Positions 1-26,465 of a stretch of DNA of 26,465 nucleotides are shown here, one piece after another. How positions within the stretch are numbered: the stretch's first letter is position 1; each line of letters starts with the position of its first letter. The notes under the pieces are model-generated. The model did not search any database. It had not been told where the DNA came from and saw nothing but the letters and a program-made list of their open reading frames with translations. Both the position numbers and the translations under genes were made by a program. The stretch is from contig JAUSHG010000036.1 of NCBI GenBank assembly GCA_030648695.1, positions 1-26,465 on the forward strand, read 5' to 3'. Source of the stretch: a bacterium. GTDB lineage: Bacteria > Patescibacteriota > Minisyncoccia > Phycocordibacterales > UBA10002.

Positions 1-283
1 CCTCAAGCAGGACGAAGATATTCGGCGAATCCGCAATGTCACCAAGGCGCTCTACAAACGCTTCCTTCCACTCCTCATTTTCAAAAAGAGTGGTGCAGTA
101 GACAATGTGCGTTTTGGAAAACAATCCCTGTCCGCCAATCAGTTCATCCAGGGTATTCACATCTGACTCAGCGGAGATGCGAAACACTTCCGCTTCAGGA
201 TATTTTTTTGCCAGCATGTCCAAAAGCGCGCCTGCTTTTTCGCGCGCTTTGTCCCTGTCAGAGCCGTAGAAGAAGTAAATCAT
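1..283 (-). CDS. holA: DNA polymerase III delta subunit-like protein, N-terminal part (runs off the window start)
   Basis: Manual translation from ATG at 283: MIYFFYGSDRDKAREK...LIGGQGLFSKTHIV...DSPNIFVLLE. The N-terminal 'IYFFYG-D' and 'GLF' motifs resemble HolA. Not in the ORF track. Confidence 0.65.
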   Translation of the reverse strand, partial: MIYFFYGSDRDKAREKAGALLDMLAKKYPEAEVFRISAESDVNTLDELIGGQGLFSKTHIVYCTTLFENEEWKEAFVERLGDIADSPNIFVLLE

Positions 284-366
284 AGCTTATAGCTTATAGC
301 TGTTAGCTTTTAGAAACAAGACGATTCTTTTGTTAAGAGTGAACAGTTAATAGTTAAGAGTTAAAA
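283..366. repeat. Two unpaired heptamer-repeat arms (AGCT family 283-313, TTAAC family 332-366) between polA and holA
   Basis: tagctta-tagctta-tagctgt-tagcttt-tag and gttaaga...gttaata-gttaaga-gttaaaa. Confidence 0.8.
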
Positions 367-376
367 ACTGGAATGC

Positions 377-2857
377 TTATTCCAGTTTTTTCATCTCATC
401 CCAGTTTTTGCCGACACGCGCCTCAACCTCAATCGGCACCCCTTTTGACAGTGCCTCGGGAAGCACTCCCTCCATAATCTCCTGTATCTTTTTTCCGATT
501 TTTCCGGCCTGCCCTTCCTTCACCTCAAAGACGAGTTCATCATGCACCTGCAGAATGAGTGACGCCTCTTTTCCTAGTTTTTCTTTTTGGAAATACCCAT
601 CCACGCGCACCATGACAAGCTTGATGAGGTCTGCGGCTGTTCCCTGCAGAGGAGCGTTAATGGCCGCCCGCTCGGCTGCGGCGCGGATGAAAGGAATATG
701 GGAGCGAATGGCCTCATGATACCGTCGTCTGCCAAACAGCGTCTCGGTATATCCCGATGCCGCGGTATCCTTCTTTACTTTCTCCAAGTACGCGGCGAGC
801 TCGTGAAAATCACTAAAGTACTTGTCGTAATACTGCTGTGCTTCCTCTCGCGACACCGCGCTCCCGCCTTCCTGAAGGGCCTGACGCAGAGAATTCACTC
901 CCATGCCATAGAGCATGCCGAAGTTAATAACCTTGGCCTGCCGCCGCATGTCCTTGGTTACCTGTTCGGGGGGAACATCAAATACCTGCGCGGCCACCGC
1001 CGTGTGCACGTCCTCTCCACGCTTGAAAATCGAGATAAGTTTCGTATCGCCCGAAAGAATAGCCGCCACACGAAGTTCAATCTGCGAATAATCAAGGGAA
1101 AGGAGCACATTCCCCTTCTCGGCAACAAAGGTCTTGCGGATGCGCCTGCCAAGCTCTGTCTGAATGGGAATGTTCTGGAGGTTCGGATTCTGCGAGGCCA
1201 TGCGGCCAGTTGTGGAGCCGGATGAGAGAAGTTGTGCGTGCAAACGCCCGTCCTTCCCCACCATCGCAGGGAGTGTATCTATATAAGTAGAAAGTAATTT
1301 TTGAAACTCGCGGTACTCCAGAATTTCCTTGATAATCGGGTGCATCTCACGCAACTTCTCAAGTTCGCTTTCGCGCGTGGAGAGTGCGCCGCCTGCGGTC
1401 TTCTTCTGCCGGAGGGGCTTCAATCCCATTTTCACAAACAGTACTTCGCCCAATTGTTTGGGAGAGTTGATGTTGAACTCCGCTCCGGCAAGCTTCCATA
1501 TTTCTTTTTCGCGCTTGCTTAACTCACGGTGGTACTCTTTGGAAAGTGAAAAAAGGTACGCCACATCAAGCGCAACTCCCCGCTCGTTCATCCGCTTCAA
1601 TACCGGCAGAAGTGGTCGCTCTATTTCCTCAAACACACGTGCCAGATTCCGCTTTTGTATCTCCGCAAATACGGTCTCACGCGCCTTATTCCAATCACGC
1701 GTTTGTGCGAATCCCAAGATATCGTCCAAGGTCGGGTTGGTGAGGTTTGAGTTGATAAGCCAGAGCGCCACCGCAGTTTCCGCCAATTCCTCTTCGGAAA
1801 TTCCTGTGGCTGCCAATACGTCATTAAAAGACGCCTGCTTGGCCTCCCCTCCTTTCAAAGGAGGGGATTGAGGGGTGGTGGTAGAGGTGGAATTAAGTGG
1901 GGTGTTGTTTTGAATTGCCCCCACCGCACTCTTCAACCTCTCTCCGAGAGTCCGAAACTCAAGTTCGGTAAAAAGCGCCTCGGCTTTCGGGAGGTCAATG
2001 CTTTCACACCAGAGTTTTGCCGGAAACGAAAAGGCAATGGGCGCATCACGCCTGATGGTCCCCAACAGTTTGCTAAACTCTGCATCTTCTTTTCCTTTTT
2101 CAAGTAAGCCAACCACGCGCTCTTTGATGCCCGCTTTGAGTAGGGTGACGCGGTCTTTTTTGAGCGTTTTATAGATGTTCTCAATTGAACCAAATTTTTG
2201 AATCAGCTCGGTTGCGGTCTTGTCCCCGATGCCGGCAATGCCTTTGATGTTGTCAGACGGGTCGCCTTTGAGCCCTTTAAAATCCGGAAGCAACTCCGGA
2301 GGAAACCCATAGCGCACATTGACGGCCTCCTCATCATAGAGAATCGTGTCATTGATGCCTTTTTTGAGCGTAAATACCTGCACCCGTTTGTTGTCCACGA
2401 GTTGCAGTGTGTCCATGTCGCCGGAGGCGATGATAATGGCGGCTTCGCCACCTTTGACCTTTGACCTTTGACCTTTGACCTGCTCTACGATGGTGCCGAG
2501 AATGTCGTCCGCTTCAAATCCTTCCTTGTCGTAAATCGGAATGCCAAACACGCCAAAGATTTCGCGCGAACGAATCATCTGCGACACCAGCGTCTCATCA
2601 GCTTTTGGGCGTCCCGCCTTGTAGTCCTTGTAGGCCTCATGCCGAAAGGTCTTCTTCGGCAAATCATAAGCCGCGGCAATATAGTCGGGATGGAAAGTGG
2701 AAATAATTTTGATGAGCATGGCGGCAAGGCCGTAGAGACCGCCTGTCGGCTCGCCGCGGGAGTTGCTAAATTCAGGCAGGGCATGATACGCGCGGTGCAG
2801 TATGGCGTGCGCGTCTATGAGTACGAGCTTCTTGGGTTCCGGCTCCTTTTTTGCCAT
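377..2857 (-). CDS. polA: DNA polymerase I (5'-3' exonuclease plus polymerase domains, no clear 3'-5' exonuclease domain)
   Basis: N-terminal LVLIDAHAILHRAYHALP, EADD, GDMD, GDPSDNIKGIAGIG motifs; polymerase motifs TGRMASQNPNLQNIP, DYSQIELR, AKVINFGMLYG, QVHDELV. Confidence 0.98.
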   Translation of the reverse strand: MAKKEPEPKKLVLIDAHAILHRAYHALPEFSNSRGEPTGGLYGLAAMLIKIISTFHPDYIAAAYDLPKKTFRHEAYKDYKAGRPKADETLVSQMIRSREIFGVFGIPIYDKEGFEADDILGTIVEQVKGQRSKVKGGEAAIIIASGDMDTLQLVDNKRVQVFTLKKGINDTILYDEEAVNVRYGFPPELLPDFKGLKGDPSDNIKGIAGIGDKTATELIQKFGSIENIYKTLKKDRVTLLKAGIKERVVGLLEKGKEDAEFSKLLGTIRRDAPIAFSFPAKLWCESIDLPKAEALFTELEFRTLGERLKSAVGAIQNNTPLNSTSTTTPQSPPLKGGEAKQASFNDVLAATGISEEELAETAVALWLINSNLTNPTLDDILGFAQTRDWNKARETVFAEIQKRNLARVFEEIERPLLPVLKRMNERGVALDVAYLFSLSKEYHRELSKREKEIWKLAGAEFNINSPKQLGEVLFVKMGLKPLRQKKTAGGALSTRESELEKLREMHPIIKEILEYREFQKLLSTYIDTLPAMVGKDGRLHAQLLSSGSTTGRMASQNPNLQNIPIQTELGRRIRKTFVAEKGNVLLSLDYSQIELRVAAILSGDTKLISIFKRGEDVHTAVAAQVFDVPPEQVTKDMRRQAKVINFGMLYGMGVNSLRQALQEGGSAVSREEAQQYYDKYFSDFHELAAYLEKVKKDTAASGYTETLFGRRRYHEAIRSHIPFIRAAAERAAINAPLQGTAADLIKLVMVRVDGYFQKEKLGKEASLILQVHDELVFEVKEGQAGKIGKKIQEIMEGVLPEALSKGVPIEVEARVGKNWDEMKKLE
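1845..1879. repeat. Palindromic REP-like insert in frame within polA (encodes TPQSPPLKGGE)
   Basis: tcccctccttt-c-aaaggagggga is a perfect inverted repeat at 1845-1867, in the inter-domain linker. Confidence 0.75.
2451..2481. repeat. Perfect 7-bp tandem repeat (cctttga x4 plus cct) inside polA
   Basis: Read directly; encodes VKGQRSKVKG. Confidence 0.95.
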
Positions 2858-2861
2858 GCGC

Positions 2862-3317
2862 TCATTCTAGCATTCTCCCGCTTCTGTGGAATTCAATACT
2901 TCTTGTATGGTCATCTACAAATTCAAACTGAAGCTTGATGTGGTCAGGAGGTAGTAGGTCCGCGACACGCTCGGCCCATTCAATGAAGATAAGATTTTTA
3001 GGGTCGGTGAGGAGCTCGGAGAAGCCGAGTTTGCGCAGGTCGTCTGCGTTTTTCAGACGATAGGCATCTACATGTATCAGTTTCTGAAAACTTTTAACTT
3101 TTAACTTATAACTTTTAACTATCCAGAAGGTGGGGCTGGAAATACGTTCAGAAATGCCGAGGGCGCGGGCGGCGGCCTGCACGAAGGTGGTTTTGCCGGC
3201 TCCCAAGTCGCCGTAAAGACCGACCACCGTAGCTTGCGACGAGCTCGGTTTTAACCCCGATACGAAATCTGAAGCGGCCTGTTGAAAGGATTCAAGATTA
3301 TGGATTTGTATGGGCAT
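2862..3317 (-). CDS. tsaE: tRNA threonylcarbamoyladenosine biosynthesis ATPase
   Basis: LYGDLGAGKTTF Walker A, SPTF, HVDAYRL and IEWAE motifs. Confidence 0.96.
   Translation of the reverse strand: MPIQIHNLESFQQAASDFVSGLKPSSSQATVVGLYGDLGAGKTTFVQAAARALGISERISSPTFWIVKSYKLKVKSFQKLIHVDAYRLKNADDLRKLGFSELLTDPKNLIFIEWAERVADLLPPDHIKLQFEFVDDHTRSIEFHRSGRMLE
3089..3120. repeat. Heptamer tandem repeat (aactttt-type x4.5) inside tsaE
   Basis: aactttt-aactttt-aacttat-aactttt-aact; encodes KSYKLKVKSF. Confidence 0.9.
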
Positions 3318-3328
3318 AATACCTACTA

Positions 3329-3409
3329 TCTAATACCAAATCTCGAAAAATACCAAATAAAGAACATGCAATGTTGACGCTTTTTCGAGATTAGATATTG
3401 GATATTAGA
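3329..3409. repeat. Empty inverted-arm element (AATAC/AATATC family) between the divergent tsaE and ATPase genes
   Basis: aatctcgaaaaa (3339-3350) pairs perfectly with tttttcgagatt (3381-3392); flanked by taatacc and gatatt repeats. Confidence 0.75.
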
Positions 3410-3441
3410 GCTTCCACTCATTGTGCTACAATGTGGTGGTT

Positions 3442-5112
3442 ATGCCTACCTTTGATGATGAAAAGCAGGAAAAAGAGCTTTCCGAAATTAAACTTCAGGA
3501 AGAGGAAGACCTTATTCGTCTGCTTGCCCAGAAAAACGGACTCCCCTACATAGACCTCGTTCCGGTGCCGATTGAGACCGATGCCTTGCGCCTTCTGCCC
3601 GAATCCGAAGCACGCGAAGTCAAGATTGCTTCCTTTGCCGTAAACGGGAAAAAGGTGGGTGTGGCGGTATTCTCTCCGAACAAAGAAGGAGTAACCGCGG
3701 CGATAGAGAAAATCACGAAAGCCGGATTTACTCCGACCCTCTATATGGCCTCAACCCGCAGCTTGGAGAAAGCGTGGAGCCGCTACAAGGAACTTTCCGA
3801 AATGACCGTAACGCACGAGGGTGAAGTGGGGCTTGAAAGCGGCATCATTGCCGACACCGCGGCCAAGGTACAGACGCTTCCCGAACTTGTGCCGCTGCTT
3901 GGAGGAATCCTCAACGACAAAGACCCAAACCGCGTCTCCCGTTTTGTGGAGCTCATTTTGGGAAGTGCTATCGCTCTTGACGCTTCCGACATTCACATTG
4001 AGCCCGAGGCCTCCTCTGTGCGCCTGCGGTTTCGCCTAGACGGCATTCTGCAGGAGGTATTGAGTTTTGAGCGTGCCATCTATGCACTCGTGAACTCGCG
4101 CGTCAAACTGCTTGCCGGACTTAAACTAAACGTCAAATCCGAAGCGCAAGACGGACGTTTTAGCGTCAACCTCAAGGACACCGATATTGAAATCCGCGTG
4201 TCTCTGCTTCCCGGGGCATACGGCGAATCCATCGTACTTCGCGTCCTCAACCCCAAAACCATCGCGGTTCCTTTTGAAGATCTGGGGCTTCACCCGCGAC
4301 TACTTGAAGTGGTGGAACAGCAGATAGCCAAGCCGAACGGAATGCTGCTTACGACCGGTCCGACCGGAAGCGGCAAGACCACCACGCTCTACGCATTTTT
4401 GCGTAAAATCTACAGTCCCGGAGTCAAGGTCATCACCATTGAAGACCCGATTGAGTATCACCTCGCGGGTATTGTGCAGACGCAGACCGACAAAGACAAG
4501 GGCTACACCTTTGCCCAAGGCCTTCGCTCGGCACTGCGGCAGGACCCGGACGTTTTGATGGTCGGTGAAATCCGCGACGAAGAAACCGCCGAAGTCGCCA
4601 TCAACGCCTCGCTCACCGGCCACCTCGTATTCTCCACCCTGCATACCAACAACGCCGCCGGTTCGTTCCCGCGTTTGATTGACTTGGGAGTCAACCCGAA
4701 GGTCATCAGTTCTGCCGTAAATCTTTCACTCGCCCAACGGCTCGTGCGCAAGCTCTGCGCCGCGTGCAAAGAAGAAACAACGCCGACCGAGAAAGAAAAA
4801 GCGCAGATTGATACGGTGCTGCGCGACATGCCGAACACATTCGCTCCGAAAGAAATTGGAAAAATATGGAAGCCGAAGGGCTGTGAGAAATGCAACAACA
4901 CCGGATACAAAGGCCGCACCGGTGTCTATGAAGCCATACAGGCGGATGCCGCTATTGAAAAGATAATCCGCGAAAACCCGAGCGAACGCGAAATTGCCGC
5001 CGCCGCGCGCCCACAGGAAATCCCCACCATGCAGGAAGACGGCGTCCTTAAGGTGCTCTCCGGCATTACTTCGCTTGAGGAACTGGAGCGGGTGGTGGAT
5101 TTGACCAAATAA
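3442..5112 (+). CDS. GspE/PulE/PilB-family type II secretion / type IV pilus assembly ATPase
   Basis: Walker A GPTGSGKTT, TIEDPIEY, LRQDPDVLMVGEIRD, TGHLVFSTLHTN, zinc-binding CAAC and CEKC. Start moved to ATG 3442, which follows TGcTACAAT. Confidence 0.93.
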   Translation: MPTFDDEKQEKELSEIKLQEEEDLIRLLAQKNGLPYIDLVPVPIETDALRLLPESEAREVKIASFAVNGKKVGVAVFSPNKEGVTAAIEKITKAGFTPTLYMASTRSLEKAWSRYKELSEMTVTHEGEVGLESGIIADTAAKVQTLPELVPLLGGILNDKDPNRVSRFVELILGSAIALDASDIHIEPEASSVRLRFRLDGILQEVLSFERAIYALVNSRVKLLAGLKLNVKSEAQDGRFSVNLKDTDIEIRVSLLPGAYGESIVLRVLNPKTIAVPFEDLGLHPRLLEVVEQQIAKPNGMLLTTGPTGSGKTTTLYAFLRKIYSPGVKVITIEDPIEYHLAGIVQTQTDKDKGYTFAQGLRSALRQDPDVLMVGEIRDEETAEVAINASLTGHLVFSTLHTNNAAGSFPRLIDLGVNPKVISSAVNLSLAQRLVRKLCAACKEETTPTEKEKAQIDTVLRDMPNTFAPKEIGKIWKPKGCEKCNNTGYKGRTGVYEAIQADAAIEKIIRENPSEREIAAAARPQEIPTMQEDGVLKVLSGITSLEELERVVDLTK

Positions 5113-5153
5113 CCAATATCAAATACCAAATCTCGAAAAATTGACATTTCTTA

Positions 5154-5247
5154 ATGTCATCCCCGTGGCTAAAGCCCGATGGGCTCGCCCGTTCAGGGAA
5201 ACGGGGAACCAGATTAAACTGGATTCCCGCTTTCGCGGGAATGACAT
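5154..5247. repeat. REP-like palindrome doublet (GTCAT...ATGAC) carrying a nested ~30-nt insert
   Basis: atgtcatccccgtg-[insert]-gaaacggggaaccag-attaaa-ctggattcccgctttcgcgggaatgacat; the termini atgtcat and atgacat are inverted. Confidence 0.8.
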
Positions 5248-5360
5248 AGGACTGCCGTTTTTAGATAGGCGAAATTGAAATTGACTTACTCAAAATTAAA
5301 TGCCGCTCTGCTAACTATACGTTGCACCTTCCACTGCGTTGCGTAGGATAGGAGAAGTAG

Positions 5361-5618
5361 ACCCCGCACCAATCCAAAACGGATTGATACGGGGTGAAGG
5401 ACAGGAACCTCCAAGCAATCACTTTCAATATAAATACCAAAAGCGAACGCCAGTCCTAAGGGGTGCTTCAGAGATTCGCTTGCGCCAATTCCAAAGCATC
5501 CTCGAAAAGGTATTTGAATCCCGAAGTACATCGGGACGATTGCTTAGAGGTTCATATCCTGCACCAAACCCTGTTTGGCTTCTTTACAAAAGGCCCGCAG
5601 GATATATATCCTACGGAT
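5361..5618 (-). ncRNA. Candidate structured non-coding RNA with a long rod-like fold; family unassigned (6S-like is one possibility)
   Basis: A 28-bp stem 5393-5420/5538-5565 has 26 pairs on the minus strand. Inner stems at 5432-38/5509-15 and 5441-47/5475-81; flanking hairpins at 5361-5395 and 5595-5616. G-U pairs favour the minus strand, and a consensus promoter lies immediately upstream. Confidence 0.5.
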
Positions 5619-5624
5619 AATAGT

Positions 5625-5653
5625 AGTATAGCATACAAAAAATCTAATGTCAA
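5625..5653 (-). promoter_or_regulatory. Near-consensus sigma70 promoter
   Basis: Minus strand reads TTGACA-17 nt-TATACT, with an extended -10 TG (tgcTATACT). Confidence 0.8.
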
Positions 5654-5707
5654 ACATTTTCTGCAAAAAGGCCTTGCAGAGCCCTCCCTTGCAGAATCTA
5701 GAAGCAC

Positions 5708-6727
5708 ATGACCACCCCTTTGCCAAAACAGAAAGAGGAAGCGGCTCTCAGCCCGAAGCCGGACGCTTTTTTGGACCAGACGCTCCGTCCGTCCCGTTTT
5801 GAAGAGTATGTGGGACAAAAAACACTCAAGGAAAACCTCAGAATCCTCCTGACCGCGGCCGGGGAGCGCGGCCACACGCCGGAACACCTGCTGTTTTACG
5901 GCCCGCCCGGACTCGGCAAAACCACGCTTGCACATTTAATTGCCAAGGAGATTAATGCGCAGATAAAAATAACGTCCGGCCCTGCAATAGAGCGTGTGGG
6001 CGACCTCGCCTCAATTCTCACCAATTTAGGAGACGGGGACATCTTGTTTATTGATGAGATTCACCGCTTAAGCAAACAAATTGAGGAAATCCTCTACCCT
6101 GCCATGGAGTCGGGGCGGTTGGATATCATTATCGGCAAAGGCCCCTCGGCTCGCACCGTACAGCTGGAACTGCCTCCTTTCACACTCATTGCCGCCACCA
6201 CCCGCATTGCGCTTCTCTCCTCTCCCCTGCGCTCGCGCTTCTCCGGAGGCGTCTTCCGTTTGGAGTACTATACACACGAAGAGATAGAGGAGATTTTGAA
6301 GCGCTCGGCTACAATCCTCCAAGTTCCGATTGAAGAGGGAGCCATGAAAGAAATCGCGCTTCGTAGCCGCTTCACGCCGCGCACTGCAAATTATCTTCTG
6401 AAGCGCGCGCGCGATTTTGCGCAGGTGCGCAAGGGAAAGGTAACCAAAGAATCGGTCAAAGAGGCACTCAAGCTGCTCGGGGTTGACGAACTGGGGCTCC
6501 ATCCGTCTGACCGCGCGCTTCTGTCCGTACTGATTGAGAAATTCGCCGGCGGGCCGGTGGGACTTAACACACTCGGAGCGGCTCTCTCTGAAGAGGAGGC
6601 GACTATTGAGGAGGTCCATGAGCCGTATCTGATTCAATTGGGACTGTTGGAGCGCACCCCGCGCGGCCGCAAAGCCACGCCCAAGGCCTATGAACATCTG
6701 GGTGGCAAAAAACAGACATTGGTGTAA
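5708..6727 (+). CDS. ruvB: Holliday junction branch migration helicase RuvB
   Basis: [55 protein letters not shown]. Confidence 0.98.
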
Positions 6728-6763
6728 CTGAAAATTAACGAATAACCGAGTATGCTTTTCGTT

Positions 6764-6807
6764 ATCCCGTAGTAGATTTCGTCTCACGACAAAATTCACT
6801 ACGGGAT
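6764..6807. repeat. Palindromic element between ruvB and yebC
   Basis: atcccgtagt...actacgggat perfect 10-bp stem plus an imperfect inner stem. Confidence 0.75.
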
Positions 6808-6847
6808 GGCGATTTTCCAAATCGCTTCGCTCATAAGAAAATCAGCC

Positions 6848-7378
6848 ATGTCAGGTCACAATAAATGGAGTCAGATAAAGAGAAAAAAAGAGAAGACGGA
6901 CGCAGTGAAAGGCCGGGTTTTTTCGAAGTATGCAAAGCTCATAACTAATGAGGCACGGATGGCGAAAGGAAATAAGGACGCCCCTGCGGTACGCGCGGCC
7001 GTAGAGCGCGCACGAAAGGAAAATATGCCGAATGACAACATTGACCGCGCGATTAAGAAAGCAGCCGAAGGCGGAGGTGCCGCGCTTGAGGCAATTCTCT
7101 ACGAGGCCTATGGCCCGGGAGGAGTGGCGCTTCTTATAGAAACACTCACTGACAGCCGCAACCGCACAAGCGGCGAACTCAAGCACCTGCTTTCATTACA
7201 TAGCGGAAACCTCGCTTCTCCGGGAGCAGCCGTGTGGGCATTCTCCAAAACTCCAGAGGGGTGGAGTGCCTCAACTACTGCTCCCCTTTCTGATGAAGAC
7301 CTCGCCAAACTGGACGCACTAGTTGAGGCACTTGAAGCTCATGAGGATGTGCAGGAAGTAATCACAAATGCTGAATAA
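6848..7378 (+). CDS. yebC: YebC/PmpR-family protein, short form (176 aa)
   Basis: MSGHNKWSQIKRKK start, NMPNDNIDRAI, YEAYGPGGVA, TDSRNRT, C-terminal EDVQEVITNAE. Start moved from 6806, which overlaps the palindrome. Confidence 0.95.
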   Translation: MSGHNKWSQIKRKKEKTDAVKGRVFSKYAKLITNEARMAKGNKDAPAVRAAVERARKENMPNDNIDRAIKKAAEGGGAALEAILYEAYGPGGVALLIETLTDSRNRTSGELKHLLSLHSGNLASPGAAVWAFSKTPEGWSASTTAPLSDEDLAKLDALVEALEAHEDVQEVITNAE

Positions 7379-7396
7379 GAAATTCAGCATTTGTGA

Positions 7397-7492
7397 ATTT
7401 TCAAGTTTCAATTCTCAATTTTCAATCAATGACTAAATTAAACAATTCAAAAACTAAAGACGGATTTGAAAATTGTAAATTGATAATTGATA
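7397..7492. repeat. Empty inverted-arm element (CAATT family) between yebC and ruvC
   Basis: caattttcaa (7416-7425) pairs with ttgaaaattg (7466-7475); both arms are degenerate 7-mer arrays. Confidence 0.85.
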
Positions 7493-7502
7493 CTTTGCGA
7501 GT

Positions 7503-7982
7503 ATGAGAATACTCGCCATAGATCCCGGATACGAGCGCCTCGGCATTGCCGTGCTTGAGAAGAAACTCCGCGGAAAAGAGGAGGTGGTTTTTTCCTCCTG
7601 CCTCCGGACGAGTAAAGAGGAGGAACATAGCAAGCGGCTTGAAGCAATCGGCAAGGGAGTTGCGGATGTGATTGCGAAGTACAAACCCGAAGTGCTTGCC
7701 ATAGAAAAGCTTTTTCTGGTTACCAACCACAAAACGGCAATGGCGGTTGCGGAAGCGCGCGGAGTGATACTTCATGAAGCCGCAAAACGGAACATGCCGG
7801 TGCGGGAATTCACGCCGCTTCAGGTTAAAATAGCGGTTACCGGGTACGGCAGAAGCGATAAGACGCAGGTTACGGCCATGGTGGAACGCTTGATACAACT
7901 CCCGGCCGGCAAGCGTCTGGATGACGAGTATGATGCGATTGCCATAGGACTCACCTGCTTTGCGACACTCAGAGTCACGTAG
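7503..7982 (+). CDS. ruvC: Crossover junction endodeoxyribonuclease RuvC
   Basis: ILAIDPG, AIEKLF, EARGV, VKIAVTGYGRSDK, DDEYDAIAIG. Confidence 0.97.
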   Translation: MRILAIDPGYERLGIAVLEKKLRGKEEVVFSSCLRTSKEEEHSKRLEAIGKGVADVIAKYKPEVLAIEKLFLVTNHKTAMAVAEARGVILHEAAKRNMPVREFTPLQVKIAVTGYGRSDKTQVTAMVERLIQLPAGKRLDDEYDAIAIGLTCFATLRVT

Positions 7983-8042
7983 CATATAACACGCAACATA
8001 GAACACCAGAGGGAAGGAGCCCCATACCCTCCAATCAAGCGA

Positions 8043-8135
8043 GGGTTCCGCTCGGAAGAACCTTGCACAGCGCAACGGCGCGAGCAGAGCAAATTTCCAG
8101 CAGGAAATTATGCGTGTTCTCTCCGAGCAGAACCC
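8043..8135. repeat. Inverted-repeat element downstream of ruvC
   Basis: gggttccgctcggaagaac (8043-8061) is an imperfect inverse of gttctctccgagcagaaccc (8116-8135); small internal hairpin aatttcc-agca-ggaaatt. Confidence 0.65.
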
Positions 8136-8140
8136 GAGTG

Positions 8141-8149
8141 TTATCCACA
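8141..8149 (+). promoter_or_regulatory. Perfect DnaA box
   Basis: TTATCCACA, just upstream of a TTGCAA-16-TACAAC promoter-like sequence (8161-8188). Confidence 0.55.
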
Positions 8150-8250
8150 TATCCACTTGCTTGCAAAACCTTTTTGATTTGGTACAACTTAACGCATTAG
8201 TAAGGGGACTGATGAGAAAAGATATTACTACTTTAATACAACGCACTATT

Positions 8251-8364
8251 ATGGATATGGACGACGCAGGTGCGGGAGGTGCTGCTGACGCTCCCGAAGG
8301 AGAGGAAAAGGAGGTTGACCCGGATGTACTTGAAGACACGTTTGATGATGTGGACAATCTGTAG
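8251..8364 (+). CDS. Small, highly acidic hypothetical protein (37 aa)
   Basis: MDMDDAGAGGAADAPEGEEKEVDPDVLEDTFDDVDNL; has an upstream promoter-like sequence and a downstream terminator. The ORF-track start at 8110 runs through the repeat and promoter. Confidence 0.6.
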   Translation: MDMDDAGAGGAADAPEGEEKEVDPDVLEDTFDDVDNL

Positions 8365-8407
8365 GAGACGCGAAACTGAAGCGAAATGGGAACGCAAAAC
8401 TGACGCA

Positions 8408-8437
8408 AAAATACCCGACCAGATGGTCGGGTATTTT
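8408..8437. terminator. Bidirectional intrinsic terminator between the small acidic ORF and tyrS
   Basis: aaaatacccgacc-agat-ggtcgggtatttt perfect 13-bp stem with A and T tracts on either side. Confidence 0.8.
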
Positions 8438-8483
8438 GTTTTAAAGAGTTTAGTGTCGGTTCCGCGTGTATGTTTGGCGTCTG

Positions 8484-8527
8484 CCCCGATGCCCATGGGG
8501 TCGGGGTCCCGACCGAAGCGTCGGGAT
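8484..8527. repeat. Two tandem CCCGA...TCGGG mini-palindromes abutting the tyrS stop codon
   Basis: ccccgatgcccatggggtcgggg and tcccgaccgaagcgtcggga. Confidence 0.7.
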
Positions 8528-9739
8528 TTAGCGGATTCTCACGAAGCGATGTTTTCCGAGACGATATTCGCCTGCGGAAGCGCGTTCCATAAATTCCACT
8601 CCCACCTTTTCCCCTTCCGGAAGTTTACTCACCGCACCCTCATCAATGAGCCGCCGAAGGTCTGACTTTGACGAAATAATTTCTTTCTCCATAAGCGCCT
8701 CCACCACTCCCCTCCCGCGGAGCACGACGTCAACAAATTCCGTCGGAGCTTTATCGCGAAAGGCGCGCGTAAACTCCGCCTCTGCCTTTTCCCCCGCCTT
8801 TGCGCCGTAATAGAGCGCTACGACTTCTCGCGCCAACCGTGCTTTGAGGTCGCGGGGATTTTTTCCGGAAGAAAGCTCCTGTCCAATTTCCACAACGGAA
8901 GAGAGGGGCACGGTGGTAAGCAATTCAAACCCCGGTAGAATCATTCCGTCAGGCCAGCTCATTATCTTTCCGTACATGTCCTCCGCACTGTCCTCAAGTG
9001 TCACCATGTTACCTTCGCTCTTCCCCATTTTTTTGCCTGTCGGGTCAACGAGAAGCTTCATGACCATGACGAACTTCTCCTTATTCTTCATTTTACGCAT
9101 GAGGGTCCGTCCTGCGAGCATGTTGAAGGTCTGGTCGTTGCCCCCGAGCTGTATATCCACGTCCATAGTCACTGCATCATAGGCCTGAAAGACGGGGTAC
9201 AAAAATTCATTTCCATGAATTTCCTTGCCTTGTTTAATGCGCTCCTGAAACATGTCACGCTCAAGAAGTTGGGAGACGGTAAAGAGTGAGACCAATTTCA
9301 AAAAATCGGCGGGTTTTAGCTTGTTGCTCCACTCTTCATTGTCCAAAAACTTGAGGTGAGTTCCCCGTACATCAAGGATCTTACCGATAAGGGTACGATA
9401 CTGTGCCGTATTCTTTTTGATTTGCGCCGGTGTAAGCGGCTGGCGCGCGGATAATTTGTCCGTAGGGTCGCCTATCTGCGCCGTGAACCCGCCATAGAGA
9501 ATAATGACCTCATGTCCCAACTCCTGAAATTGCTTCAGCTTAAGCAGGTTAACGGCGTGCCCCAGATGCAGTGTCGGTCCGGTCGGGTCAATGCCATAGT
9601 AGAGCGAGAGGCGTTCCCCGCTTTTGAGACGCGCTTCAAGCGCTTCGCGCGCAGGATATATACGCTCCACTCCGCGTGTGAGGAGTTCGTTGATTTTTCC
9701 GCTGTCGGTGCTTACCTCTTTTTTACCGAAAAAATTCAT
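8528..9739 (-). CDS. tyrS: Tyrosine--tRNA ligase
   Basis: GIDPTGPTLHLGH (HIGH motif), YPVFQAYD, GGNDQTFN, KMGKS (KMSKS motif), S4-like C-terminus. Confidence 0.97.
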   Translation of the reverse strand: MNFFGKKEVSTDSGKINELLTRGVERIYPAREALEARLKSGERLSLYYGIDPTGPTLHLGHAVNLLKLKQFQELGHEVIILYGGFTAQIGDPTDKLSARQPLTPAQIKKNTAQYRTLIGKILDVRGTHLKFLDNEEWSNKLKPADFLKLVSLFTVSQLLERDMFQERIKQGKEIHGNEFLYPVFQAYDAVTMDVDIQLGGNDQTFNMLAGRTLMRKMKNKEKFVMVMKLLVDPTGKKMGKSEGNMVTLEDSAEDMYGKIMSWPDGMILPGFELLTTVPLSSVVEIGQELSSGKNPRDLKARLAREVVALYYGAKAGEKAEAEFTRAFRDKAPTEFVDVVLRGRGVVEALMEKEIISSKSDLRRLIDEGAVSKLPEGEKVGVEFMERASAGEYRLGKHRFVRIR

Positions 9740-9864
9740 ACGGTAACTTTATCACAGCGAAAACGTCTTGTCTTATAATGAACCGAGAAGAGGTTAAAAG
9801 AAACTTCGCGTTTGTTTTGCGTCATGTTTAGCGTCTGTTTAGCGGCTATGCTAGGATAATCTGC

Positions 9865-12384
9865 ATGCACCCGAGGCATCACAAACGCAAACTTATCCGC
9901 GGAAGCGCCCTGCTTTTTTCTTCAATCGCCCTCTTCGGGGGCGGCATTTTGGTGCTGTGGATTTCCACCTGGAAGCTTCCGGACGTTGAGGCATTCAGCG
10001 ACCGCAAGGTGACCGAATCAACCAAGATTTACGACCGCACGGGAGAGGTGCTGCTCTACGACTTAAATGCCGGCGCCAGACGCACGGTTATTCCCTACAC
10101 GGATATTTCACGGCATATAAAAAACGCCACCGTAGCAATTGAAGACGATACCTTCTGGCAGCACAAAGGCATCCGGTTCAAATCAATTGCACGGGCCGTC
10201 ACCGCCAACTTTGTGAAAGGAAACCTTCTTGGGGGGCAGGGCGGCTCCACCATCACCCAGCAGGTGGTAAAAAACACTCTGCTTACCAACGAAAAAAAGG
10301 TATCCCGAAAGCTCAAAGAGTGGGTGCTTGCGCGCAAGCTTGAACAGACACTGGATAAGGAAACCATTCTTTCGCTCTATTTAAATGAGGTACCCTACGG
10401 CGGCACGGTCTATGGGATTGAAGAGGCCGCGGAAACCTTTTTCGGAAAAAGTGCGAGTGACGTTTCGGTTGCCGAAGCCGCTTATCTCGCAGCTCTCCCC
10501 AATGCCCCCACCTACTTCTCGCCGTACGGAAATCACCGAGACGCGCTTGAAGACCGAAAAAATCTGGTGCTCAGCCGGATGAAAGAAATCGGCTTTCTCA
10601 CCGAAGAAGAATACGAGGACGCGAAAAAAGAAAAAGTAACCTTCAAGCCGCCTTCGGAAACCGGCATTCTCGCCCCCCATTTTGTATTCTTCGTTCGCCA
10701 GTATTTGGAGGAAAAGTACGGGCTGGACGCACTCTCGCAGGGAGGCCTGCGCGTTACCACCACCCTTGACTATGACCTCCAGAAAATCGGAGAAGGAATT
10801 GTCCGTTCGCACGCGCTCAAAAACAAGGAAAATTTTGACGCGGAAAATGCGGCGCTCGTTGCCGTTGACCCCAAGACCGGACAGATTCTCACTATGGTCG
10901 GCTCACGCGGATATTTTGACAAGGAAATCGACGGAAACGTAAACGCCACGATTGCCCTCCGCCAGCCGGGTTCGGCCTTCAAGCCCTTTGTCTACGCACG
11001 GGCACTCTCCGAAGGATACCTCCCCGAAACAGTAGTGTTTGATGTGCCGACAGAGTTCTCAACCGCCTGCAGTGTGGAAGGAAACCCCGTTGCGCCGGCA
11101 ACCGAAAAGGACTGCTATCGCCCGATAAATTATGATGAGAAATATCGCGGCCCGATTTCTTTCCGTGATGCCCTCGCTCAATCAATAAACATTCCCGCCA
11201 TCAAGGTGCTCTACCTTGCCGGCCTCAAGGACTCCCTCGCCCTTGCGCAGGACATGGGTATTACCACCCTCTCCGATGCTTCCCGCTACGGCCTTACTCT
11301 CGTGCTTGGGGGCGGAGAAGTGAAGCTCCTTGAGCTTACCGGCGCGTACGGCGCTTTTGCCGCGGAAGGTCTCAAACGCACGCCGACAGGCATCCTGCGC
11401 ATTGAAAGCAAAGACGGACGGGTGCTTGAGGAGTGGAGGGACGACGCGGTGCGAGTGCTTGAAGAAAAAACCGCGCGGCAAATCACTGACATACTCTCCG
11501 ACAACAGGGCGCGTACCCCCGGATTCGGAGCAAACTCTCCGCTTTATTTTCCGGGGCGTGATGTGGCGGCTAAAACCGGAACCACCAATGACTACCGCGA
11601 TGCGTGGATTGTCGGATATACTCCGACCCTTGCCGTCGGAGCATGGGCGGGGAACAACGACAACCGTCCCATGCAGAAAAAGGTGGCCGCCTTTATCGTA
11701 GCCCCTCTCTGGCACTCCTTTATGCAGGAGGCGCTCAAGCGCACGGAAGCGGAATCATTCATCCCTCCGCCCCCAGTGGATACTACCGGCCTTCCCCCGC
11801 CTATCCGCGGCATCTGGCAGGGAGCACGGACTTACTTTGTGGATAAATACACGGGACTTCGCGCGACTGAATTTACTCCTCCCGAACTGCGCGAGGAACG
11901 CGCCATCCGCGAAGTGCACACGATTCTCTACTGGATAGATAAAGATACTCCGCTGCAACTCCGAACCACCTCTCCCGAAAGCGACTCGCAGTTCTCGCAC
12001 TGGGAGTATGCCGTGCGCGCGTGGGCCGGAAGTGCAAATCTTCCCGACCAGACCGAGTCAGTTATACCAACCCAAACCGATACCACACACCGTCCCGAGT
12101 TTGCGCCGCAAATTTACATCCTCACTCCTGAATCGGGAGCGCGTCTCAACAAAAACAGCCCGTCAATAATCAGGGTAGGAAGCACTTCGCATTTTCCGGT
12201 AGCACAGGTACATTATTTTATAAACAATGTATTCATTGGTTCTGCCACAAGTGTGCCGTGGGAACTTCCCTTTACTCCTGTCGATATTCCCGGCATTCTC
12301 CCCCAAAACGAGCTTAAGGTGATTGCCACAGATATTGTGGGAAACTCCGGACAAGCATCGGTTACTTTCTCAGTAACCGAGTAG
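9865..12384 (+). CDS. Class A penicillin-binding protein (transglycosylase plus transpeptidase, C-terminal Ig-like domain)
   Basis: N-terminal TM segment, AIED, GGSTITQQVVKN, RKLKE, RQPGSAFKP (SxxK), SIN, KTGT. Confidence 0.95.
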   Translation: MHPRHHKRKLIRGSALLFSSIALFGGGILVLWISTWKLPDVEAFSDRKVTESTKIYDRTGEVLLYDLNAGARRTVIPYTDISRHIKNATVAIEDDTFWQHKGIRFKSIARAVTANFVKGNLLGGQGGSTITQQVVKNTLLTNEKKVSRKLKEWVLARKLEQTLDKETILSLYLNEVPYGGTVYGIEEAAETFFGKSASDVSVAEAAYLAALPNAPTYFSPYGNHRDALEDRKNLVLSRMKEIGFLTEEEYEDAKKEKVTFKPPSETGILAPHFVFFVRQYLEEKYGLDALSQGGLRVTTTLDYDLQKIGEGIVRSHALKNKENFDAENAALVAVDPKTGQILTMVGSRGYFDKEIDGNVNATIALRQPGSAFKPFVYARALSEGYLPETVVFDVPTEFSTACSVEGNPVAPATEKDCYRPINYDEKYRGPISFRDALAQSINIPAIKVLYLAGLKDSLALAQDMGITTLSDASRYGLTLVLGGGEVKLLELTGAYGAFAAEGLKRTPTGILRIESKDGRVLEEWRDDAVRVLEEKTARQITDILSDNRARTPGFGANSPLYFPGRDVAAKTGTTNDYRDAWIVGYTPTLAVGAWAGNNDNRPMQKKVAAFIVAPLWHSFMQEALKRTEAESFIPPPPVDTTGLPPPIRGIWQGARTYFVDKYTGLRATEFTPPELREERAIREVHTILYWIDKDTPLQLRTTSPESDSQFSHWEYAVRAWAGSANLPDQTESVIPTQTDTTHRPEFAPQIYILTPESGARLNKNSPSIIRVGSTSHFPVAQVHYFINNVFIGSATSVPWELPFTPVDIPGILPQNELKVIATDIVGNSGQASVTFSVTE

Positions 12385-12497
12385 TTTAAAGTTAGAAGTT
12401 TTAAGTTCCGCTCGCTGCACTCGCTGTAAGTTTCTGACTTACCAACTTACAACTAAAGCACCTGCCTGCTGCAGGCAGGAAGCGTAACTTATAACTA
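12382..12497. repeat. Empty inverted-arm element (AAGTT/AACTT family) with two nested inserts, between the convergent PBP and dnaN genes
   Basis: An aagtt array and an aactt array, interrupted by ccgctcgctgcactcgct and by the palindrome cctgcctgc-t-gcaggcagg (12461-12479). Confidence 0.85.
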
Positions 12498-12498
12498 T

Positions 12499-13596
12499 TC
12501 ACCGGTTCATCGGCATCACGATGTACCGAAATGACCGGTCTCCGACTCCGGAAATAAGCAGTGGCTTGTTCTCTCCGCTCCAGCTCATGGAAATGCTGTC
12601 CCCTTGTATTGCCGCGAGACAATCCTGAATGTACCGGTGGTTGAAATTGGCTTTGATATCGCGGCCGGAAAGCGCTGCGGATACGGCAAAAGACCCCTCT
12701 CCCGCTTCGGCGCTGCGGGCGGCGAGTTCCAGCGTTTTTTCGCCCGGGAGAACCTGGATGTTTAATTGGTTGAAACGGTCGGAGAACAGCGAGGTTACTT
12801 TGAGTCCGGTGGCCAAATCTTCTTTGAGCATGACCGCTTCCGTGGTCTGCTCCTTGGGGATAATCTGTTTATAGTCGGGAAACGTGCCCTCCACCAAGCG
12901 GGAGGTCACAAACATGGACGGGGTTTCGAGGGTGAGCTTGCCGCCTCCCACGCGGAAGGTCACCTCATCTTTTTCCTCCTCCAGGAGGCGCATGAATTCA
13001 GCGGCGTTTCGGATAGGCACCAGAATTCCCTCCGTAATGAGCTCTTTCTTGACCGGAATCTGTTTTTCAGCCAAGCGGAACGAATCGGTTGCAGCAAAAA
13101 AAAGCGACCCGTTTTCCTGGTACAGGTACACGCTCCCGAGTTCGGGTTTCAGATTGCCGACAGCTCCTGCGTAATGCACGGCTTTGAATCCGGCGAGAAG
13201 CGCACGGGGGTCTGCACTGCTCCCCTCTCCCTCGGCTTTGGGTACGGTGGGGAAATCATCCGGAGAACCGGTGTGCATGAGCGATTTGGTGTTTCCTCCT
13301 CCCACAAGCAGTTTGCCGTCCTTTAATTCCATCGTGATACTTTTAACATTCCGCAGGTTGGAAATAAACGAAAGCAACACCGCGGACGGAGTCGTGAGTT
13401 CCCCTTCGCGCCCCACCTTGGCGGGAGCAAAGCACTCAATCCCCATTTCCAGATTCGTGGCGCGCACGGTAAGCGTCCCGCTTTTTGCGGAAAGCAGTAC
13501 GTGGGAAAGAATCGGAAGGGAAAGATGTTTGCTGGTGAGACGTCCCGCTTTGGTGAGAAGTGTCAGCAGCTTTTCGGTTATTATCTCTATCTTCAT
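12499..13596 (-). CDS. dnaN: DNA polymerase III beta sliding clamp
   Basis: LPILSHVLL, ATNLEMGI, ATDSFRLAE, SRLVEGTFPDYKQIIP, YIVMPM. Confidence 0.97.
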   Translation of the reverse strand: MKIEIITEKLLTLLTKAGRLTSKHLSLPILSHVLLSAKSGTLTVRATNLEMGIECFAPAKVGREGELTTPSAVLLSFISNLRNVKSITMELKDGKLLVGGGNTKSLMHTGSPDDFPTVPKAEGEGSSADPRALLAGFKAVHYAGAVGNLKPELGSVYLYQENGSLFFAATDSFRLAEKQIPVKKELITEGILVPIRNAAEFMRLLEEEKDEVTFRVGGGKLTLETPSMFVTSRLVEGTFPDYKQIIPKEQTTEAVMLKEDLATGLKVTSLFSDRFNQLNIQVLPGEKTLELAARSAEAGEGSFAVSAALSGRDIKANFNHRYIQDCLAAIQGDSISMSWSGENKPLLISGVGDRSFRYIVMPMNR

Positions 13597-13796
13597 ATTA
13601 AAGAAAGTAAACTACTATTAAGAAGGGTGTGGATATGGGGAAATCTGCGGCGTTCGGCAAAATAATGTGTCTTGTAAGTGTTTTTAGGAAAAAGAAAAAA
13701 AAGAGAGTGTGTACAACTGGTGTGAAAAAATAGGAGAAAATGTGGATAGAAACTCCCGGAGCTTTTTTGTTCACTTATTCCCCACTACTGTCCACA
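13597..13796. promoter_or_regulatory. Probable chromosomal origin of replication (oriC), a DnaA-box cluster
   Basis: Lies between dnaA and dnaN. DnaA-box-like 9-mers: tgtggatat 13628-36, tgtgtacaa 13708-16, tgtgaaaaa 13721-29, tgtggatag 13741-49, ctgtccaca 13788-96. A/T-rich tract at 13675-13705. Confidence 0.8.
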
Positions 13797-15137
13797 TCAT
13801 AGCAACGCGCGAATTTGGTTTATTTCATGAAGGAGGTCAGGATTTTCCCGGATTTCATTTTTTATTTTCTCACATGAATGAATCACCGTCGTGTGGTCTC
13901 TCCCCCCGAGCTTCTGTCCGATGAGCGGATAGGAGATGCTGCAGTCCTCGCGGAGAATGTACATGACGAGCTGCCGCGGCTTCACTACTTCTTTGCGCCG
14001 CGTCTTCTCGTAGATATGGTTTTCTTCAATGCTGTAGAAGTCCGCAACTACCTTGGTGATATCTTTAATGGAGATGGCCTTCTTCGGCTTGCTCGTGTTC
14101 TTGAGAATGGTTTTTACCTCAAGCACGCTCAAGTCCCGTCCTTTCACCTGCGTTTGCATCATGATGGAGTTCAAAATCCCCTCAATTTCACGGACATTTC
14201 CCTCCAGAGCGGTGGATATGTAGTCAGCGACATCGTCGTGGAGCGGGAAACGAAGCATCTGCGCCTTGGTTTTGAGTATGGCAATGCGCGACTCCCTGTC
14301 CGGCGGAGGGATGTCCACAATCATACCCGCGGCAAAGCGCGATTTGAGGCGTTCCTCAAGGTTTTGAATGTAGTTCGGGTGCTTGTCCGAGGAGAAAATA
14401 ATCTGCTTGTTGTGTGCGTATAGGTCATTAAACAGATGAAAAAGCTCTTCCTGGCTTTTTTCCTTGCCGGAGAGAAACTGGATATCGTCCATGATGAGGC
14501 AGTCGTACTGGTGGTACCGGTCCTTGAACTGACCGATGCGTCCCTGCTGGACCGAGGTGACATAGTCCTGTGAGAATTTATCCGAGGTGACGTAAAAGAT
14601 TTTGTGCCCCGCGAAGTTTTTCTTCATGTGATTCCCCACGGCCTGCAGGAGATGGGTCTTTCCGTGTCCGGTGCCCCCATAGACAAAGAGAGGATTATAC
14701 GTAATGCCCGGCTTCGCCAATATGGCGAGGGAGGCCGCATGCGCAAGTTCGTTGAAAGGGCCCACCACGAAGGACTCGAAGGTGTAGCGCGGGTTCAGGT
14801 TGCTTTCCTTGTCCACGTAATATTCCTGCAGCGGCAATTCCTGAATGCGCATCTCCCCCATGACACCGCCGTCCTCTTTTTTCTTCGCGTCTTCCTTGGT
14901 AACTACATATTCAAGCGCTCGCACATGTTCCGACAGGTTTCGGAGAGAGCGAAGGATAAATTTGTGATATTTGTTGAAGAGCCAGTCCTTCACAAAGGCG
15001 TTCGGGACCGACAGATGCACGACACCGTCCTCTACTTTGAGAATAGAGGTATCTTTAAACCACGTACTGAAATTGGCCTTTGACACGGCGAGCTCTATCT
15101 CGGTAAGTGCGCCTTTCCACATGCTTTGAGTATCCAT
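13797..15137 (-). CDS. dnaA: Chromosomal replication initiator DnaA
   Basis: LNPRYTFESFVVG, YNPLFVYGGTGHGKTHL, MDDIQF, RLKSRF, GNVREIEG, GGRDHTTVIHS. Confidence 0.99.
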   Translation of the reverse strand: MDTQSMWKGALTEIELAVSKANFSTWFKDTSILKVEDGVVHLSVPNAFVKDWLFNKYHKFILRSLRNLSEHVRALEYVVTKEDAKKKEDGGVMGEMRIQELPLQEYYVDKESNLNPRYTFESFVVGPFNELAHAASLAILAKPGITYNPLFVYGGTGHGKTHLLQAVGNHMKKNFAGHKIFYVTSDKFSQDYVTSVQQGRIGQFKDRYHQYDCLIMDDIQFLSGKEKSQEELFHLFNDLYAHNKQIIFSSDKHPNYIQNLEERLKSRFAAGMIVDIPPPDRESRIAILKTKAQMLRFPLHDDVADYISTALEGNVREIEGILNSIMMQTQVKGRDLSVLEVKTILKNTSKPKKAISIKDITKVVADFYSIEENHIYEKTRRKEVVKPRQLVMYILREDCSISYPLIGQKLGGRDHTTVIHSCEKIKNEIRENPDLLHEINQIRALL

Positions 15138-15160
15138 ACTTGTGTAATCCCCAATCCGGT

Positions 15161-15221
15161 ATCTTTCATCCTTAACAGGAGGGAGTTTCTTTGTTAAAGA
15201 TTAAGGATTAACGATTAAAAG
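15161..15221. repeat. TTAAC-family heptamer element in the dnaA leader
   Basis: ttaaaga-ttaagga-ttaacga-ttaaaag with a short partner arm atctttcatccttaaca. Confidence 0.7.
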
Positions 15222-15298
15222 TTCTTTTAGGTGGTACTAGTATATACTCATTACGGGCGCGCGGAACTTGTAAAAAACCAAGGGTTGTGTTAATAATA

Positions 15299-15318
15299 TG
15301 TGAACAGTTTGTGAACAA
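15299..15318. promoter_or_regulatory. Two DnaA-box-like sites in the dnaA-rpmH divergent region
   Basis: tgtgaacag (15299-15307) and tgtgaacaa (15310-15318), one to two mismatches from consensus. Confidence 0.5.
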
Positions 15319-15323
15319 CTATT

Positions 15324-15391
15324 CACTTTTGACGATTGACTTTTAACGCGTCTTTCACCTGTTAAAAGTTAATGGTTAAAGGTTAAAAGTG
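15324..15391. repeat. Empty inverted-arm element (TTAAC family) upstream of rpmH
   Basis: cacttttgac...acttttaac pairs with gttaaaagt...gttaaaagtg. Confidence 0.8.
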
Positions 15392-15398
15392 TTTTTGT

Positions 15399-15548
15399 AT
15401 GAGCTTCACCTATAAACCAAAAAGGAAAAAAAGGGCGCGCACGCACGGATTCCGCTCCCGCATGAAGAGTGCAACCGGAAGAGCGGTACTCTCCCGCCGG
15501 CGCCGCAAAGGCCGCCACACACTGACCGCAAGCCGCAAGCGTACCTAA
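15399..15548 (+). CDS. rpmH: 50S ribosomal protein L34
   Basis: Manual translation [49 protein letters not shown]; canonical position between dnaA and rnpA. Confidence 0.97.
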
Positions 15549-15558
15549 CGGTCATTGT

Positions 15559-15637
15559 TAACTATTAACCATTAACTTTTGACTTTTAACAGCCCGAAAA
15601 CTTTCTGTTAAAGGTTAATTGTCAAAAGTTAATAGTT
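15559..15637. repeat. Empty inverted-arm element (TTAAC family) between rpmH and rnpA
   Basis: taactattaaccattaacttttgacttttaacag pairs with ctgttaaaggttaattgtcaaaagttaatagttg. Confidence 0.85.
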
Positions 15638-15648
15638 GCGCAAGCGCC

Positions 15649-15984
15649 ATGCTCCCCAAAAAACGCCGGCTTCTCGCTTCCCATTTCGCTCCGCTTCAAA
15701 AGGGGCGGCTTTTTTCAAGCCAGCATTTCTCCCTGCGCATCGCACCGGGAAAAGCCGGAGATTCCCTGCGTGCGGCGGCGGTTGCCGGCAGTGGCGTGGC
15801 GCGGAAGGCGCACGAACGCGCACTGTTGCGCCGTCGCATCTACGCGGTCGTGCGGGAGGTGATTCCGGCAAGCGCGGAAGGACTGCATCTGGCAGTATTC
15901 GCCCGCAAAGGCGCACCCGCTCTTTCTTTTCAGGTAGTACGAAAAGAACTCGGCTCACTTCTGCGCGGAGCCCTGCGGTTGTGA
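15649..15984 (+). CDS. rnpA: Ribonuclease P protein component
   Basis: MLPKKRRL start, AVAGSGVARKAHERALLRRRIY (RNR-motif equivalent), synteny after rpmH. Confidence 0.9.
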   Translation: MLPKKRRLLASHFAPLQKGRLFSSQHFSLRIAPGKAGDSLRAAAVAGSGVARKAHERALLRRRIYAVVREVIPASAEGLHLAVFARKGAPALSFQVVRKELGSLLRGALRL

Positions 15985-16013
15985 GGGTACCTGTCCTGCG
16001 CTAGAATGGGGGC

Positions 16014-16760
16014 ATGTTCGCCCTGCTTAAGAGTGTTTTCTATATTCCTCTCTATAACGCGCTCATTCTCCTCATAGGAAGGATGCCCGGTTTTGGAGCG
16101 GGCGGGGCGGTGATTCTCCTCACTCTGGCCATTAAAATCATTCTCTTTCCGCTTTCACAGCGCGCCTCAAAGTTCCAATTTGAGATGAAGGCGCATGAAG
16201 CCGAGCTGAACCGCATTAAGGAGCGCTTCAAGGGAAATCGCGAGGAGCAGGGCCGCGCCATACTCGCGTTCTACAAAGAGAAAGGCATCAACCCATTCAT
16301 GGGCATTTTGCCTGTGCTCATTCAAATTCCCATTGTTATCGGACTCTATTATGTGTTCTACAAGGGAGGATTGCCGGGGGTAAACGAAGAACTGCTCTAT
16401 TCGTTTGTCCCGGTTCCCCCCGTTGATATGCATTTTTTCGGGATAGACATCTCGGAAAAGAGCATACTGCTCGCGGTATTGACCGGCGCCTCGCAATTTT
16501 TGCAGGGGCATTTCGCCTCCCCTCCTCCGCCCGCACCAAGTTCGGGAAAACCCTCATTTCAGGAAGACCTTGCTAGGGGCATGCGGCTTCAGGTAAAGTA
16601 TGTTCTGCCTCTGATTATGGCCTTTGTGGCCTATCAGGTGTCGGGAGCGGTAGCGCTGTATTTTATTACGAGCAACCTGTTTACCGTTTGTCAGGAGCTC
16701 TACCTACGCAAGAAGTTTAAGAAGGAGGGACATCTGACGCATCGGGGAGCATCCGACTAA
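16014..16760 (+). CDS. yidC: Membrane protein insertase YidC/Oxa1 (short form)
   Basis: AVILLTLAIKIILFPL, YKEKGINP, LIQIPIVIGLY, ALYFITSNLF. Confidence 0.95.
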   Translation: MFALLKSVFYIPLYNALILLIGRMPGFGAGGAVILLTLAIKIILFPLSQRASKFQFEMKAHEAELNRIKERFKGNREEQGRAILAFYKEKGINPFMGILPVLIQIPIVIGLYYVFYKGGLPGVNEELLYSFVPVPPVDMHFFGIDISEKSILLAVLTGASQFLQGHFASPPPPAPSSGKPSFQEDLARGMRLQVKYVLPLIMAFVAYQVSGAVALYFITSNLFTVCQELYLRKKFKKEGHLTHRGASD

Positions 16761-16850
16761 TCCGAATGTTCCGAATATCCGAATGGTTACGAATGCAGTC
16801 CTTCTTATTCGCAGGTATTCGTATATTCGTAGAGATTCGTAATTCGTATT
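16750..16850. repeat. Empty inverted-arm element (CGAAT family) between yidC and jag
   Basis: A ccgaat array (16750-16795) and an attcgt array (16807-16850); the yidC stop lies in the first arm and the jag ATG follows the second. Confidence 0.85.
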
Positions 16851-16852
16851 GT

Positions 16853-17308
16853 ATGACTAACGAAGAAATCAAAAAAACAATACAAGAACTACTCTCCCGC
16901 ATGGAGATTGCCTGCGAGTCCGTAGAGTGTGTTGATGAGGATTCGGACCGGCGGCGCTTTTCAATCCGCACTCCCGATTCGCATCTTCTTATCGGGCCCA
17001 AAGGCGCACACCTGTTTGCGTTCAATCATCTGGTGCGAAAAATTGCCGGAAAAGGCGAGGAGGGCGAGTTTCTCTTCACGGTTGACGTGAACGACTATCA
17101 CGAAGCCGCCCGCGAACGCCTGCATGCGCTTGCAAAGGTGATGGGAGACCGCGCCCGGTCGTTTAAGGCGTCAGTGGAGCTGGAACCCATGTCATCCTAT
17201 GAACGGATGGTGGTGCACACGTTTTTTGAAAATGCAGGAGATATTAAGACCGAGTCAACCGGAGACGGGGAACGCCGGAGGGTGGTTATCAAATACACTG
17301 GAGAGTAA
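16853..17308 (+). CDS. jag: Jag/EloR/KhpB-like RNA-binding protein (KH plus R3H, no Jag_N domain)
   Basis: LLIGPKGAHL (KH GxxG), VDVNDY, MSSYERMVVH (R3H), TESTGDGERRRVVI. Start moved from 16766, which translates the repeat. Confidence 0.88.
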   Translation: MTNEEIKKTIQELLSRMEIACESVECVDEDSDRRRFSIRTPDSHLLIGPKGAHLFAFNHLVRKIAGKGEEGEFLFTVDVNDYHEAARERLHALAKVMGDRARSFKASVELEPMSSYERMVVHTFFENAGDIKTESTGDGERRRVVIKYTGE

Positions 17309-17325
17309 TGGTTAGGAGGAGCTCG

Positions 17326-17752
17326 TAGCTTCTTAGCTGATTAGCTTTTTAGGGAAGAAATCATCTTGTTAAGCATTCGCATCACTTCAAGAAGCAAGCT
17401 GTCAATTTTTTGCAAATCTAAACCCTTTCCCCAAGGCAAGCGACGTACAATTTCAAGCTGGGTTTCCAGTTCAGCTCCGGAACCGTAAGCAATTAATAGG
17501 AACTGACAAAACTCCTTTTTTCCTCCGCGACGCCTTCCTTCTGCAATGTTAGAGGGGATAGAAACTGAGGCGCGTTTCATTTGCGACGAAAGTCCGTACA
17601 GTTCACTTTTCGGAAATTGCTCAGTAAGGGCATATAATTCAATGACGGCGTCTATACCTTTCTGCCACACGATTAATTCTTTATATGAATGTATTTCCAT
17701 CACGGTTTTTTAATTTCCCTAATAAGCTAAAAAGCTACCAGCTAATAAGCTA
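17326..17752 (-). mobile_element. Filled inverted-arm element A (AGCT family) carrying a four-helix-bundle gene
   Basis: Arms 17326-17352 and 17727-17752 are near-perfect inverses. Mobility is inferred, not shown. Confidence 0.6.
17341..17700 (-). CDS. Four-helix-bundle protein (23S rRNA IVS-encoded / Avd-like family)
   Basis: SYKELIVWQK, FPKSELYGLSSQMKRASVSIPSNIAEG, AYGSGAELETQL. Confidence 0.92.
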   Translation of the reverse strand: MEIHSYKELIVWQKGIDAVIELYALTEQFPKSELYGLSSQMKRASVSIPSNIAEGRRRGGKKEFCQFLLIAYGSGAELETQLEIVRRLPWGKGLDLQKIDSLLLEVMRMLNKMISSLKS

Positions 17753-18946
17753 ATCTTCAAATTCCACGCTCCAAAGCGTTCCGTCATTTTTGTTGGTAAA
17801 GATAAGGAACTTTTCATCAGGCGAGAGTTGCGGATGAACGAGGTCAATGGAGTCGCCCCCTTCACTGCTTATATCAAGTATCCGCTCCCCCACTCCGGTT
17901 TCCGCATCTATTTGCCATAGTTCATCGGTAAAAGAGATAACTCCCTGATACCAGGCATCGGGGTAGCTTCCTCCGGGAAGAGTGAGCGGAACCCCGCAGT
18001 AAATATCTTCATTTGATTTTGCCCAGACGCACTTTTCGGGAAGTGTTTTGTGCTGCAGGGCCGAGGCCTTGTTTGTTTTTCGGTCAAGCATCTGCAGGAT
18101 AATTCCGCCGCCCGAACTTTCGGAAAAGAGTATCCGCGACAGGTTTCCGTCGGGAAGCGCCGTGAGACCCGCCACATCGCGAATAAGCGGCTCCATTTCC
18201 CCGCCCCCGCTTGGAACCGACACGAGCATCCCGTCTGAAATAGCCGATGGCTTGGTGAGGAATGCAATACGGGAGGATGTAGTCCAGAGCGGAATCCATT
18301 CCCGAAGCGGAGACGCAAACATCTGTATTTTCCCGCTTCCGTTAAAGGCCGCGCGGACTCCCACTCCTCGCCCTCCTTCTTCGCGCATGTAGATAAGTTC
18401 CTTTCCGTCCGGCGAGAGCGCCACCTCCCGTATATTTCCGGGGAGGAAGGTCCCTTCAAGGGTTCCTTCGCCCTCTGCTTTTGGCTTGAGCGTTGCGGAA
18501 TAGGTCTGAATGGTTTCATTGTCTTCGCCAAGGTAGCGGGCAAGTACGGAGGCCCCGTCTTTCCGCCACAGCGCCTCATAGATTTTGGGTATCGTCGTAT
18601 TGGTCAGCCGCCGCACCACCCCGCCGGTTGCCGCAATTTCATACGTGTTGCCCGTGGCGCGGTCCAGGTACCGGACGCGGACGCTTTCATCCCGCCCTCC
18701 GACAACGGCGCCCGCTATCGGAGTAAGTGTTAGGCGGCGCAGTATGGGGCCTCCGCGCGTATCCGAGGGCAGTGCTACCGGTTCTTCCGTTTCCTCTTCA
18801 AATCCACCTTCTTCCGTTTCAGGAAACTCCCCCTCAATCGGCAGTTCGGCTTCAGGAGTTCGGAAAAAGAAAAAGTAAATAAGCGCCGCAATGACTGCGA
18901 GCACAATAACCGATACAACAATGGTGACGGTAGTTTTTCGCGACAT
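17750..18946 (-). CDS. Membrane-anchored hypothetical protein, probable beta-propeller
   Basis: N-terminal TM segment, acidic linker, repeated ALSPDGKEL and LSPDEKFLIF TolB/WD-like motifs. Confidence 0.75.
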   Translation of the reverse strand: MSRKTTVTIVVSVIVLAVIAALIYFFFFRTPEAELPIEGEFPETEEGGFEEETEEPVALPSDTRGGPILRRLTLTPIAGAVVGGRDESVRVRYLDRATGNTYEIAATGGVVRRLTNTTIPKIYEALWRKDGASVLARYLGEDNETIQTYSATLKPKAEGEGTLEGTFLPGNIREVALSPDGKELIYMREEGGRGVGVRAAFNGSGKIQMFASPLREWIPLWTTSSRIAFLTKPSAISDGMLVSVPSGGGEMEPLIRDVAGLTALPDGNLSRILFSESSGGGIILQMLDRKTNKASALQHKTLPEKCVWAKSNEDIYCGVPLTLPGGSYPDAWYQGVISFTDELWQIDAETGVGERILDISSEGGDSIDLVHPQLSPDEKFLIFTNKNDGTLWSVEFED

Positions 18947-18947
18947 G

Positions 18948-19874
18948 TTATTTGCACTTTTTCCCCAACGGGTCGGTTAGCACAATAATATCAGGTAGTG
19001 TCCCCGGCTGGTCATAGTGCAAATATCTACACCCCCCTTTGACGAGAGCTATTTCACGTTGCAGGTCATCGTACATTCTTCTTGTTGCTGCATATAATTC
19101 ACCGGACTCTTCGGTTTCACCGGCGCGCTCAAGATTAATAATTGGCTGGACGTTTTGAGCGATTACGCTGAGTTTTTTCTCGGCTTCGTTCCAATCTCGT
19201 CTCTGCATGAGGTCTTGTATCCCATTATCATATGCGTCTCTTGCCGTTCGTGTCTGATTCTGTGCCATCAGGAGAAGCCCCGCCTTATCGGTCGCTCCTT
19301 CGGTCTTTGCTTTCGCAATGGCCGCATCCACCGCATTTATCGCTTTAGTCGCGTCATTTTTTATGTCCGTATGTGTTACTAGCGCGAGCGGTATTTCCTT
19401 TTTTATAACCCGATCAAATTTTAAGGTAAGGTCCAGATCTCGTCCCAATTGCGGGTTAATGAGATTTACCAGCAAATAACTGGAATATACGATAATAATG
19501 CCGCCGAGTGCCCGTAGAATAATGGCCTTACCCTCCATATGTCCAAGGATAGAATCCGTGAAAAGCAGAGTGAACCCGCCGCGCACAATGGAGAACACCG
19601 CCAAAAGTCCGGCAATCGCGATGCCTGTCGTGTAGAGAAACGAGAGGTATTTTGAAAGGCACTGGCCGGCTTCAAGCTCCGCTTTTGAGCAGCCGAAGAA
19701 TCCCAGTCGTTCGCCGCCGCTCGTGAGGCCGGTGTCAATCTGAGTGAGAGGCACAAAATTGCCTTGTGCTGAAACAAGTGAGGGAAAGATGCTCACGCCG
19801 AGTATAAATAACACCACTATGAGAGTGAGCAGAAGAACCGTCTTGGAAAAATTGTGCGGGTGAAACAGACGCAT
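18948..19874 (-). CDS. Pilin-like (TrbC/VirB2-type) membrane protein with an extended C-terminus
   Basis: Signal-like N-terminus ending VSAQ, two hydrophobic helices (GIAIAGLLAVFSIVRGGF and ALGGIIIVYSSYLLVNLINP). Confidence 0.65.
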   Translation of the reverse strand: MRLFHPHNFSKTVLLLTLIVVLFILGVSIFPSLVSAQGNFVPLTQIDTGLTSGGERLGFFGCSKAELEAGQCLSKYLSFLYTTGIAIAGLLAVFSIVRGGFTLLFTDSILGHMEGKAIILRALGGIIIVYSSYLLVNLINPQLGRDLDLTLKFDRVIKKEIPLALVTHTDIKNDATKAINAVDAAIAKAKTEGATDKAGLLLMAQNQTRTARDAYDNGIQDLMQRRDWNEAEKKLSVIAQNVQPIINLERAGETEESGELYAATRRMYDDLQREIALVKGGCRYLHYDQPGTLPDIIVLTDPLGKKCK

Positions 19875-19879
19875 AGATG

Positions 19880-20932
19880 TTATCTAGTGGATTCCGGAGC
19901 CGAGTCGGGGAGCGAAGAGAACTCTCGTTCCTTGAAAGAAACGGAAAGTGAAGCGTCATCCGCCTGGAATGTTTTAGTTGTGTGCTGTGCGGTAAGTCCG
20001 ATAAAGGCGGTGCCGCCATCCCCGGAGTTTCTTCGGAGAACAATATCGGACCGTGTTTCGGAAGAAAGTGTCTGATAATTTAGTTTCCAGTCATAGCGCA
20101 GCGCGGCGGTACCTCGGTCAGCGGCTTCAAAAAAGAACGGAATTGCAGAAAGCCGTACTTCGTCACCGTTTAATACCAACTCCCGCGTAAGCGCCTGCTC
20201 AAATCGGATACCGAACAGAGGATGATTTTCATAGAGCAGTATGTGCGGCGCAACCGGCGGAATGGTTATCTCCGCGGCGGCCAGGAGCGCATGGTCAATT
20301 GTTTCCACCTCAACCGAAACCGTTTTTTCCCGCATGGGCACCGCGCCCTGAAACACAAACAAACTTTTGCCAAAGCCGCTTGAGTCGCCAATCACTTTTC
20401 CGTCTTCTTCCCATGTATATACGAGTTCGCGTTCGGCAAGCCGTTTCCCCTCCGCATTTACAAATAGCGGAATTGCGGCTACGGTTACGCTCCCTTGAAA
20501 CGGAAATAAGGCCTTGCCTTTGTAAAAAGGAGGTGTGTATGAGGAGGACTGCCAAAGGAGTAGCACGTCCGCAGGCCGTATTTTGAACTCTTTGCTTAGA
20601 ATGCGGCCATCCGGCATTTGCGCAATAACAGTGAGCGTAGTTACGCTTCCGGCTTTGCCGGTTTGGAATAAGAAGTGTTTTTCGCCGACACCCCGTTTTT
20701 TGAGCACGCCGTTTATCGTATAGCCAATCACGGCGCTTTGGATATCAACAGCATAGCTTTCAACGTCTACCGAAACTATTTGCTCGGCCCCAGGACGCTC
20801 CGGCGAAAGCGAAACCACGAGAGCATCCTGACCGCCTAATGTCTGCGCGGAGAGCGAAAGCGGCAGGACAAACAAAAAGACAAGCAGGCAAAGAACATAT
20901 GAAAAAAGGAGCGAAAAATATAACTTTTTCAT
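19880..20932 (-). CDS. Secreted hypothetical protein with beta-rich (Ig-like) repeats
   Basis: Signal peptide LSLSAQ; repeated YTWEEDG and YDWKLN strands. Start moved to ATG 20932, 7 nt after TATAAT. Confidence 0.75.
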   Translation of the reverse strand: MKKLYFSLLFSYVLCLLVFLFVLPLSLSAQTLGGQDALVVSLSPERPGAEQIVSVDVESYAVDIQSAVIGYTINGVLKKRGVGEKHFLFQTGKAGSVTTLTVIAQMPDGRILSKEFKIRPADVLLLWQSSSYTPPFYKGKALFPFQGSVTVAAIPLFVNAEGKRLAERELVYTWEEDGKVIGDSSGFGKSLFVFQGAVPMREKTVSVEVETIDHALLAAAEITIPPVAPHILLYENHPLFGIRFEQALTRELVLNGDEVRLSAIPFFFEAADRGTAALRYDWKLNYQTLSSETRSDIVLRRNSGDGGTAFIGLTAQHTTKTFQADDASLSVSFKEREFSSLPDSAPESTR

Positions 20933-21014
20933 CACCTGTATTATACACCACGGCTCGGAGCCGCTGTGCACAGCAATGACGGTAACCACACCTCCCGAAA
21001 AACGGCTCTGAATT

Positions 21015-21139
21015 CTCCCTTTCCTAAAGGGAGCATCCGCCCAACTTTTTCTGAAAAGTGAGGCAGGGAGGGATTTCTAAATCCTCCGCTCCGACTTGAG
21101 TCGGAGCTCCTCCTTTCCGCCAGCTGGCGGAAAGGAGGA
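21015..21139. repeat. Composite cluster of nested palindromes
   Basis: ctcccttt-cct-aaagggag; actttt-tctg-aaaagt; ggattt-ct-aaatcc; gctccgac-ttga-gtcggagc; perfect 32-nt palindrome at 21108-21139. Confidence 0.85.
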
Positions 21140-21164
21140 ATTAAGAGATGCGGAAAATTCCCAA

Positions 21165-21620
21165 CTACGCCGAAGGGCCTTTCGGAGGGGTTCGCCCTTT
21201 TGATGCTACGGTCTGCACCGCCCGCTCTATTTTCCCGCCGATAAGAGGAACACCTCGAAGTGCGGAAGACCCGTCATTGATAACCCACGCATAGGCAATG
21301 TCAAATGTCCATGCGGGAAATACCCCGCCCGTTCCGGCATCTACTGCAGTAGCACCCAGAACACTAAGGGTTAAACGCCAATCCAGCATCCCTTTCATAA
21401 AGAAGAGAAAATAGAGAGCTCCACCCACTGCGAGGTCAACAACAGTGTTAATAGGCAAGCCGATTCCAGTAGCCCCCACTCCCATTTGGACGAGGTCAAG
21501 GAAGATGGCGGCAAGAAAGAGCATGTACCAGCTTCCGGGTGAAAGTTTTGGTTCGGGTTTCCGTGGCGGCGGAGGAAGCGGTCCGCGCGGTCTGTTTTGT
21601 TGTGAGGGTTGAGGAGACAT
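21165..21620 (-). CDS. Hypothetical membrane protein
   Basis: Pro-rich N-terminus followed by several hydrophobic segments; lies in the operon directly after the VirB4-like gene. Confidence 0.75.
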   Translation of the reverse strand: MSPQPSQQNRPRGPLPPPPRKPEPKLSPGSWYMLFLAAIFLDLVQMGVGATGIGLPINTVVDLAVGGALYFLFFMKGMLDWRLTLSVLGATAVDAGTGGVFPAWTFDIAYAWVINDGSSALRGVPLIGGKIERAVQTVASKGRTPPKGPSA

Positions 21621-21693
21621 AGCTGGAAGCTTATTAGCTGGTAGCTTTTTAGCTTTTTAGAAATTTCCTAACAAGCTAATCAGCTACAAGCTA
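21620..21693. repeat. Empty AGCT-family element (cargo-less counterpart of elements A and B)
   Basis: agcttattagctggtagctttttagctttttag-aaattt-cctaacaagctaatcagctacaagcta. Confidence 0.9.
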
Positions 21694-23511
21694 TTGGTTG
21701 CCTTCGGCTGCTTTCAGCTCTGCCTTCGCCGCTTTGATGGCGAGCAACTGCGAGGGGTCGGAGGTGATAATTTGGTCTTCGGTGTAGGAGGCGATAACTT
21801 TGATTGCCACGTGTTTGAGACCTACAAAGAAGAGCCCCTCTCCCACATCGGACTCAAGAAGCAGAAATTTTTCTTCGTCCGTGAGATTGAAAATCTGCTG
21901 GAGACGGTCTACGACCGTTGGCGATTGTTTGAGAAGTATCTGCATGGAGGAGTTGGTGAGAATGGGAAGCCCGTAGGGGGATTTGAGGAAGTCGTCCACG
22001 TCCTGTGTAATCGTGGCAAGACCGAAATAATATTTGCGGCCGCGTTTGGCGAGCCCGAGCAGGAAGGAGGCCGTATCTTCGCTCTTCATGAGCCACCACG
22101 CCTCGTCAATCACCATGAGGCGCTTTTTGAGCTCCCGCCGGATAGCGTTCCAGATAAAGTGCGTGATGAGGTACATGGCTGCGGGCTTGAGCTCATCTTC
22201 CATGTCGCGGAGGGAAAATACAATCAAATTGGCATTGATATCAATATTTGAGGGTTGGTTGATGAATCCCGCCCATGTTCCGCGTGTGTATTTGGACAGG
22301 CGGGTAACGAGCGACTCCCCTCCCCGCATGCCGGCGAGTACCAGTTCAAAGTCGGAGAGAAGCGGCGGCGGAATCTTTGCAAAATCAGAATCGGCGGTAA
22401 TGTCTTTGAGTGCGTAGGTTTCTGTTATAGCGCGGTCAATAATCGCATCTTCTTCGGGAGACAGTCCTCCGAGCATAATGCGGAAAAGCCCGACCAGATT
22501 GATGATGTTTGAGCGCAGGACGTCGGTGGGCGACTCATCTTCGCGCGGAGTCGGAAGTTCAAAGGGGTTGATGTGGTGGGATGAGTTGAGTGAAATGTTG
22601 AAGTATTTACCGCCTACGGCTTCGGCCAGATATTCATACTCGCGTTCGGGGTCAAGCACGATAACGTCAGTGCCAAACATGAGTGAGCGGAGAATCTCCA
22701 GCTTCATCATGTAGGATTTACCCGCGCCCGACTTGGCGAACACCACGGAATTAAAGTTTTCAAGCGAAAAGCGGTCAAAGAGAACGAGGGAAGCATTGTG
22801 CCGGTTGATGCCGTAGAGCACCCCTTTGTTTGAGGTCAGGTCAAAGGAAACAAACGGAAAGACACTTGAGAGGGGCGAGGAGTTGAGTTTGGTATGCACC
22901 AGAAGTTCGTCGTTTCCGAGGGGCATGGTACTCCTAAAGCCCTGTTCCTGCTGGAAGAGCGCGGGTTTGAGAAGCACGAGCTTGGCATCCAAAATGCCGC
23001 GCACCTCGGTTTCCACCTTTTCAAGCTCGGTTTCGTTGTCGGCGTAAATCGTAACGTACATTCCCACTTCAAATATCTTTTCATTGGCCTGCATGAGGTC
23101 ATCGCGCAGTTTTTCCAAATCCTGATACGCAGTATCGAGCGCAGGGTCGCGCACGATGCCCTTGTGTTCGCGTTCAATCATCTGGCTTTGTACCTCTGCA
23201 ACCTTCTTCTGGAATTTACGCAGGACTTTGCCGGTATCAAGCGGATGAATGAAGATGGAAATATCAAACACTTTGTCCAGATTGATGACCGGAGCAAACC
23301 AGCCCTCCGTGAGGTAGCGCGGGTAGGAAATGACGAAAAAGGTGCGGGTTATTTTTCCGCTCACATTGAGCGACTTCGGCGTTACCTTAAGCGCAGCAGG
23401 CGCAATAACATCCTGCAGTTCAAGGGCGCCGGATTGGTAAATCTGCTCGGGCAAAAAGTCCGAGATGTCATCCTGCTTCTTTTTTGGTTTTAAAAAATCC
23501 AATATGCCCAT
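21691..23511 (-). CDS. VirB4/TraE-like ATPase
   Basis: Walker A AKSGAGKS, VLDPEREY, INPF, Walker B MVIDEAW, KRGRKY, TQDV. Confidence 0.92.
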   Translation of the reverse strand: MGILDFLKPKKKQDDISDFLPEQIYQSGALELQDVIAPAALKVTPKSLNVSGKITRTFFVISYPRYLTEGWFAPVINLDKVFDISIFIHPLDTGKVLRKFQKKVAEVQSQMIEREHKGIVRDPALDTAYQDLEKLRDDLMQANEKIFEVGMYVTIYADNETELEKVETEVRGILDAKLVLLKPALFQQEQGFRSTMPLGNDELLVHTKLNSSPLSSVFPFVSFDLTSNKGVLYGINRHNASLVLFDRFSLENFNSVVFAKSGAGKSYMMKLEILRSLMFGTDVIVLDPEREYEYLAEAVGGKYFNISLNSSHHINPFELPTPREDESPTDVLRSNIINLVGLFRIMLGGLSPEEDAIIDRAITETYALKDITADSDFAKIPPPLLSDFELVLAGMRGGESLVTRLSKYTRGTWAGFINQPSNIDINANLIVFSLRDMEDELKPAAMYLITHFIWNAIRRELKKRLMVIDEAWWLMKSEDTASFLLGLAKRGRKYYFGLATITQDVDDFLKSPYGLPILTNSSMQILLKQSPTVVDRLQQIFNLTDEEKFLLLESDVGEGLFFVGLKHVAIKVIASYTEDQIITSDPSQLLAIKAAKAELKAAEGNQ

Positions 23512-23946
23512 AGCTTGTAGCTTCTTAGCTGGTTAGCTTTTTAGGGAAGAAATCATTTTGTTAAGCATCCGCATCACTTCAAGAAGCAAACTATCAATCT
23601 TCCGAAAATCTAAATCTCTTCCCCAAGGCAGACGACGAACGATTTCGAGCTGCGTTTCTAGTTCTGCACCCGAACCATAGGCAATTAGCAAGAACTGACA
23701 GAATTCCTTTTTACCTCCGCGTCGCCTTCCCTCCGCAATGTTTGAGGGAATAGATACGATGGCACGTTTCATCTGGGATGCAAGTCCGTACAACTCACTT
23801 TTGGGAAATTGTTCAGCAAGAGCATATAGTTCAATTACACCTTCTATACCCTTCTGCCATACGATTAACTCTTTATACGAGTGTATTTCCATAACAATTT
23901 TCTTTATTCTTTCCTAATAAGCTAAAAAGCTACCAGCTAAGAAGCT
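23511..23946 (-). mobile_element. Filled inverted-arm element B (AGCT family) carrying a four-helix-bundle gene
   Basis: Arms 23519-23544 and 23922-23946 form a 25-bp stem with one bulged base. Mobility is inferred. Confidence 0.6.
23533..23892 (-). CDS. Four-helix-bundle protein, paralog of 17341-17700 (110 of 119 aa identical)
   Basis: Direct alignment of the two translations shows 9 substitutions. Confidence 0.92.
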   Translation of the reverse strand: MEIHSYKELIVWQKGIEGVIELYALAEQFPKSELYGLASQMKRAIVSIPSNIAEGRRRGGKKEFCQFLLIAYGSGAELETQLEIVRRLPWGRDLDFRKIDSLLLEVMRMLNKMISSLKS

Positions 23947-24590
23947 GTTACTGGGTGTTCGGTTTCCCCGGGATTAAACAATTTGTAAAACAACTCAACC
24001 ACCTCTTCGGTGCCGAGCTGTGCCACGCGCACGCCGGTGCGCACGAGCCCCTGCTCCACCACCGACACCCTCTGTTCAAGCTGAATCTTGTGTTCCTCAA
24101 ACCCCCTGTTCCCGCTTCCCTCCGGAGCCGATTGTTTCCCCGGAAGCATCCGGCTCAATTGCGCGCCGATTTTTCCCCCGCTTTCCGAAACCTGCAAAAT
24201 GGCCGGTGTGTAGGGTACCACTACGAAAAAGAGCTTGTTCATGATGTTGGTGTTCTCGGTGAACTTCCGGATAAATCCGATATATTCCTGCGTCTGGATT
24301 TTGAGCAGTTCATTGGTCTGTTTTCCAAGCCGCTCCTGCAGAAACTCCAAATAGGGTTTGACATCAAACCTCCGTGATTCCACGACAATCTGCACCGAGA
24401 AATCCAGCGCGTTTAAAAAACTCTGGAACTGCGCAATGATGGCCTGCTGGTTCTCTTCGGACTTGAGTGCAAAGTTGATGGAGGAGGCCATGAGTACAGC
24501 CCGAAGACCGCCGTCTTTGAGGATGACGATGCCGTCCCGAATTTCCCTTATTTTGACGAAATCCTGCGATGCTTTAGCTTTTATTGGCAT
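23937..24590 (-). CDS. Conserved VirB4-associated protein (typical partner between PrgI and the ATPase)
   Basis: SQDFVKIREIRDGIVILKDG, SSINFALKSEENQQAII, FQSFLNALDFSVQI; operon position. Confidence 0.75.
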   Translation of the reverse strand: MPIKAKASQDFVKIREIRDGIVILKDGGLRAVLMASSINFALKSEENQQAIIAQFQSFLNALDFSVQIVVESRRFDVKPYLEFLQERLGKQTNELLKIQTQEYIGFIRKFTENTNIMNKLFFVVVPYTPAILQVSESGGKIGAQLSRMLPGKQSAPEGSGNRGFEEHKIQLEQRVSVVEQGLVRTGVRVAQLGTEEVVELFYKLFNPGETEHPVTAS

Positions 24591-24599
24591 ATGAATAGA

Positions 24600-25098
24600 T
24601 ACGAGAAACGAATCAATATCCGAATAGTCCGAATGTTCCGAATCAACGAATGGATACGAATACTATTATACGTTATTTCTTTTGTTTTCGCGGGTCTAGA
24701 CGCAGAATTCTGATTGGTTTTACATAGCGACAGCGGAAATTAACAAGCAAGCCAAGCTCCACGCCGCTGGCCTGCAGGTAATTTTGAATTTGCCGGTAGT
24801 CGTTGCCTAACAGGACTCTCTTTGCTTTCAACTCCAATGCCACACATCCTTCAATGAGAAAATCTATGATATTTCCAGAATCACCGATGCGGATTTCTCT
24901 CTGATATTCAATTGATTTTTCCTTTAGTTTCTTTTCAAGGCAGTCACCATATTGTTTTTCTTTTCCATAGGGTCCTATCTCATTATGTACATCAAAACAA
25001 ATACCGGTAATATCGTAAGACAAATCCGGGTAAAGAACGTGCGGTTGTGTCTTATTCGCAGCCATTCGGATTATTCGGACAATTCGTTAATTCGGATG
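24600..25098 (-). mobile_element. Filled inverted-arm element (CGAAT family) carrying a GxxExxY gene
   Basis: A ccgaat array (24600-24663) and an attcgg array (25063-25098); 24618-24635 matches the inverse of 25063-25080 at 16 of 18 positions. Confidence 0.55.
24673..25065 (-). CDS. GxxExxY-family protein (PD-(D/E)xK nuclease-like)
   Basis: [10 protein letters not shown] (variant of GxxExxY), [33 protein letters not shown]. Confidence 0.88.
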
Positions 25099-25500
25099 CT
25101 ATCGCCGAACCTTTTCGTTTATATCTAAACTCCACGTGAGGTCCTTCAGTTTACTTTCCGCTAACGCTGGCACGGATGCTTGAGGCGCCGCCTTGTCGGC
25201 GGGTGAGGCGTCTGGTTTATGCGGCTTTTTTTTCCACAAGTACAAACGATTTCCCAGAGCATATTGCAGAGCGGCTTGTAGGGTAAACACAAAGGGCTTG
25301 CCGTTTGGGGTCGCAAAGGCGAGCGCCAAAGCGAGTAGGGCGATGGGCGCGATGAAGATAATCGCAATAAAAAATGGGAGGTAATGGTACAGAATGTAAA
25401 TCATTCCCCCCGCTCCCACGACATAAATAAACTGCTTGACCGTGAGAGGCCCGAACAGCTTGTCTTCTATGTTGATGAATTGTGGAACCTGGAACCTCAC
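25099..25500 (-). CDS. prgI: PrgI-family membrane protein
   Basis: MRFQVPQFINIEDKLFGPLTVKQF, two TM segments, PNGKPF. Confidence 0.88.
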   Translation of the reverse strand: MRFQVPQFINIEDKLFGPLTVKQFIYVVGAGGMIYILYHYLPFFIAIIFIAPIALLALALAFATPNGKPFVFTLQAALQYALGNRLYLWKKKPHKPDASPADKAAPQASVPALAESKLKDLTWSLDINEKVRR

Positions 25501-25502
25501 GG

Positions 25503-25919
25503 TAGTTATAAGTTAGAAGTTTGTAAGTTATAAGTTCTTTCTAAGAAAGCTGACATATCCGCTTATCATTTTTATCAACTCAACATGTCTCTCAATAATT
25601 TCCCCATTTTTGTAGAATTCCTTTTCAAGGCATACCTCAAGATTTCGTCTCGTTTCCTCTGCTTCGCATTTGGCAGTATCATTTATTATTCGTATTTTTT
25701 CCTTGATGGACTGTTTATTATACGCTTCGGCGATATTGTTAGTAGTAGAGGATGAAGACCTCCGTAACTGGTCAACGCTTCTATACTTTTCGTCCTCAGG
25801 GAATTGCTTTGTTAAATGGAAAACCTCAAGCTCCAATTCTTTTGCCCGCGTATATATCTTTAAATTTTCAAGACCCGTTGCCATAACTTACAAACTTAAA
25901 ACGTATCAACTTTCAACTA
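25503..25919 (-). mobile_element. Filled inverted-arm element C (AACTT family) carrying a divergent four-helix-bundle gene
   Basis: aagtttgtaagttat (25517-25531) is the perfect inverse of ataacttacaaactt (25883-25897), within longer degenerate arrays. Confidence 0.55.
25528..25884 (-). CDS. Four-helix-bundle protein (divergent member)
   Basis: LENLKIY, FPEDEKYRSVDQLRRSSSSTTNNIAEAY, KCEAEET. Confidence 0.85.
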   Translation of the reverse strand: MATGLENLKIYTRAKELELEVFHLTKQFPEDEKYRSVDQLRRSSSSTTNNIAEAYNKQSIKEKIRIINDTAKCEAEETRRNLEVCLEKEFYKNGEIIERHVELIKMISGYVSFLRKNL

Positions 25920-26465
25920 TCCAGAGGTTCTCTGTACGGGTCTAAGGTATATCGCGTATCGGTTTTCGGCATGCTCATGGGCTCGTTTAATTTCCGCTCC
26001 GTTAAGTTTCTATTCGCGTTAACTTCTTCCTCTCCCTCCTCCCCTCCTGTTGTACCCCGTAGTGAGCTCGGCTCTACTACTGGGGCCTGAGGAGGGGTGC
26101 CGAGTCCGCGAGGCGGGGTGGTGGGAGAAGAGGCCTGCCCGTTCAAGTTTTGCTTGCCCGAAATAAATCCATCCGGGGTTTGAACGGGCGGGGCAAAAGT
26201 TGTTCGGGGAGATTGAGGGGGAGTCGGCAAGGGCGATGGCGTTGCAGGAAGAGAGGGAGTAGTGATTTGTGTATTTTCAAGTTCTTTATTTTGATATTTT
26301 TCTATATTTGGTATTCGGGATTCGGTATTACTATTTTGGGCAGGCGGTACCTGCCCGTTCAAATTCGTCTGCGAATTTGCCCGGGTCCACCCCGTGGGAC
26401 CTACGTTAGTTTTAAGTGATAAGTTTGAAGTTGTAAGTTGAGATGGAGGAGGCGTAATTTCTCTG
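25913..26465 (-). CDS. C-terminal part of a hypothetical protein (Pro/Thr-rich, ends DPYREPLDS); runs off the window end
   Basis: The frame is open from 26464 (REITPPPSQLTTSNLSLKTNVG...) to the stop at 25913, so the TTG at 26362 is probably not the start. Confidence 0.7.
   Translation of the reverse strand, partial: REITPPPSQLTTSNLSLKTNVGPTGWTRANSQTNLNGQVPPAQNSNTESRIPNIEKYQNKELENTQITTPSLPATPSPLPTPPQSPRTTFAPPVQTPDGFISGKQNLNGQASSPTTPPRGLGTPPQAPVVEPSSLRGTTGGEEGEEEVNANRNLTERKLNEPMSMPKTDTRYTLDPYREPLDS

Follow-up and report, generated by a model that had tools for sequence, protein, structure and literature searches.

Palindromic heptamer-repeat elements, with and without small cargo genes, in the genome of a CPR-like groundwater bacterium

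Paired heptamer arrays in the window

The window, that is, the whole stretch of DNA analysed here (26,465 nt), is an entire contig from the 584-kb CPR-like genome of a groundwater bacterium (G000). An earlier note made from its sequence alone had described paired inverted heptamer arrays at gene junctions. These are real: TRF and an intergenic read-out recover the arrays with a period of 7-9, and an inverted-repeat search independently recovered their pairing, with at least 13 pairs in the window. The following features were mapped (no strand is given where none applies):

284-366: solo arms of two unlike types, AGCT (284-313) and GTTAA (332-364), with no pairing
2450-2481, minus strand: array in polA, perfect (GTCAAAG) x4.6, in frame, encoding VKGQRSKVKG
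3089-3120, minus strand: array in tsaE, GTTAAAA type, in frame, encoding IVKSYKLKVKS
3323-3408: gene-less hairpin separating tsaE from pilB, which are divergent; inverted repeat, fold z -4.9
5113-5141: inverted copy of the arm at 3381-3408, immediately downstream of the pilB stop codon
7396-7495: gene-less hairpin of the CAATT type at the junction of yebC and ruvC; inverted repeat, member of the 53-array CAATT family
12397-12498: gene-less hairpin of the AAGTT type that has a GC-rich inner stem; the PBP1 and dnaN genes converge on it
15316-15390 and 15560-15637: two TTAAC/GTTAA-type hairpins bracketing rpmH (15399-15548); inverted repeats
16751-16851: gene-less CGAAT-type hairpin between yidC and jag; DNA fold z -2.0
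17322-17757, minus strand: element A, AGCT-type arms (17322-17356 and 17715-17757) and a four-helix-bundle gene (17341-17703, 120 aa)
21620-21693: gene-less hairpin of the AGCT type, with a 151-aa gene on one side and the virB4 C-part on the other; its arms match the arms of A and B
23512-23946, minus strand: element B, a copy of A; cargo 23533-23892, PF05635 4.8e-33
24591-25098, minus strand: GxxExxY element, CGAAT-type arms and a PD-(D/E)xK-like gene (24673-25065); inverted repeats
25504-25911, minus strand: element C, AAGTT/AACTT-type arms and a divergent four-helix-bundle gene (25528-25884, PF05635 3.3e-21); inverted repeat
25885-26440: AACTT and AAGTT arrays bracketing an unannotated 149-aa gene (25913-26362); TRF rows at 26408-26440

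Four of these elements are filled, as the earlier note had it, and profile matches assign three of the cargo genes to PF05635 and one to PF13366. In Pfam and NCBIfam the cargo genes match only PF05635/TIGR02436 and PF13366/TIGR04256, and they do not belong to the GIY-YIG superfamily. Element A (PF05635 1.2e-34, TIGR02436) has arms that form an inverted repeat and hold the stop codon of the upstream gene together with the last codons of the cargo. Element B lies between the genes for the N-terminal (23937-24590) and C-terminal (21691-23511) parts of VirB4. The cargo proteins of A and B are 92% identical and their nucleotide sequences have diverged by 16.4% (43 of the codon differences are synonymous and 9 non-synonymous), whereas the arms differ by only about 5%. 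The homology runs from arm end to arm end and stops sharply, the flanks being unrelated, such that A and B are discrete units that include their arms. This agrees with the proposal that the cassettes are discrete and IVS-like, lack a transposase and have gene-less relatives. Neither A nor B shows a target-site duplication, that is, a direct repeat at its borders, and there is no transposase inside the filled copies; a MITE or other derivative of a DDE transposon was rejected on these two grounds.

The arms had also been said to start at the upstream stop codon and to end at the next start codon, and this holds, as two junctions illustrate. The yidC TAA (16758-16760) lies inside an arm and the jag ATG follows the hairpin directly, at 16853; the 33-nt 5' arm of the GxxExxY element, whose gene matches PF13366 (5.5e-22) and TIGR04256, has the prgI TAG at one end and the cargo ATG at the other. 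The claim that the two arms of an element are alike fails at 284-376, where AGCT and GTTAA types stay unpaired (z -0.55). Nor do neighbouring elements always differ in family; they often belong to the same one, as do three AGCT elements in a stretch of 6.6 kb and the TTAAC hairpins on either side of rpmH.

Most of the gene-less hairpins fold with z scores between -2 and -5, as at 12397-12498 (-22.3 kcal/mol, z -5.0), at 21620-21693 (DNA fold -16.8 kcal/mol, z -4.3) and on the two sides of rpmH (z -2.7 and -4.3; rpmH is an L34 Pfam match, and a solo array at 15194-15219 lies nearby), compared to z -1.4 for 7390-7500. Ordinary genes are bracketed by arms too, namely the virB4 C-part, rpmH, the 149-aa gene and pilB (3421-5112), the last because a third copy of the arm of 3323-3408 occurs at 5113-5141. 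Array sites are also found within coding sequence, in polA and tsaE.

Array families and their link to cargo genes

In the whole genome, TRF detects 229 period-7 arrays compared to 12 in a shuffled genome, an excess far beyond chance. We found 94 inverted array pairs, about 56 of them with a loop shorter than 100 nt. The arrays form four large families, of 57, 53, 39 and 37 members, plus minor ones, and the dispersed copies of one family have a common consensus. An arm is about 31 nt long and typically consists of four to five units of 7-8 nt with a conserved core of 4-5 nt; the period is 7 in 100 of 136 arms, and the medians are 4.3 units and 31 nt.

The genome encodes seven PF05635 proteins, three of them in the window, and for each large array family a four-helix-bundle gene is found inside arms of that type. 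In accord with the expectation that cargo genes would rarely occur without arms, inverted arms bracket 88% of the 82 PF05635 loci in 25 genomes, compared to 5% of 472 other genes, and arms likewise enclose every one of the 21 PF13366 loci examined. At one locus (C25) the cargo is not in the loop of a hairpin but next to one, and the same arm flanks it on both sides in direct orientation. Where cargo genes have co-directional neighbours, 61 of 63 share the direction of those neighbours. Some cargo genes carry internal stops.

Arms and cargo are linked in kind as well as in place. Protein clades have common arm cores across genomes and GTDB families; the clade of element C, for example, has AAGTT arms in G001 and G013 as well. 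Arm similarity correlates with protein identity (Spearman 0.27), a value reached in none of 500 permutations. Of 295 gene-less arrays in G000, 105 match arms that surround cargo genes of that genome, compared to 8-10 for the arm sets of other genomes, and the same preference is seen in G013 (13 of 34 versus 2) and G023 (12 of 34 versus 2-4). Cargo and arrays also co-occur: among 17 genomes, which are related and hence are not independent samples, the density of period-7 arrays correlates with the number of both cargo genes (Spearman 0.90), and where both cargo genes are missing the density does not exceed 3.3 arrays per 100 kb, except in one 31-kb sample.

Junction states and in-frame insertions

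Orthologous junctions differ in the presence of these elements. Upstream of the virB4 C-part, the junction is, depending on the species within the genus, devoid of any element, empty, filled with either type of cargo or, in G005, occupied by a nested element, which is the polymorphism that the earlier note had suggested looking for. That note had also named unmatched arms, armless cargo and a lack of junction polymorphism as outcomes that would speak against it; we looked at all three, and none of them describes the data. At the locus itself, two metagenome runs yielded no excision or insertion junctions, only contigs sharing the arms.

The elements also insert in frame within protein genes. 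In lepA, empty in-frame hairpins occur in seven genomes, and G009 has a filled cassette there together with another hairpin; the lepA loop is found in basal, overwritten, empty-hairpin and filled states, and recG carries a filled in-frame cassette in G003 and G004. In both genes, the sole Pfam match lying between the host domains is PDDEXK_3, with an arm-encoded linker of about 25 aa on each side. An intein or a homing-endonuclease insertion was rejected, given that no Hint domain surrounds this nuclease.

Single sites in polA, tsaE and lepA hold arrays of different families depending on the species, sometimes at unchanged protein length. In polA orthologues the arrays start from one and the same codon position with cores that differ, and in tsaE orthologues the site is taken by other cores or by in-frame hairpins, with all units changed in parallel (GTTAAAA in G000 versus ATTAAAA in G012). 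Such replacement is not easily explained by simple copy-and-paste and hints at overwriting or de novo writing. It is among the observations that fit an origin of arrays and their inverted partners in situ, through slippage and fold-back synthesis without mismatch repair, with only the small genes being mobile and homing to pre-existing hairpin loops. The perfection of the four-unit polA arrays, the overwriting of lepA loops at unchanged length, the nested element and the C25 cargo that adjoins a hairpin all fit this account, and MutS was not found in the genome, which is 89% complete. Nevertheless, we consider local origin unlikely. Dispersed copies carry the consensus of their family, with A, B and 21620-21693 clustering in one, and the earlier note reports a 28-nt exact match between an arm of A and the empty copy at 21620-21693. 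The A/B homology takes in the arms and ends at them, arm type tracks the clade of the cargo protein across genomes, and genomes without cargo have almost no arrays, even though the four cargo-free or cargo-poor genomes sampled from the same genus (G006, G011, G018 and G019) share the repair repertoire of the lineage as far as it has been sampled.

A proposed model of selfish insertion elements and its relation to known systems

The reading that we favour is that these are probably selfish palindromic insertion elements that fall into families, and that each family comprises master copies bearing cargo and cognate gene-less copies. Each family would be defined by its arm, one or two master copies would hold a small gene in the loop, and the gene-less hairpins and solo arms would be non-autonomous copies of the same family consensus. 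Of the two origins that the earlier note had offered for the empty hairpins, the non-autonomous one is thus retained as a proposal, whereas excision is not, as the empty hairpins resemble independent family-consensus copies. Copies would persist only at sites that tolerate insertion. One such site would be the exact boundary between the stop and start codons of packed operons, where cargo kept in the sense orientation would be read through even though it is promoterless; the others would be surface loops of proteins, entered in frame and without stops.

By analogy with RAYT/REP and Ssn/NTS, we infer that the cargo protein may recognise the arms of its own family, which would require it in order to spread or to be retained. 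The four-helix-bundle protein may work as a pentamer in which each subunit corresponds to one core; five chains are deposited for each of the solved homologues 2GSC and 2RLD. The four-helix bundle is not a catalytic fold and, to our knowledge, neither cargo protein family cuts or joins nucleic acid. Arms and cargo inherited as one unit would yield the correlation between clade and arm without any recognition of the arm by the protein.

A role of the hairpins for the host at the RNA level appears quite unlikely. The hairpins would then be RNase III processing or stability sites in operon mRNA, or would hold stop and start codons together, and the small genes would be passengers. The 23S rRNA IVS, which have the same architecture, are excised by RNase III, whose gene is present in this genome, and the abutment of arms on stop and start codons and the co-orientation of cargo with the operon (61:2) are in line with such a role. 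However, the hairpins fold equally well in the sense (-30.7 kcal/mol) and antisense (-31.3 kcal/mol) direction, the sense fold being lower in 24 cases and higher in 22, and the numbers of G-U pairs are similar (124 versus 113). No compensatory covariation was detected between the arms of one hairpin, and an arm's own partner is never the best within the family. Sister species have the same junction without any hairpin, the elements inside lepA and recG and the solo arrays inside polA and tsaE lie within reading frames, and array presence depends on the cargo genes rather than on operon structure. Given the lack of strand asymmetry and arm covariation, and the in-frame copies that have no operon junction, the earlier suggestion that folding of the mRNA keeps the flanking genes juxtaposed likewise finds no support; a search for RNA runs containing the sequence yielded none.

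It is very unlikely that the arrays are dispersed binding or cutting sites of the small proteins in a system serving the cell, with the flanking sites used for autoregulation, as in Neisseria, where the Ssn nuclease and NTS repeats modulate natural transformation (PMC11893778): the genomic logic is the same, in that the gene lies between copies of its cognate repeat and the repeat reaches high numbers only in genomes that have the gene (PMC11893778), and type IV pilus and T4SS-like genes are encoded in this genome, but the coexistence of several families per genome, each with its own protein, the patchy distribution among species of one genus, the insertions inside essential genes and the cargo genes with internal stops look more like parasitism and decay than like conserved host function.

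Selfish palindromic elements of the proposed kind would share features with several known systems. As in Ssn/NTS, a small gene has a hairpin-forming repeat on both sides, in hundreds of copies mainly confined to gene-bearing genomes (Nat Commun 2025, PMC11893778). Unlike the GIY-YIG single-strand nucleases of Ssn and the NTS/SRM repeats, the present system, known here from sequence alone, has cargo folds of the four-helix-bundle and PD-(D/E)xK types, periodic heptamer arms and in-frame gene insertion. The 23S rRNA IVS with an S23p ORF, found in Leptospira and Coxiella burnetii, measure a few hundred bp, have a patchy distribution and are considered selfish (PMC4990558), and there too a PF05635/TIGR02436 protein is encoded in the loop of a long stem formed by terminal inverted repeats. 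In contrast to those IVS, the host sites here are operon junctions and protein loops, and Rfam detects no rRNA in the window, the elements lying between or inside protein genes; the arms are built of 7-nt units, many copies are gene-less, several families coexist per genome, and a second type of cargo, GxxExxY, has the same layout.

The heptamer tandem repeats (STRR; TAACTGA) of cyanobacteria, Beggiatoaceae and Bacteroidetes are intergenic, consist of two to six 7-nt units and were reported as direct repeats, for which a function in translation was proposed (PMC4679880). Like the present arrays, they lie near start codons, occur as several types per genome and are unexplained in function (PMC4679880). 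A term search of that paper found no mention of four-helix-bundle or GxxExxY genes or of a hairpin or cassette architecture (PMC4679880), and we found no published description that links these small genes to heptamer repeats of bacteria. New here are the relations of array density to cargo number and of arm type to protein clade, the own-arm matching and the bracketing rate, as well as the states of orthologous junctions, the in-frame hairpins and cassettes in lepA and recG, and the solo arrays in polA and tsaE.

With REP/RAYT (REPtrons), the elements share dispersed intergenic palindromes in many copies, a cognate gene (single-copy in REPtrons) flanked by inverted repeat copies, and co-variation of repeat family with gene clade; the cargo, however, is PF05635 or PF13366 rather than an HUH Y1 transposase. 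Y1_Tnp-like (PF01797-like) genes do not follow the arrays, occurring in genomes that have arrays as well as in those that lack them, and they are not array-flanked in G000. Rickettsia palindromic elements (Ogata et al. 2000) reportedly lie in frame in protein genes, place a peptide in a tolerant loop and lack a transposase. They are said to have neither a cargo gene nor a heptamer periodicity, unlike the present families, which carry genes and fill operon junctions; common to both is the in-frame, stop-free insertion of a palindrome into conserved protein genes, here lepA and recG.

Paired arms and the small genes between them

The window, a complete 26.5-kb contig (C42), belongs to an assembly from groundwater metagenomes (584 kb, 50.5% GC, 91 contigs, 89% complete) that represents a typical small genome of the CPR type. 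It carries polA, tsaE, pilB, ruvB, yebC, ruvC, a class I tRNA synthetase gene and PBP1, the groups dnaN-dnaA and rpmH-rnpA-yidC-jag, and a T4SS-like operon in which prgI is accompanied by a VirB4 encoded as two genes. In the window, TRF detected 37 rows of short period, almost all of which lie at the edges of genes, and an independent inverted-repeat search showed that these arrays pair as inverted repeats. Reading all intergenic spacers gave four filled elements, with a small gene between inverted heptamer arms:

17322-17757, element A, four-helix-bundle gene (PF05635)
23512-23946, element B, four-helix-bundle gene (PF05635)
24591-25098, GxxExxY element (PF13366)
25504-25911, element C, four-helix-bundle gene (PF05635)

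The same reading yielded at least seven gene-less hairpins, for most of which folding compared with shuffled sequence gave z of -2 to -5. All three approaches confirm the paired heptamer arms at gene junctions described in an earlier note made from the sequence alone, and the junctions, as read, agree with its statement that arms extend from the upstream stop codon to the next ATG. However, 284-376 is no hairpin but consists of two unlike solo arms, and neighbouring elements, which it held to differ in arm family, often have a family in common. The ordinary genes pilB, rpmH and the virB4 C-part are likewise bracketed by arms, since each lies between successive hairpins of a single family. Arrays are present inside genes as well as at junctions.

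In the source genome (G000), arrays of period 7, 8 and 9 number 229, 88 and 90, compared with 12, 15 and 12 in the shuffled genome. Inverted pairing joins arrays into 94 pairs, of which about 56 have loops under 100 nt and about 30 enclose a gene.

The association of arms with cargo was assessed for 82 PF05635 loci, those of the source genome and 75 from 24 related genomes, a gene being counted as bracketed when an inverted repeat score of at least 26 was obtained across it. By this measure, 88% of the PF05635 loci are bracketed by inverted arms, against 5% of 472 other genes of the source genome. All 21 PF13366 loci examined are bracketed too; the small genes are thus part of the elements. 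Among the arms, period 7 prevails (100 of 136), and the median arm comprises 4.3 units or 31 nt, which corresponds to five cores, the core being the conserved word of 4-5 nt in each unit. Four-helix-bundle genes take the orientation of their co-directional neighbours in 61 of 63 cases. A and B can be aligned over their full length, the outermost AGCT words of the two arms marking the ends of the alignment, with unrelated flanks and no target duplication at either element. The two proteins are 92% identical and the arms differ by about 5%, whereas 16.4% of positions differ in the coding DNA (43 synonymous and 9 non-synonymous codon differences); thus, both protein and arms are conserved or homogenised.

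One locus departs from this arrangement. At G000:C25:650-1155, a four-helix-bundle gene has the same TTAAC arm on either side in direct orientation; a loop and an inverted arm follow, so that the cargo stands beside the hairpin rather than in its loop. Elsewhere in the source genome, a reverse transcriptase gene with a 357-aa frame, comparable in size to that of a DGR, is located 4 kb from an arm-bracketed four-helix-bundle gene (C2:895-1503 and C2:5509-5808). In a related genome, G039, weak PF05635 matches adjoin reverse transcriptase genes and look like true Avd, distinct from the cassette type.

Arm families within and between genomes

Clustering of the arrays of the source genome gave four large families, GTTAA/TTAAC (57 arrays), CAATT (53), CTAATT (39) and AGCT (37), in addition to the small families AAGTT, ACGAAT, CCGAAT and AGTAGT; each large family includes a four-helix-bundle gene within arms of that family. 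Within a family, an arm is no more complementary to its own hairpin partner than to arms of other hairpins, and in three families the own partner was the best one in 0 of 9, 0 of 12 and 0 of 8 hairpins. The differences between arms are therefore uncompensated departures from the consensus of the family, of the kind seen in REP or MITE families, and the elements are copies belonging to a few families rather than stems that evolved in place. Folding of the stems is equally good on both strands, with 124 G-U pairs in the sense and 113 in the antisense orientation, and accordingly gives no indication that selection acts on the RNA. This equivalence of sense and antisense speaks against the proposal that the cargo is looped out in the mRNA. 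An apparent orientation bias in arm order (21 of 21) is uninformative on transcription because a palindrome reads A-loop-A' on both strands. Three-frame stop codons fail as a general reason for period 7, given that stops in at least two frames occur in 24 of 46 5' arms and 40 of 46 3' arms.

To compare gene-less arrays with cargo arms, we first removed the arrays adjoining cargo genes and used the arm sets of other genomes as the reference. In the source genome, 105 of 295 gene-less arrays match its own cargo arms, compared with 8-10 for arms of other genomes; the corresponding values are 13 of 34 against 2 in G013 and 12 of 34 against 2-4 in G023. In a maximum-likelihood tree of the 82 four-helix-bundle proteins, clades share an arm core across genomes and GTDB families (for example CTAATT, CAATT, ACCAA-type, AAGTT, AAAGTT, GCTGGA, ACGC, TAGCT/TAGGT, GTAGT and ATGAAT). 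Protein identity correlates with arm similarity over 2487 between-genome pairs (Spearman 0.27, reached in 0 of 500 permutations), the arms being alike in about half of the pairs at 60-80% protein identity and in 9 of 9 pairs above 80%. Across 17 genomes, which as relatives are non-independent samples, array density at period 7 tracks how many PF05635 and PF13366 genes a genome has in total (Spearman 0.90). Genomes with neither cargo gene, including species of the same genus, do not exceed about 3 arrays per 100 kb, and this contrast recurs inside the genus as well as from family to family.

The junction between the two VirB4 genes presents the filled, empty and absent states that the earlier note had proposed to look for at orthologous junctions, and nesting besides. 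There is no spacer beyond a few bases in G002, G018, G012 and G019; a gene-less hairpin, of various families, in G014, G009, G006 and G011; a GxxExxY gene in G008, G003, G017 and G010; a four-helix-bundle gene in the source genome; and, in G005, a four-helix-bundle cassette nested within another hairpin. The junction after the virB4 C-part varies between species in the same way.

In a source-like groundwater metagenome, the contig depth of the arms is 10-20 times that of the sequence around them (window 16532-16914, 21511-21893 and 25724-26106), and many contigs attach the same window arms to other loops; hence, these arm families are common to many loci or organisms in that community. Joints detected in Logan contigs of two DNA metagenomes have sides of 21-63 nt, most of which reach little past an arm, and derive from other loci or organisms sharing the arms; these contigs contained no excision or circle junctions at the window elements. 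A search for RNA runs with this sequence gave none.

Elements inside genes

Longest-ORF gene calls proved crude, with some starts and one gene (ruvC) misplaced, and counts of coding arrays were accordingly replaced by a stricter test, under which 59 of 308 arrays of the source genome fall within open frames of 200 aa or more, typically encoding K-rich peptides such as KSQKLKV. In polA of the source genome, a perfect (GTCAAAG) x4.6 array follows GTIVEQ, and orthologues have at this site four-unit arrays with the cores AATTGAA, GTTAAAA, AAGTTAC, ATCACCA or AGCTAAA, or none. The arrays inside tsaE likewise differ in core, and the source genome and G012 are distinguished by a G/A change in all five units.

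The lepA loop before NLIDTPGH has a basal form of 26-33 residues in nineteen genomes, in three of which it is overwritten by heptamers at unchanged length. Seven genomes possess complete in-frame hairpins of different families, and lepA of G009 contains a whole GxxExxY cassette in frame and, further on, a second in-frame hairpin of the same family. The right flank CAAATTCAGAA is common to the insertion-bearing alleles, which suggests an old insertion site that was repeatedly overwritten, perhaps via nested insertion into existing hairpins. In recG of G003 and G004, an in-frame GxxExxY cassette separates the helicase domains.

A small GC-rich hairpin, GGATTCCCGC ... GCGGGAATGAC, present in the pilB-ruvB spacer (window about 5215-5245) and in frame within the polA hot spot of G003 and G008 (L164, L162), is a second, non-heptamer repeat family. 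The spacer itself (5113-5707, about 5361-5653; 595 nt, gene-poor) had been taken for a structured RNA. It includes a long inverted repeat (5393-5420 / 5538-5565); Rfam and tRNA scans of the window gave no match, nor did the spacer match tmRNA.

Possible mechanism and further observations

The elements are discrete, polymorphic units that fall into families, are linked to and co-occur with cargo, and are located within the limits of tolerance. In layout they are a variant on the ORF-bearing intervening sequences (IVS) of 23S rRNA, with REP/RAYT-like and RPE-like behaviour, RPE being the Rickettsia palindromic elements. By analogy with RAYT/REP and with the Ssn nucleases and their NTS repeats, the cargo proteins may act on their own arms. 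Avd is a pentamer. Two homologues of the A protein, 2GSC and 2RLD, were each deposited with five chains, and five cores per arm would suit a pentamer in which each subunit contacts one core, much as TRAP does on its triplet repeats. Under a broader reading, which we regard as rather unlikely, heptamer arrays would be copied or written into DNA by an undescribed process that needs no transposase and that also overwrites the polA, tsaE and lepA loops. Its specificity would come from the four-helix-bundle protein, which would read five regularly spaced cores as a pentamer, together with the GxxExxY nuclease in that nuclease's own families. Such a process would account for the 23S rRNA intervening sequences as well as for the surplus of heptamer repeats in bacteria, which has long lacked an explanation.

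Other routes fit poorly. Reverse transcriptase (PF00078) is encoded in array-poor G006, G018, G019 and G021 and was not found in array-bearing G008, G037 and G040, which argues against retromobility. Y1 (IS200/RAYT-like) transposases neither track the arrays nor have flanking arrays, and splicing of in-frame cassettes by the RNA ligase RtcB is disfavoured by the lack of a PF01139 match in the 89%-complete assembly. The same assembly gave no MutS match (PF00488), which leaves room for slippage in array growth.

A full-text literature search found no description of this arm-cargo architecture. The gene-repeat logic of Ssn and NTS has been in print since 2025 (PMC11893778), and a term search of a paper on heptamer repeats in Beggiatoaceae (PMC4679880) returned no mention of four-helix-bundle or GxxExxY genes. 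New here are the genome-level co-occurrence of arrays and cargo genes, the match between gene-less arrays and the cargo arms of the same genome, the lack of RNA-type signatures in stems, the in-frame states found for lepA and recG, and the solo arrays that polA and tsaE contain in frame. Two very large families of unknown function (PF05635/TIGR02436 and PF13366/TIGR04256) would gain a testable partner in the periodic arms that bracket them, and three puzzles would merge: the rRNA intervening sequences that bear an ORF, the heptamer repeats of bacteria and the palindromic insertions within genes. Because the elements occupy an appreciable part of the non-coding DNA in a 0.6-Mb genome and alter the essential proteins LepA, RecG, PolA and TsaE, they matter for annotation, assembly breaks and the tolerance of parasites in minimal genomes. 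If the cargo proteins read or cut short periodic words sequence-specifically, they might become reagents, as Ssn nucleases did.

Two further genes deserve mention. The sole RNase III Pfam match in the source genome (C78:6470-6893) spans positions 1-73 of the 128 in the model and lies in an open frame of 200 aa that begins directly after a CTAATT hairpin, and the gene may be interrupted or divergent. VirB4 (window 21691-24590) consists of two genes genus-wide, an N-part of 217 aa and a C-part of 606 aa; at G001:C1, G013:C6 and G015:C21, an interval of about 2 kb interrupts the match to the C-part within a single open frame of about 1200 aa, which suggests a large in-frame insertion, possibly an intein.

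Follow-up and report, generated by a model that had tools for sequence, protein, structure and literature searches.

A probable guest-gene cassette of the rRNA intervening-sequence type, framed by periodic inverted arms, between two protein-coding genes of a bacterial genome

Element A, a small gene enclosed by two inverted arms at an intercistronic junction, is rather likely to be an inserted guest-gene cassette of the type found as intervening sequences (IVSs) in rRNA, with arms that would make the insertion tolerable; it is one of two gene-carrying copies within a dispersed family of hairpins whose arms comprise about four TAGCTNNT units each. Cassette and arms are inherited as a unit, and the same design occurs in the 16S rRNA of relatives. 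Intervening sequences carrying an S23p open reading frame (ORF) have been known in rRNA since 1993; to our knowledge, neither their origin nor the role of the ORF has been explained, and the papers searched yielded no description of periodic-arm PF05635 cassettes outside rRNA. The window to which we refer throughout is the whole 26,465-nucleotide stretch analyzed, contig C42 of a 584-kb genome (G000) that is 89% complete in 91 contigs; its principal features and the corresponding junctions of congeners are collected in Table 1.

RESULTS

Structure of element A and its cargo

Element A occupies the gap between the convergent stop codons of a PD40-like gene and jag; congeneric orthologues of the PD40-like gene end at the same position, and no promoter, terminator, or terminator-like T run was found within the element. 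Because the junction is convergent, looping out of the insert has no downstream cistron to rescue at this site. The initial annotation had described a four-helix-bundle gene looped out by a stem of approximately 26 bp that starts at the upstream stop codon and takes in the end of the cargo gene, and the positions bear this out: the 5' arm opens with a TAG (17750-17752) that doubles as the stop codon of the 398-aa upstream gene, and the cargo ends TCC CTA AAA AGC TAA inside the 3' arm (its last three sense codons and the TAA at 17341-17343).

An inverted-repeat search returned the pairs 17320-17344/17719-17743 (25 nt, 88%), 17334-17356/17715-17737 (23 nt, 87%), and 17326-17339/17739-17752, which overlap because the arms are internally periodic. 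In the register that joins 17326-17352 to 17726-17752, the arms form a duplex of 26 bp that contains a single mismatch and a single bulge (-30.6 kcal/mol); an alternative in-register stem of 5+5+5+7+7 bp (about 35 bp), interrupted by small internal loops and making use of GGGAA/TTCCC, reaches -36.6 kcal/mol, and the inner unit of the 5' arm together with GGGAA pairs with 17346-17356. Shuffling of the 3' arm gave a mean of -12.2 (standard deviation, 3.5), which places the arm duplex at a z score of -7. The same pairing of the two arms is recovered in the minimum-free-energy fold of 17320-17760 (minus strand); the stability of the whole element is unexceptional (z score, -1.04), a value that is uninformative because the cargo interior dominates the fold. 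The stem is real, but it is not private to this gene: the arms of element A score -29.1 with each other, compared with a mean of -34.7 for its 5' arm with the 3' arms of other family members, which makes the stem a property of a dispersed repeat family, most copies of which are gene-less, and not of the element A locus.

The cargo ORF extends over 17341-17703 on the minus strand, or 120 aa when counted from the GTG at 17703; its start is likely to be the ATG at 17698-17700, as in the paralogue of element B. Profile matches to PF05635 (E value, 1.2e-34; full length) and TIGR02436 (E value, 3e-34) confirmed the four-helix-bundle identity assigned to the protein, and the nearest solved structure is that of XCC0516, a homopentamer (2GSC). 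Identification of the cargo as the Avd protein of a diversity-generating retroelement was rejected: it scored 20.9 bits against NF033474 (cutoff, 80) and 17.3 bits against PF22296 (cutoff, 40), neither a reverse transcriptase nor a template/variable repeat adjoins it, and the only RVT_1 match in the genome is located on another contig. That sole reverse-transcriptase match (357 aa; G000 C2:739-1812) is separated by about 4 kb from a divergent PF05635 gene (C2:5509-5808).

Table 1. Coordinates of elements A and B and associated features, and contents of the two variable junctions in G000 and its congeners
Feature	Location	Strand	Description
Element A	17320-17756	-	Two inverted arms around PF05635 gene
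Element A 5' arm (mRNA strand)	17715-17756	-	About four units of TAGCTNNT
Element A 3' arm (mRNA strand)	17320-17356	-	Units of ANNAGCTA
Element A cargo gene	17341-17700	-	PF05635/TIGR02436 four-helix-bundle protein, 119 aa from ATG
Upstream host gene of element A	17750-18946	-	398 aa, weak PD40 repeat match
jag (R3H domain)	16853-17308	+	Host gene convergent with element A
Element B (sister copy)	23512-23947	-	Same arms as A; between 217-aa gene and virB4
Gene-less TAGCT hairpin	21621-21693		7-nt loop; between virB4 stop and next ATG
Small genes framed by non-periodic palindromes	G000 C9:364-723, C81:7568-8155, C88:972-1577, C7:1156-1764, C15:6348-6653, C84:335-1051, C19:3354-4034
PD40-like junction	G000		TAGCT four-helix-bundle cassette
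PD40-like junction	G003		TAGCT/TAGGT cassette
PD40-like junction	G008		TAGGC cassette
PD40-like junction	G013		Cassette, AACG-type arms, divergent protein
PD40-like junction	G010, G014		GIY-YIG genes
PD40-like junction	G004, G005, G002		Gene-less hairpins
PD40-like junction	G023		Ordinary terminator
Junction before virB4	G012, G019, G018, G002		2-7 nt between genes
Junction before virB4	G000, G005		Four-helix-bundle cassettes
Junction before virB4	G008, G017, probably G003		GxxExxY cassettes
Junction before virB4	G014, G006, G011, G009		Gene-less hairpins

Comparison with the sister copy

The proteins of elements A and B are 92% identical and their coding sequences are 83.6% identical, with 9 nonsynonymous and 43 synonymous codon changes, a pattern indicating that the cargo protein is under purifying selection. 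Of 120 third codon positions, 46 differ, against 3 of 75 arm positions (Fisher's test, p = 8e-9), and the conservation of the arms includes their variable positions and the order of their units; as judged from this pair of copies, arm sequence has changed far less than silent sites. Formation of the stem at element B would bring the start codon of virB4 back next to a stop codon.

Periodic repeat families in the genome

Elements A and B are the only gene-carrying members of the TAGCT family, which comprises 51 arms genome-wide in about two dozen hairpins. The gene-less members, about 20 to 25 in number, show the intergenic dispersal that is characteristic of REPIN-RAYT systems; by eye, unit order recurs among the arm sequences. 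Orientation of the gene-less hairpins with respect to transcription showed no significant bias (11 same, 4 opposite; p = 0.12). An unbiased scan of the genome returned approximately 220 arrays of 7- to 9-nt units, compared with 2 in a shuffled genome, and these include at least six unit families (TAGCT, AAGTT, GTTAA, CTAATT, TCAATT, and ATTCG); within each major family, one or two copies bear a cargo gene. Every one of the seven PF05635 genes of G000 lies between periodic arrays built from a unit of its own, and the arrays are inverted in six cases and direct in the copy on contig C25. The sole GxxExxY gene of the genome (PF13366, PD-(D/E)XK; 24673-25065) lies between inverted CGAAT/ATTCG arrays (window positions 24591-25098). 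About 4% of ordinary genes in G000 are flanked by matching arms and, with hairpins at this density, flanking inverted repeats have modest specificity within the genome. One such ordinary gene, rpmH (15399-15548), stands between GTTAA and TTAAC arrays (window positions 15359-15592) and is framed by the arms of neighboring hairpins.

Two further observations were made. A gene-less CGAAT hairpin between yidC and jag (16750-16852) was covered by contigs to a depth of 300 to 890, against about 8 in its flanks, both in the source run, a groundwater metagenome, and in a soil run unrelated to it, and the excess in both indicates that the CGAAT arm family is common in many organisms of those communities. 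Small genes encoding a DUF559 protein (Vsr-like nuclease), three PaaX_M/Cas2-like proteins, a GIY-YIG nuclease, and two Y1 transposase-like proteins each have their own non-periodic palindromes; several kinds of guest gene framed by hairpins appear to be present in G000.

Contents of orthologous junctions across the genus

Gene order around the junction that follows the PD40-like gene is conserved in the genus, and the content of this junction varies, with four different four-helix-bundle cassettes among the genomes compared; the presence/absence polymorphism at orthologous sites that is a feature of transposable elements was found across the genus at both this junction and the one preceding virB4 (Table 1). 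Since orthologous junctions are tight, occupied by hairpins only, or differently filled, the cassettes are insertions and, on the evidence of these comparisons, they are repeated gains at originally tight sites. No target-site duplication was recognizable at element A or B, the flanks of which are too diverged from those of empty sites; no mobility enzyme linked to these arms was found, nor was a filled/empty allele pair found among near-identical strains. Contig joints that skip the element were rejected as empty alleles; their sides measured only 20 to 33 nt and came from other hairpin loci or other organisms.

The virB4 orthologues of three congeners, G001 (L164/L169), G013 (L165/L170), and G015 (L166/L171), were matched in two pieces, residues 1-273 and 264-605, that share one open frame of approximately 1190 to 1280 aa. 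Such a split points to roughly 650 aa inserted in frame in virB4, perhaps an intein.

PF05635 cassettes in relatives and in other phyla

In more than 20 related genomes, all 27 PF05635 loci had inverted repeats at both ends, mostly periodic and with many different cores. A broader set of 78 loci was drawn from Bacteroidota, Clostridia, Acidobacteriota, Gammaproteobacteria, Chloroflexota, Planctomycetota, and many Candidate Phyla Radiation lineages; 42 of these exceeded the 99th percentile of a mismatched-flank control, and most had periodic units. The period was 7 in 432 spacings, 8 in 98, and 6 or 9 in 54 together, and the commonest number of units per arm was 4, with most arms containing 2 to 5. 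Arms become less similar as the proteins diverge (Mantel r = 0.30, p = 0.0005, with p-values overstated because the sampled cassettes are related to one another), a correlation indicating that the PF05635 gene and its arms are inherited as one unit. The proteins at loci L084 and L093 are 68% identical, and their arms are unrelated.

Placement in a 16S or 23S rRNA helix, a feature of rRNA IVSs, was found in relatives and not in element A. In a member of the same order (L026), a 413-nt insert at the tip of 16S helix 6 (model positions 79-83) carries a PF05635 gene and CTGGA-type periodic arms, and a cassette of the same type, with arms nearly identical to these, lies next to or in the 16S rRNA of a member of the same genus (L027). 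The three PF05635 copies of the window stand between protein-coding genes, and at none of the four remaining PF05635 loci of G000 (L003 and L005 to L007) did Rfam models detect rRNA. Element A does possess two other features of rRNA IVSs, an ORF of the S23p/23S_rRNA_IVP family in the loop and complementary terminal sequences that enclose the insert. The likeness to ORF-bearing rRNA IVSs to which the initial annotation drew attention is thus upheld by protein family, size, and kind of stem and by the 16S copies of relatives; given the presence of the same cassette type in 16S rRNA and of framed PF05635 genes across phyla, it is a homology of design. Two more inserts, one of 189 nt near model position 455 and the other of 63 nt near position 600, interrupt the 16S gene at L026 (1366-2853).

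Constraints on the arms

Inward-facing stop codons were present in all three frames in 56% of 5' arms and, on the other strand, in 62% of 3' arms, compared with 20% in shuffles and 32 to 42% for the outward direction. TAG accounted for 224 of 329 arm stops, and the TAGs of element A occupy frames 0, 2, 0, 2, and 1. A period of 7 or 8 sets successive TAGs in different frames, which accounts for the start of the stem at the stop codon of the upstream gene; that coincidence, singled out in the initial annotation, is genuine but not special to this locus, as inward stops are a general property of the family.

Cognate TAGCT arms pair less well than permuted partners (-24.7 versus -27.3 kcal/mol; p = 0.005), and two other unit families show the same trend. 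The cassettes sampled share ancestry, and the p-values are accordingly overstated. Covariation of arms within loci was accordingly discarded, the result being the opposite of that expected for a selected stem. Genome-wide, the two arms of a TAGCT, CTAAT, or CGAAT hairpin are less complementary to each other than to the arms of different hairpins of the same family, a deficit for which avoidance of long perfect palindromes is a possible reason. Gene-less hairpins between co-directional genes were equally stable in sense and antisense (73 G-U versus 74 A-C), and the sense strands of 77 cassettes contained 105 G-U and 124 A-C mismatches, with no G-U excess; selection for an RNA stem consequently finds no support in these strand comparisons. 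A look-up of public RNA data listed no run.

DISCUSSION

We suggest that the arms of element A would render its insertion harmless in two ways. Repeats of TAG at a period of 7 to 8, which is not a multiple of three, would close any reading frame that enters the element and, at this junction, would also supply the host stop codon; in addition, the arms could pair into a stem of 26 to 35 bp and so loop the cargo of about 370 nt out of the host transcript. A stem of this kind would resemble the substrate that RNase III cuts in the homologous rRNA IVSs and, by that homology, cleavage is its likely fate; a gene for RNase III is encoded in G000, on contig C78.

A second reading, which does not exclude that of an IVS-type cassette, gives priority to a partnership of protein and repeat, comparable to that of RAYTs with REPINs or of Ssn nucleases with NTS repeats. 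The arms would serve primarily as arrays of binding sites for a ring-shaped pentamer, one 7- to 8-nt unit per subunit, with the gene and its arms as the master copy, the gene-less hairpins as targets, and the stem as a secondary feature. We regard this as possible, if on balance unlikely. The restriction of each major unit family to one or two cargo-bearing copies fits such a scheme, as do the preservation of arm sequence, variable positions, and unit order between elements A and B far above the level of silent sites and the preferred complement of four units per arm (mostly two to five) when set beside the homopentameric state of the nearest solved relative (2GSC; PMC4990558); that protein and arms diverge together is, however, explained by co-inheritance alone, and the proteins at L084 and L093 retain 68% identity with unrelated arms. 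Arms that are not optimized for pairing with their cognate partners and that bear no RNA-strand signature would also be expected of binding sites, and there is a precedent in the Ssn nuclease genes, which are flanked by the hairpins on which they act (PMC11893778), but the GxxExxY nuclease gene has periodic arms of the same design, which counts against arms that are particular to the four-helix-bundle protein.

In a more far-reaching form, which we consider speculative and unlikely, the four-helix-bundle pentamer would be a sequence-specific reader of its own tandem 7- to 8-nt units, one per subunit, and the gene and arms would constitute a self-maintaining module, gene-less copies of which colonize intergenic gaps and the loops of rRNA helices, the arms being harmless by virtue of all-frame stops and self-folding out of the transcript. 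If this were true, it would define a widespread class of elements distinct from transposons, introns, and REPIN/RAYT systems and would explain both the rRNA IVSs and the long-unexplained heptamer repeats of bacteria.

It is quite improbable that the arms are host intercistronic hairpins for mRNA processing, stabilization, or termination, in the loop of which a gene has lodged by chance. The gene-less hairpins do fill the spacers in which they lie, with median gaps to neighboring genes of 13 and 7 nt, and 38 of 46 are located between co-directional genes, and similar heptamer arrays of Xanthomonas are transcribed and lie between aligned ORFs (PMC4692102); yet the same junctions are hairpin-free and only 2 to 7 nt long in several congeners, so that the hairpins are dispensable additions, and the unit family at a given junction varies between close relatives. 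Nor would element A, with neither a terminator-like T run nor a promoter, be suited to such a role, and the framing of PF05635 genes across phyla is not expected from chance lodging. The likelihood of a chance palindrome or an assembly artifact is negligible, as only the unexceptional fold of the whole element (z score, -1.04) speaks for it against an arm duplex with a z score of -7, two independent copies in the window, a pattern repeated at more than 100 loci, and source-run contigs that span the interior of the cassette and both arm boundaries.

Element A is thus best regarded as an inserted IVS-type cassette, and G000 ties together two old puzzles, rRNA IVSs and intergenic heptamer arrays, unusually clearly. 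A single genus provides filled, hairpin-only, and untouched versions of one junction, and the arms follow design rules that comprise a period that is not a multiple of three, inward stops, and conserved sequence despite unoptimized pairing. If the stems are processed or bypassed, these cassettes would show how a compact genome tolerates 400-nt inserts between translationally coupled genes.

Relation to known systems

The closest counterparts of element A are the rRNA IVSs of Leptospira and Coxiella burnetii, with which it shares a PF05635 cargo. The Coxiella IVS contains an S23p ORF in 428 nt, compared with about 430 nt for element A, and its enclosing stem, of 28 bp with a single mismatch and a single bulge, is cut at midpoint by RNase III in vitro (PMC4990558); the stem of element A has 26 bp, also with a mismatch and a bulge. 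Both types have a sporadic, insertion-like distribution, in relatives of G000 cassettes of the type of element A lie in or beside 16S rRNA, and 23S_rRNA_IVP ORFs have been reported from rRNA inserts of Candidate Phyla Radiation bacteria (PMC11270868). In contrast to the rRNA IVSs, element A stands between two protein genes and outside any rRNA helix, its arms are tandem 7- to 8-nt units common to many gene-less hairpins, and RNase III cleavage, demonstrated for the rRNA elements, is a prediction for element A. Avd is a distant homologue of the cargo, with the same four-helix-bundle pentamer fold family, but the cargo scores far below the cutoffs of the Avd models.

REP/REPIN-RAYT systems likewise consist of dispersed intergenic palindromes, a few copies of which frame a gene, with each repeat family having its own gene; element A differs in that its cargo is a PF05635 protein and not a Y1 transposase and in that its arms are tandem arrays and not a single palindrome. 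A direct link to RAYTs was rejected, as the PF01797 (Y1_Tnp) genes on contigs C84 and C19 are flanked by other, non-periodic palindromes. The Ssn GIY-YIG nucleases with their NTS/SRM repeats offer a further parallel, a small gene flanked on both sides by a hairpin repeat that has many gene-less copies (PMC11893778), and two congeners have GIY-YIG cassettes at the junction orthologous to that of element A; the cargo of element A has another fold, with no known catalytic site, and its repeat is periodic and does not correspond to the SRM motif.

Heptamer arrays have been described as inverted GGGNATC repeats in Xanthomonas and Nostoc, without a link to a gene (PMC4692102), and as direct TAACTGA repeats in Beggiatoaceae (PMC4679880). 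They resemble the arrays reported here in their 7-nt units, in a preference for about four units, and in their position between co-directional genes near stop and start codons and, in Xanthomonas, in the frequency of inverted pairs. Those arrays have been interpreted as quadruplex forming or regulatory and tied to no gene family (PMC4692102, PMC4679880), whereas the arrays of G000 frame PF05635 and GxxExxY genes.

Follow-up and report, generated by a model that had tools for sequence, protein, structure and literature searches.

The genes for two closely related PF05635 proteins in the genome of a member of the Patescibacteriota, here termed cargo genes A and B, are enclosed by short inverted arms in which changes accumulate at a lower rate than at the silent sites of the cargo; in some comparisons the arms are even slower than the protein sequence. 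Probably, though by no means firmly, this reflects purifying selection on the cis-acting ends of a hairpin cassette of the intervening sequence (IVS) type that is wedged between operon genes, the function of the arms being putative. A and B would then be long-separated copies of one such cassette, each consisting of a PF05635 gene inside inverted arms of about 35 nt and each apparently placed in operon orientation, with the stop codon of a type IV secretion gene immediately on one side and the next gene's start (or end) immediately on the other. As the cis-acting part under purifying selection, the arms would evolve at a rate at least ten times below that of silent sites, constrained in two ways, by mutual complementarity and by a repeated core specific to the clade. 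Setting arm rates against silent-site rates is the new contribution of the present work.

The window analyzed here is the whole 26,465-nt stretch of contig JAUSHG010000036.1 (assembly GCA_030648695.1, lineage UBA10002), and positions are counted from its first letter. Cargo gene A (17341..17700, minus strand, with an alternative GTG start at 17703) is located downstream of a 398-aa ORF and is convergent with jag, and cargo gene B (23533..23892, minus strand) resides between a TraC-like gene and virB4. Both encode proteins of 119 aa that match the PF05635 (23S_rRNA_IVP) profile over its full length (positions 1-106 of 106) with 119.1 bits (A, E 1.2e-34) and 114 bits (B), well above the curated cut-off of 33.8. 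With copy B as query, residues 6-112 match the solved four-helix-bundle homologue XCC0516 (PDB 2GSC; E 1.8e-20), an IVS-type protein that forms a pentamer, and more than 5000 of the 8000 candidates scored are related to B at E≤1e-20. In agreement with a sequence-only reading that preceded this work, the two proteins differ at nine of 119 residues (92% identity) and the genes carry 10 purely synonymous differences in codons 1-30. Nei-Gojobori counts for the complete genes, which differ at 59 of 360 nt, yield 48.8 synonymous differences over 78.8 sites (pS 0.62, dS 1.31), a dN of 0.037 and a dN/dS of 0.029, and identity amounts to 0.49 at four-fold sites and 0.61 at third positions. These values bear out the claim of an old duplication under purifying selection, and selection of this strength indicates that the cargo protein is in use. 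The A/B duplication is old, yet more recent than the divergence from the nearest syntenic relative.

The arms present a very different picture from the silent sites. Each is composed of about five units of 7-8 nt that combine a TAGCT core with two to three variable bases; counted by exact cores, the number of units per arm has a mode of four and a maximum of five to six. The 5' arm of A (17715..17752, minus strand) begins with a unit that is the TAG stop codon of the upstream gene (17750-17752), and the 3' arm of A (17318..17354, minus strand), which covers the final cargo codons (SLKS) and the stop, pairs with it with one mismatch and one G-U pair. In cassette B, the TraC-like gene upstream has its stop codon (23937-23939) within the 5' arm (23910..23946, minus strand), and the 3' arm (23510..23546, minus strand) extends to the ATG with which virB4 starts (23509-23511); together the two arms form a stem of about 25 bp that is interrupted by one bulge. 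Both ORFs are surrounded by a long, nearly perfect stem, as in an rRNA IVS, with duplex energies of -37.8 kcal/mol (A) and -43 kcal/mol (B). The description of the arms as non-coding, given in the sequence-only reading, has to be qualified, as the 3' arm holds the last four to five cargo codons plus the stop and the 5' arm contains (B) or adjoins (A) the upstream stop codon. The reported identity of the 28-mer at 17718-17745 and 23913-23940 is exact, and 5' and 3' arms of A and B each differ at only two of 35 positions, i.e., 66 of 70 positions are identical. Four or fewer differences in 70 would be expected with a probability of 1.6e-10 if the arms diverged like third positions, and of 2e-16 if they diverged like four-fold sites. 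Outside of the AGCT cores, 34 of 38 arm positions are identical (P 1e-4 to 1e-7), and the spacer that separates the 5' arm from the ATG and serves as an internal control has diverged between A and B, indels included. The differences between the arms of A and B are uncompensated.

Slow evolution of the arms is not a peculiarity of this one pair. In all 33 cassette pairs whose cargos are 60% or more identical, which comprise within-genome as well as between-genome pairs, four-fold sites are saturated (identity 0.19-0.58) while the arms are 0.6-1.0 identical, and arm divergence does not track dS. A second pair of paralogues, in the relative L115 (82.5% amino acid identity, dS 2.6), has arms that are approximately 85% identical. 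Syntenic orthologues of B are present in L115 and L121 with 89-90% cargo identity, and at a pS of 0.88 B shares 34 of 35 positions of the 3' arm and about 30 of 35 positions of the 5' arm with its syntenic orthologue. In L112, a cargo-less hairpin occupies the same TraC-like/virB4 junction, and its arms match those of B at 35 of 35 (5' arm of B, as reverse complement) and 32 of 35 positions; a 35-nt arm is therefore identical at the same junction although the flanking VirB4 proteins are only 56% identical, which poses a sharper puzzle. On another contig a cassette with a cargo of just 60% identity has an arm match of 36/36. The constraint on the arm sequence that had been proposed for A and B hence extends to all 33 pairs, to the orthologue of B and to contigs of distant organisms.

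Concerted evolution offers a different explanation for the same data: gene conversion among the more than 40 arms of the TAGCT family would keep these alike, while the cargo, for which there is only a single possible donor, drifts. Several points are in accordance with this idea. The arm version of A and B (28-mer, up to three mismatches) is present in nine copies in this genome and practically absent from 40 relatives, and the 28/28 match is not confined to A and B but is also seen in several cargo-less arms of the same family. The 5' arms of the paralogues (2/35 differences) are closer to each other than those of B and its L115/L121 orthologues (about 5/35) at similar cargo identity. Furthermore, the conserved block at the 3' end extends some 60 nt into the coding sequence, the last 20 cargo codons showing only three synonymous differences as compared to 6-11 in the other 20-codon blocks, and thereby resembles a conversion tract. 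On the other hand, the 35/35 and 36/36 matches stem from other organisms (40-42% GC) and are beyond the reach of intragenomic conversion, 3' arms are kept across orthologues with saturated dS, the arm differences between A and B and between B and its orthologue fit a single slow clock, and arms of 35 nt are near the lower limit for homologous recombination. We regard conversion as unlikely. Since arm conservation crosses genome boundaries, selection fits better than homogenization within the genome, which is not needed; of the two options originally put forward, functional arms or active homogenization, the former is thus the favored one.

Complementarity and unit sequence both appear to matter. 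For the 5' arm of a cassette, no or hardly any partner pairs better than the 3' arm of the same cassette (-40 vs. -23 kcal/mol), and this is also true within a clade (-46 vs. -30 kcal/mol, 0 of 10,000 permutations). Compensated changes of the core do occur, e.g., TAGGT paired with ACCTA. The 5' and 3' arms co-vary, and arm similarity follows cargo similarity (Mantel r 0.33, 0 of 2000 permutations) rather than being random with respect to cargo phylogeny, the second outcome besides divergence in step with dS that would have counted against functional arms. In 44 of 59 cassettes the cargo is co-oriented with an upstream stop codon on one side and a downstream start codon on the other. We infer that the cassette is co-transcribed with the operon, that the arms fold into a stem of about 25 bp, loop the cassette out and bring the flanking stop and start codons together, and that RNase III, for which the genome has a gene, would cut the stem in the manner known from rRNA intervening sequences that carry an ORF. 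A sequence-specific factor probably recognizes the repeated cores as well, the best candidate being the encoded ring-forming four-helix-bundle protein, which may act on cargo-less hairpins with the same arms as well. Isolated sense-strand G·U and A·C mismatches are equally frequent (22 vs. 20 in cassettes, 9 vs. 8 in cargo-less hairpins) and provide no RNA-specific signal; this speaks against a transcript stem, because in a stem under selection as RNA, G·U ought to be much better tolerated than A·C. The uncompensated differences between A and B and the occurrence of cargo-less copies in both orientations count against the proposed mechanism, too. Assembled contigs of the source groundwater metagenome were also examined for variants with and without the cargo. 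Joints that link a 3' arm directly to a 5' arm (e.g., 17352 to 17719 with eight letters in between) were considered as evidence for excision and dismissed, because they are indistinguishable from cargo-less family members located elsewhere.

The absence of an asymmetry between G·U and A·C fits a constraint at the DNA level and with it a second alternative, according to which a MITE-like or REPIN-like mobile element has the arms as its terminal inverted repeats, recent copying or site-specific horizontal spread accounts for their identity, a trans-acting factor recognizes them as DNA, and the cargo provides this factor or simply travels along. Within the window, a cargo-less hairpin of the TAGCT family (21621..21700) is located between the stop codon of virB4 and the start of the next gene; it is identical to the reverse complements of A's arms at 32 of 33 and 27 of 30 positions and is best explained as an inverted copy of these. 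A TAGCT-type unit array of the same arm family lies at a gene junction at 273..316, and two further cassettes on the minus strand have different arms, namely a third PF05635 cassette (25502..25911, cargo 25528-25884), which is a distant relative with AAGTT/AACTT-type arms, and a cassette with an unrelated PDDEXK_3/GxxExxY cargo (24607..25088, cargo 24673-25065) and CCGAAT-type arms. The genome contains 44 TAGCT arms in total, and cargo-less copies are found in both orientations relative to transcription. Each abundant arm family has one cargo-bearing copy, the TAGCT family has two. The junction upstream of prgI was found in different states across 30 genomes, i.e., unoccupied, with a cargo-less hairpin or with cassettes of differing families, and the junction after virB4 that carries the TAGCT hairpin here is occupied by a GTAAC-armed cassette in L115. 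Four genomes of the same genus that lack PF05635 also lack TAGCT arrays. A strict rule that arm arrays occur only together with their cognate cargo is just partly true, as G025, G032 and G033 contain TAGCT arrays and no intact PF05635 gene, and this weighs against the mobile element. In addition, no catalytic motif is known for PF05635, target-site duplications are not visible by eye at A, at B or upon comparison of occupied and unoccupied prgI junctions, the four Y1-transposase-like genes of the genome have their own, unrelated palindromes, and recent copying fails to explain arms that A and B still have in common at a dS of 1.3. We consider the mobile element unlikely, too.

Long-range complementarity can mimic stems around ordinary genes. 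On contig C65 it is perfect (26/26) across 1.4 kb and encloses housekeeping genes (L17, L16). The idea that empty hairpins are back-to-back arms of such stems was rejected, as every junction shows hairpin polarity, i.e., a TAGCT-type arm followed by an AGCTA-type arm on either strand; the long-range matches arise because two copies of one asymmetric hairpin are inverted relative to each other. With about 295 in 584 kb, unit arrays greatly outnumber the cargo genes and are also found beside the housekeeping genes rpmH, rplQ and rplP, the arms contain the upstream stop and abut the downstream start codon, and stop codons in all three frames are two- to threefold enriched in them. All of this could be expected if the hairpins were regulatory structures at gene junctions, kept for the host's translational coupling, mRNA stabilization or termination, with PF05635 and GxxExxY genes merely lodged in their loops. 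This proposal is improbable, however: the same junctions are hairpin-free in many close relatives, so the host does not need the hairpins, and arm type goes with cargo clade and not with the junction. Nor does a structural role for the host explain that the variable bases are conserved in cargo-bearing copies. Among cargo-less family members these bases differ freely, and hence not every arm base is needed for the role of the hairpins, a point against the preferred reading.

Under the preferred reading, selection on cassette ends, the slow evolution of the arms marks them as the functional core of the element. Few small bacterial proteins that still lack an explanation are as common as those of the PF05635 and GxxExxY families, and the rRNA intervening sequence is the sole setting that has been described for them. 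Here, the unit of stem plus gene is found in ordinary operons of ultrasmall groundwater bacteria, in which the cassette-like element is common, and concrete cognate and non-cognate pairs of arm and protein are now to hand with which binding and processing can be assayed. That the four-helix-bundle protein binds the arms is conjecture. With the odds against it, one may go further and suppose that the ring reads the arrays of 7-8-nt units sequence-specifically with about one unit per subunit, a ratio proposed because arms have about four to five units and the solved homologue is a pentamer; the unit counts are suggestive in this respect, but no proof. Protein and arms would then form an autonomous/non-autonomous pair in which the protein maintains, regulates or mobilizes the cassette itself as well as cargo-less hairpins with that arm version, all without a canonical transposase. 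If true, a very widespread family of IVS proteins would at last have a function, and the heptamer arrays of several phyla would be explained.

Among known systems, the diversity-generating retroelement accessory protein Avd has a homologous four-helix-bundle fold, assembles into a basic pentamer and, jointly with a partner, binds nucleic acid. The scanned ORFs neighboring A and B encode type IV secretion proteins, YidC and Jag, and neither a reverse transcriptase nor a template/variable repeat pair was noticed among them. REP/REPIN-RAYT systems resemble the cassettes in that a single gene lies between inverted short palindromic repeats, many gene-less copies occur in intergenic regions and the repeat type is specific to the clade of the associated gene; the TAGCT arms likewise form a dispersed family. 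The enclosed gene, however, encodes a four-helix bundle (or a PD-(D/E)XK protein) instead of a Y1/HUH transposase, and no link to the RAYT-like genes of the genome was found, its Y1_Tnp genes being located elsewhere with other palindromes. Intergenic heptamer arrays, e.g., cyanobacterial STRR and the TAACTGA arrays of Beggiatoaceae, cyanobacteria and Bacteroidetes, share with the arms stop-codon-rich tandem 7-nt units directly beside start codons (PMC4679880). They differ in that they have been described mainly as direct repeats without an enclosed gene, and no connection to PF05635 is drawn in that study.

Close to A and B, too, are the ORF-bearing intervening sequences of 23S and 16S rRNA in Coxiella burnetii, Leptospira and Xanthomonas and the rRNA insertions of CPR bacteria, the cargo of which belongs to the same PF05635/S23p family. 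No description of such cassettes outside of rRNA was found in the literature. In the IVS of Coxiella, which is cut by RNase III, an S23p ORF and heptameric repeats are combined with a stem of 28 bp that contains a single mismatch and a single bulge (PMC4990558). Terminal inverted repeats, a stem of about 25-28 bp with mismatch and bulge, and heptameric repeats adjoining the ORF are thus common to both. Unlike these elements, A and B are inserted not into an rRNA helix but between protein-coding genes of an operon. Excision by RNase III is putative here; a gene for this enzyme is present. Finally, the ORF of Coxiella is decaying, whereas the cargo described here is under strong purifying selection, and its arms consist of repeat units over their whole length and belong to a genome-wide family of cargo-less hairpins.

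The genome to which the window belongs (584 kb in 91 contigs, 50% GC; relatives 0.5-1 Mb) has its closest public homologues annotated as Patescibacteria from groundwater. Between 17.3 and 26.4 kb, the minus strand of the window carries an operon for type IV secretion (PrgI-like, TraC-like, VirB4/TraG P-loop) that is broken up by small genes. Copies A (17341-17700) and B (23533-23892), both on the minus strand, encode PF05635 proteins ('23S rRNA intervening sequence protein'), a homologue of which is the pentameric four-helix bundle XCC0516 (PDB 2GSC). Inverted arms enclose each copy and consist of about five 7-8-nt units built around a TAGCT core. Paired with each other, the two arms of a copy give a stem of some 25 bp that contains one bulge in B and one mismatch plus one G-U in A. 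At 16532-16914, summed contig depth is 10-20 times as high as in neighbouring bins in four out of four groundwater runs, and contig ends pile up at 16816-16848, beside the CCGAAT-type array of the yidC/jag junction.

The sequence-only reading had proposed that the two cargo genes have drifted at silent sites while their arms stayed nearly unchanged, and this is borne out. As claimed, the products differ at 9 of 119 residues and codons 1-30 contain 10 synonymous codon differences; the pair differs at 59 of 360 nucleotides, pS is 0.62, dS 1.31 and dN/dS 0.029. The 28-mer at 17718-17745 and 23913-23940 in the 5' arms is an exact match, and only 2 + 2 differences separate A from B over 35 nt compared per arm, a similarity with P = 1.6e-10 if arms diverged like third positions. 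Of the 38 arm positions that lie outside AGCT cores, 34 are identical; the spacer between 5' arm and ATG, which serves as an internal neutral control, has diverged, with indels. The description of the arms as non-coding needs qualifying: the 3' arm codes for the final residues and stop of the cargo, and the TAG of the upstream gene lies inside the 5' arm of B and at the edge of that of A.

This pattern is general. Inverted unit-array arms surround nearly all of 73 PF05635 genes collected from 23 of 41 related genomes, and in all 33 pairs with cargo identity of at least 60%, arm identity (0.60-1.00) does not track identity at four-fold sites (0.19-0.58, saturated); where cargo identity exceeds 75%, arms are 0.79-0.96 identical. 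On L115, a syntenic contig from a different aquifer, the orthologue of B shares 89% of its amino acids (pS 0.88) and the flanking virB4 has a dS of 1.46, while the 3' arm is identical to that of B at 34 of 35 positions and the 5' arm at about 30 of 35. An independent replicate is provided by a second PF05635 paralogue pair (L115:506-871 and L115:4745-5107; 82.5% amino acid identity, dS 2.6), whose GTAAC-type arms are about 85% alike. The exact 28-mer was furthermore found in three metagenome contigs of 40-42% GC. In L114, the cargo shares just 60% identity with A and B, the 3' arm is complementary to the 5' arm of A at 36/36 positions and the 5' arm matches at 33/36. In L112 and L113, from an organism with a 56% identical VirB4 and a 40% identical TraC-like protein, the orthologous TraC-like/virB4 junction carries a cargo-less hairpin whose arms match the reverse-complemented arms of B at 35/35 and 32/35 positions. 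Taken together, paralogue, orthologue and cross-organism comparisons establish that arms are more conserved than silent sites everywhere compared, and in some comparisons more than proteins.

The proposal that the arm sequence is either functional or homogenised is thus supported, with purifying selection favoured. Intragenomic conversion would account for the fact that this genome contains nine occurrences of the A/B arm version, which is practically absent from 40 relatives, that the arms of A or B have 28/28 matches among several cargo-less arms, and that the 5' arms of A and B resemble each other more than that of B resembles those of its orthologues. We nevertheless consider it less likely, because it cannot produce identities across organisms and because a single slow clock, running at a tenth of the silent-site rate or less, fits both A-B (dS 1.3, 4/70 arm differences) and B against its orthologue (saturation at silent sites, about 6/70). 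Copies A and B are mutually closer (pS 0.62) than either is to the syntenic orthologue of B (0.83-0.88). Some conversion or re-insertion alongside purifying selection is possible.

A probable target of selection is arm-to-arm complementarity. The best or near-best partner of a 5' arm is the 3' arm of its own cassette (-40 vs. -23 kcal/mol overall; -46 vs. -30 kcal/mol within the cargo clade, 0/10000 permutations), and core changes are compensated between arms (TAGGT with ACCTA, TAGGC with GCCTA). Primary sequence is probably a target as well: arm similarity follows cargo similarity (Mantel r 0.33, 0/2000 permutations, partly inflated by vertical descent), related cores (TAGCT, TAGGC, TAGTA) accompany related cargo clades, and one cargo clade retains its arms across different sites and organisms. 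Speculatively, the arms may double as arrays of sites for a protein to bind, perhaps the cargo protein itself, given the repeated clade-specific core, about 4-5 units per arm and the pentameric nucleic-acid-binding relatives.

Period-7 signal is strong genome-wide (1311 windows vs. at most 20 for periods 2-6), and about 295 unit arrays fall into a few core families. Inverted arms enclose all seven PF05635 genes and the sole PDDEXK_3/GxxExxY gene, the core family differing between these cargo genes except for A and B, which share one. This TAGCT family comprises 44 arms, always in hairpin polarity; most of their loops measure between a few and about 30 nt and hold no cargo. Adjacent hairpins can be mutual inverted copies with perfect long-range complementarity (e.g., 3200-3225 with 4643-4668 of contig C65). 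Housekeeping genes also lie between same-family hairpins, namely rplQ (C82:8312-8718), rplP (C83:2056-2832) and, at 15359-15592 of the window, presumably rpmH. Among 54 cassette arms from related genomes, 43% of 5' arms and 31% of 3' arms have a stop codon in each of the three frames, compared with 20% and 10% after shuffling; with a period of seven, a stop-containing core falls in every frame. Position is probably a third target of selection: in 44 of 59 cassettes, which are co-oriented with their neighbours, the preceding gene stops inside or close to the 5' arm and the following one starts no more than a few nt from the 3' arm.

Vertical descent would not account for the whole of the arm-cargo correlation, since one and the same junction holds different cargo-plus-arm units in different genomes. 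The site upstream of prgI is unoccupied in 11 genomes, and it carries a PF05635 cassette in 10, a cargo-less hairpin in five and remnants or an unclear state in four; the junction after virB4 contains a cargo-less TAGCT hairpin in the window (21621-21700) and a GTAAC cassette, one of the paralogue copies, in L115. Upstream of prgI, L035, L038, L041 and L043 (G008, G004, G010 and G011) feature long cargo-less hairpins with arms of about 55 nt and ATACCAAT-type units; no PF05635 gene was detectable in G011. At the same site, decayed cassettes are seen in L057 (G033; a truncated PF05635 start behind a TAGCT-type 5' arm) and L039 (G015; remnant of about 40 nt within TAGCT arms), suggesting that cargo loss leaves hairpins behind.

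A serious rival is that the arms belong to a DNA-level mobile element resembling REPIN/RAYT. Four Y1_Tnp/RAYT-like genes of this genome (C84:335-1051; C19 about 3354-4034, minus strand; C10 about 2510-3205; C21:5192-5863) encode proteins of 223-238 aa with the HUH motif NH[FY]H, an unusual load at a genome size of 0.6 Mb. The short perfect palindromes at their flanks, a separate one for each gene, bear no relation to the unit-array arms, which speaks against this explanation. By eye, no target duplications were seen at A, at B or in occupied vs. unoccupied prgI junctions.

We regard the element as an IVS-type cassette outside rRNA. By analogy with rRNA IVSs, the cassette would be transcribed together with the operon, the arm stem would loop it out and RNase III, a gene for which is present in the genome, would cut within that stem. 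One result argues against a constraint at the RNA level alone: on the sense strand, single G·U mismatches are about as common as single A·C mismatches, both in cassettes (22:20) and in cargo-less hairpins (9:8). Cargo-less copies occur in both orientations. Among described objects, the ORF-bearing rRNA IVS comes closest: that of Coxiella burnetii has a terminal stem of 28 bp with one mismatch and one bulge, within which RNase III cuts, and tandem heptameric repeats preceding the S23p ORF (PMC4990558), and rRNA insertions of CPR bacteria also carry PF05635 ORFs (PMC11270868).

Follow-up and report, generated by a model that had tools for sequence, protein, structure and literature searches.

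The hairpin between virB4 and the following gene

The window, by which we mean the whole analysed stretch of 26,465 nt (contig JAUSHG010000036.1, designated C42), is part of a genome assembly of 584 kb in 91 contigs with an estimated completeness of ~89% (the source genome, G000). The nearest PF05635 relatives and the origin of the reads indicate that G000 is a Patescibacteria (CPR) bacterium from groundwater. The window carries dnaA, dnaN, yidC, jag, polA, tsaE, tyrS and a class A PBP gene, and a T4SS-like operon with PrgI and VirB4. Within 6.6 kb of this one operon there are three elements that have arms of the same family (Table 1). Two of them, A and B, enclose a cargo gene which matches PF05635 (23S rRNA IVS-protein) at 119 and 114 bits, respectively, and also TIGR02436. 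The third is a hairpin that encloses no gene and is the main subject of this report.

Table 1. Coordinates of the hairpin, its parts and the adjacent or related features (positions within the window)
Feature	Position	Strand	Remarks
Element A: PF05635 gene within AGCT arms	17317-17752; gene 17341-17703	-	same arm family as the gene-less hairpin
ORF following virB4, 151 aa	21165-21620	-	no Pfam match
ATG of the 151-aa ORF	21618-21620	-	abuts the last AGCT of the hairpin
Gene-less hairpin, the entire 70-nt gap from virB4 to the next ORF	21621-21690	-	two inverted arrays of TTAGCT-K-N-T(T) units, short centre
mRNA-3' arm, ~6 units	21621-21660	-	contains the 28-nt identity with the arm of A
Centre AAATTT, palindromic	21661-21666	.	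loop of the predicted hairpin (sequence and predicted fold)
mRNA-5' arm, ~4 units	21667-21693	-	likeness to the 3' arm of A only at family background
Stop codon TAG of virB4	21691-21693	-	doubles as the initial TAG of repeat unit 1 in the mRNA-5' arm (sequence reading)
virB4, gene for VirB4-like ATPase, upstream of the hairpin	21691-23511	-	TraG P-loop, AAA_10 and TraC_F_IV matches
Element B: PF05635 gene within AGCT arms	23509-23946; gene 23533-23892	-	between the VirB4 N-terminal-like ORF and virB4

An earlier note on this DNA had stated that the hairpin extends exactly from the stop codon of virB4 to the next ATG, and the coordinates confirm this. No Shine-Dalgarno-like motif is present before the ATG of the 151-aa ORF; across the genome, Shine-Dalgarno-like 5-mers are found upstream of ~7% of the called starts, and upstream of 1% of the starts that come after hairpins.

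The predicted fold is an interrupted stem of ~24 bp, composed of four helices of 5-7 bp with internal loops of 1-2 nt between them, and the last two units of the mRNA-3' arm stay unpaired immediately before the ATG. On the sense strand the predicted RNA fold has -29.6 kcal/mol (z = -5.3), which none of 200 shuffles equalled, and on the antisense strand -28.1 kcal/mol (z = -2.9). For DNA folds of the same hairpin the z-scores are -5.0 and -4.2. A terminator scan found no terminator-like site at 21621-21690, and an intrinsic terminator, that is a G+C-rich stem followed by a T run, was rejected, as on the mRNA it is AAUAAGCUUCCAGCU-AUG that comes after the stem. An Rfam search of the whole window gave no family match.

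Relationship to elements A and B

The 28-nt identity reported by the earlier note is genuine: positions 21628-21655 are the exact reverse complement of 17724-17751, and a repeat finder delimits arms of 33 nt with 97% complementarity (17719-17751 and 21628-21660). The note had read the hairpin as a copy of A and B that is inverted and has no cargo, which amounts to a direct derivative of one of them, turned round and without any of the sequence that had separated its arm ends. We consider such a descent highly improbable, even though the three elements lie close together in the same operon and the hairpin aligns better with the joined arms of A when inverted than when direct (score 53 vs 37). 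For B, the two scores are 48 inverted and 43 direct. The claimed inversion thus depends on how much better a near-palindrome aligns in one direction than in the other, and this margin is modest; AGCT copies read alike on both strands, so that their orientation is defined by the free positions alone.

The identity with A is explained by the restricted vocabulary of the repeat unit. In the AGCT family of G000, 45 arms have at least three AGCT cores each, corresponding to ~25 gene-less hairpins on 19 contigs. The unit of this family, T-TAGCT-K-N-T(T), measures 7-8 nt, and an arm has 4 or 5 units. As only ~1.5 positions per unit are free, matches to the arm of A that are just as good exist on other contigs, over 28 and 26 bases for the arms on C29 and C82. 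Of 990 pairs of AGCT arms, 11 have 25 or more identical bases in common, and the longest identity of any two arms is 28 nt. One pair with three shared consecutive spacers was observed, where shuffling of spacers among the arms predicts 0.45, and no spacer order is common to any two AGCT hairpins.

The second arm, described in the note as a close variant of the 3' arm of A, has a run of ~14 identical bases (counted by eye), which is background given a pairwise mode of 12-14. Two further facts speak against derivation from A or B: a TAGCT hairpin is present at the same junction in three congeners, and A and B, being each other's closest relatives, look like the result of a duplication within this lineage. 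The hairpin is a real and typical gene-less member of its family, and the wording of the note over-reads it.

The two arms of one AGCT hairpin match each other no better than they match the arms of different hairpins (median score 17 vs 19). The stem therefore results from the cores and not from compensated spacers, and there is no compensatory signal.

Periodic tracts and cargo genes in the source genome

In G000, self-similarity at lag 7 was detected in 174 tracts, compared with 0-38 tracts at the other lags tested (4-11). When a periodic tract is defined as a 4-mer that recurs four or more times at a spacing of 6-9 nt, the genome has 239 of them, compared with ~3 in shuffles, and 153 of the 407 intergenic gaps of 20-260 nt contain at least one. 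Their cores include AATT, AACT, AGCT, TCAA, ATTG, GTTA and CGAA. Many of the arm families have cores that are palindromic tetramers (AATT, AGCT, TTAA).

All seven PF05635 genes of G000, and its one PF13366/GxxExxY gene, are situated between periodic inverted arms, and the arms around these eight cargo genes represent at least six core families. The earlier note had proposed a defined cargo boundary. This holds insofar as the cargo lies between the inner arm ends TTAGG(G) and (C)CCTAA; the boundary is not sharp at 'tcc(c)ta', since the ORFs of A and B enter the 3' arm by 12 nt and stop there.

Independence of orientation, on which the note had based its case for mobility, is not supported. Each of the eight cargo genes is co-oriented with its upstream gene, and at 73 loci from many phyla the neighbours are on the strand of the cargo in 48 of 56 cases upstream and in 46 of 48 cases downstream. 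Hairpin folding, with G-U wobble included, has no significant strand asymmetry (sense 51 vs antisense 39, p = 0.45), and loop composition shows none either (A 156 vs T 134). G-U wobble and strand asymmetry were considered as a sign of an RNA-level role and proved neutral and uninformative.

Alternative states of two junctions in related genomes

The virB4 gene was located in 58 of 61 related genomes, and the junctions on either side of it differ among relatives. At the junction with the upstream 217-aa ORF (up217), which is the site of B, tight, empty, PDDEXK_3-filled, nested-PF05635 and AGCT+PF05635 states alternate. Six genomes are tight (TAA-n(2-8)-ATG), and three have an empty hairpin of 113-116 nt, with arms of the TACCAAT/ACGAAT type in G006 and G011 and of the ACGAAT type in G014. 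A PDDEXK_3 gene within TACCAAT-type arms is present in four genomes, and a PF05635 gene within AGCT arms, namely element B, in G000. The most complex allele is that of G005 (L010:912-1501), where outer TACCAAT-type arms enclose an inner PF05635 gene (43 bits) with its own TCCGAAA arms; in the sister genome G017, a PDDEXK_3 gene lies between outer arms of the same type. Empty and filled alleles at this junction have TACCAAT-type arms in common.

Directly after virB4, a periodic hairpin occurs in all 10 members of the subclade of G000. It belongs to at least six core families, TAGCT (in G000, G002, G003 and G010), TAGGC, GGGAC/GTAAC, TGAAT, TACCAAT and TCGAA. Within the sister subclade, G011 is alone in having a hairpin at this place, and in the near-identical G018, G006, G012 and G019 the genes are adjacent or overlap. 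A filled allele after virB4, which would be the counterpart expected from the earlier note, did not come to light: PF05635 is absent from this position in 60 relatives and PDDEXK_3 from 19 loci. PF05635 genes adjoin virB4 in several other genera, and among the listed coordinates none is just downstream of it. Several PF05635 matches (in G004, G015, G020, G023 and G038) have an internal stop codon, as is expected if cargo decays inside the arms.

The TAGCT-type hairpins at the junction after virB4 in three congeners could reflect old vertical inheritance instead of insertion, though they align poorly; those of G000, G002 and G003 have 57% column identity, too low to separate orthology from re-insertion or for covariation to be counted. 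The proposal that the hairpins are units at the DNA level is supported by the tight, empty, filled and nested junctions beside virB4, together with a gene-less hairpin in the 23S rRNA of a congener (see below). The comparisons show that hairpins have been gained, lost, replaced and nested as DNA.

An alternative is that the hairpin is a regulatory element of the host which evolved in place by heptamer slippage, does not move, and is kept for translational coupling, mRNA processing or mRNA stability within the operon. Such an origin would suit the exact fit from stop to start, the rarity of Shine-Dalgarno-like motifs and the absence of a transposition signature, and also the fact that G002, G003 and G010 have TAGCT-type hairpins at this junction. 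It does not suit the finding that very close relatives have unrelated core families or nothing at all at this junction. The same architecture is also met in 23S rRNA and around horizontally shared genes of many phyla, the cassette of G005 is nested, and the strands show no asymmetry, so that we regard a host-evolved hairpin as rather unlikely.

A link to 23S rRNA and the PF05635 family

The 23S rRNA gene of the congener G002 (L021:4491-4571) contains a gene-less AAGTT/ACTTT heptamer hairpin. It is located in a hairpin loop at Rfam model position ~583, which in our view corresponds to the helix-25 IVS site. The 23S regions of G016 (L024) and G013 (L027) likewise contain periodic hairpins; in the G000 assembly its own 23S rRNA gene was not found. 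We know of no origin or function established for rRNA intervening sequences and the small 'S23p' genes since about 1990. According to PMC4990558, the IVS in the 23S rRNA of Coxiella is a selfish element in which a 28-bp stem and heptameric repeats surround the S23p ORF, and RNase III excises it from the rRNA. Inserts with a 23S_rRNA_IVP gene have also been reported from CPR rRNA, with the function of the protein given as unknown (PMC11270868).

Inverted flanks (score 30 or more) were found at 46 of 73 usable PF05635 loci from many phyla and at none of the displaced controls, and at 38 of the 73 loci both flanks are periodic. Arms and cargo are inherited together: the TAGNN core of the arms tracks the PF05635 protein tree with 23 changes, compared with 33.8 in shuffles (0 of 200 as low), and one TAGAA clade of this tree spans three CPR phyla.

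Agreement between arm core and PF05635 phylogeny is also what would be seen if the arms were arrays of putative protein-binding sites, where the cores matter and not the duplex, and where the binder might be a pentameric PF05635 protein. Several properties of the arms fit this explanation: the cores are invariant, the spacers are free and uncompensated between arms, and there are 4-5 units per arm, while a Xanthomonas homologue is a homopentameric ring according to work cited in PMC4990558. However, G006 and G011 have empty hairpins and no PF05635 match, GxxExxY cassettes have the same layout around a protein of unrelated fold, and co-transfer of gene and arms produces the correlation without any binding. 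In our opinion it is improbable that the arms are to be explained in this way.

Mobility and metagenome data

For the heptamer hairpins we found no mobilising enzyme, no target-site duplication and no identical recent copy, and a comparison of filled with tight junctions did not reveal a discernible target-site duplication. A reverse-transcribed unit, which the earlier note had offered as a second possibility, is not supported, as the sole reverse transcriptase, a small RVT_1 protein, is encoded in unrelated surroundings, next to a UPF0150-like gene and ORFs that have no annotation. G000 has two Y1_Tnp (RAYT-like) genes (C19:3353-4034, L033, and C84:334-1051, L032), each flanked by its own non-heptamer palindromes. 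A RAYT was rejected as the mobiliser of the heptamer hairpins, as these palindromes are unrelated to them.

The palindromes at C19, doublets of AAGGTTCAACCTT / AAGGTTGAACCTT, exist in ~14 copies in G000 and represent a REPIN-like system apart from the heptamer hairpins. A further cluster of G+C-rich palindromes lies in the window at 21015-21139, between the 151-aa ORF and the following gene, and resembles neither the heptamer hairpins nor the palindromes at C19 and C84.

Heterogeneity between filled and empty states at the hairpin site was not seen in Logan contigs, which break inside the arms; a strain that is ~96% identical has both arms at this site in metagenome contigs. Among the sequencing runs in which the locus was found, none is an RNA run. 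Apparent 'joints' (e.g. from 17352 to ~23910, with 1-37 nt between) were dismissed as cross-mapping of other family members, one of them being the hairpin on C83. Arm sequences reach a depth of up to 1500x in groundwater metagenomes and have many different flanks there. A 33-mer of ATTCGTA-type units at 16816-16848 of the window has a depth of ~1500 in one groundwater metagenome and ~970 in another, and its many unrelated flanks indicate that this arm family is common to many organisms in those waters.

Comparison with known elements

The hairpins are reminiscent of the 23S rRNA IVS of Coxiella, Leptospira and Salmonella, which have long terminal inverted repeats, a stem of ~25-28 bp and heptameric direct repeats in the arms. 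The hairpin at 21621-21690 likewise has a long stem formed by terminal inverted repeats (~20 bp or more in rRNA-type IVS) and heptameric arm repeats. The PF05635 gene in the loop is optional in both, being absent from this hairpin and present in A and B. Unlike an rRNA IVS, the hairpin is not located in a 23S hairpin loop (helix 9, 25 or 45); it lies between two protein genes in an mRNA, overlaps a stop codon and has a stem that is interrupted every 5-7 bp; its excision by RNase III would be assumed by analogy.

With MITEs and the REP/REPIN-RAYT systems the hairpins share that they are short, palindromic, non-coding repeats, many of which lie in intergenic DNA, that few relatives bear a gene, and that presence or absence is polymorphic between related genomes. 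They differ from these elements in that near-identical copies, a target-site duplication and a cognate transposase were not found for heptamer hairpins. Unlike MITEs, they are not present as many near-identical copies of a master, and no arm identity is longer than 28 nt. A REP/REPIN-RAYT system, in which the RAYT gene is flanked by the dispersed repeat, was rejected because the genes on C19 and C84 have non-heptamer palindromes.

STRR are the heptamer tandem repeats of cyanobacteria. Comparable TAACTGA repeats of the Beggiatoaceae form direct arrays, with one inverted case reported (PMC4679880). The arrays described here agree with both in their period of 7 and their mostly intergenic location as direct tandem units (7-8 nt, 4-6 per arm). 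They also overlap upstream stop codons, end beside start codons and contain stops in all three frames. Unlike the TAACTGA repeats, they are paired and inverted, form hairpins and are able to enclose a gene.

A model for the GxxExxY cassettes may be seen in the Ssn GIY-YIG nucleases, a small nuclease family tied to a many-copy dispersed short repeat, as set out in PMC11893778. The fold of GxxExxY and the repeats are different from those of Ssn as presented there, and nuclease activity and repeat recognition by GxxExxY would be putative properties, assumed by analogy.

Proposed origin and significance

We favour, with moderate confidence, an interpretation where the hairpin at 21621-21690 belongs, as a copy without a gene, to a family of IVS-like stem-loops that are inserted, lost or replaced as DNA, and where it is transcribed as part of an operon. 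Each element of this family is built of two arrays in inverted orientation; an array has four to six units of 7-8 nt, in which a core (here TTAGCT) is conserved and ~1.5 positions are free. Its targets would be very short stop-to-start gaps in operons and also hairpin loops of 23S rRNA. A minority carry in the loop a gene for a PF05635 four-helix-bundle protein or a GxxExxY nuclease-like protein, and gene-less elements would then relate to gene-bearing ones as MITEs do to full elements.

The hairpin would be transcribed within the T4SS-like operon. Its first unit provides the stop codon of virB4, a TAG every 7-8 nt shuts all three frames, and the interrupted stem of ~24 bp would bring the stop codon to within ~14 nt of the next ATG, so that the insert may be tolerated by the host. 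The stem would be a plausible substrate for RNase III, by analogy with the same architecture in the 23S rRNA of Coxiella. From the anatomy of the element, the RNase III gene encoded by G000, the rarity of Shine-Dalgarno-like motifs and the Coxiella precedent, we infer that the hairpin probably folds in the transcript, is cleaved by RNase III and couples stop to start. Cassette proteins may have a role in spreading the elements.

More speculatively, and with little probability in our estimation, the heptamer arrays might be putative reading platforms for a ring-shaped PF05635 protein, with one core per subunit, four to five units in each arm and spacers left free, and the gene-less hairpins orphan sites which the few gene-bearing cassettes process, protect or move in trans. 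If this were true, it would be the first function for the 'IVS protein' family and would connect the intervening sequences of rRNA with operon-junction hairpins and with the heptamer repeats of bacterial genomes.

Under the favoured interpretation of IVS-like inserts, an architecture hitherto associated with rRNA occupies the spaces that separate operon genes in a reduced bacterium from groundwater. New are the allele series at two junctions within one CPR genus, the nested cassette of G005, the gene-less copy in the 23S rRNA of a congener and the absence of arm-to-arm compensation in the AGCT family. With tight, empty, filled and nested alleles available in a single genus, together with the gene-less 23S copy, it becomes possible to test what moves these elements or maintains them. 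The hairpin at 21621-21690 is a clean example of the gene-less state and little beyond that. For annotators, stop-to-start hairpins of this kind are best treated as inserts, and neither as terminators nor as CRISPR-like arrays.

The VirB4 reading frames

The 217-aa ORF upstream of B (23937-24590) resembles the N-terminal part of VirB4-type ATPases and of TrsD/TraD proteins, so that B separates two halves of a gene that is single in some other systems. The 217-aa ORF and virB4 are two distinct ORFs in every relative examined. In three congeners (G001:C1:64619-68404, G013:C6:11789-15574 and G015:C21:3701-7204), VirB4 is encoded by one open frame of ~1190-1280 aa with a large in-frame insert near residue 270, which could be an intein.

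Follow-up and report, generated by a model that had tools for sequence, protein, structure and literature searches.

A PF05635 cassette closed by a repeat-arm hairpin at the stop-start junction before virB4 in a Patescibacteria type IV secretion operon

Introduction

How a conserved operon gene could still be translated when a small gene of selfish appearance, enclosed by inverted repeats, occupies the spacer directly in front of it is the question raised by the locus described here. The window, a stretch of 26,465 nt, spans an entire contig from a groundwater genome bin of Patescibacteria (CPR) that totals 584 kb in 91 contigs. Its part from 17.3 to 26.4 kb is a minus-strand type IV secretion (T4SS) operon that includes a PrgI-like gene and VirB4, and this type of T4SS locus has been described for Patescibacteria (PMC12102498). 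All genes around the insert, here termed element B, are on the minus strand. The original prediction was that the helix formed by the arms of element B brings the stop codon of the upstream gene next to the virB4 start codon, and that translational coupling is thereby preserved across the insert. On the sequence evidence presented below, this interpretation is partly supported: it is a reasonable hypothesis with a comparative context, accompanied by several equally good rivals.

Structure and predicted fold of element B

Element B is a PF05635 cassette closed by a repeat-arm hairpin and located in the spacer between two T4SS genes (Table 1). Both arms are arrays of 8-nt units around the palindromic core AGCT. 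The upstream gene ends with gct tct TAG at 23945-23937 (minus strand, TAG at 23939-23937), and its last two codons and stop fall within the 5' arm, as originally predicted; the TAG does not sit at the helix edge but 7 bp further in. The 5' arm carries TAG in all three frames in the sense direction and is composed of a helix strand (23946-23920), one extra 8-nt unit and a short inner helix. The cargo ORF showed a full-length match (1-106 of 106, E 4.8e-33) in a Pfam profile search to PF05635, the "23S rRNA intervening-sequence protein" (S23p), a four-helix bundle. The final codons and the TAA stop of this ORF fall in the 3' arm, which has TAA in all three frames and contributes 23519-23544 as the paired strand, and this stop precedes the virB4 ATG by 21 nt. 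The last unit of the 3' arm, ACAAGCT (23518-23512), directly abuts the virB4 ATG, as had been claimed, but this unit is unpaired, so the ATG (23511-23509) is located 8 nt beyond the stem. Homologues in 58 genomes align from residue 1, which identifies the ATG at 23511 as the true virB4 start.

Table 1. Positions of element B, its neighbors and other cassettes in the window
Feature	Position	Strand	Remarks
Element A, sister PF05635 cassette	17326..17752	minus	paralogous ORF 17341-17703
Empty hairpin, AGCT arm family, inverted orientation	21621..21693	minus	-31.8 kcal/mol, z -4.7
virB4-like ATPase	23511..21691	minus	606 aa; TraG P-loop, AAA_10; Patescibacteria-type T4SS
Element B 3' arm	23512..23551	minus	nnAGCTAA units
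Element B cargo ORF	23892..23533	minus	119 aa, PF05635
Element B 5' arm	23905..23946	minus	AGCTnnTT units, period 8
Upstream gene	24590..23937	minus	217 aa, no Pfam match, conserved partner of virB4
PDDEXK_3 (GxxExxY) cassette, CGAAT-type arms	24591..25098	minus	next junction upstream
Third PF05635 cassette, AAGTT-type arms	25503..25919	minus	just upstream of PrgI-like gene

The predicted stem of 25 bp with one bulge was confirmed. An inverted-repeat search paired 23946-23932 with 23519-23533 (15/15) and 23930-23920 with 23534-23544 (11/11), leaving one bulged base between the two blocks and a loop of 377 nt that holds the PF05635 gene. Both the MFE and the centroid folds of 481 nt contain 25 consecutive pairs with one bulge, the outer 15 bp have a predicted mean pair probability of 0.96, and the computed energy of the arm-arm duplex is -42.6 kcal/mol. 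The upstream TAG pairs with 23526-23528. On the linear mRNA 425 nt separate the upstream stop from the virB4 start, which are therefore not within ~25 nt of each other; in the fold, the pairing partner of the stop is only 15 nt from the ATG, in agreement with the ~20 nt originally proposed. When the fold was constrained by keeping a ribosome footprint open at the stop codon, 17 long-range pairs survived in a shifted register, because the arm repeats re-pair one unit further inward, and the virB4 ATG was 21 nt from the residual helix, on single-stranded RNA beside the ribosome. The folded RNA is thus predicted to hold the upstream stop close to the virB4 start even with a ribosome footprint at the stop. 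An Rfam search of the element returned chance-level matches only and no known RNA family. Moreover, element B gave no rRNA match, and it sits between two protein genes, not in an rRNA helix.

The same junction in related genomes

The upstream gene and virB4 are adjacent throughout the order, and both genes were readable in 46 genomes. In 27 of these the distance from stop to ATG is -14 to +15 nt, the junction is typically composed of TAA, 1-7 nt and ATG, and such short junctions contain no Shine-Dalgarno sequence; two others have ~40 nt between stop and start. The native state of the virB4 gap is a classical translational-coupling geometry, and element B fills exactly the native stop-start spacer. 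The junction is filled in 17 of the 46 genomes: seven have a hairpin of 67-176 nt without a gene, and ten have a cassette of 425-599 nt, with a PF05635 gene in five cases, a PDDEXK_3 gene in four and a GIY-YIG gene in one. The cassettes at this position belong to several unrelated arm families. At least six changes between these states follow from the well-supported branches of the VirB4 tree, and parsimony gives 12-14. The gap before virB4 is a recurrent landing place that was filled repeatedly and independently. In three genomes of the same genus (L002, L006 and L010) the helix is longer and the upstream stop pairs with bases that overlap the ATG. L010 harbors a PF05635 cassette with its own arms nested in the loop of an older hairpin, while its sister genome L006 has a PDDEXK_3 gene at the position of the nested cassette.

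A run search found the sequence in groundwater DNA runs only and in no RNA run. Contigs from these DNA runs provided no usable empty-site allele of the element B locus; in them the assembly was broken at the arms, and there were junctions with other empty hairpins.

Cassettes and hairpins in the genome and across Patescibacteria

The genome contains seven PF05635 genes and one PDDEXK_3 gene, and all eight lie between inverted arrays whose units are 7, 8 or 9 nt long and differ in their cores. The proteins encoded by elements A and B are 92% identical and their cargo DNA only ~83%, while the two arms are identical at 33/34 and 37/39 positions and are thus better conserved than the synonymous sites of the cargo. 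Such conservation suggests that the arms are recognized by their sequence or undergo gene conversion, and do not merely pair. Between the A and B arms there is one wobble and one mismatch, and no double change of the compensatory kind. The empty hairpin situated between the virB4 stop (21693-21691) and the ATG of the next gene (21620) shares its arms with A and B, and other AGCT hairpins have different unit orders.

A census by the array-partner method revealed ~110 periodic-arm hairpins in the genome, of which 90 have a loop shorter than 150 nt and are classified as empty; periodic arms were found in 3/214 cases of the shuffle control. Long inverted repeats number 181 in the genome and 14 in the Markov control, and inverted arms are present at 76 of 78 homologous genes (see below), so the fold of element B is beyond chance. 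Periodic hairpins occupy 59 of the 377 co-directional junctions of this genome, where the arms leave a median residual spacer of 15 nt, compared with 70 nt at hairpin-free junctions. They also occur at nine divergent and five convergent junctions (5/78 of the latter). The empty hairpins are mostly imperfect: 11 of 77 have at least 88% Watson-Crick pairs. Two conventional identities were rejected. An intrinsic terminator is contradicted by A/T-rich arms, the lack of a U tract and the rarity of periodic hairpins at convergent junctions. A transposon is contradicted by the lack of a direct repeat flanking A or B, and PF05635 is not a known transposase.

The family survey covered 78 loci with a gene for a B-type protein (51-75% identity), drawn from across Patescibacteria. 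Nearly all of the 76 loci with inverted arms have a TAG-containing core. Among the 72 loci with two called neighbors, the cargo and both neighbors are co-directional in 60, while an antisense cargo inside a co-directional pair was found at three (p about 9e-15). The 5' arm starts a median of 3 nt short of where the upstream ORF ends, the median distance from the end of the 3' arm to the downstream start is 3.5 nt, and the cargo stop precedes that start by a median of 27 nt. Since the flush stop/start geometry recurs in 60 independent related loci and at the 59 hairpin junctions of this genome, it is a property of the family and not an accident of element B.

Signals bearing on translational coupling

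The lack of a ribosome-binding site before virB4 would seem to argue for coupling. Nevertheless, SD-like words precede 64 of 565 genes compared with 55 of 565 in a control window; Shine-Dalgarno enrichment is absent genome-wide. The assembly does not contain the 3' end of the 16S rRNA. The missing site is therefore uninformative on coupling and this argument was dropped. In a genome without Shine-Dalgarno sites, independent initiation is accordingly the norm.

The stems were also compared for G·U and A·C mismatches, as read in the sense transcript. In 100 hairpins there were 96 G·U and 101 A·C, with no G·U excess, and stricter rules gave 44 vs 46 and 26 vs 18 (p 0.29). By this measure the stems resemble palindromes that were recently templated and are now decaying neutrally, and not helices held by selection at the RNA level.

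The proposal that the fold keeps coupling intact therefore stands in part. In its favor are the tight native junction (27/46), the exact filling of the spacer, the recurrence of the geometry, the arm stops in every frame, the nearly constant sense orientation and the 17 pairs that survive the ribosome footprint in the constrained fold. The genome-wide lack of a Shine-Dalgarno signal is neutral. Against it are the lack of a G·U excess and two simpler accounts: an ordinary linear relay through the cargo is possible because the cargo stop is 21 nt before the ATG, and flush ends are automatic when a palindromic element lands in a spacer of 1-15 nt. The best-studied analogues also speak for other roles, since IVS stems are RNase III substrates (PMC4990558) and attC hairpins hinder downstream translation (PMC8876359). 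It is plausible that the hairpin rescues translation by placing the stop beside the virB4 start.

Discussion

Element B is one copy of a self-folding cassette family found across Patescibacteria, in which a PF05635 four-helix-bundle gene lies between inverted arrays of 7-8-nt repeats with stop codons, and it is of the same kind as the ORF-bearing 23S rRNA intervening sequences (IVS). The explanation we prefer, at about an even chance of being right, is that element B is an IVS-like cassette that limits harm and whose helix has a role at the RNA level. The cassette has replaced the 1-15-nt spacer between a conserved T4SS gene and virB4, and it would be transcribed within the operon mRNA. Damage to the host genes would be limited in three ways: (i) the 5' arm brings a stop codon no more than two codons from the insertion point; (ii) both arms offer stops in all three frames; (iii) the 25-bp helix would loop out ~380 nt and leave the host stop and start ~15 nt apart at its base. 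We infer that the insert is tolerated at the RNA level on account of the helix. Three routes, most likely in some combination, could be at work. The ribosome that completes the upstream gene may open the helix and free the region ahead of the virB4 start; ribosomes may be relayed through the cargo; and RNase III may cut the helices that are left untranslated. Counted against this explanation are the lack of a G·U excess, the arm conservation between A and B, the hairpins at divergent and convergent junctions and the imperfection of most empty hairpins; moreover, no enzyme or target duplication accounts for the insertion.

The evidence is also compatible with two accounts in which coupling has no part. 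A possible but rather doubtful one is excision at the RNA level as in rRNA IVS, where the 25-bp helix would serve mainly as an RNase III site: cleavage would free the cargo RNA, the upstream mRNA would retain its stop, and virB4 would be initiated independently from a leader of ~10-20 nt, with the flush geometry keeping both stop and start outside the excised part. RNase III cuts the homologous stem of the Coxiella IVS (PMC4990558), and the Correia hairpins of Neisseria mRNAs are bound and cleaved by the same enzyme (PMC2649163). RNase III is encoded in 21/21 genomes of the genus (in this bin the gene is truncated close to the end of a contig), the predicted element B helix is a long, near-perfect dsRNA, and both the strong sense bias of the cargo and independent initiation as the norm of a genome without Shine-Dalgarno sites are in line with excision. 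The position of the stop codon argues the other way, since 7 bp inside the helix it would cause every ribosome that finishes the upstream gene to melt the substrate. The cargo ORFs are, in addition, intact and conserved, in contrast to the excised Coxiella ORF, which is unexpressed and decaying, and the stems show no G·U excess. The symmetry of G·U and A·C mismatches favors a reading at the DNA level, which we regard as unlikely overall. The arms would here mark the termini of a mobile or recombining DNA element or serve as its recognition sites, which the cargo protein perhaps reads; a palindrome in a very short spacer would automatically yield the RNA hairpin and bring stop and start together, with no translational role for either. 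Consistent with this reading are the conservation of arm sequence beyond pairing among A, B and the empty copy, the turnover and nesting at the virB4 junction, and the covariation of arm motif with cargo clade (B-type cargo with TAG-core arms in 76 loci, other cargos with other cores). A precedent exists in the Ssn GIY-YIG nucleases, which are framed by repeats that they cut (PMC11893778). Nevertheless, the 60:3 sense bias is unexpected for a purely DNA-level element unless its expression needs read-through, the three-frame stops in both arms and the flush ends in most loci look adapted to translated surroundings, and neither a target-site duplication nor a known transposase was found.

A more specific form of coupling, for which the chances appear slim, is a direct handover across the helix base. 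The periodic arms would act as a register-shifting zipper whose strands stay tethered: the terminating ribosome would unzip the outer repeats, the inner repeats would re-pair one unit further in, and the ribosome or a subunit would be passed over the helix base to the downstream start. The nearest analogy to such a transfer is ribosome shunting in plant pararetroviruses, and no bacterial precedent was found in the open-access literature. If true, the zipper would give bacteria an equivalent of ribosome shunting. It would account for the thousands of hairpins and cassettes tolerated in the tightly coupled operons of Patescibacteria, which lack Shine-Dalgarno sites, and for arms made of repeats instead of unique sequence.

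No description of cassettes of this type outside rRNA was found in the open-access literature. New here are the series of states at one junction, the cassette nested in an older hairpin, the 60:3 bias toward sense cargo, the arms that are flush with stop and start throughout the family, and the negative result of the G·U test. If the helix does keep translation flowing over a 0.4-kb insert, it would represent a new way for mobile DNA to hide in operons and would provide a purpose for the long-unexplained 7-8-nt repeat arrays of many bacteria. The virB4 junction is a natural experiment within one order, being empty, hairpin-only or filled with three unrelated small-gene families. This series shows that stop-start junctions of essential operons gain and lose IVS-like cassettes, and it yields defined constructs with which RNase III processing can be set against coupling.

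Comparison with known systems

Among the closest known systems are the ORF-bearing 23S rRNA IVS of Coxiella burnetii and Leptospira, with which element B shares the ORF family, a stem formed by inverted flanks and tandem repeats by the ORF. In the C. burnetii IVS, located in helix 45, a PF05635 ORF is accompanied by a closing stem and tandem heptamers (PMC4990558); element B likewise has a PF05635 ORF in the loop, a closing stem of at least 20 bp and arms of tandem units in the 7-9-nt range. Unlike these IVS, it resides in an operon mRNA and not in an rRNA helix, and its arms, which have stop codons in every frame, border directly on a stop and a start codon. Its cargo is intact, whereas the Coxiella ORF is decaying. 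A second likeness is to the TAACTGA heptamer arrays of Beggiatoaceae, some cyanobacteria and Bacteroidetes, tandem units that also hold stops in three frames, often end 1 nt before a start codon without a ribosome-binding site and sometimes overlap the upstream stop (PMC4679880). These arrays are mostly direct and have neither a partner arm nor cargo, whereas those of element B are inverted, form a helix and can enclose a gene.

Correia elements (CREE) and other hairpin MITEs resemble the cassettes in being co-transcribed inverted repeats of intergenic spacers. The RNA hairpin of Correia elements is bound and cleaved by RNase III (PMC2649163). Correia elements carry TA duplications and terminal repeats that are fixed, and they lack an ORF; the cassettes described here have combinatorial repeat-array arms, no duplication and an optional small gene. 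[quoted passage not shown] They are integrase substrates, however, and no integrase is present at element B. Classical translational coupling, finally, is the geometry of the relatives, whose junctions have the form TAA-n-ATG or overlap by 4 to 14 nt. Element B differs in that its two codons are 425 nt apart on the linear mRNA, and its predicted fold would restore a spacing of ~15 nt.

Start signals and hairpins in the genome bin

Across the whole genome bin that contains the window (G000), no Shine-Dalgarno enrichment was found 5' of start codons, the signal being present in 64 of 565 genes versus 55 of 565 in the control window. The RNase III ORF of this bin keeps only its first ~93 residues, after which the sequence diverges near a contig end, and a periodic hairpin lies immediately 5' of it. 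The bin also harbors two more repeated hairpin families, both non-periodic and with several copies each, as well as a perfect palindrome at a contig end that is possibly an assembly artefact.

Nested and alternative inserts at the secretion gene junctions

In one relative (L010, G005:C93), the insert that separates virB4 from its upstream neighbor has a nested architecture: an outer TACCAAT-type hairpin carries in its loop a PF05635 gene that is flanked by TCCGAA-type arms of its own; in the sister genome, the same outer hairpin encloses a PDDEXK_3 gene instead. The junction 5' of the PrgI-like gene represents a second hot spot, occupied in the window and in four relatives, and the arm cores of its PF05635 cassettes vary by species (AAGTT, TAGCT, TAGGC and others).

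VirB4 itself is split by an in-frame insert of ~2 kb in three genus relatives. Homologue searches placed the matches to the two halves of the query ~2 kb apart in these genomes, within open frames of 1186-1277 aa. The insert could be an intein or other in-frame element.

Positions of the features in G000 and its relatives (C, contig; L, relatives' loci)
Feature	Location
RNase III ORF	G000:C78:6467-6893
Non-periodic hairpins, CCAAATGATTGC/GCAATCATTTGG	G000 C3, C14, C37, C66, C81
Non-periodic hairpins, TATACCCCGTGCCACAAT/ATTGTGGCACGGGGTATA	G000 C27, C46, C79, C82, C87
Palindrome, 71 bp	G000:C30:2777-2918
Second hot spot	window 25503-25919; L032, L033, L038, L045
Interrupted VirB4	G001:C1:64619-68404; G013:C6:11789-15574; G015:C21:3701-7204
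GIY-YIG insert before virB4	L016:1026-1316 and flanks
Gene-free TGTCATTCCCGCG...GCGGGAATGACA hairpins	G000 C15:6332, C25:6160, C67:4746, C85:23, C87:5795

In the relative L016, the junction before virB4 is filled by a GIY-YIG gene with TGTCATTCCCGCG...GCGGGAATGACA hairpins on its flanks, and the same hairpin occurs without the gene at five sites in G000. The arrangement is similar to that published for Ssn nucleases, which are paired with repeats that frame them and that they cut (PMC11893778).
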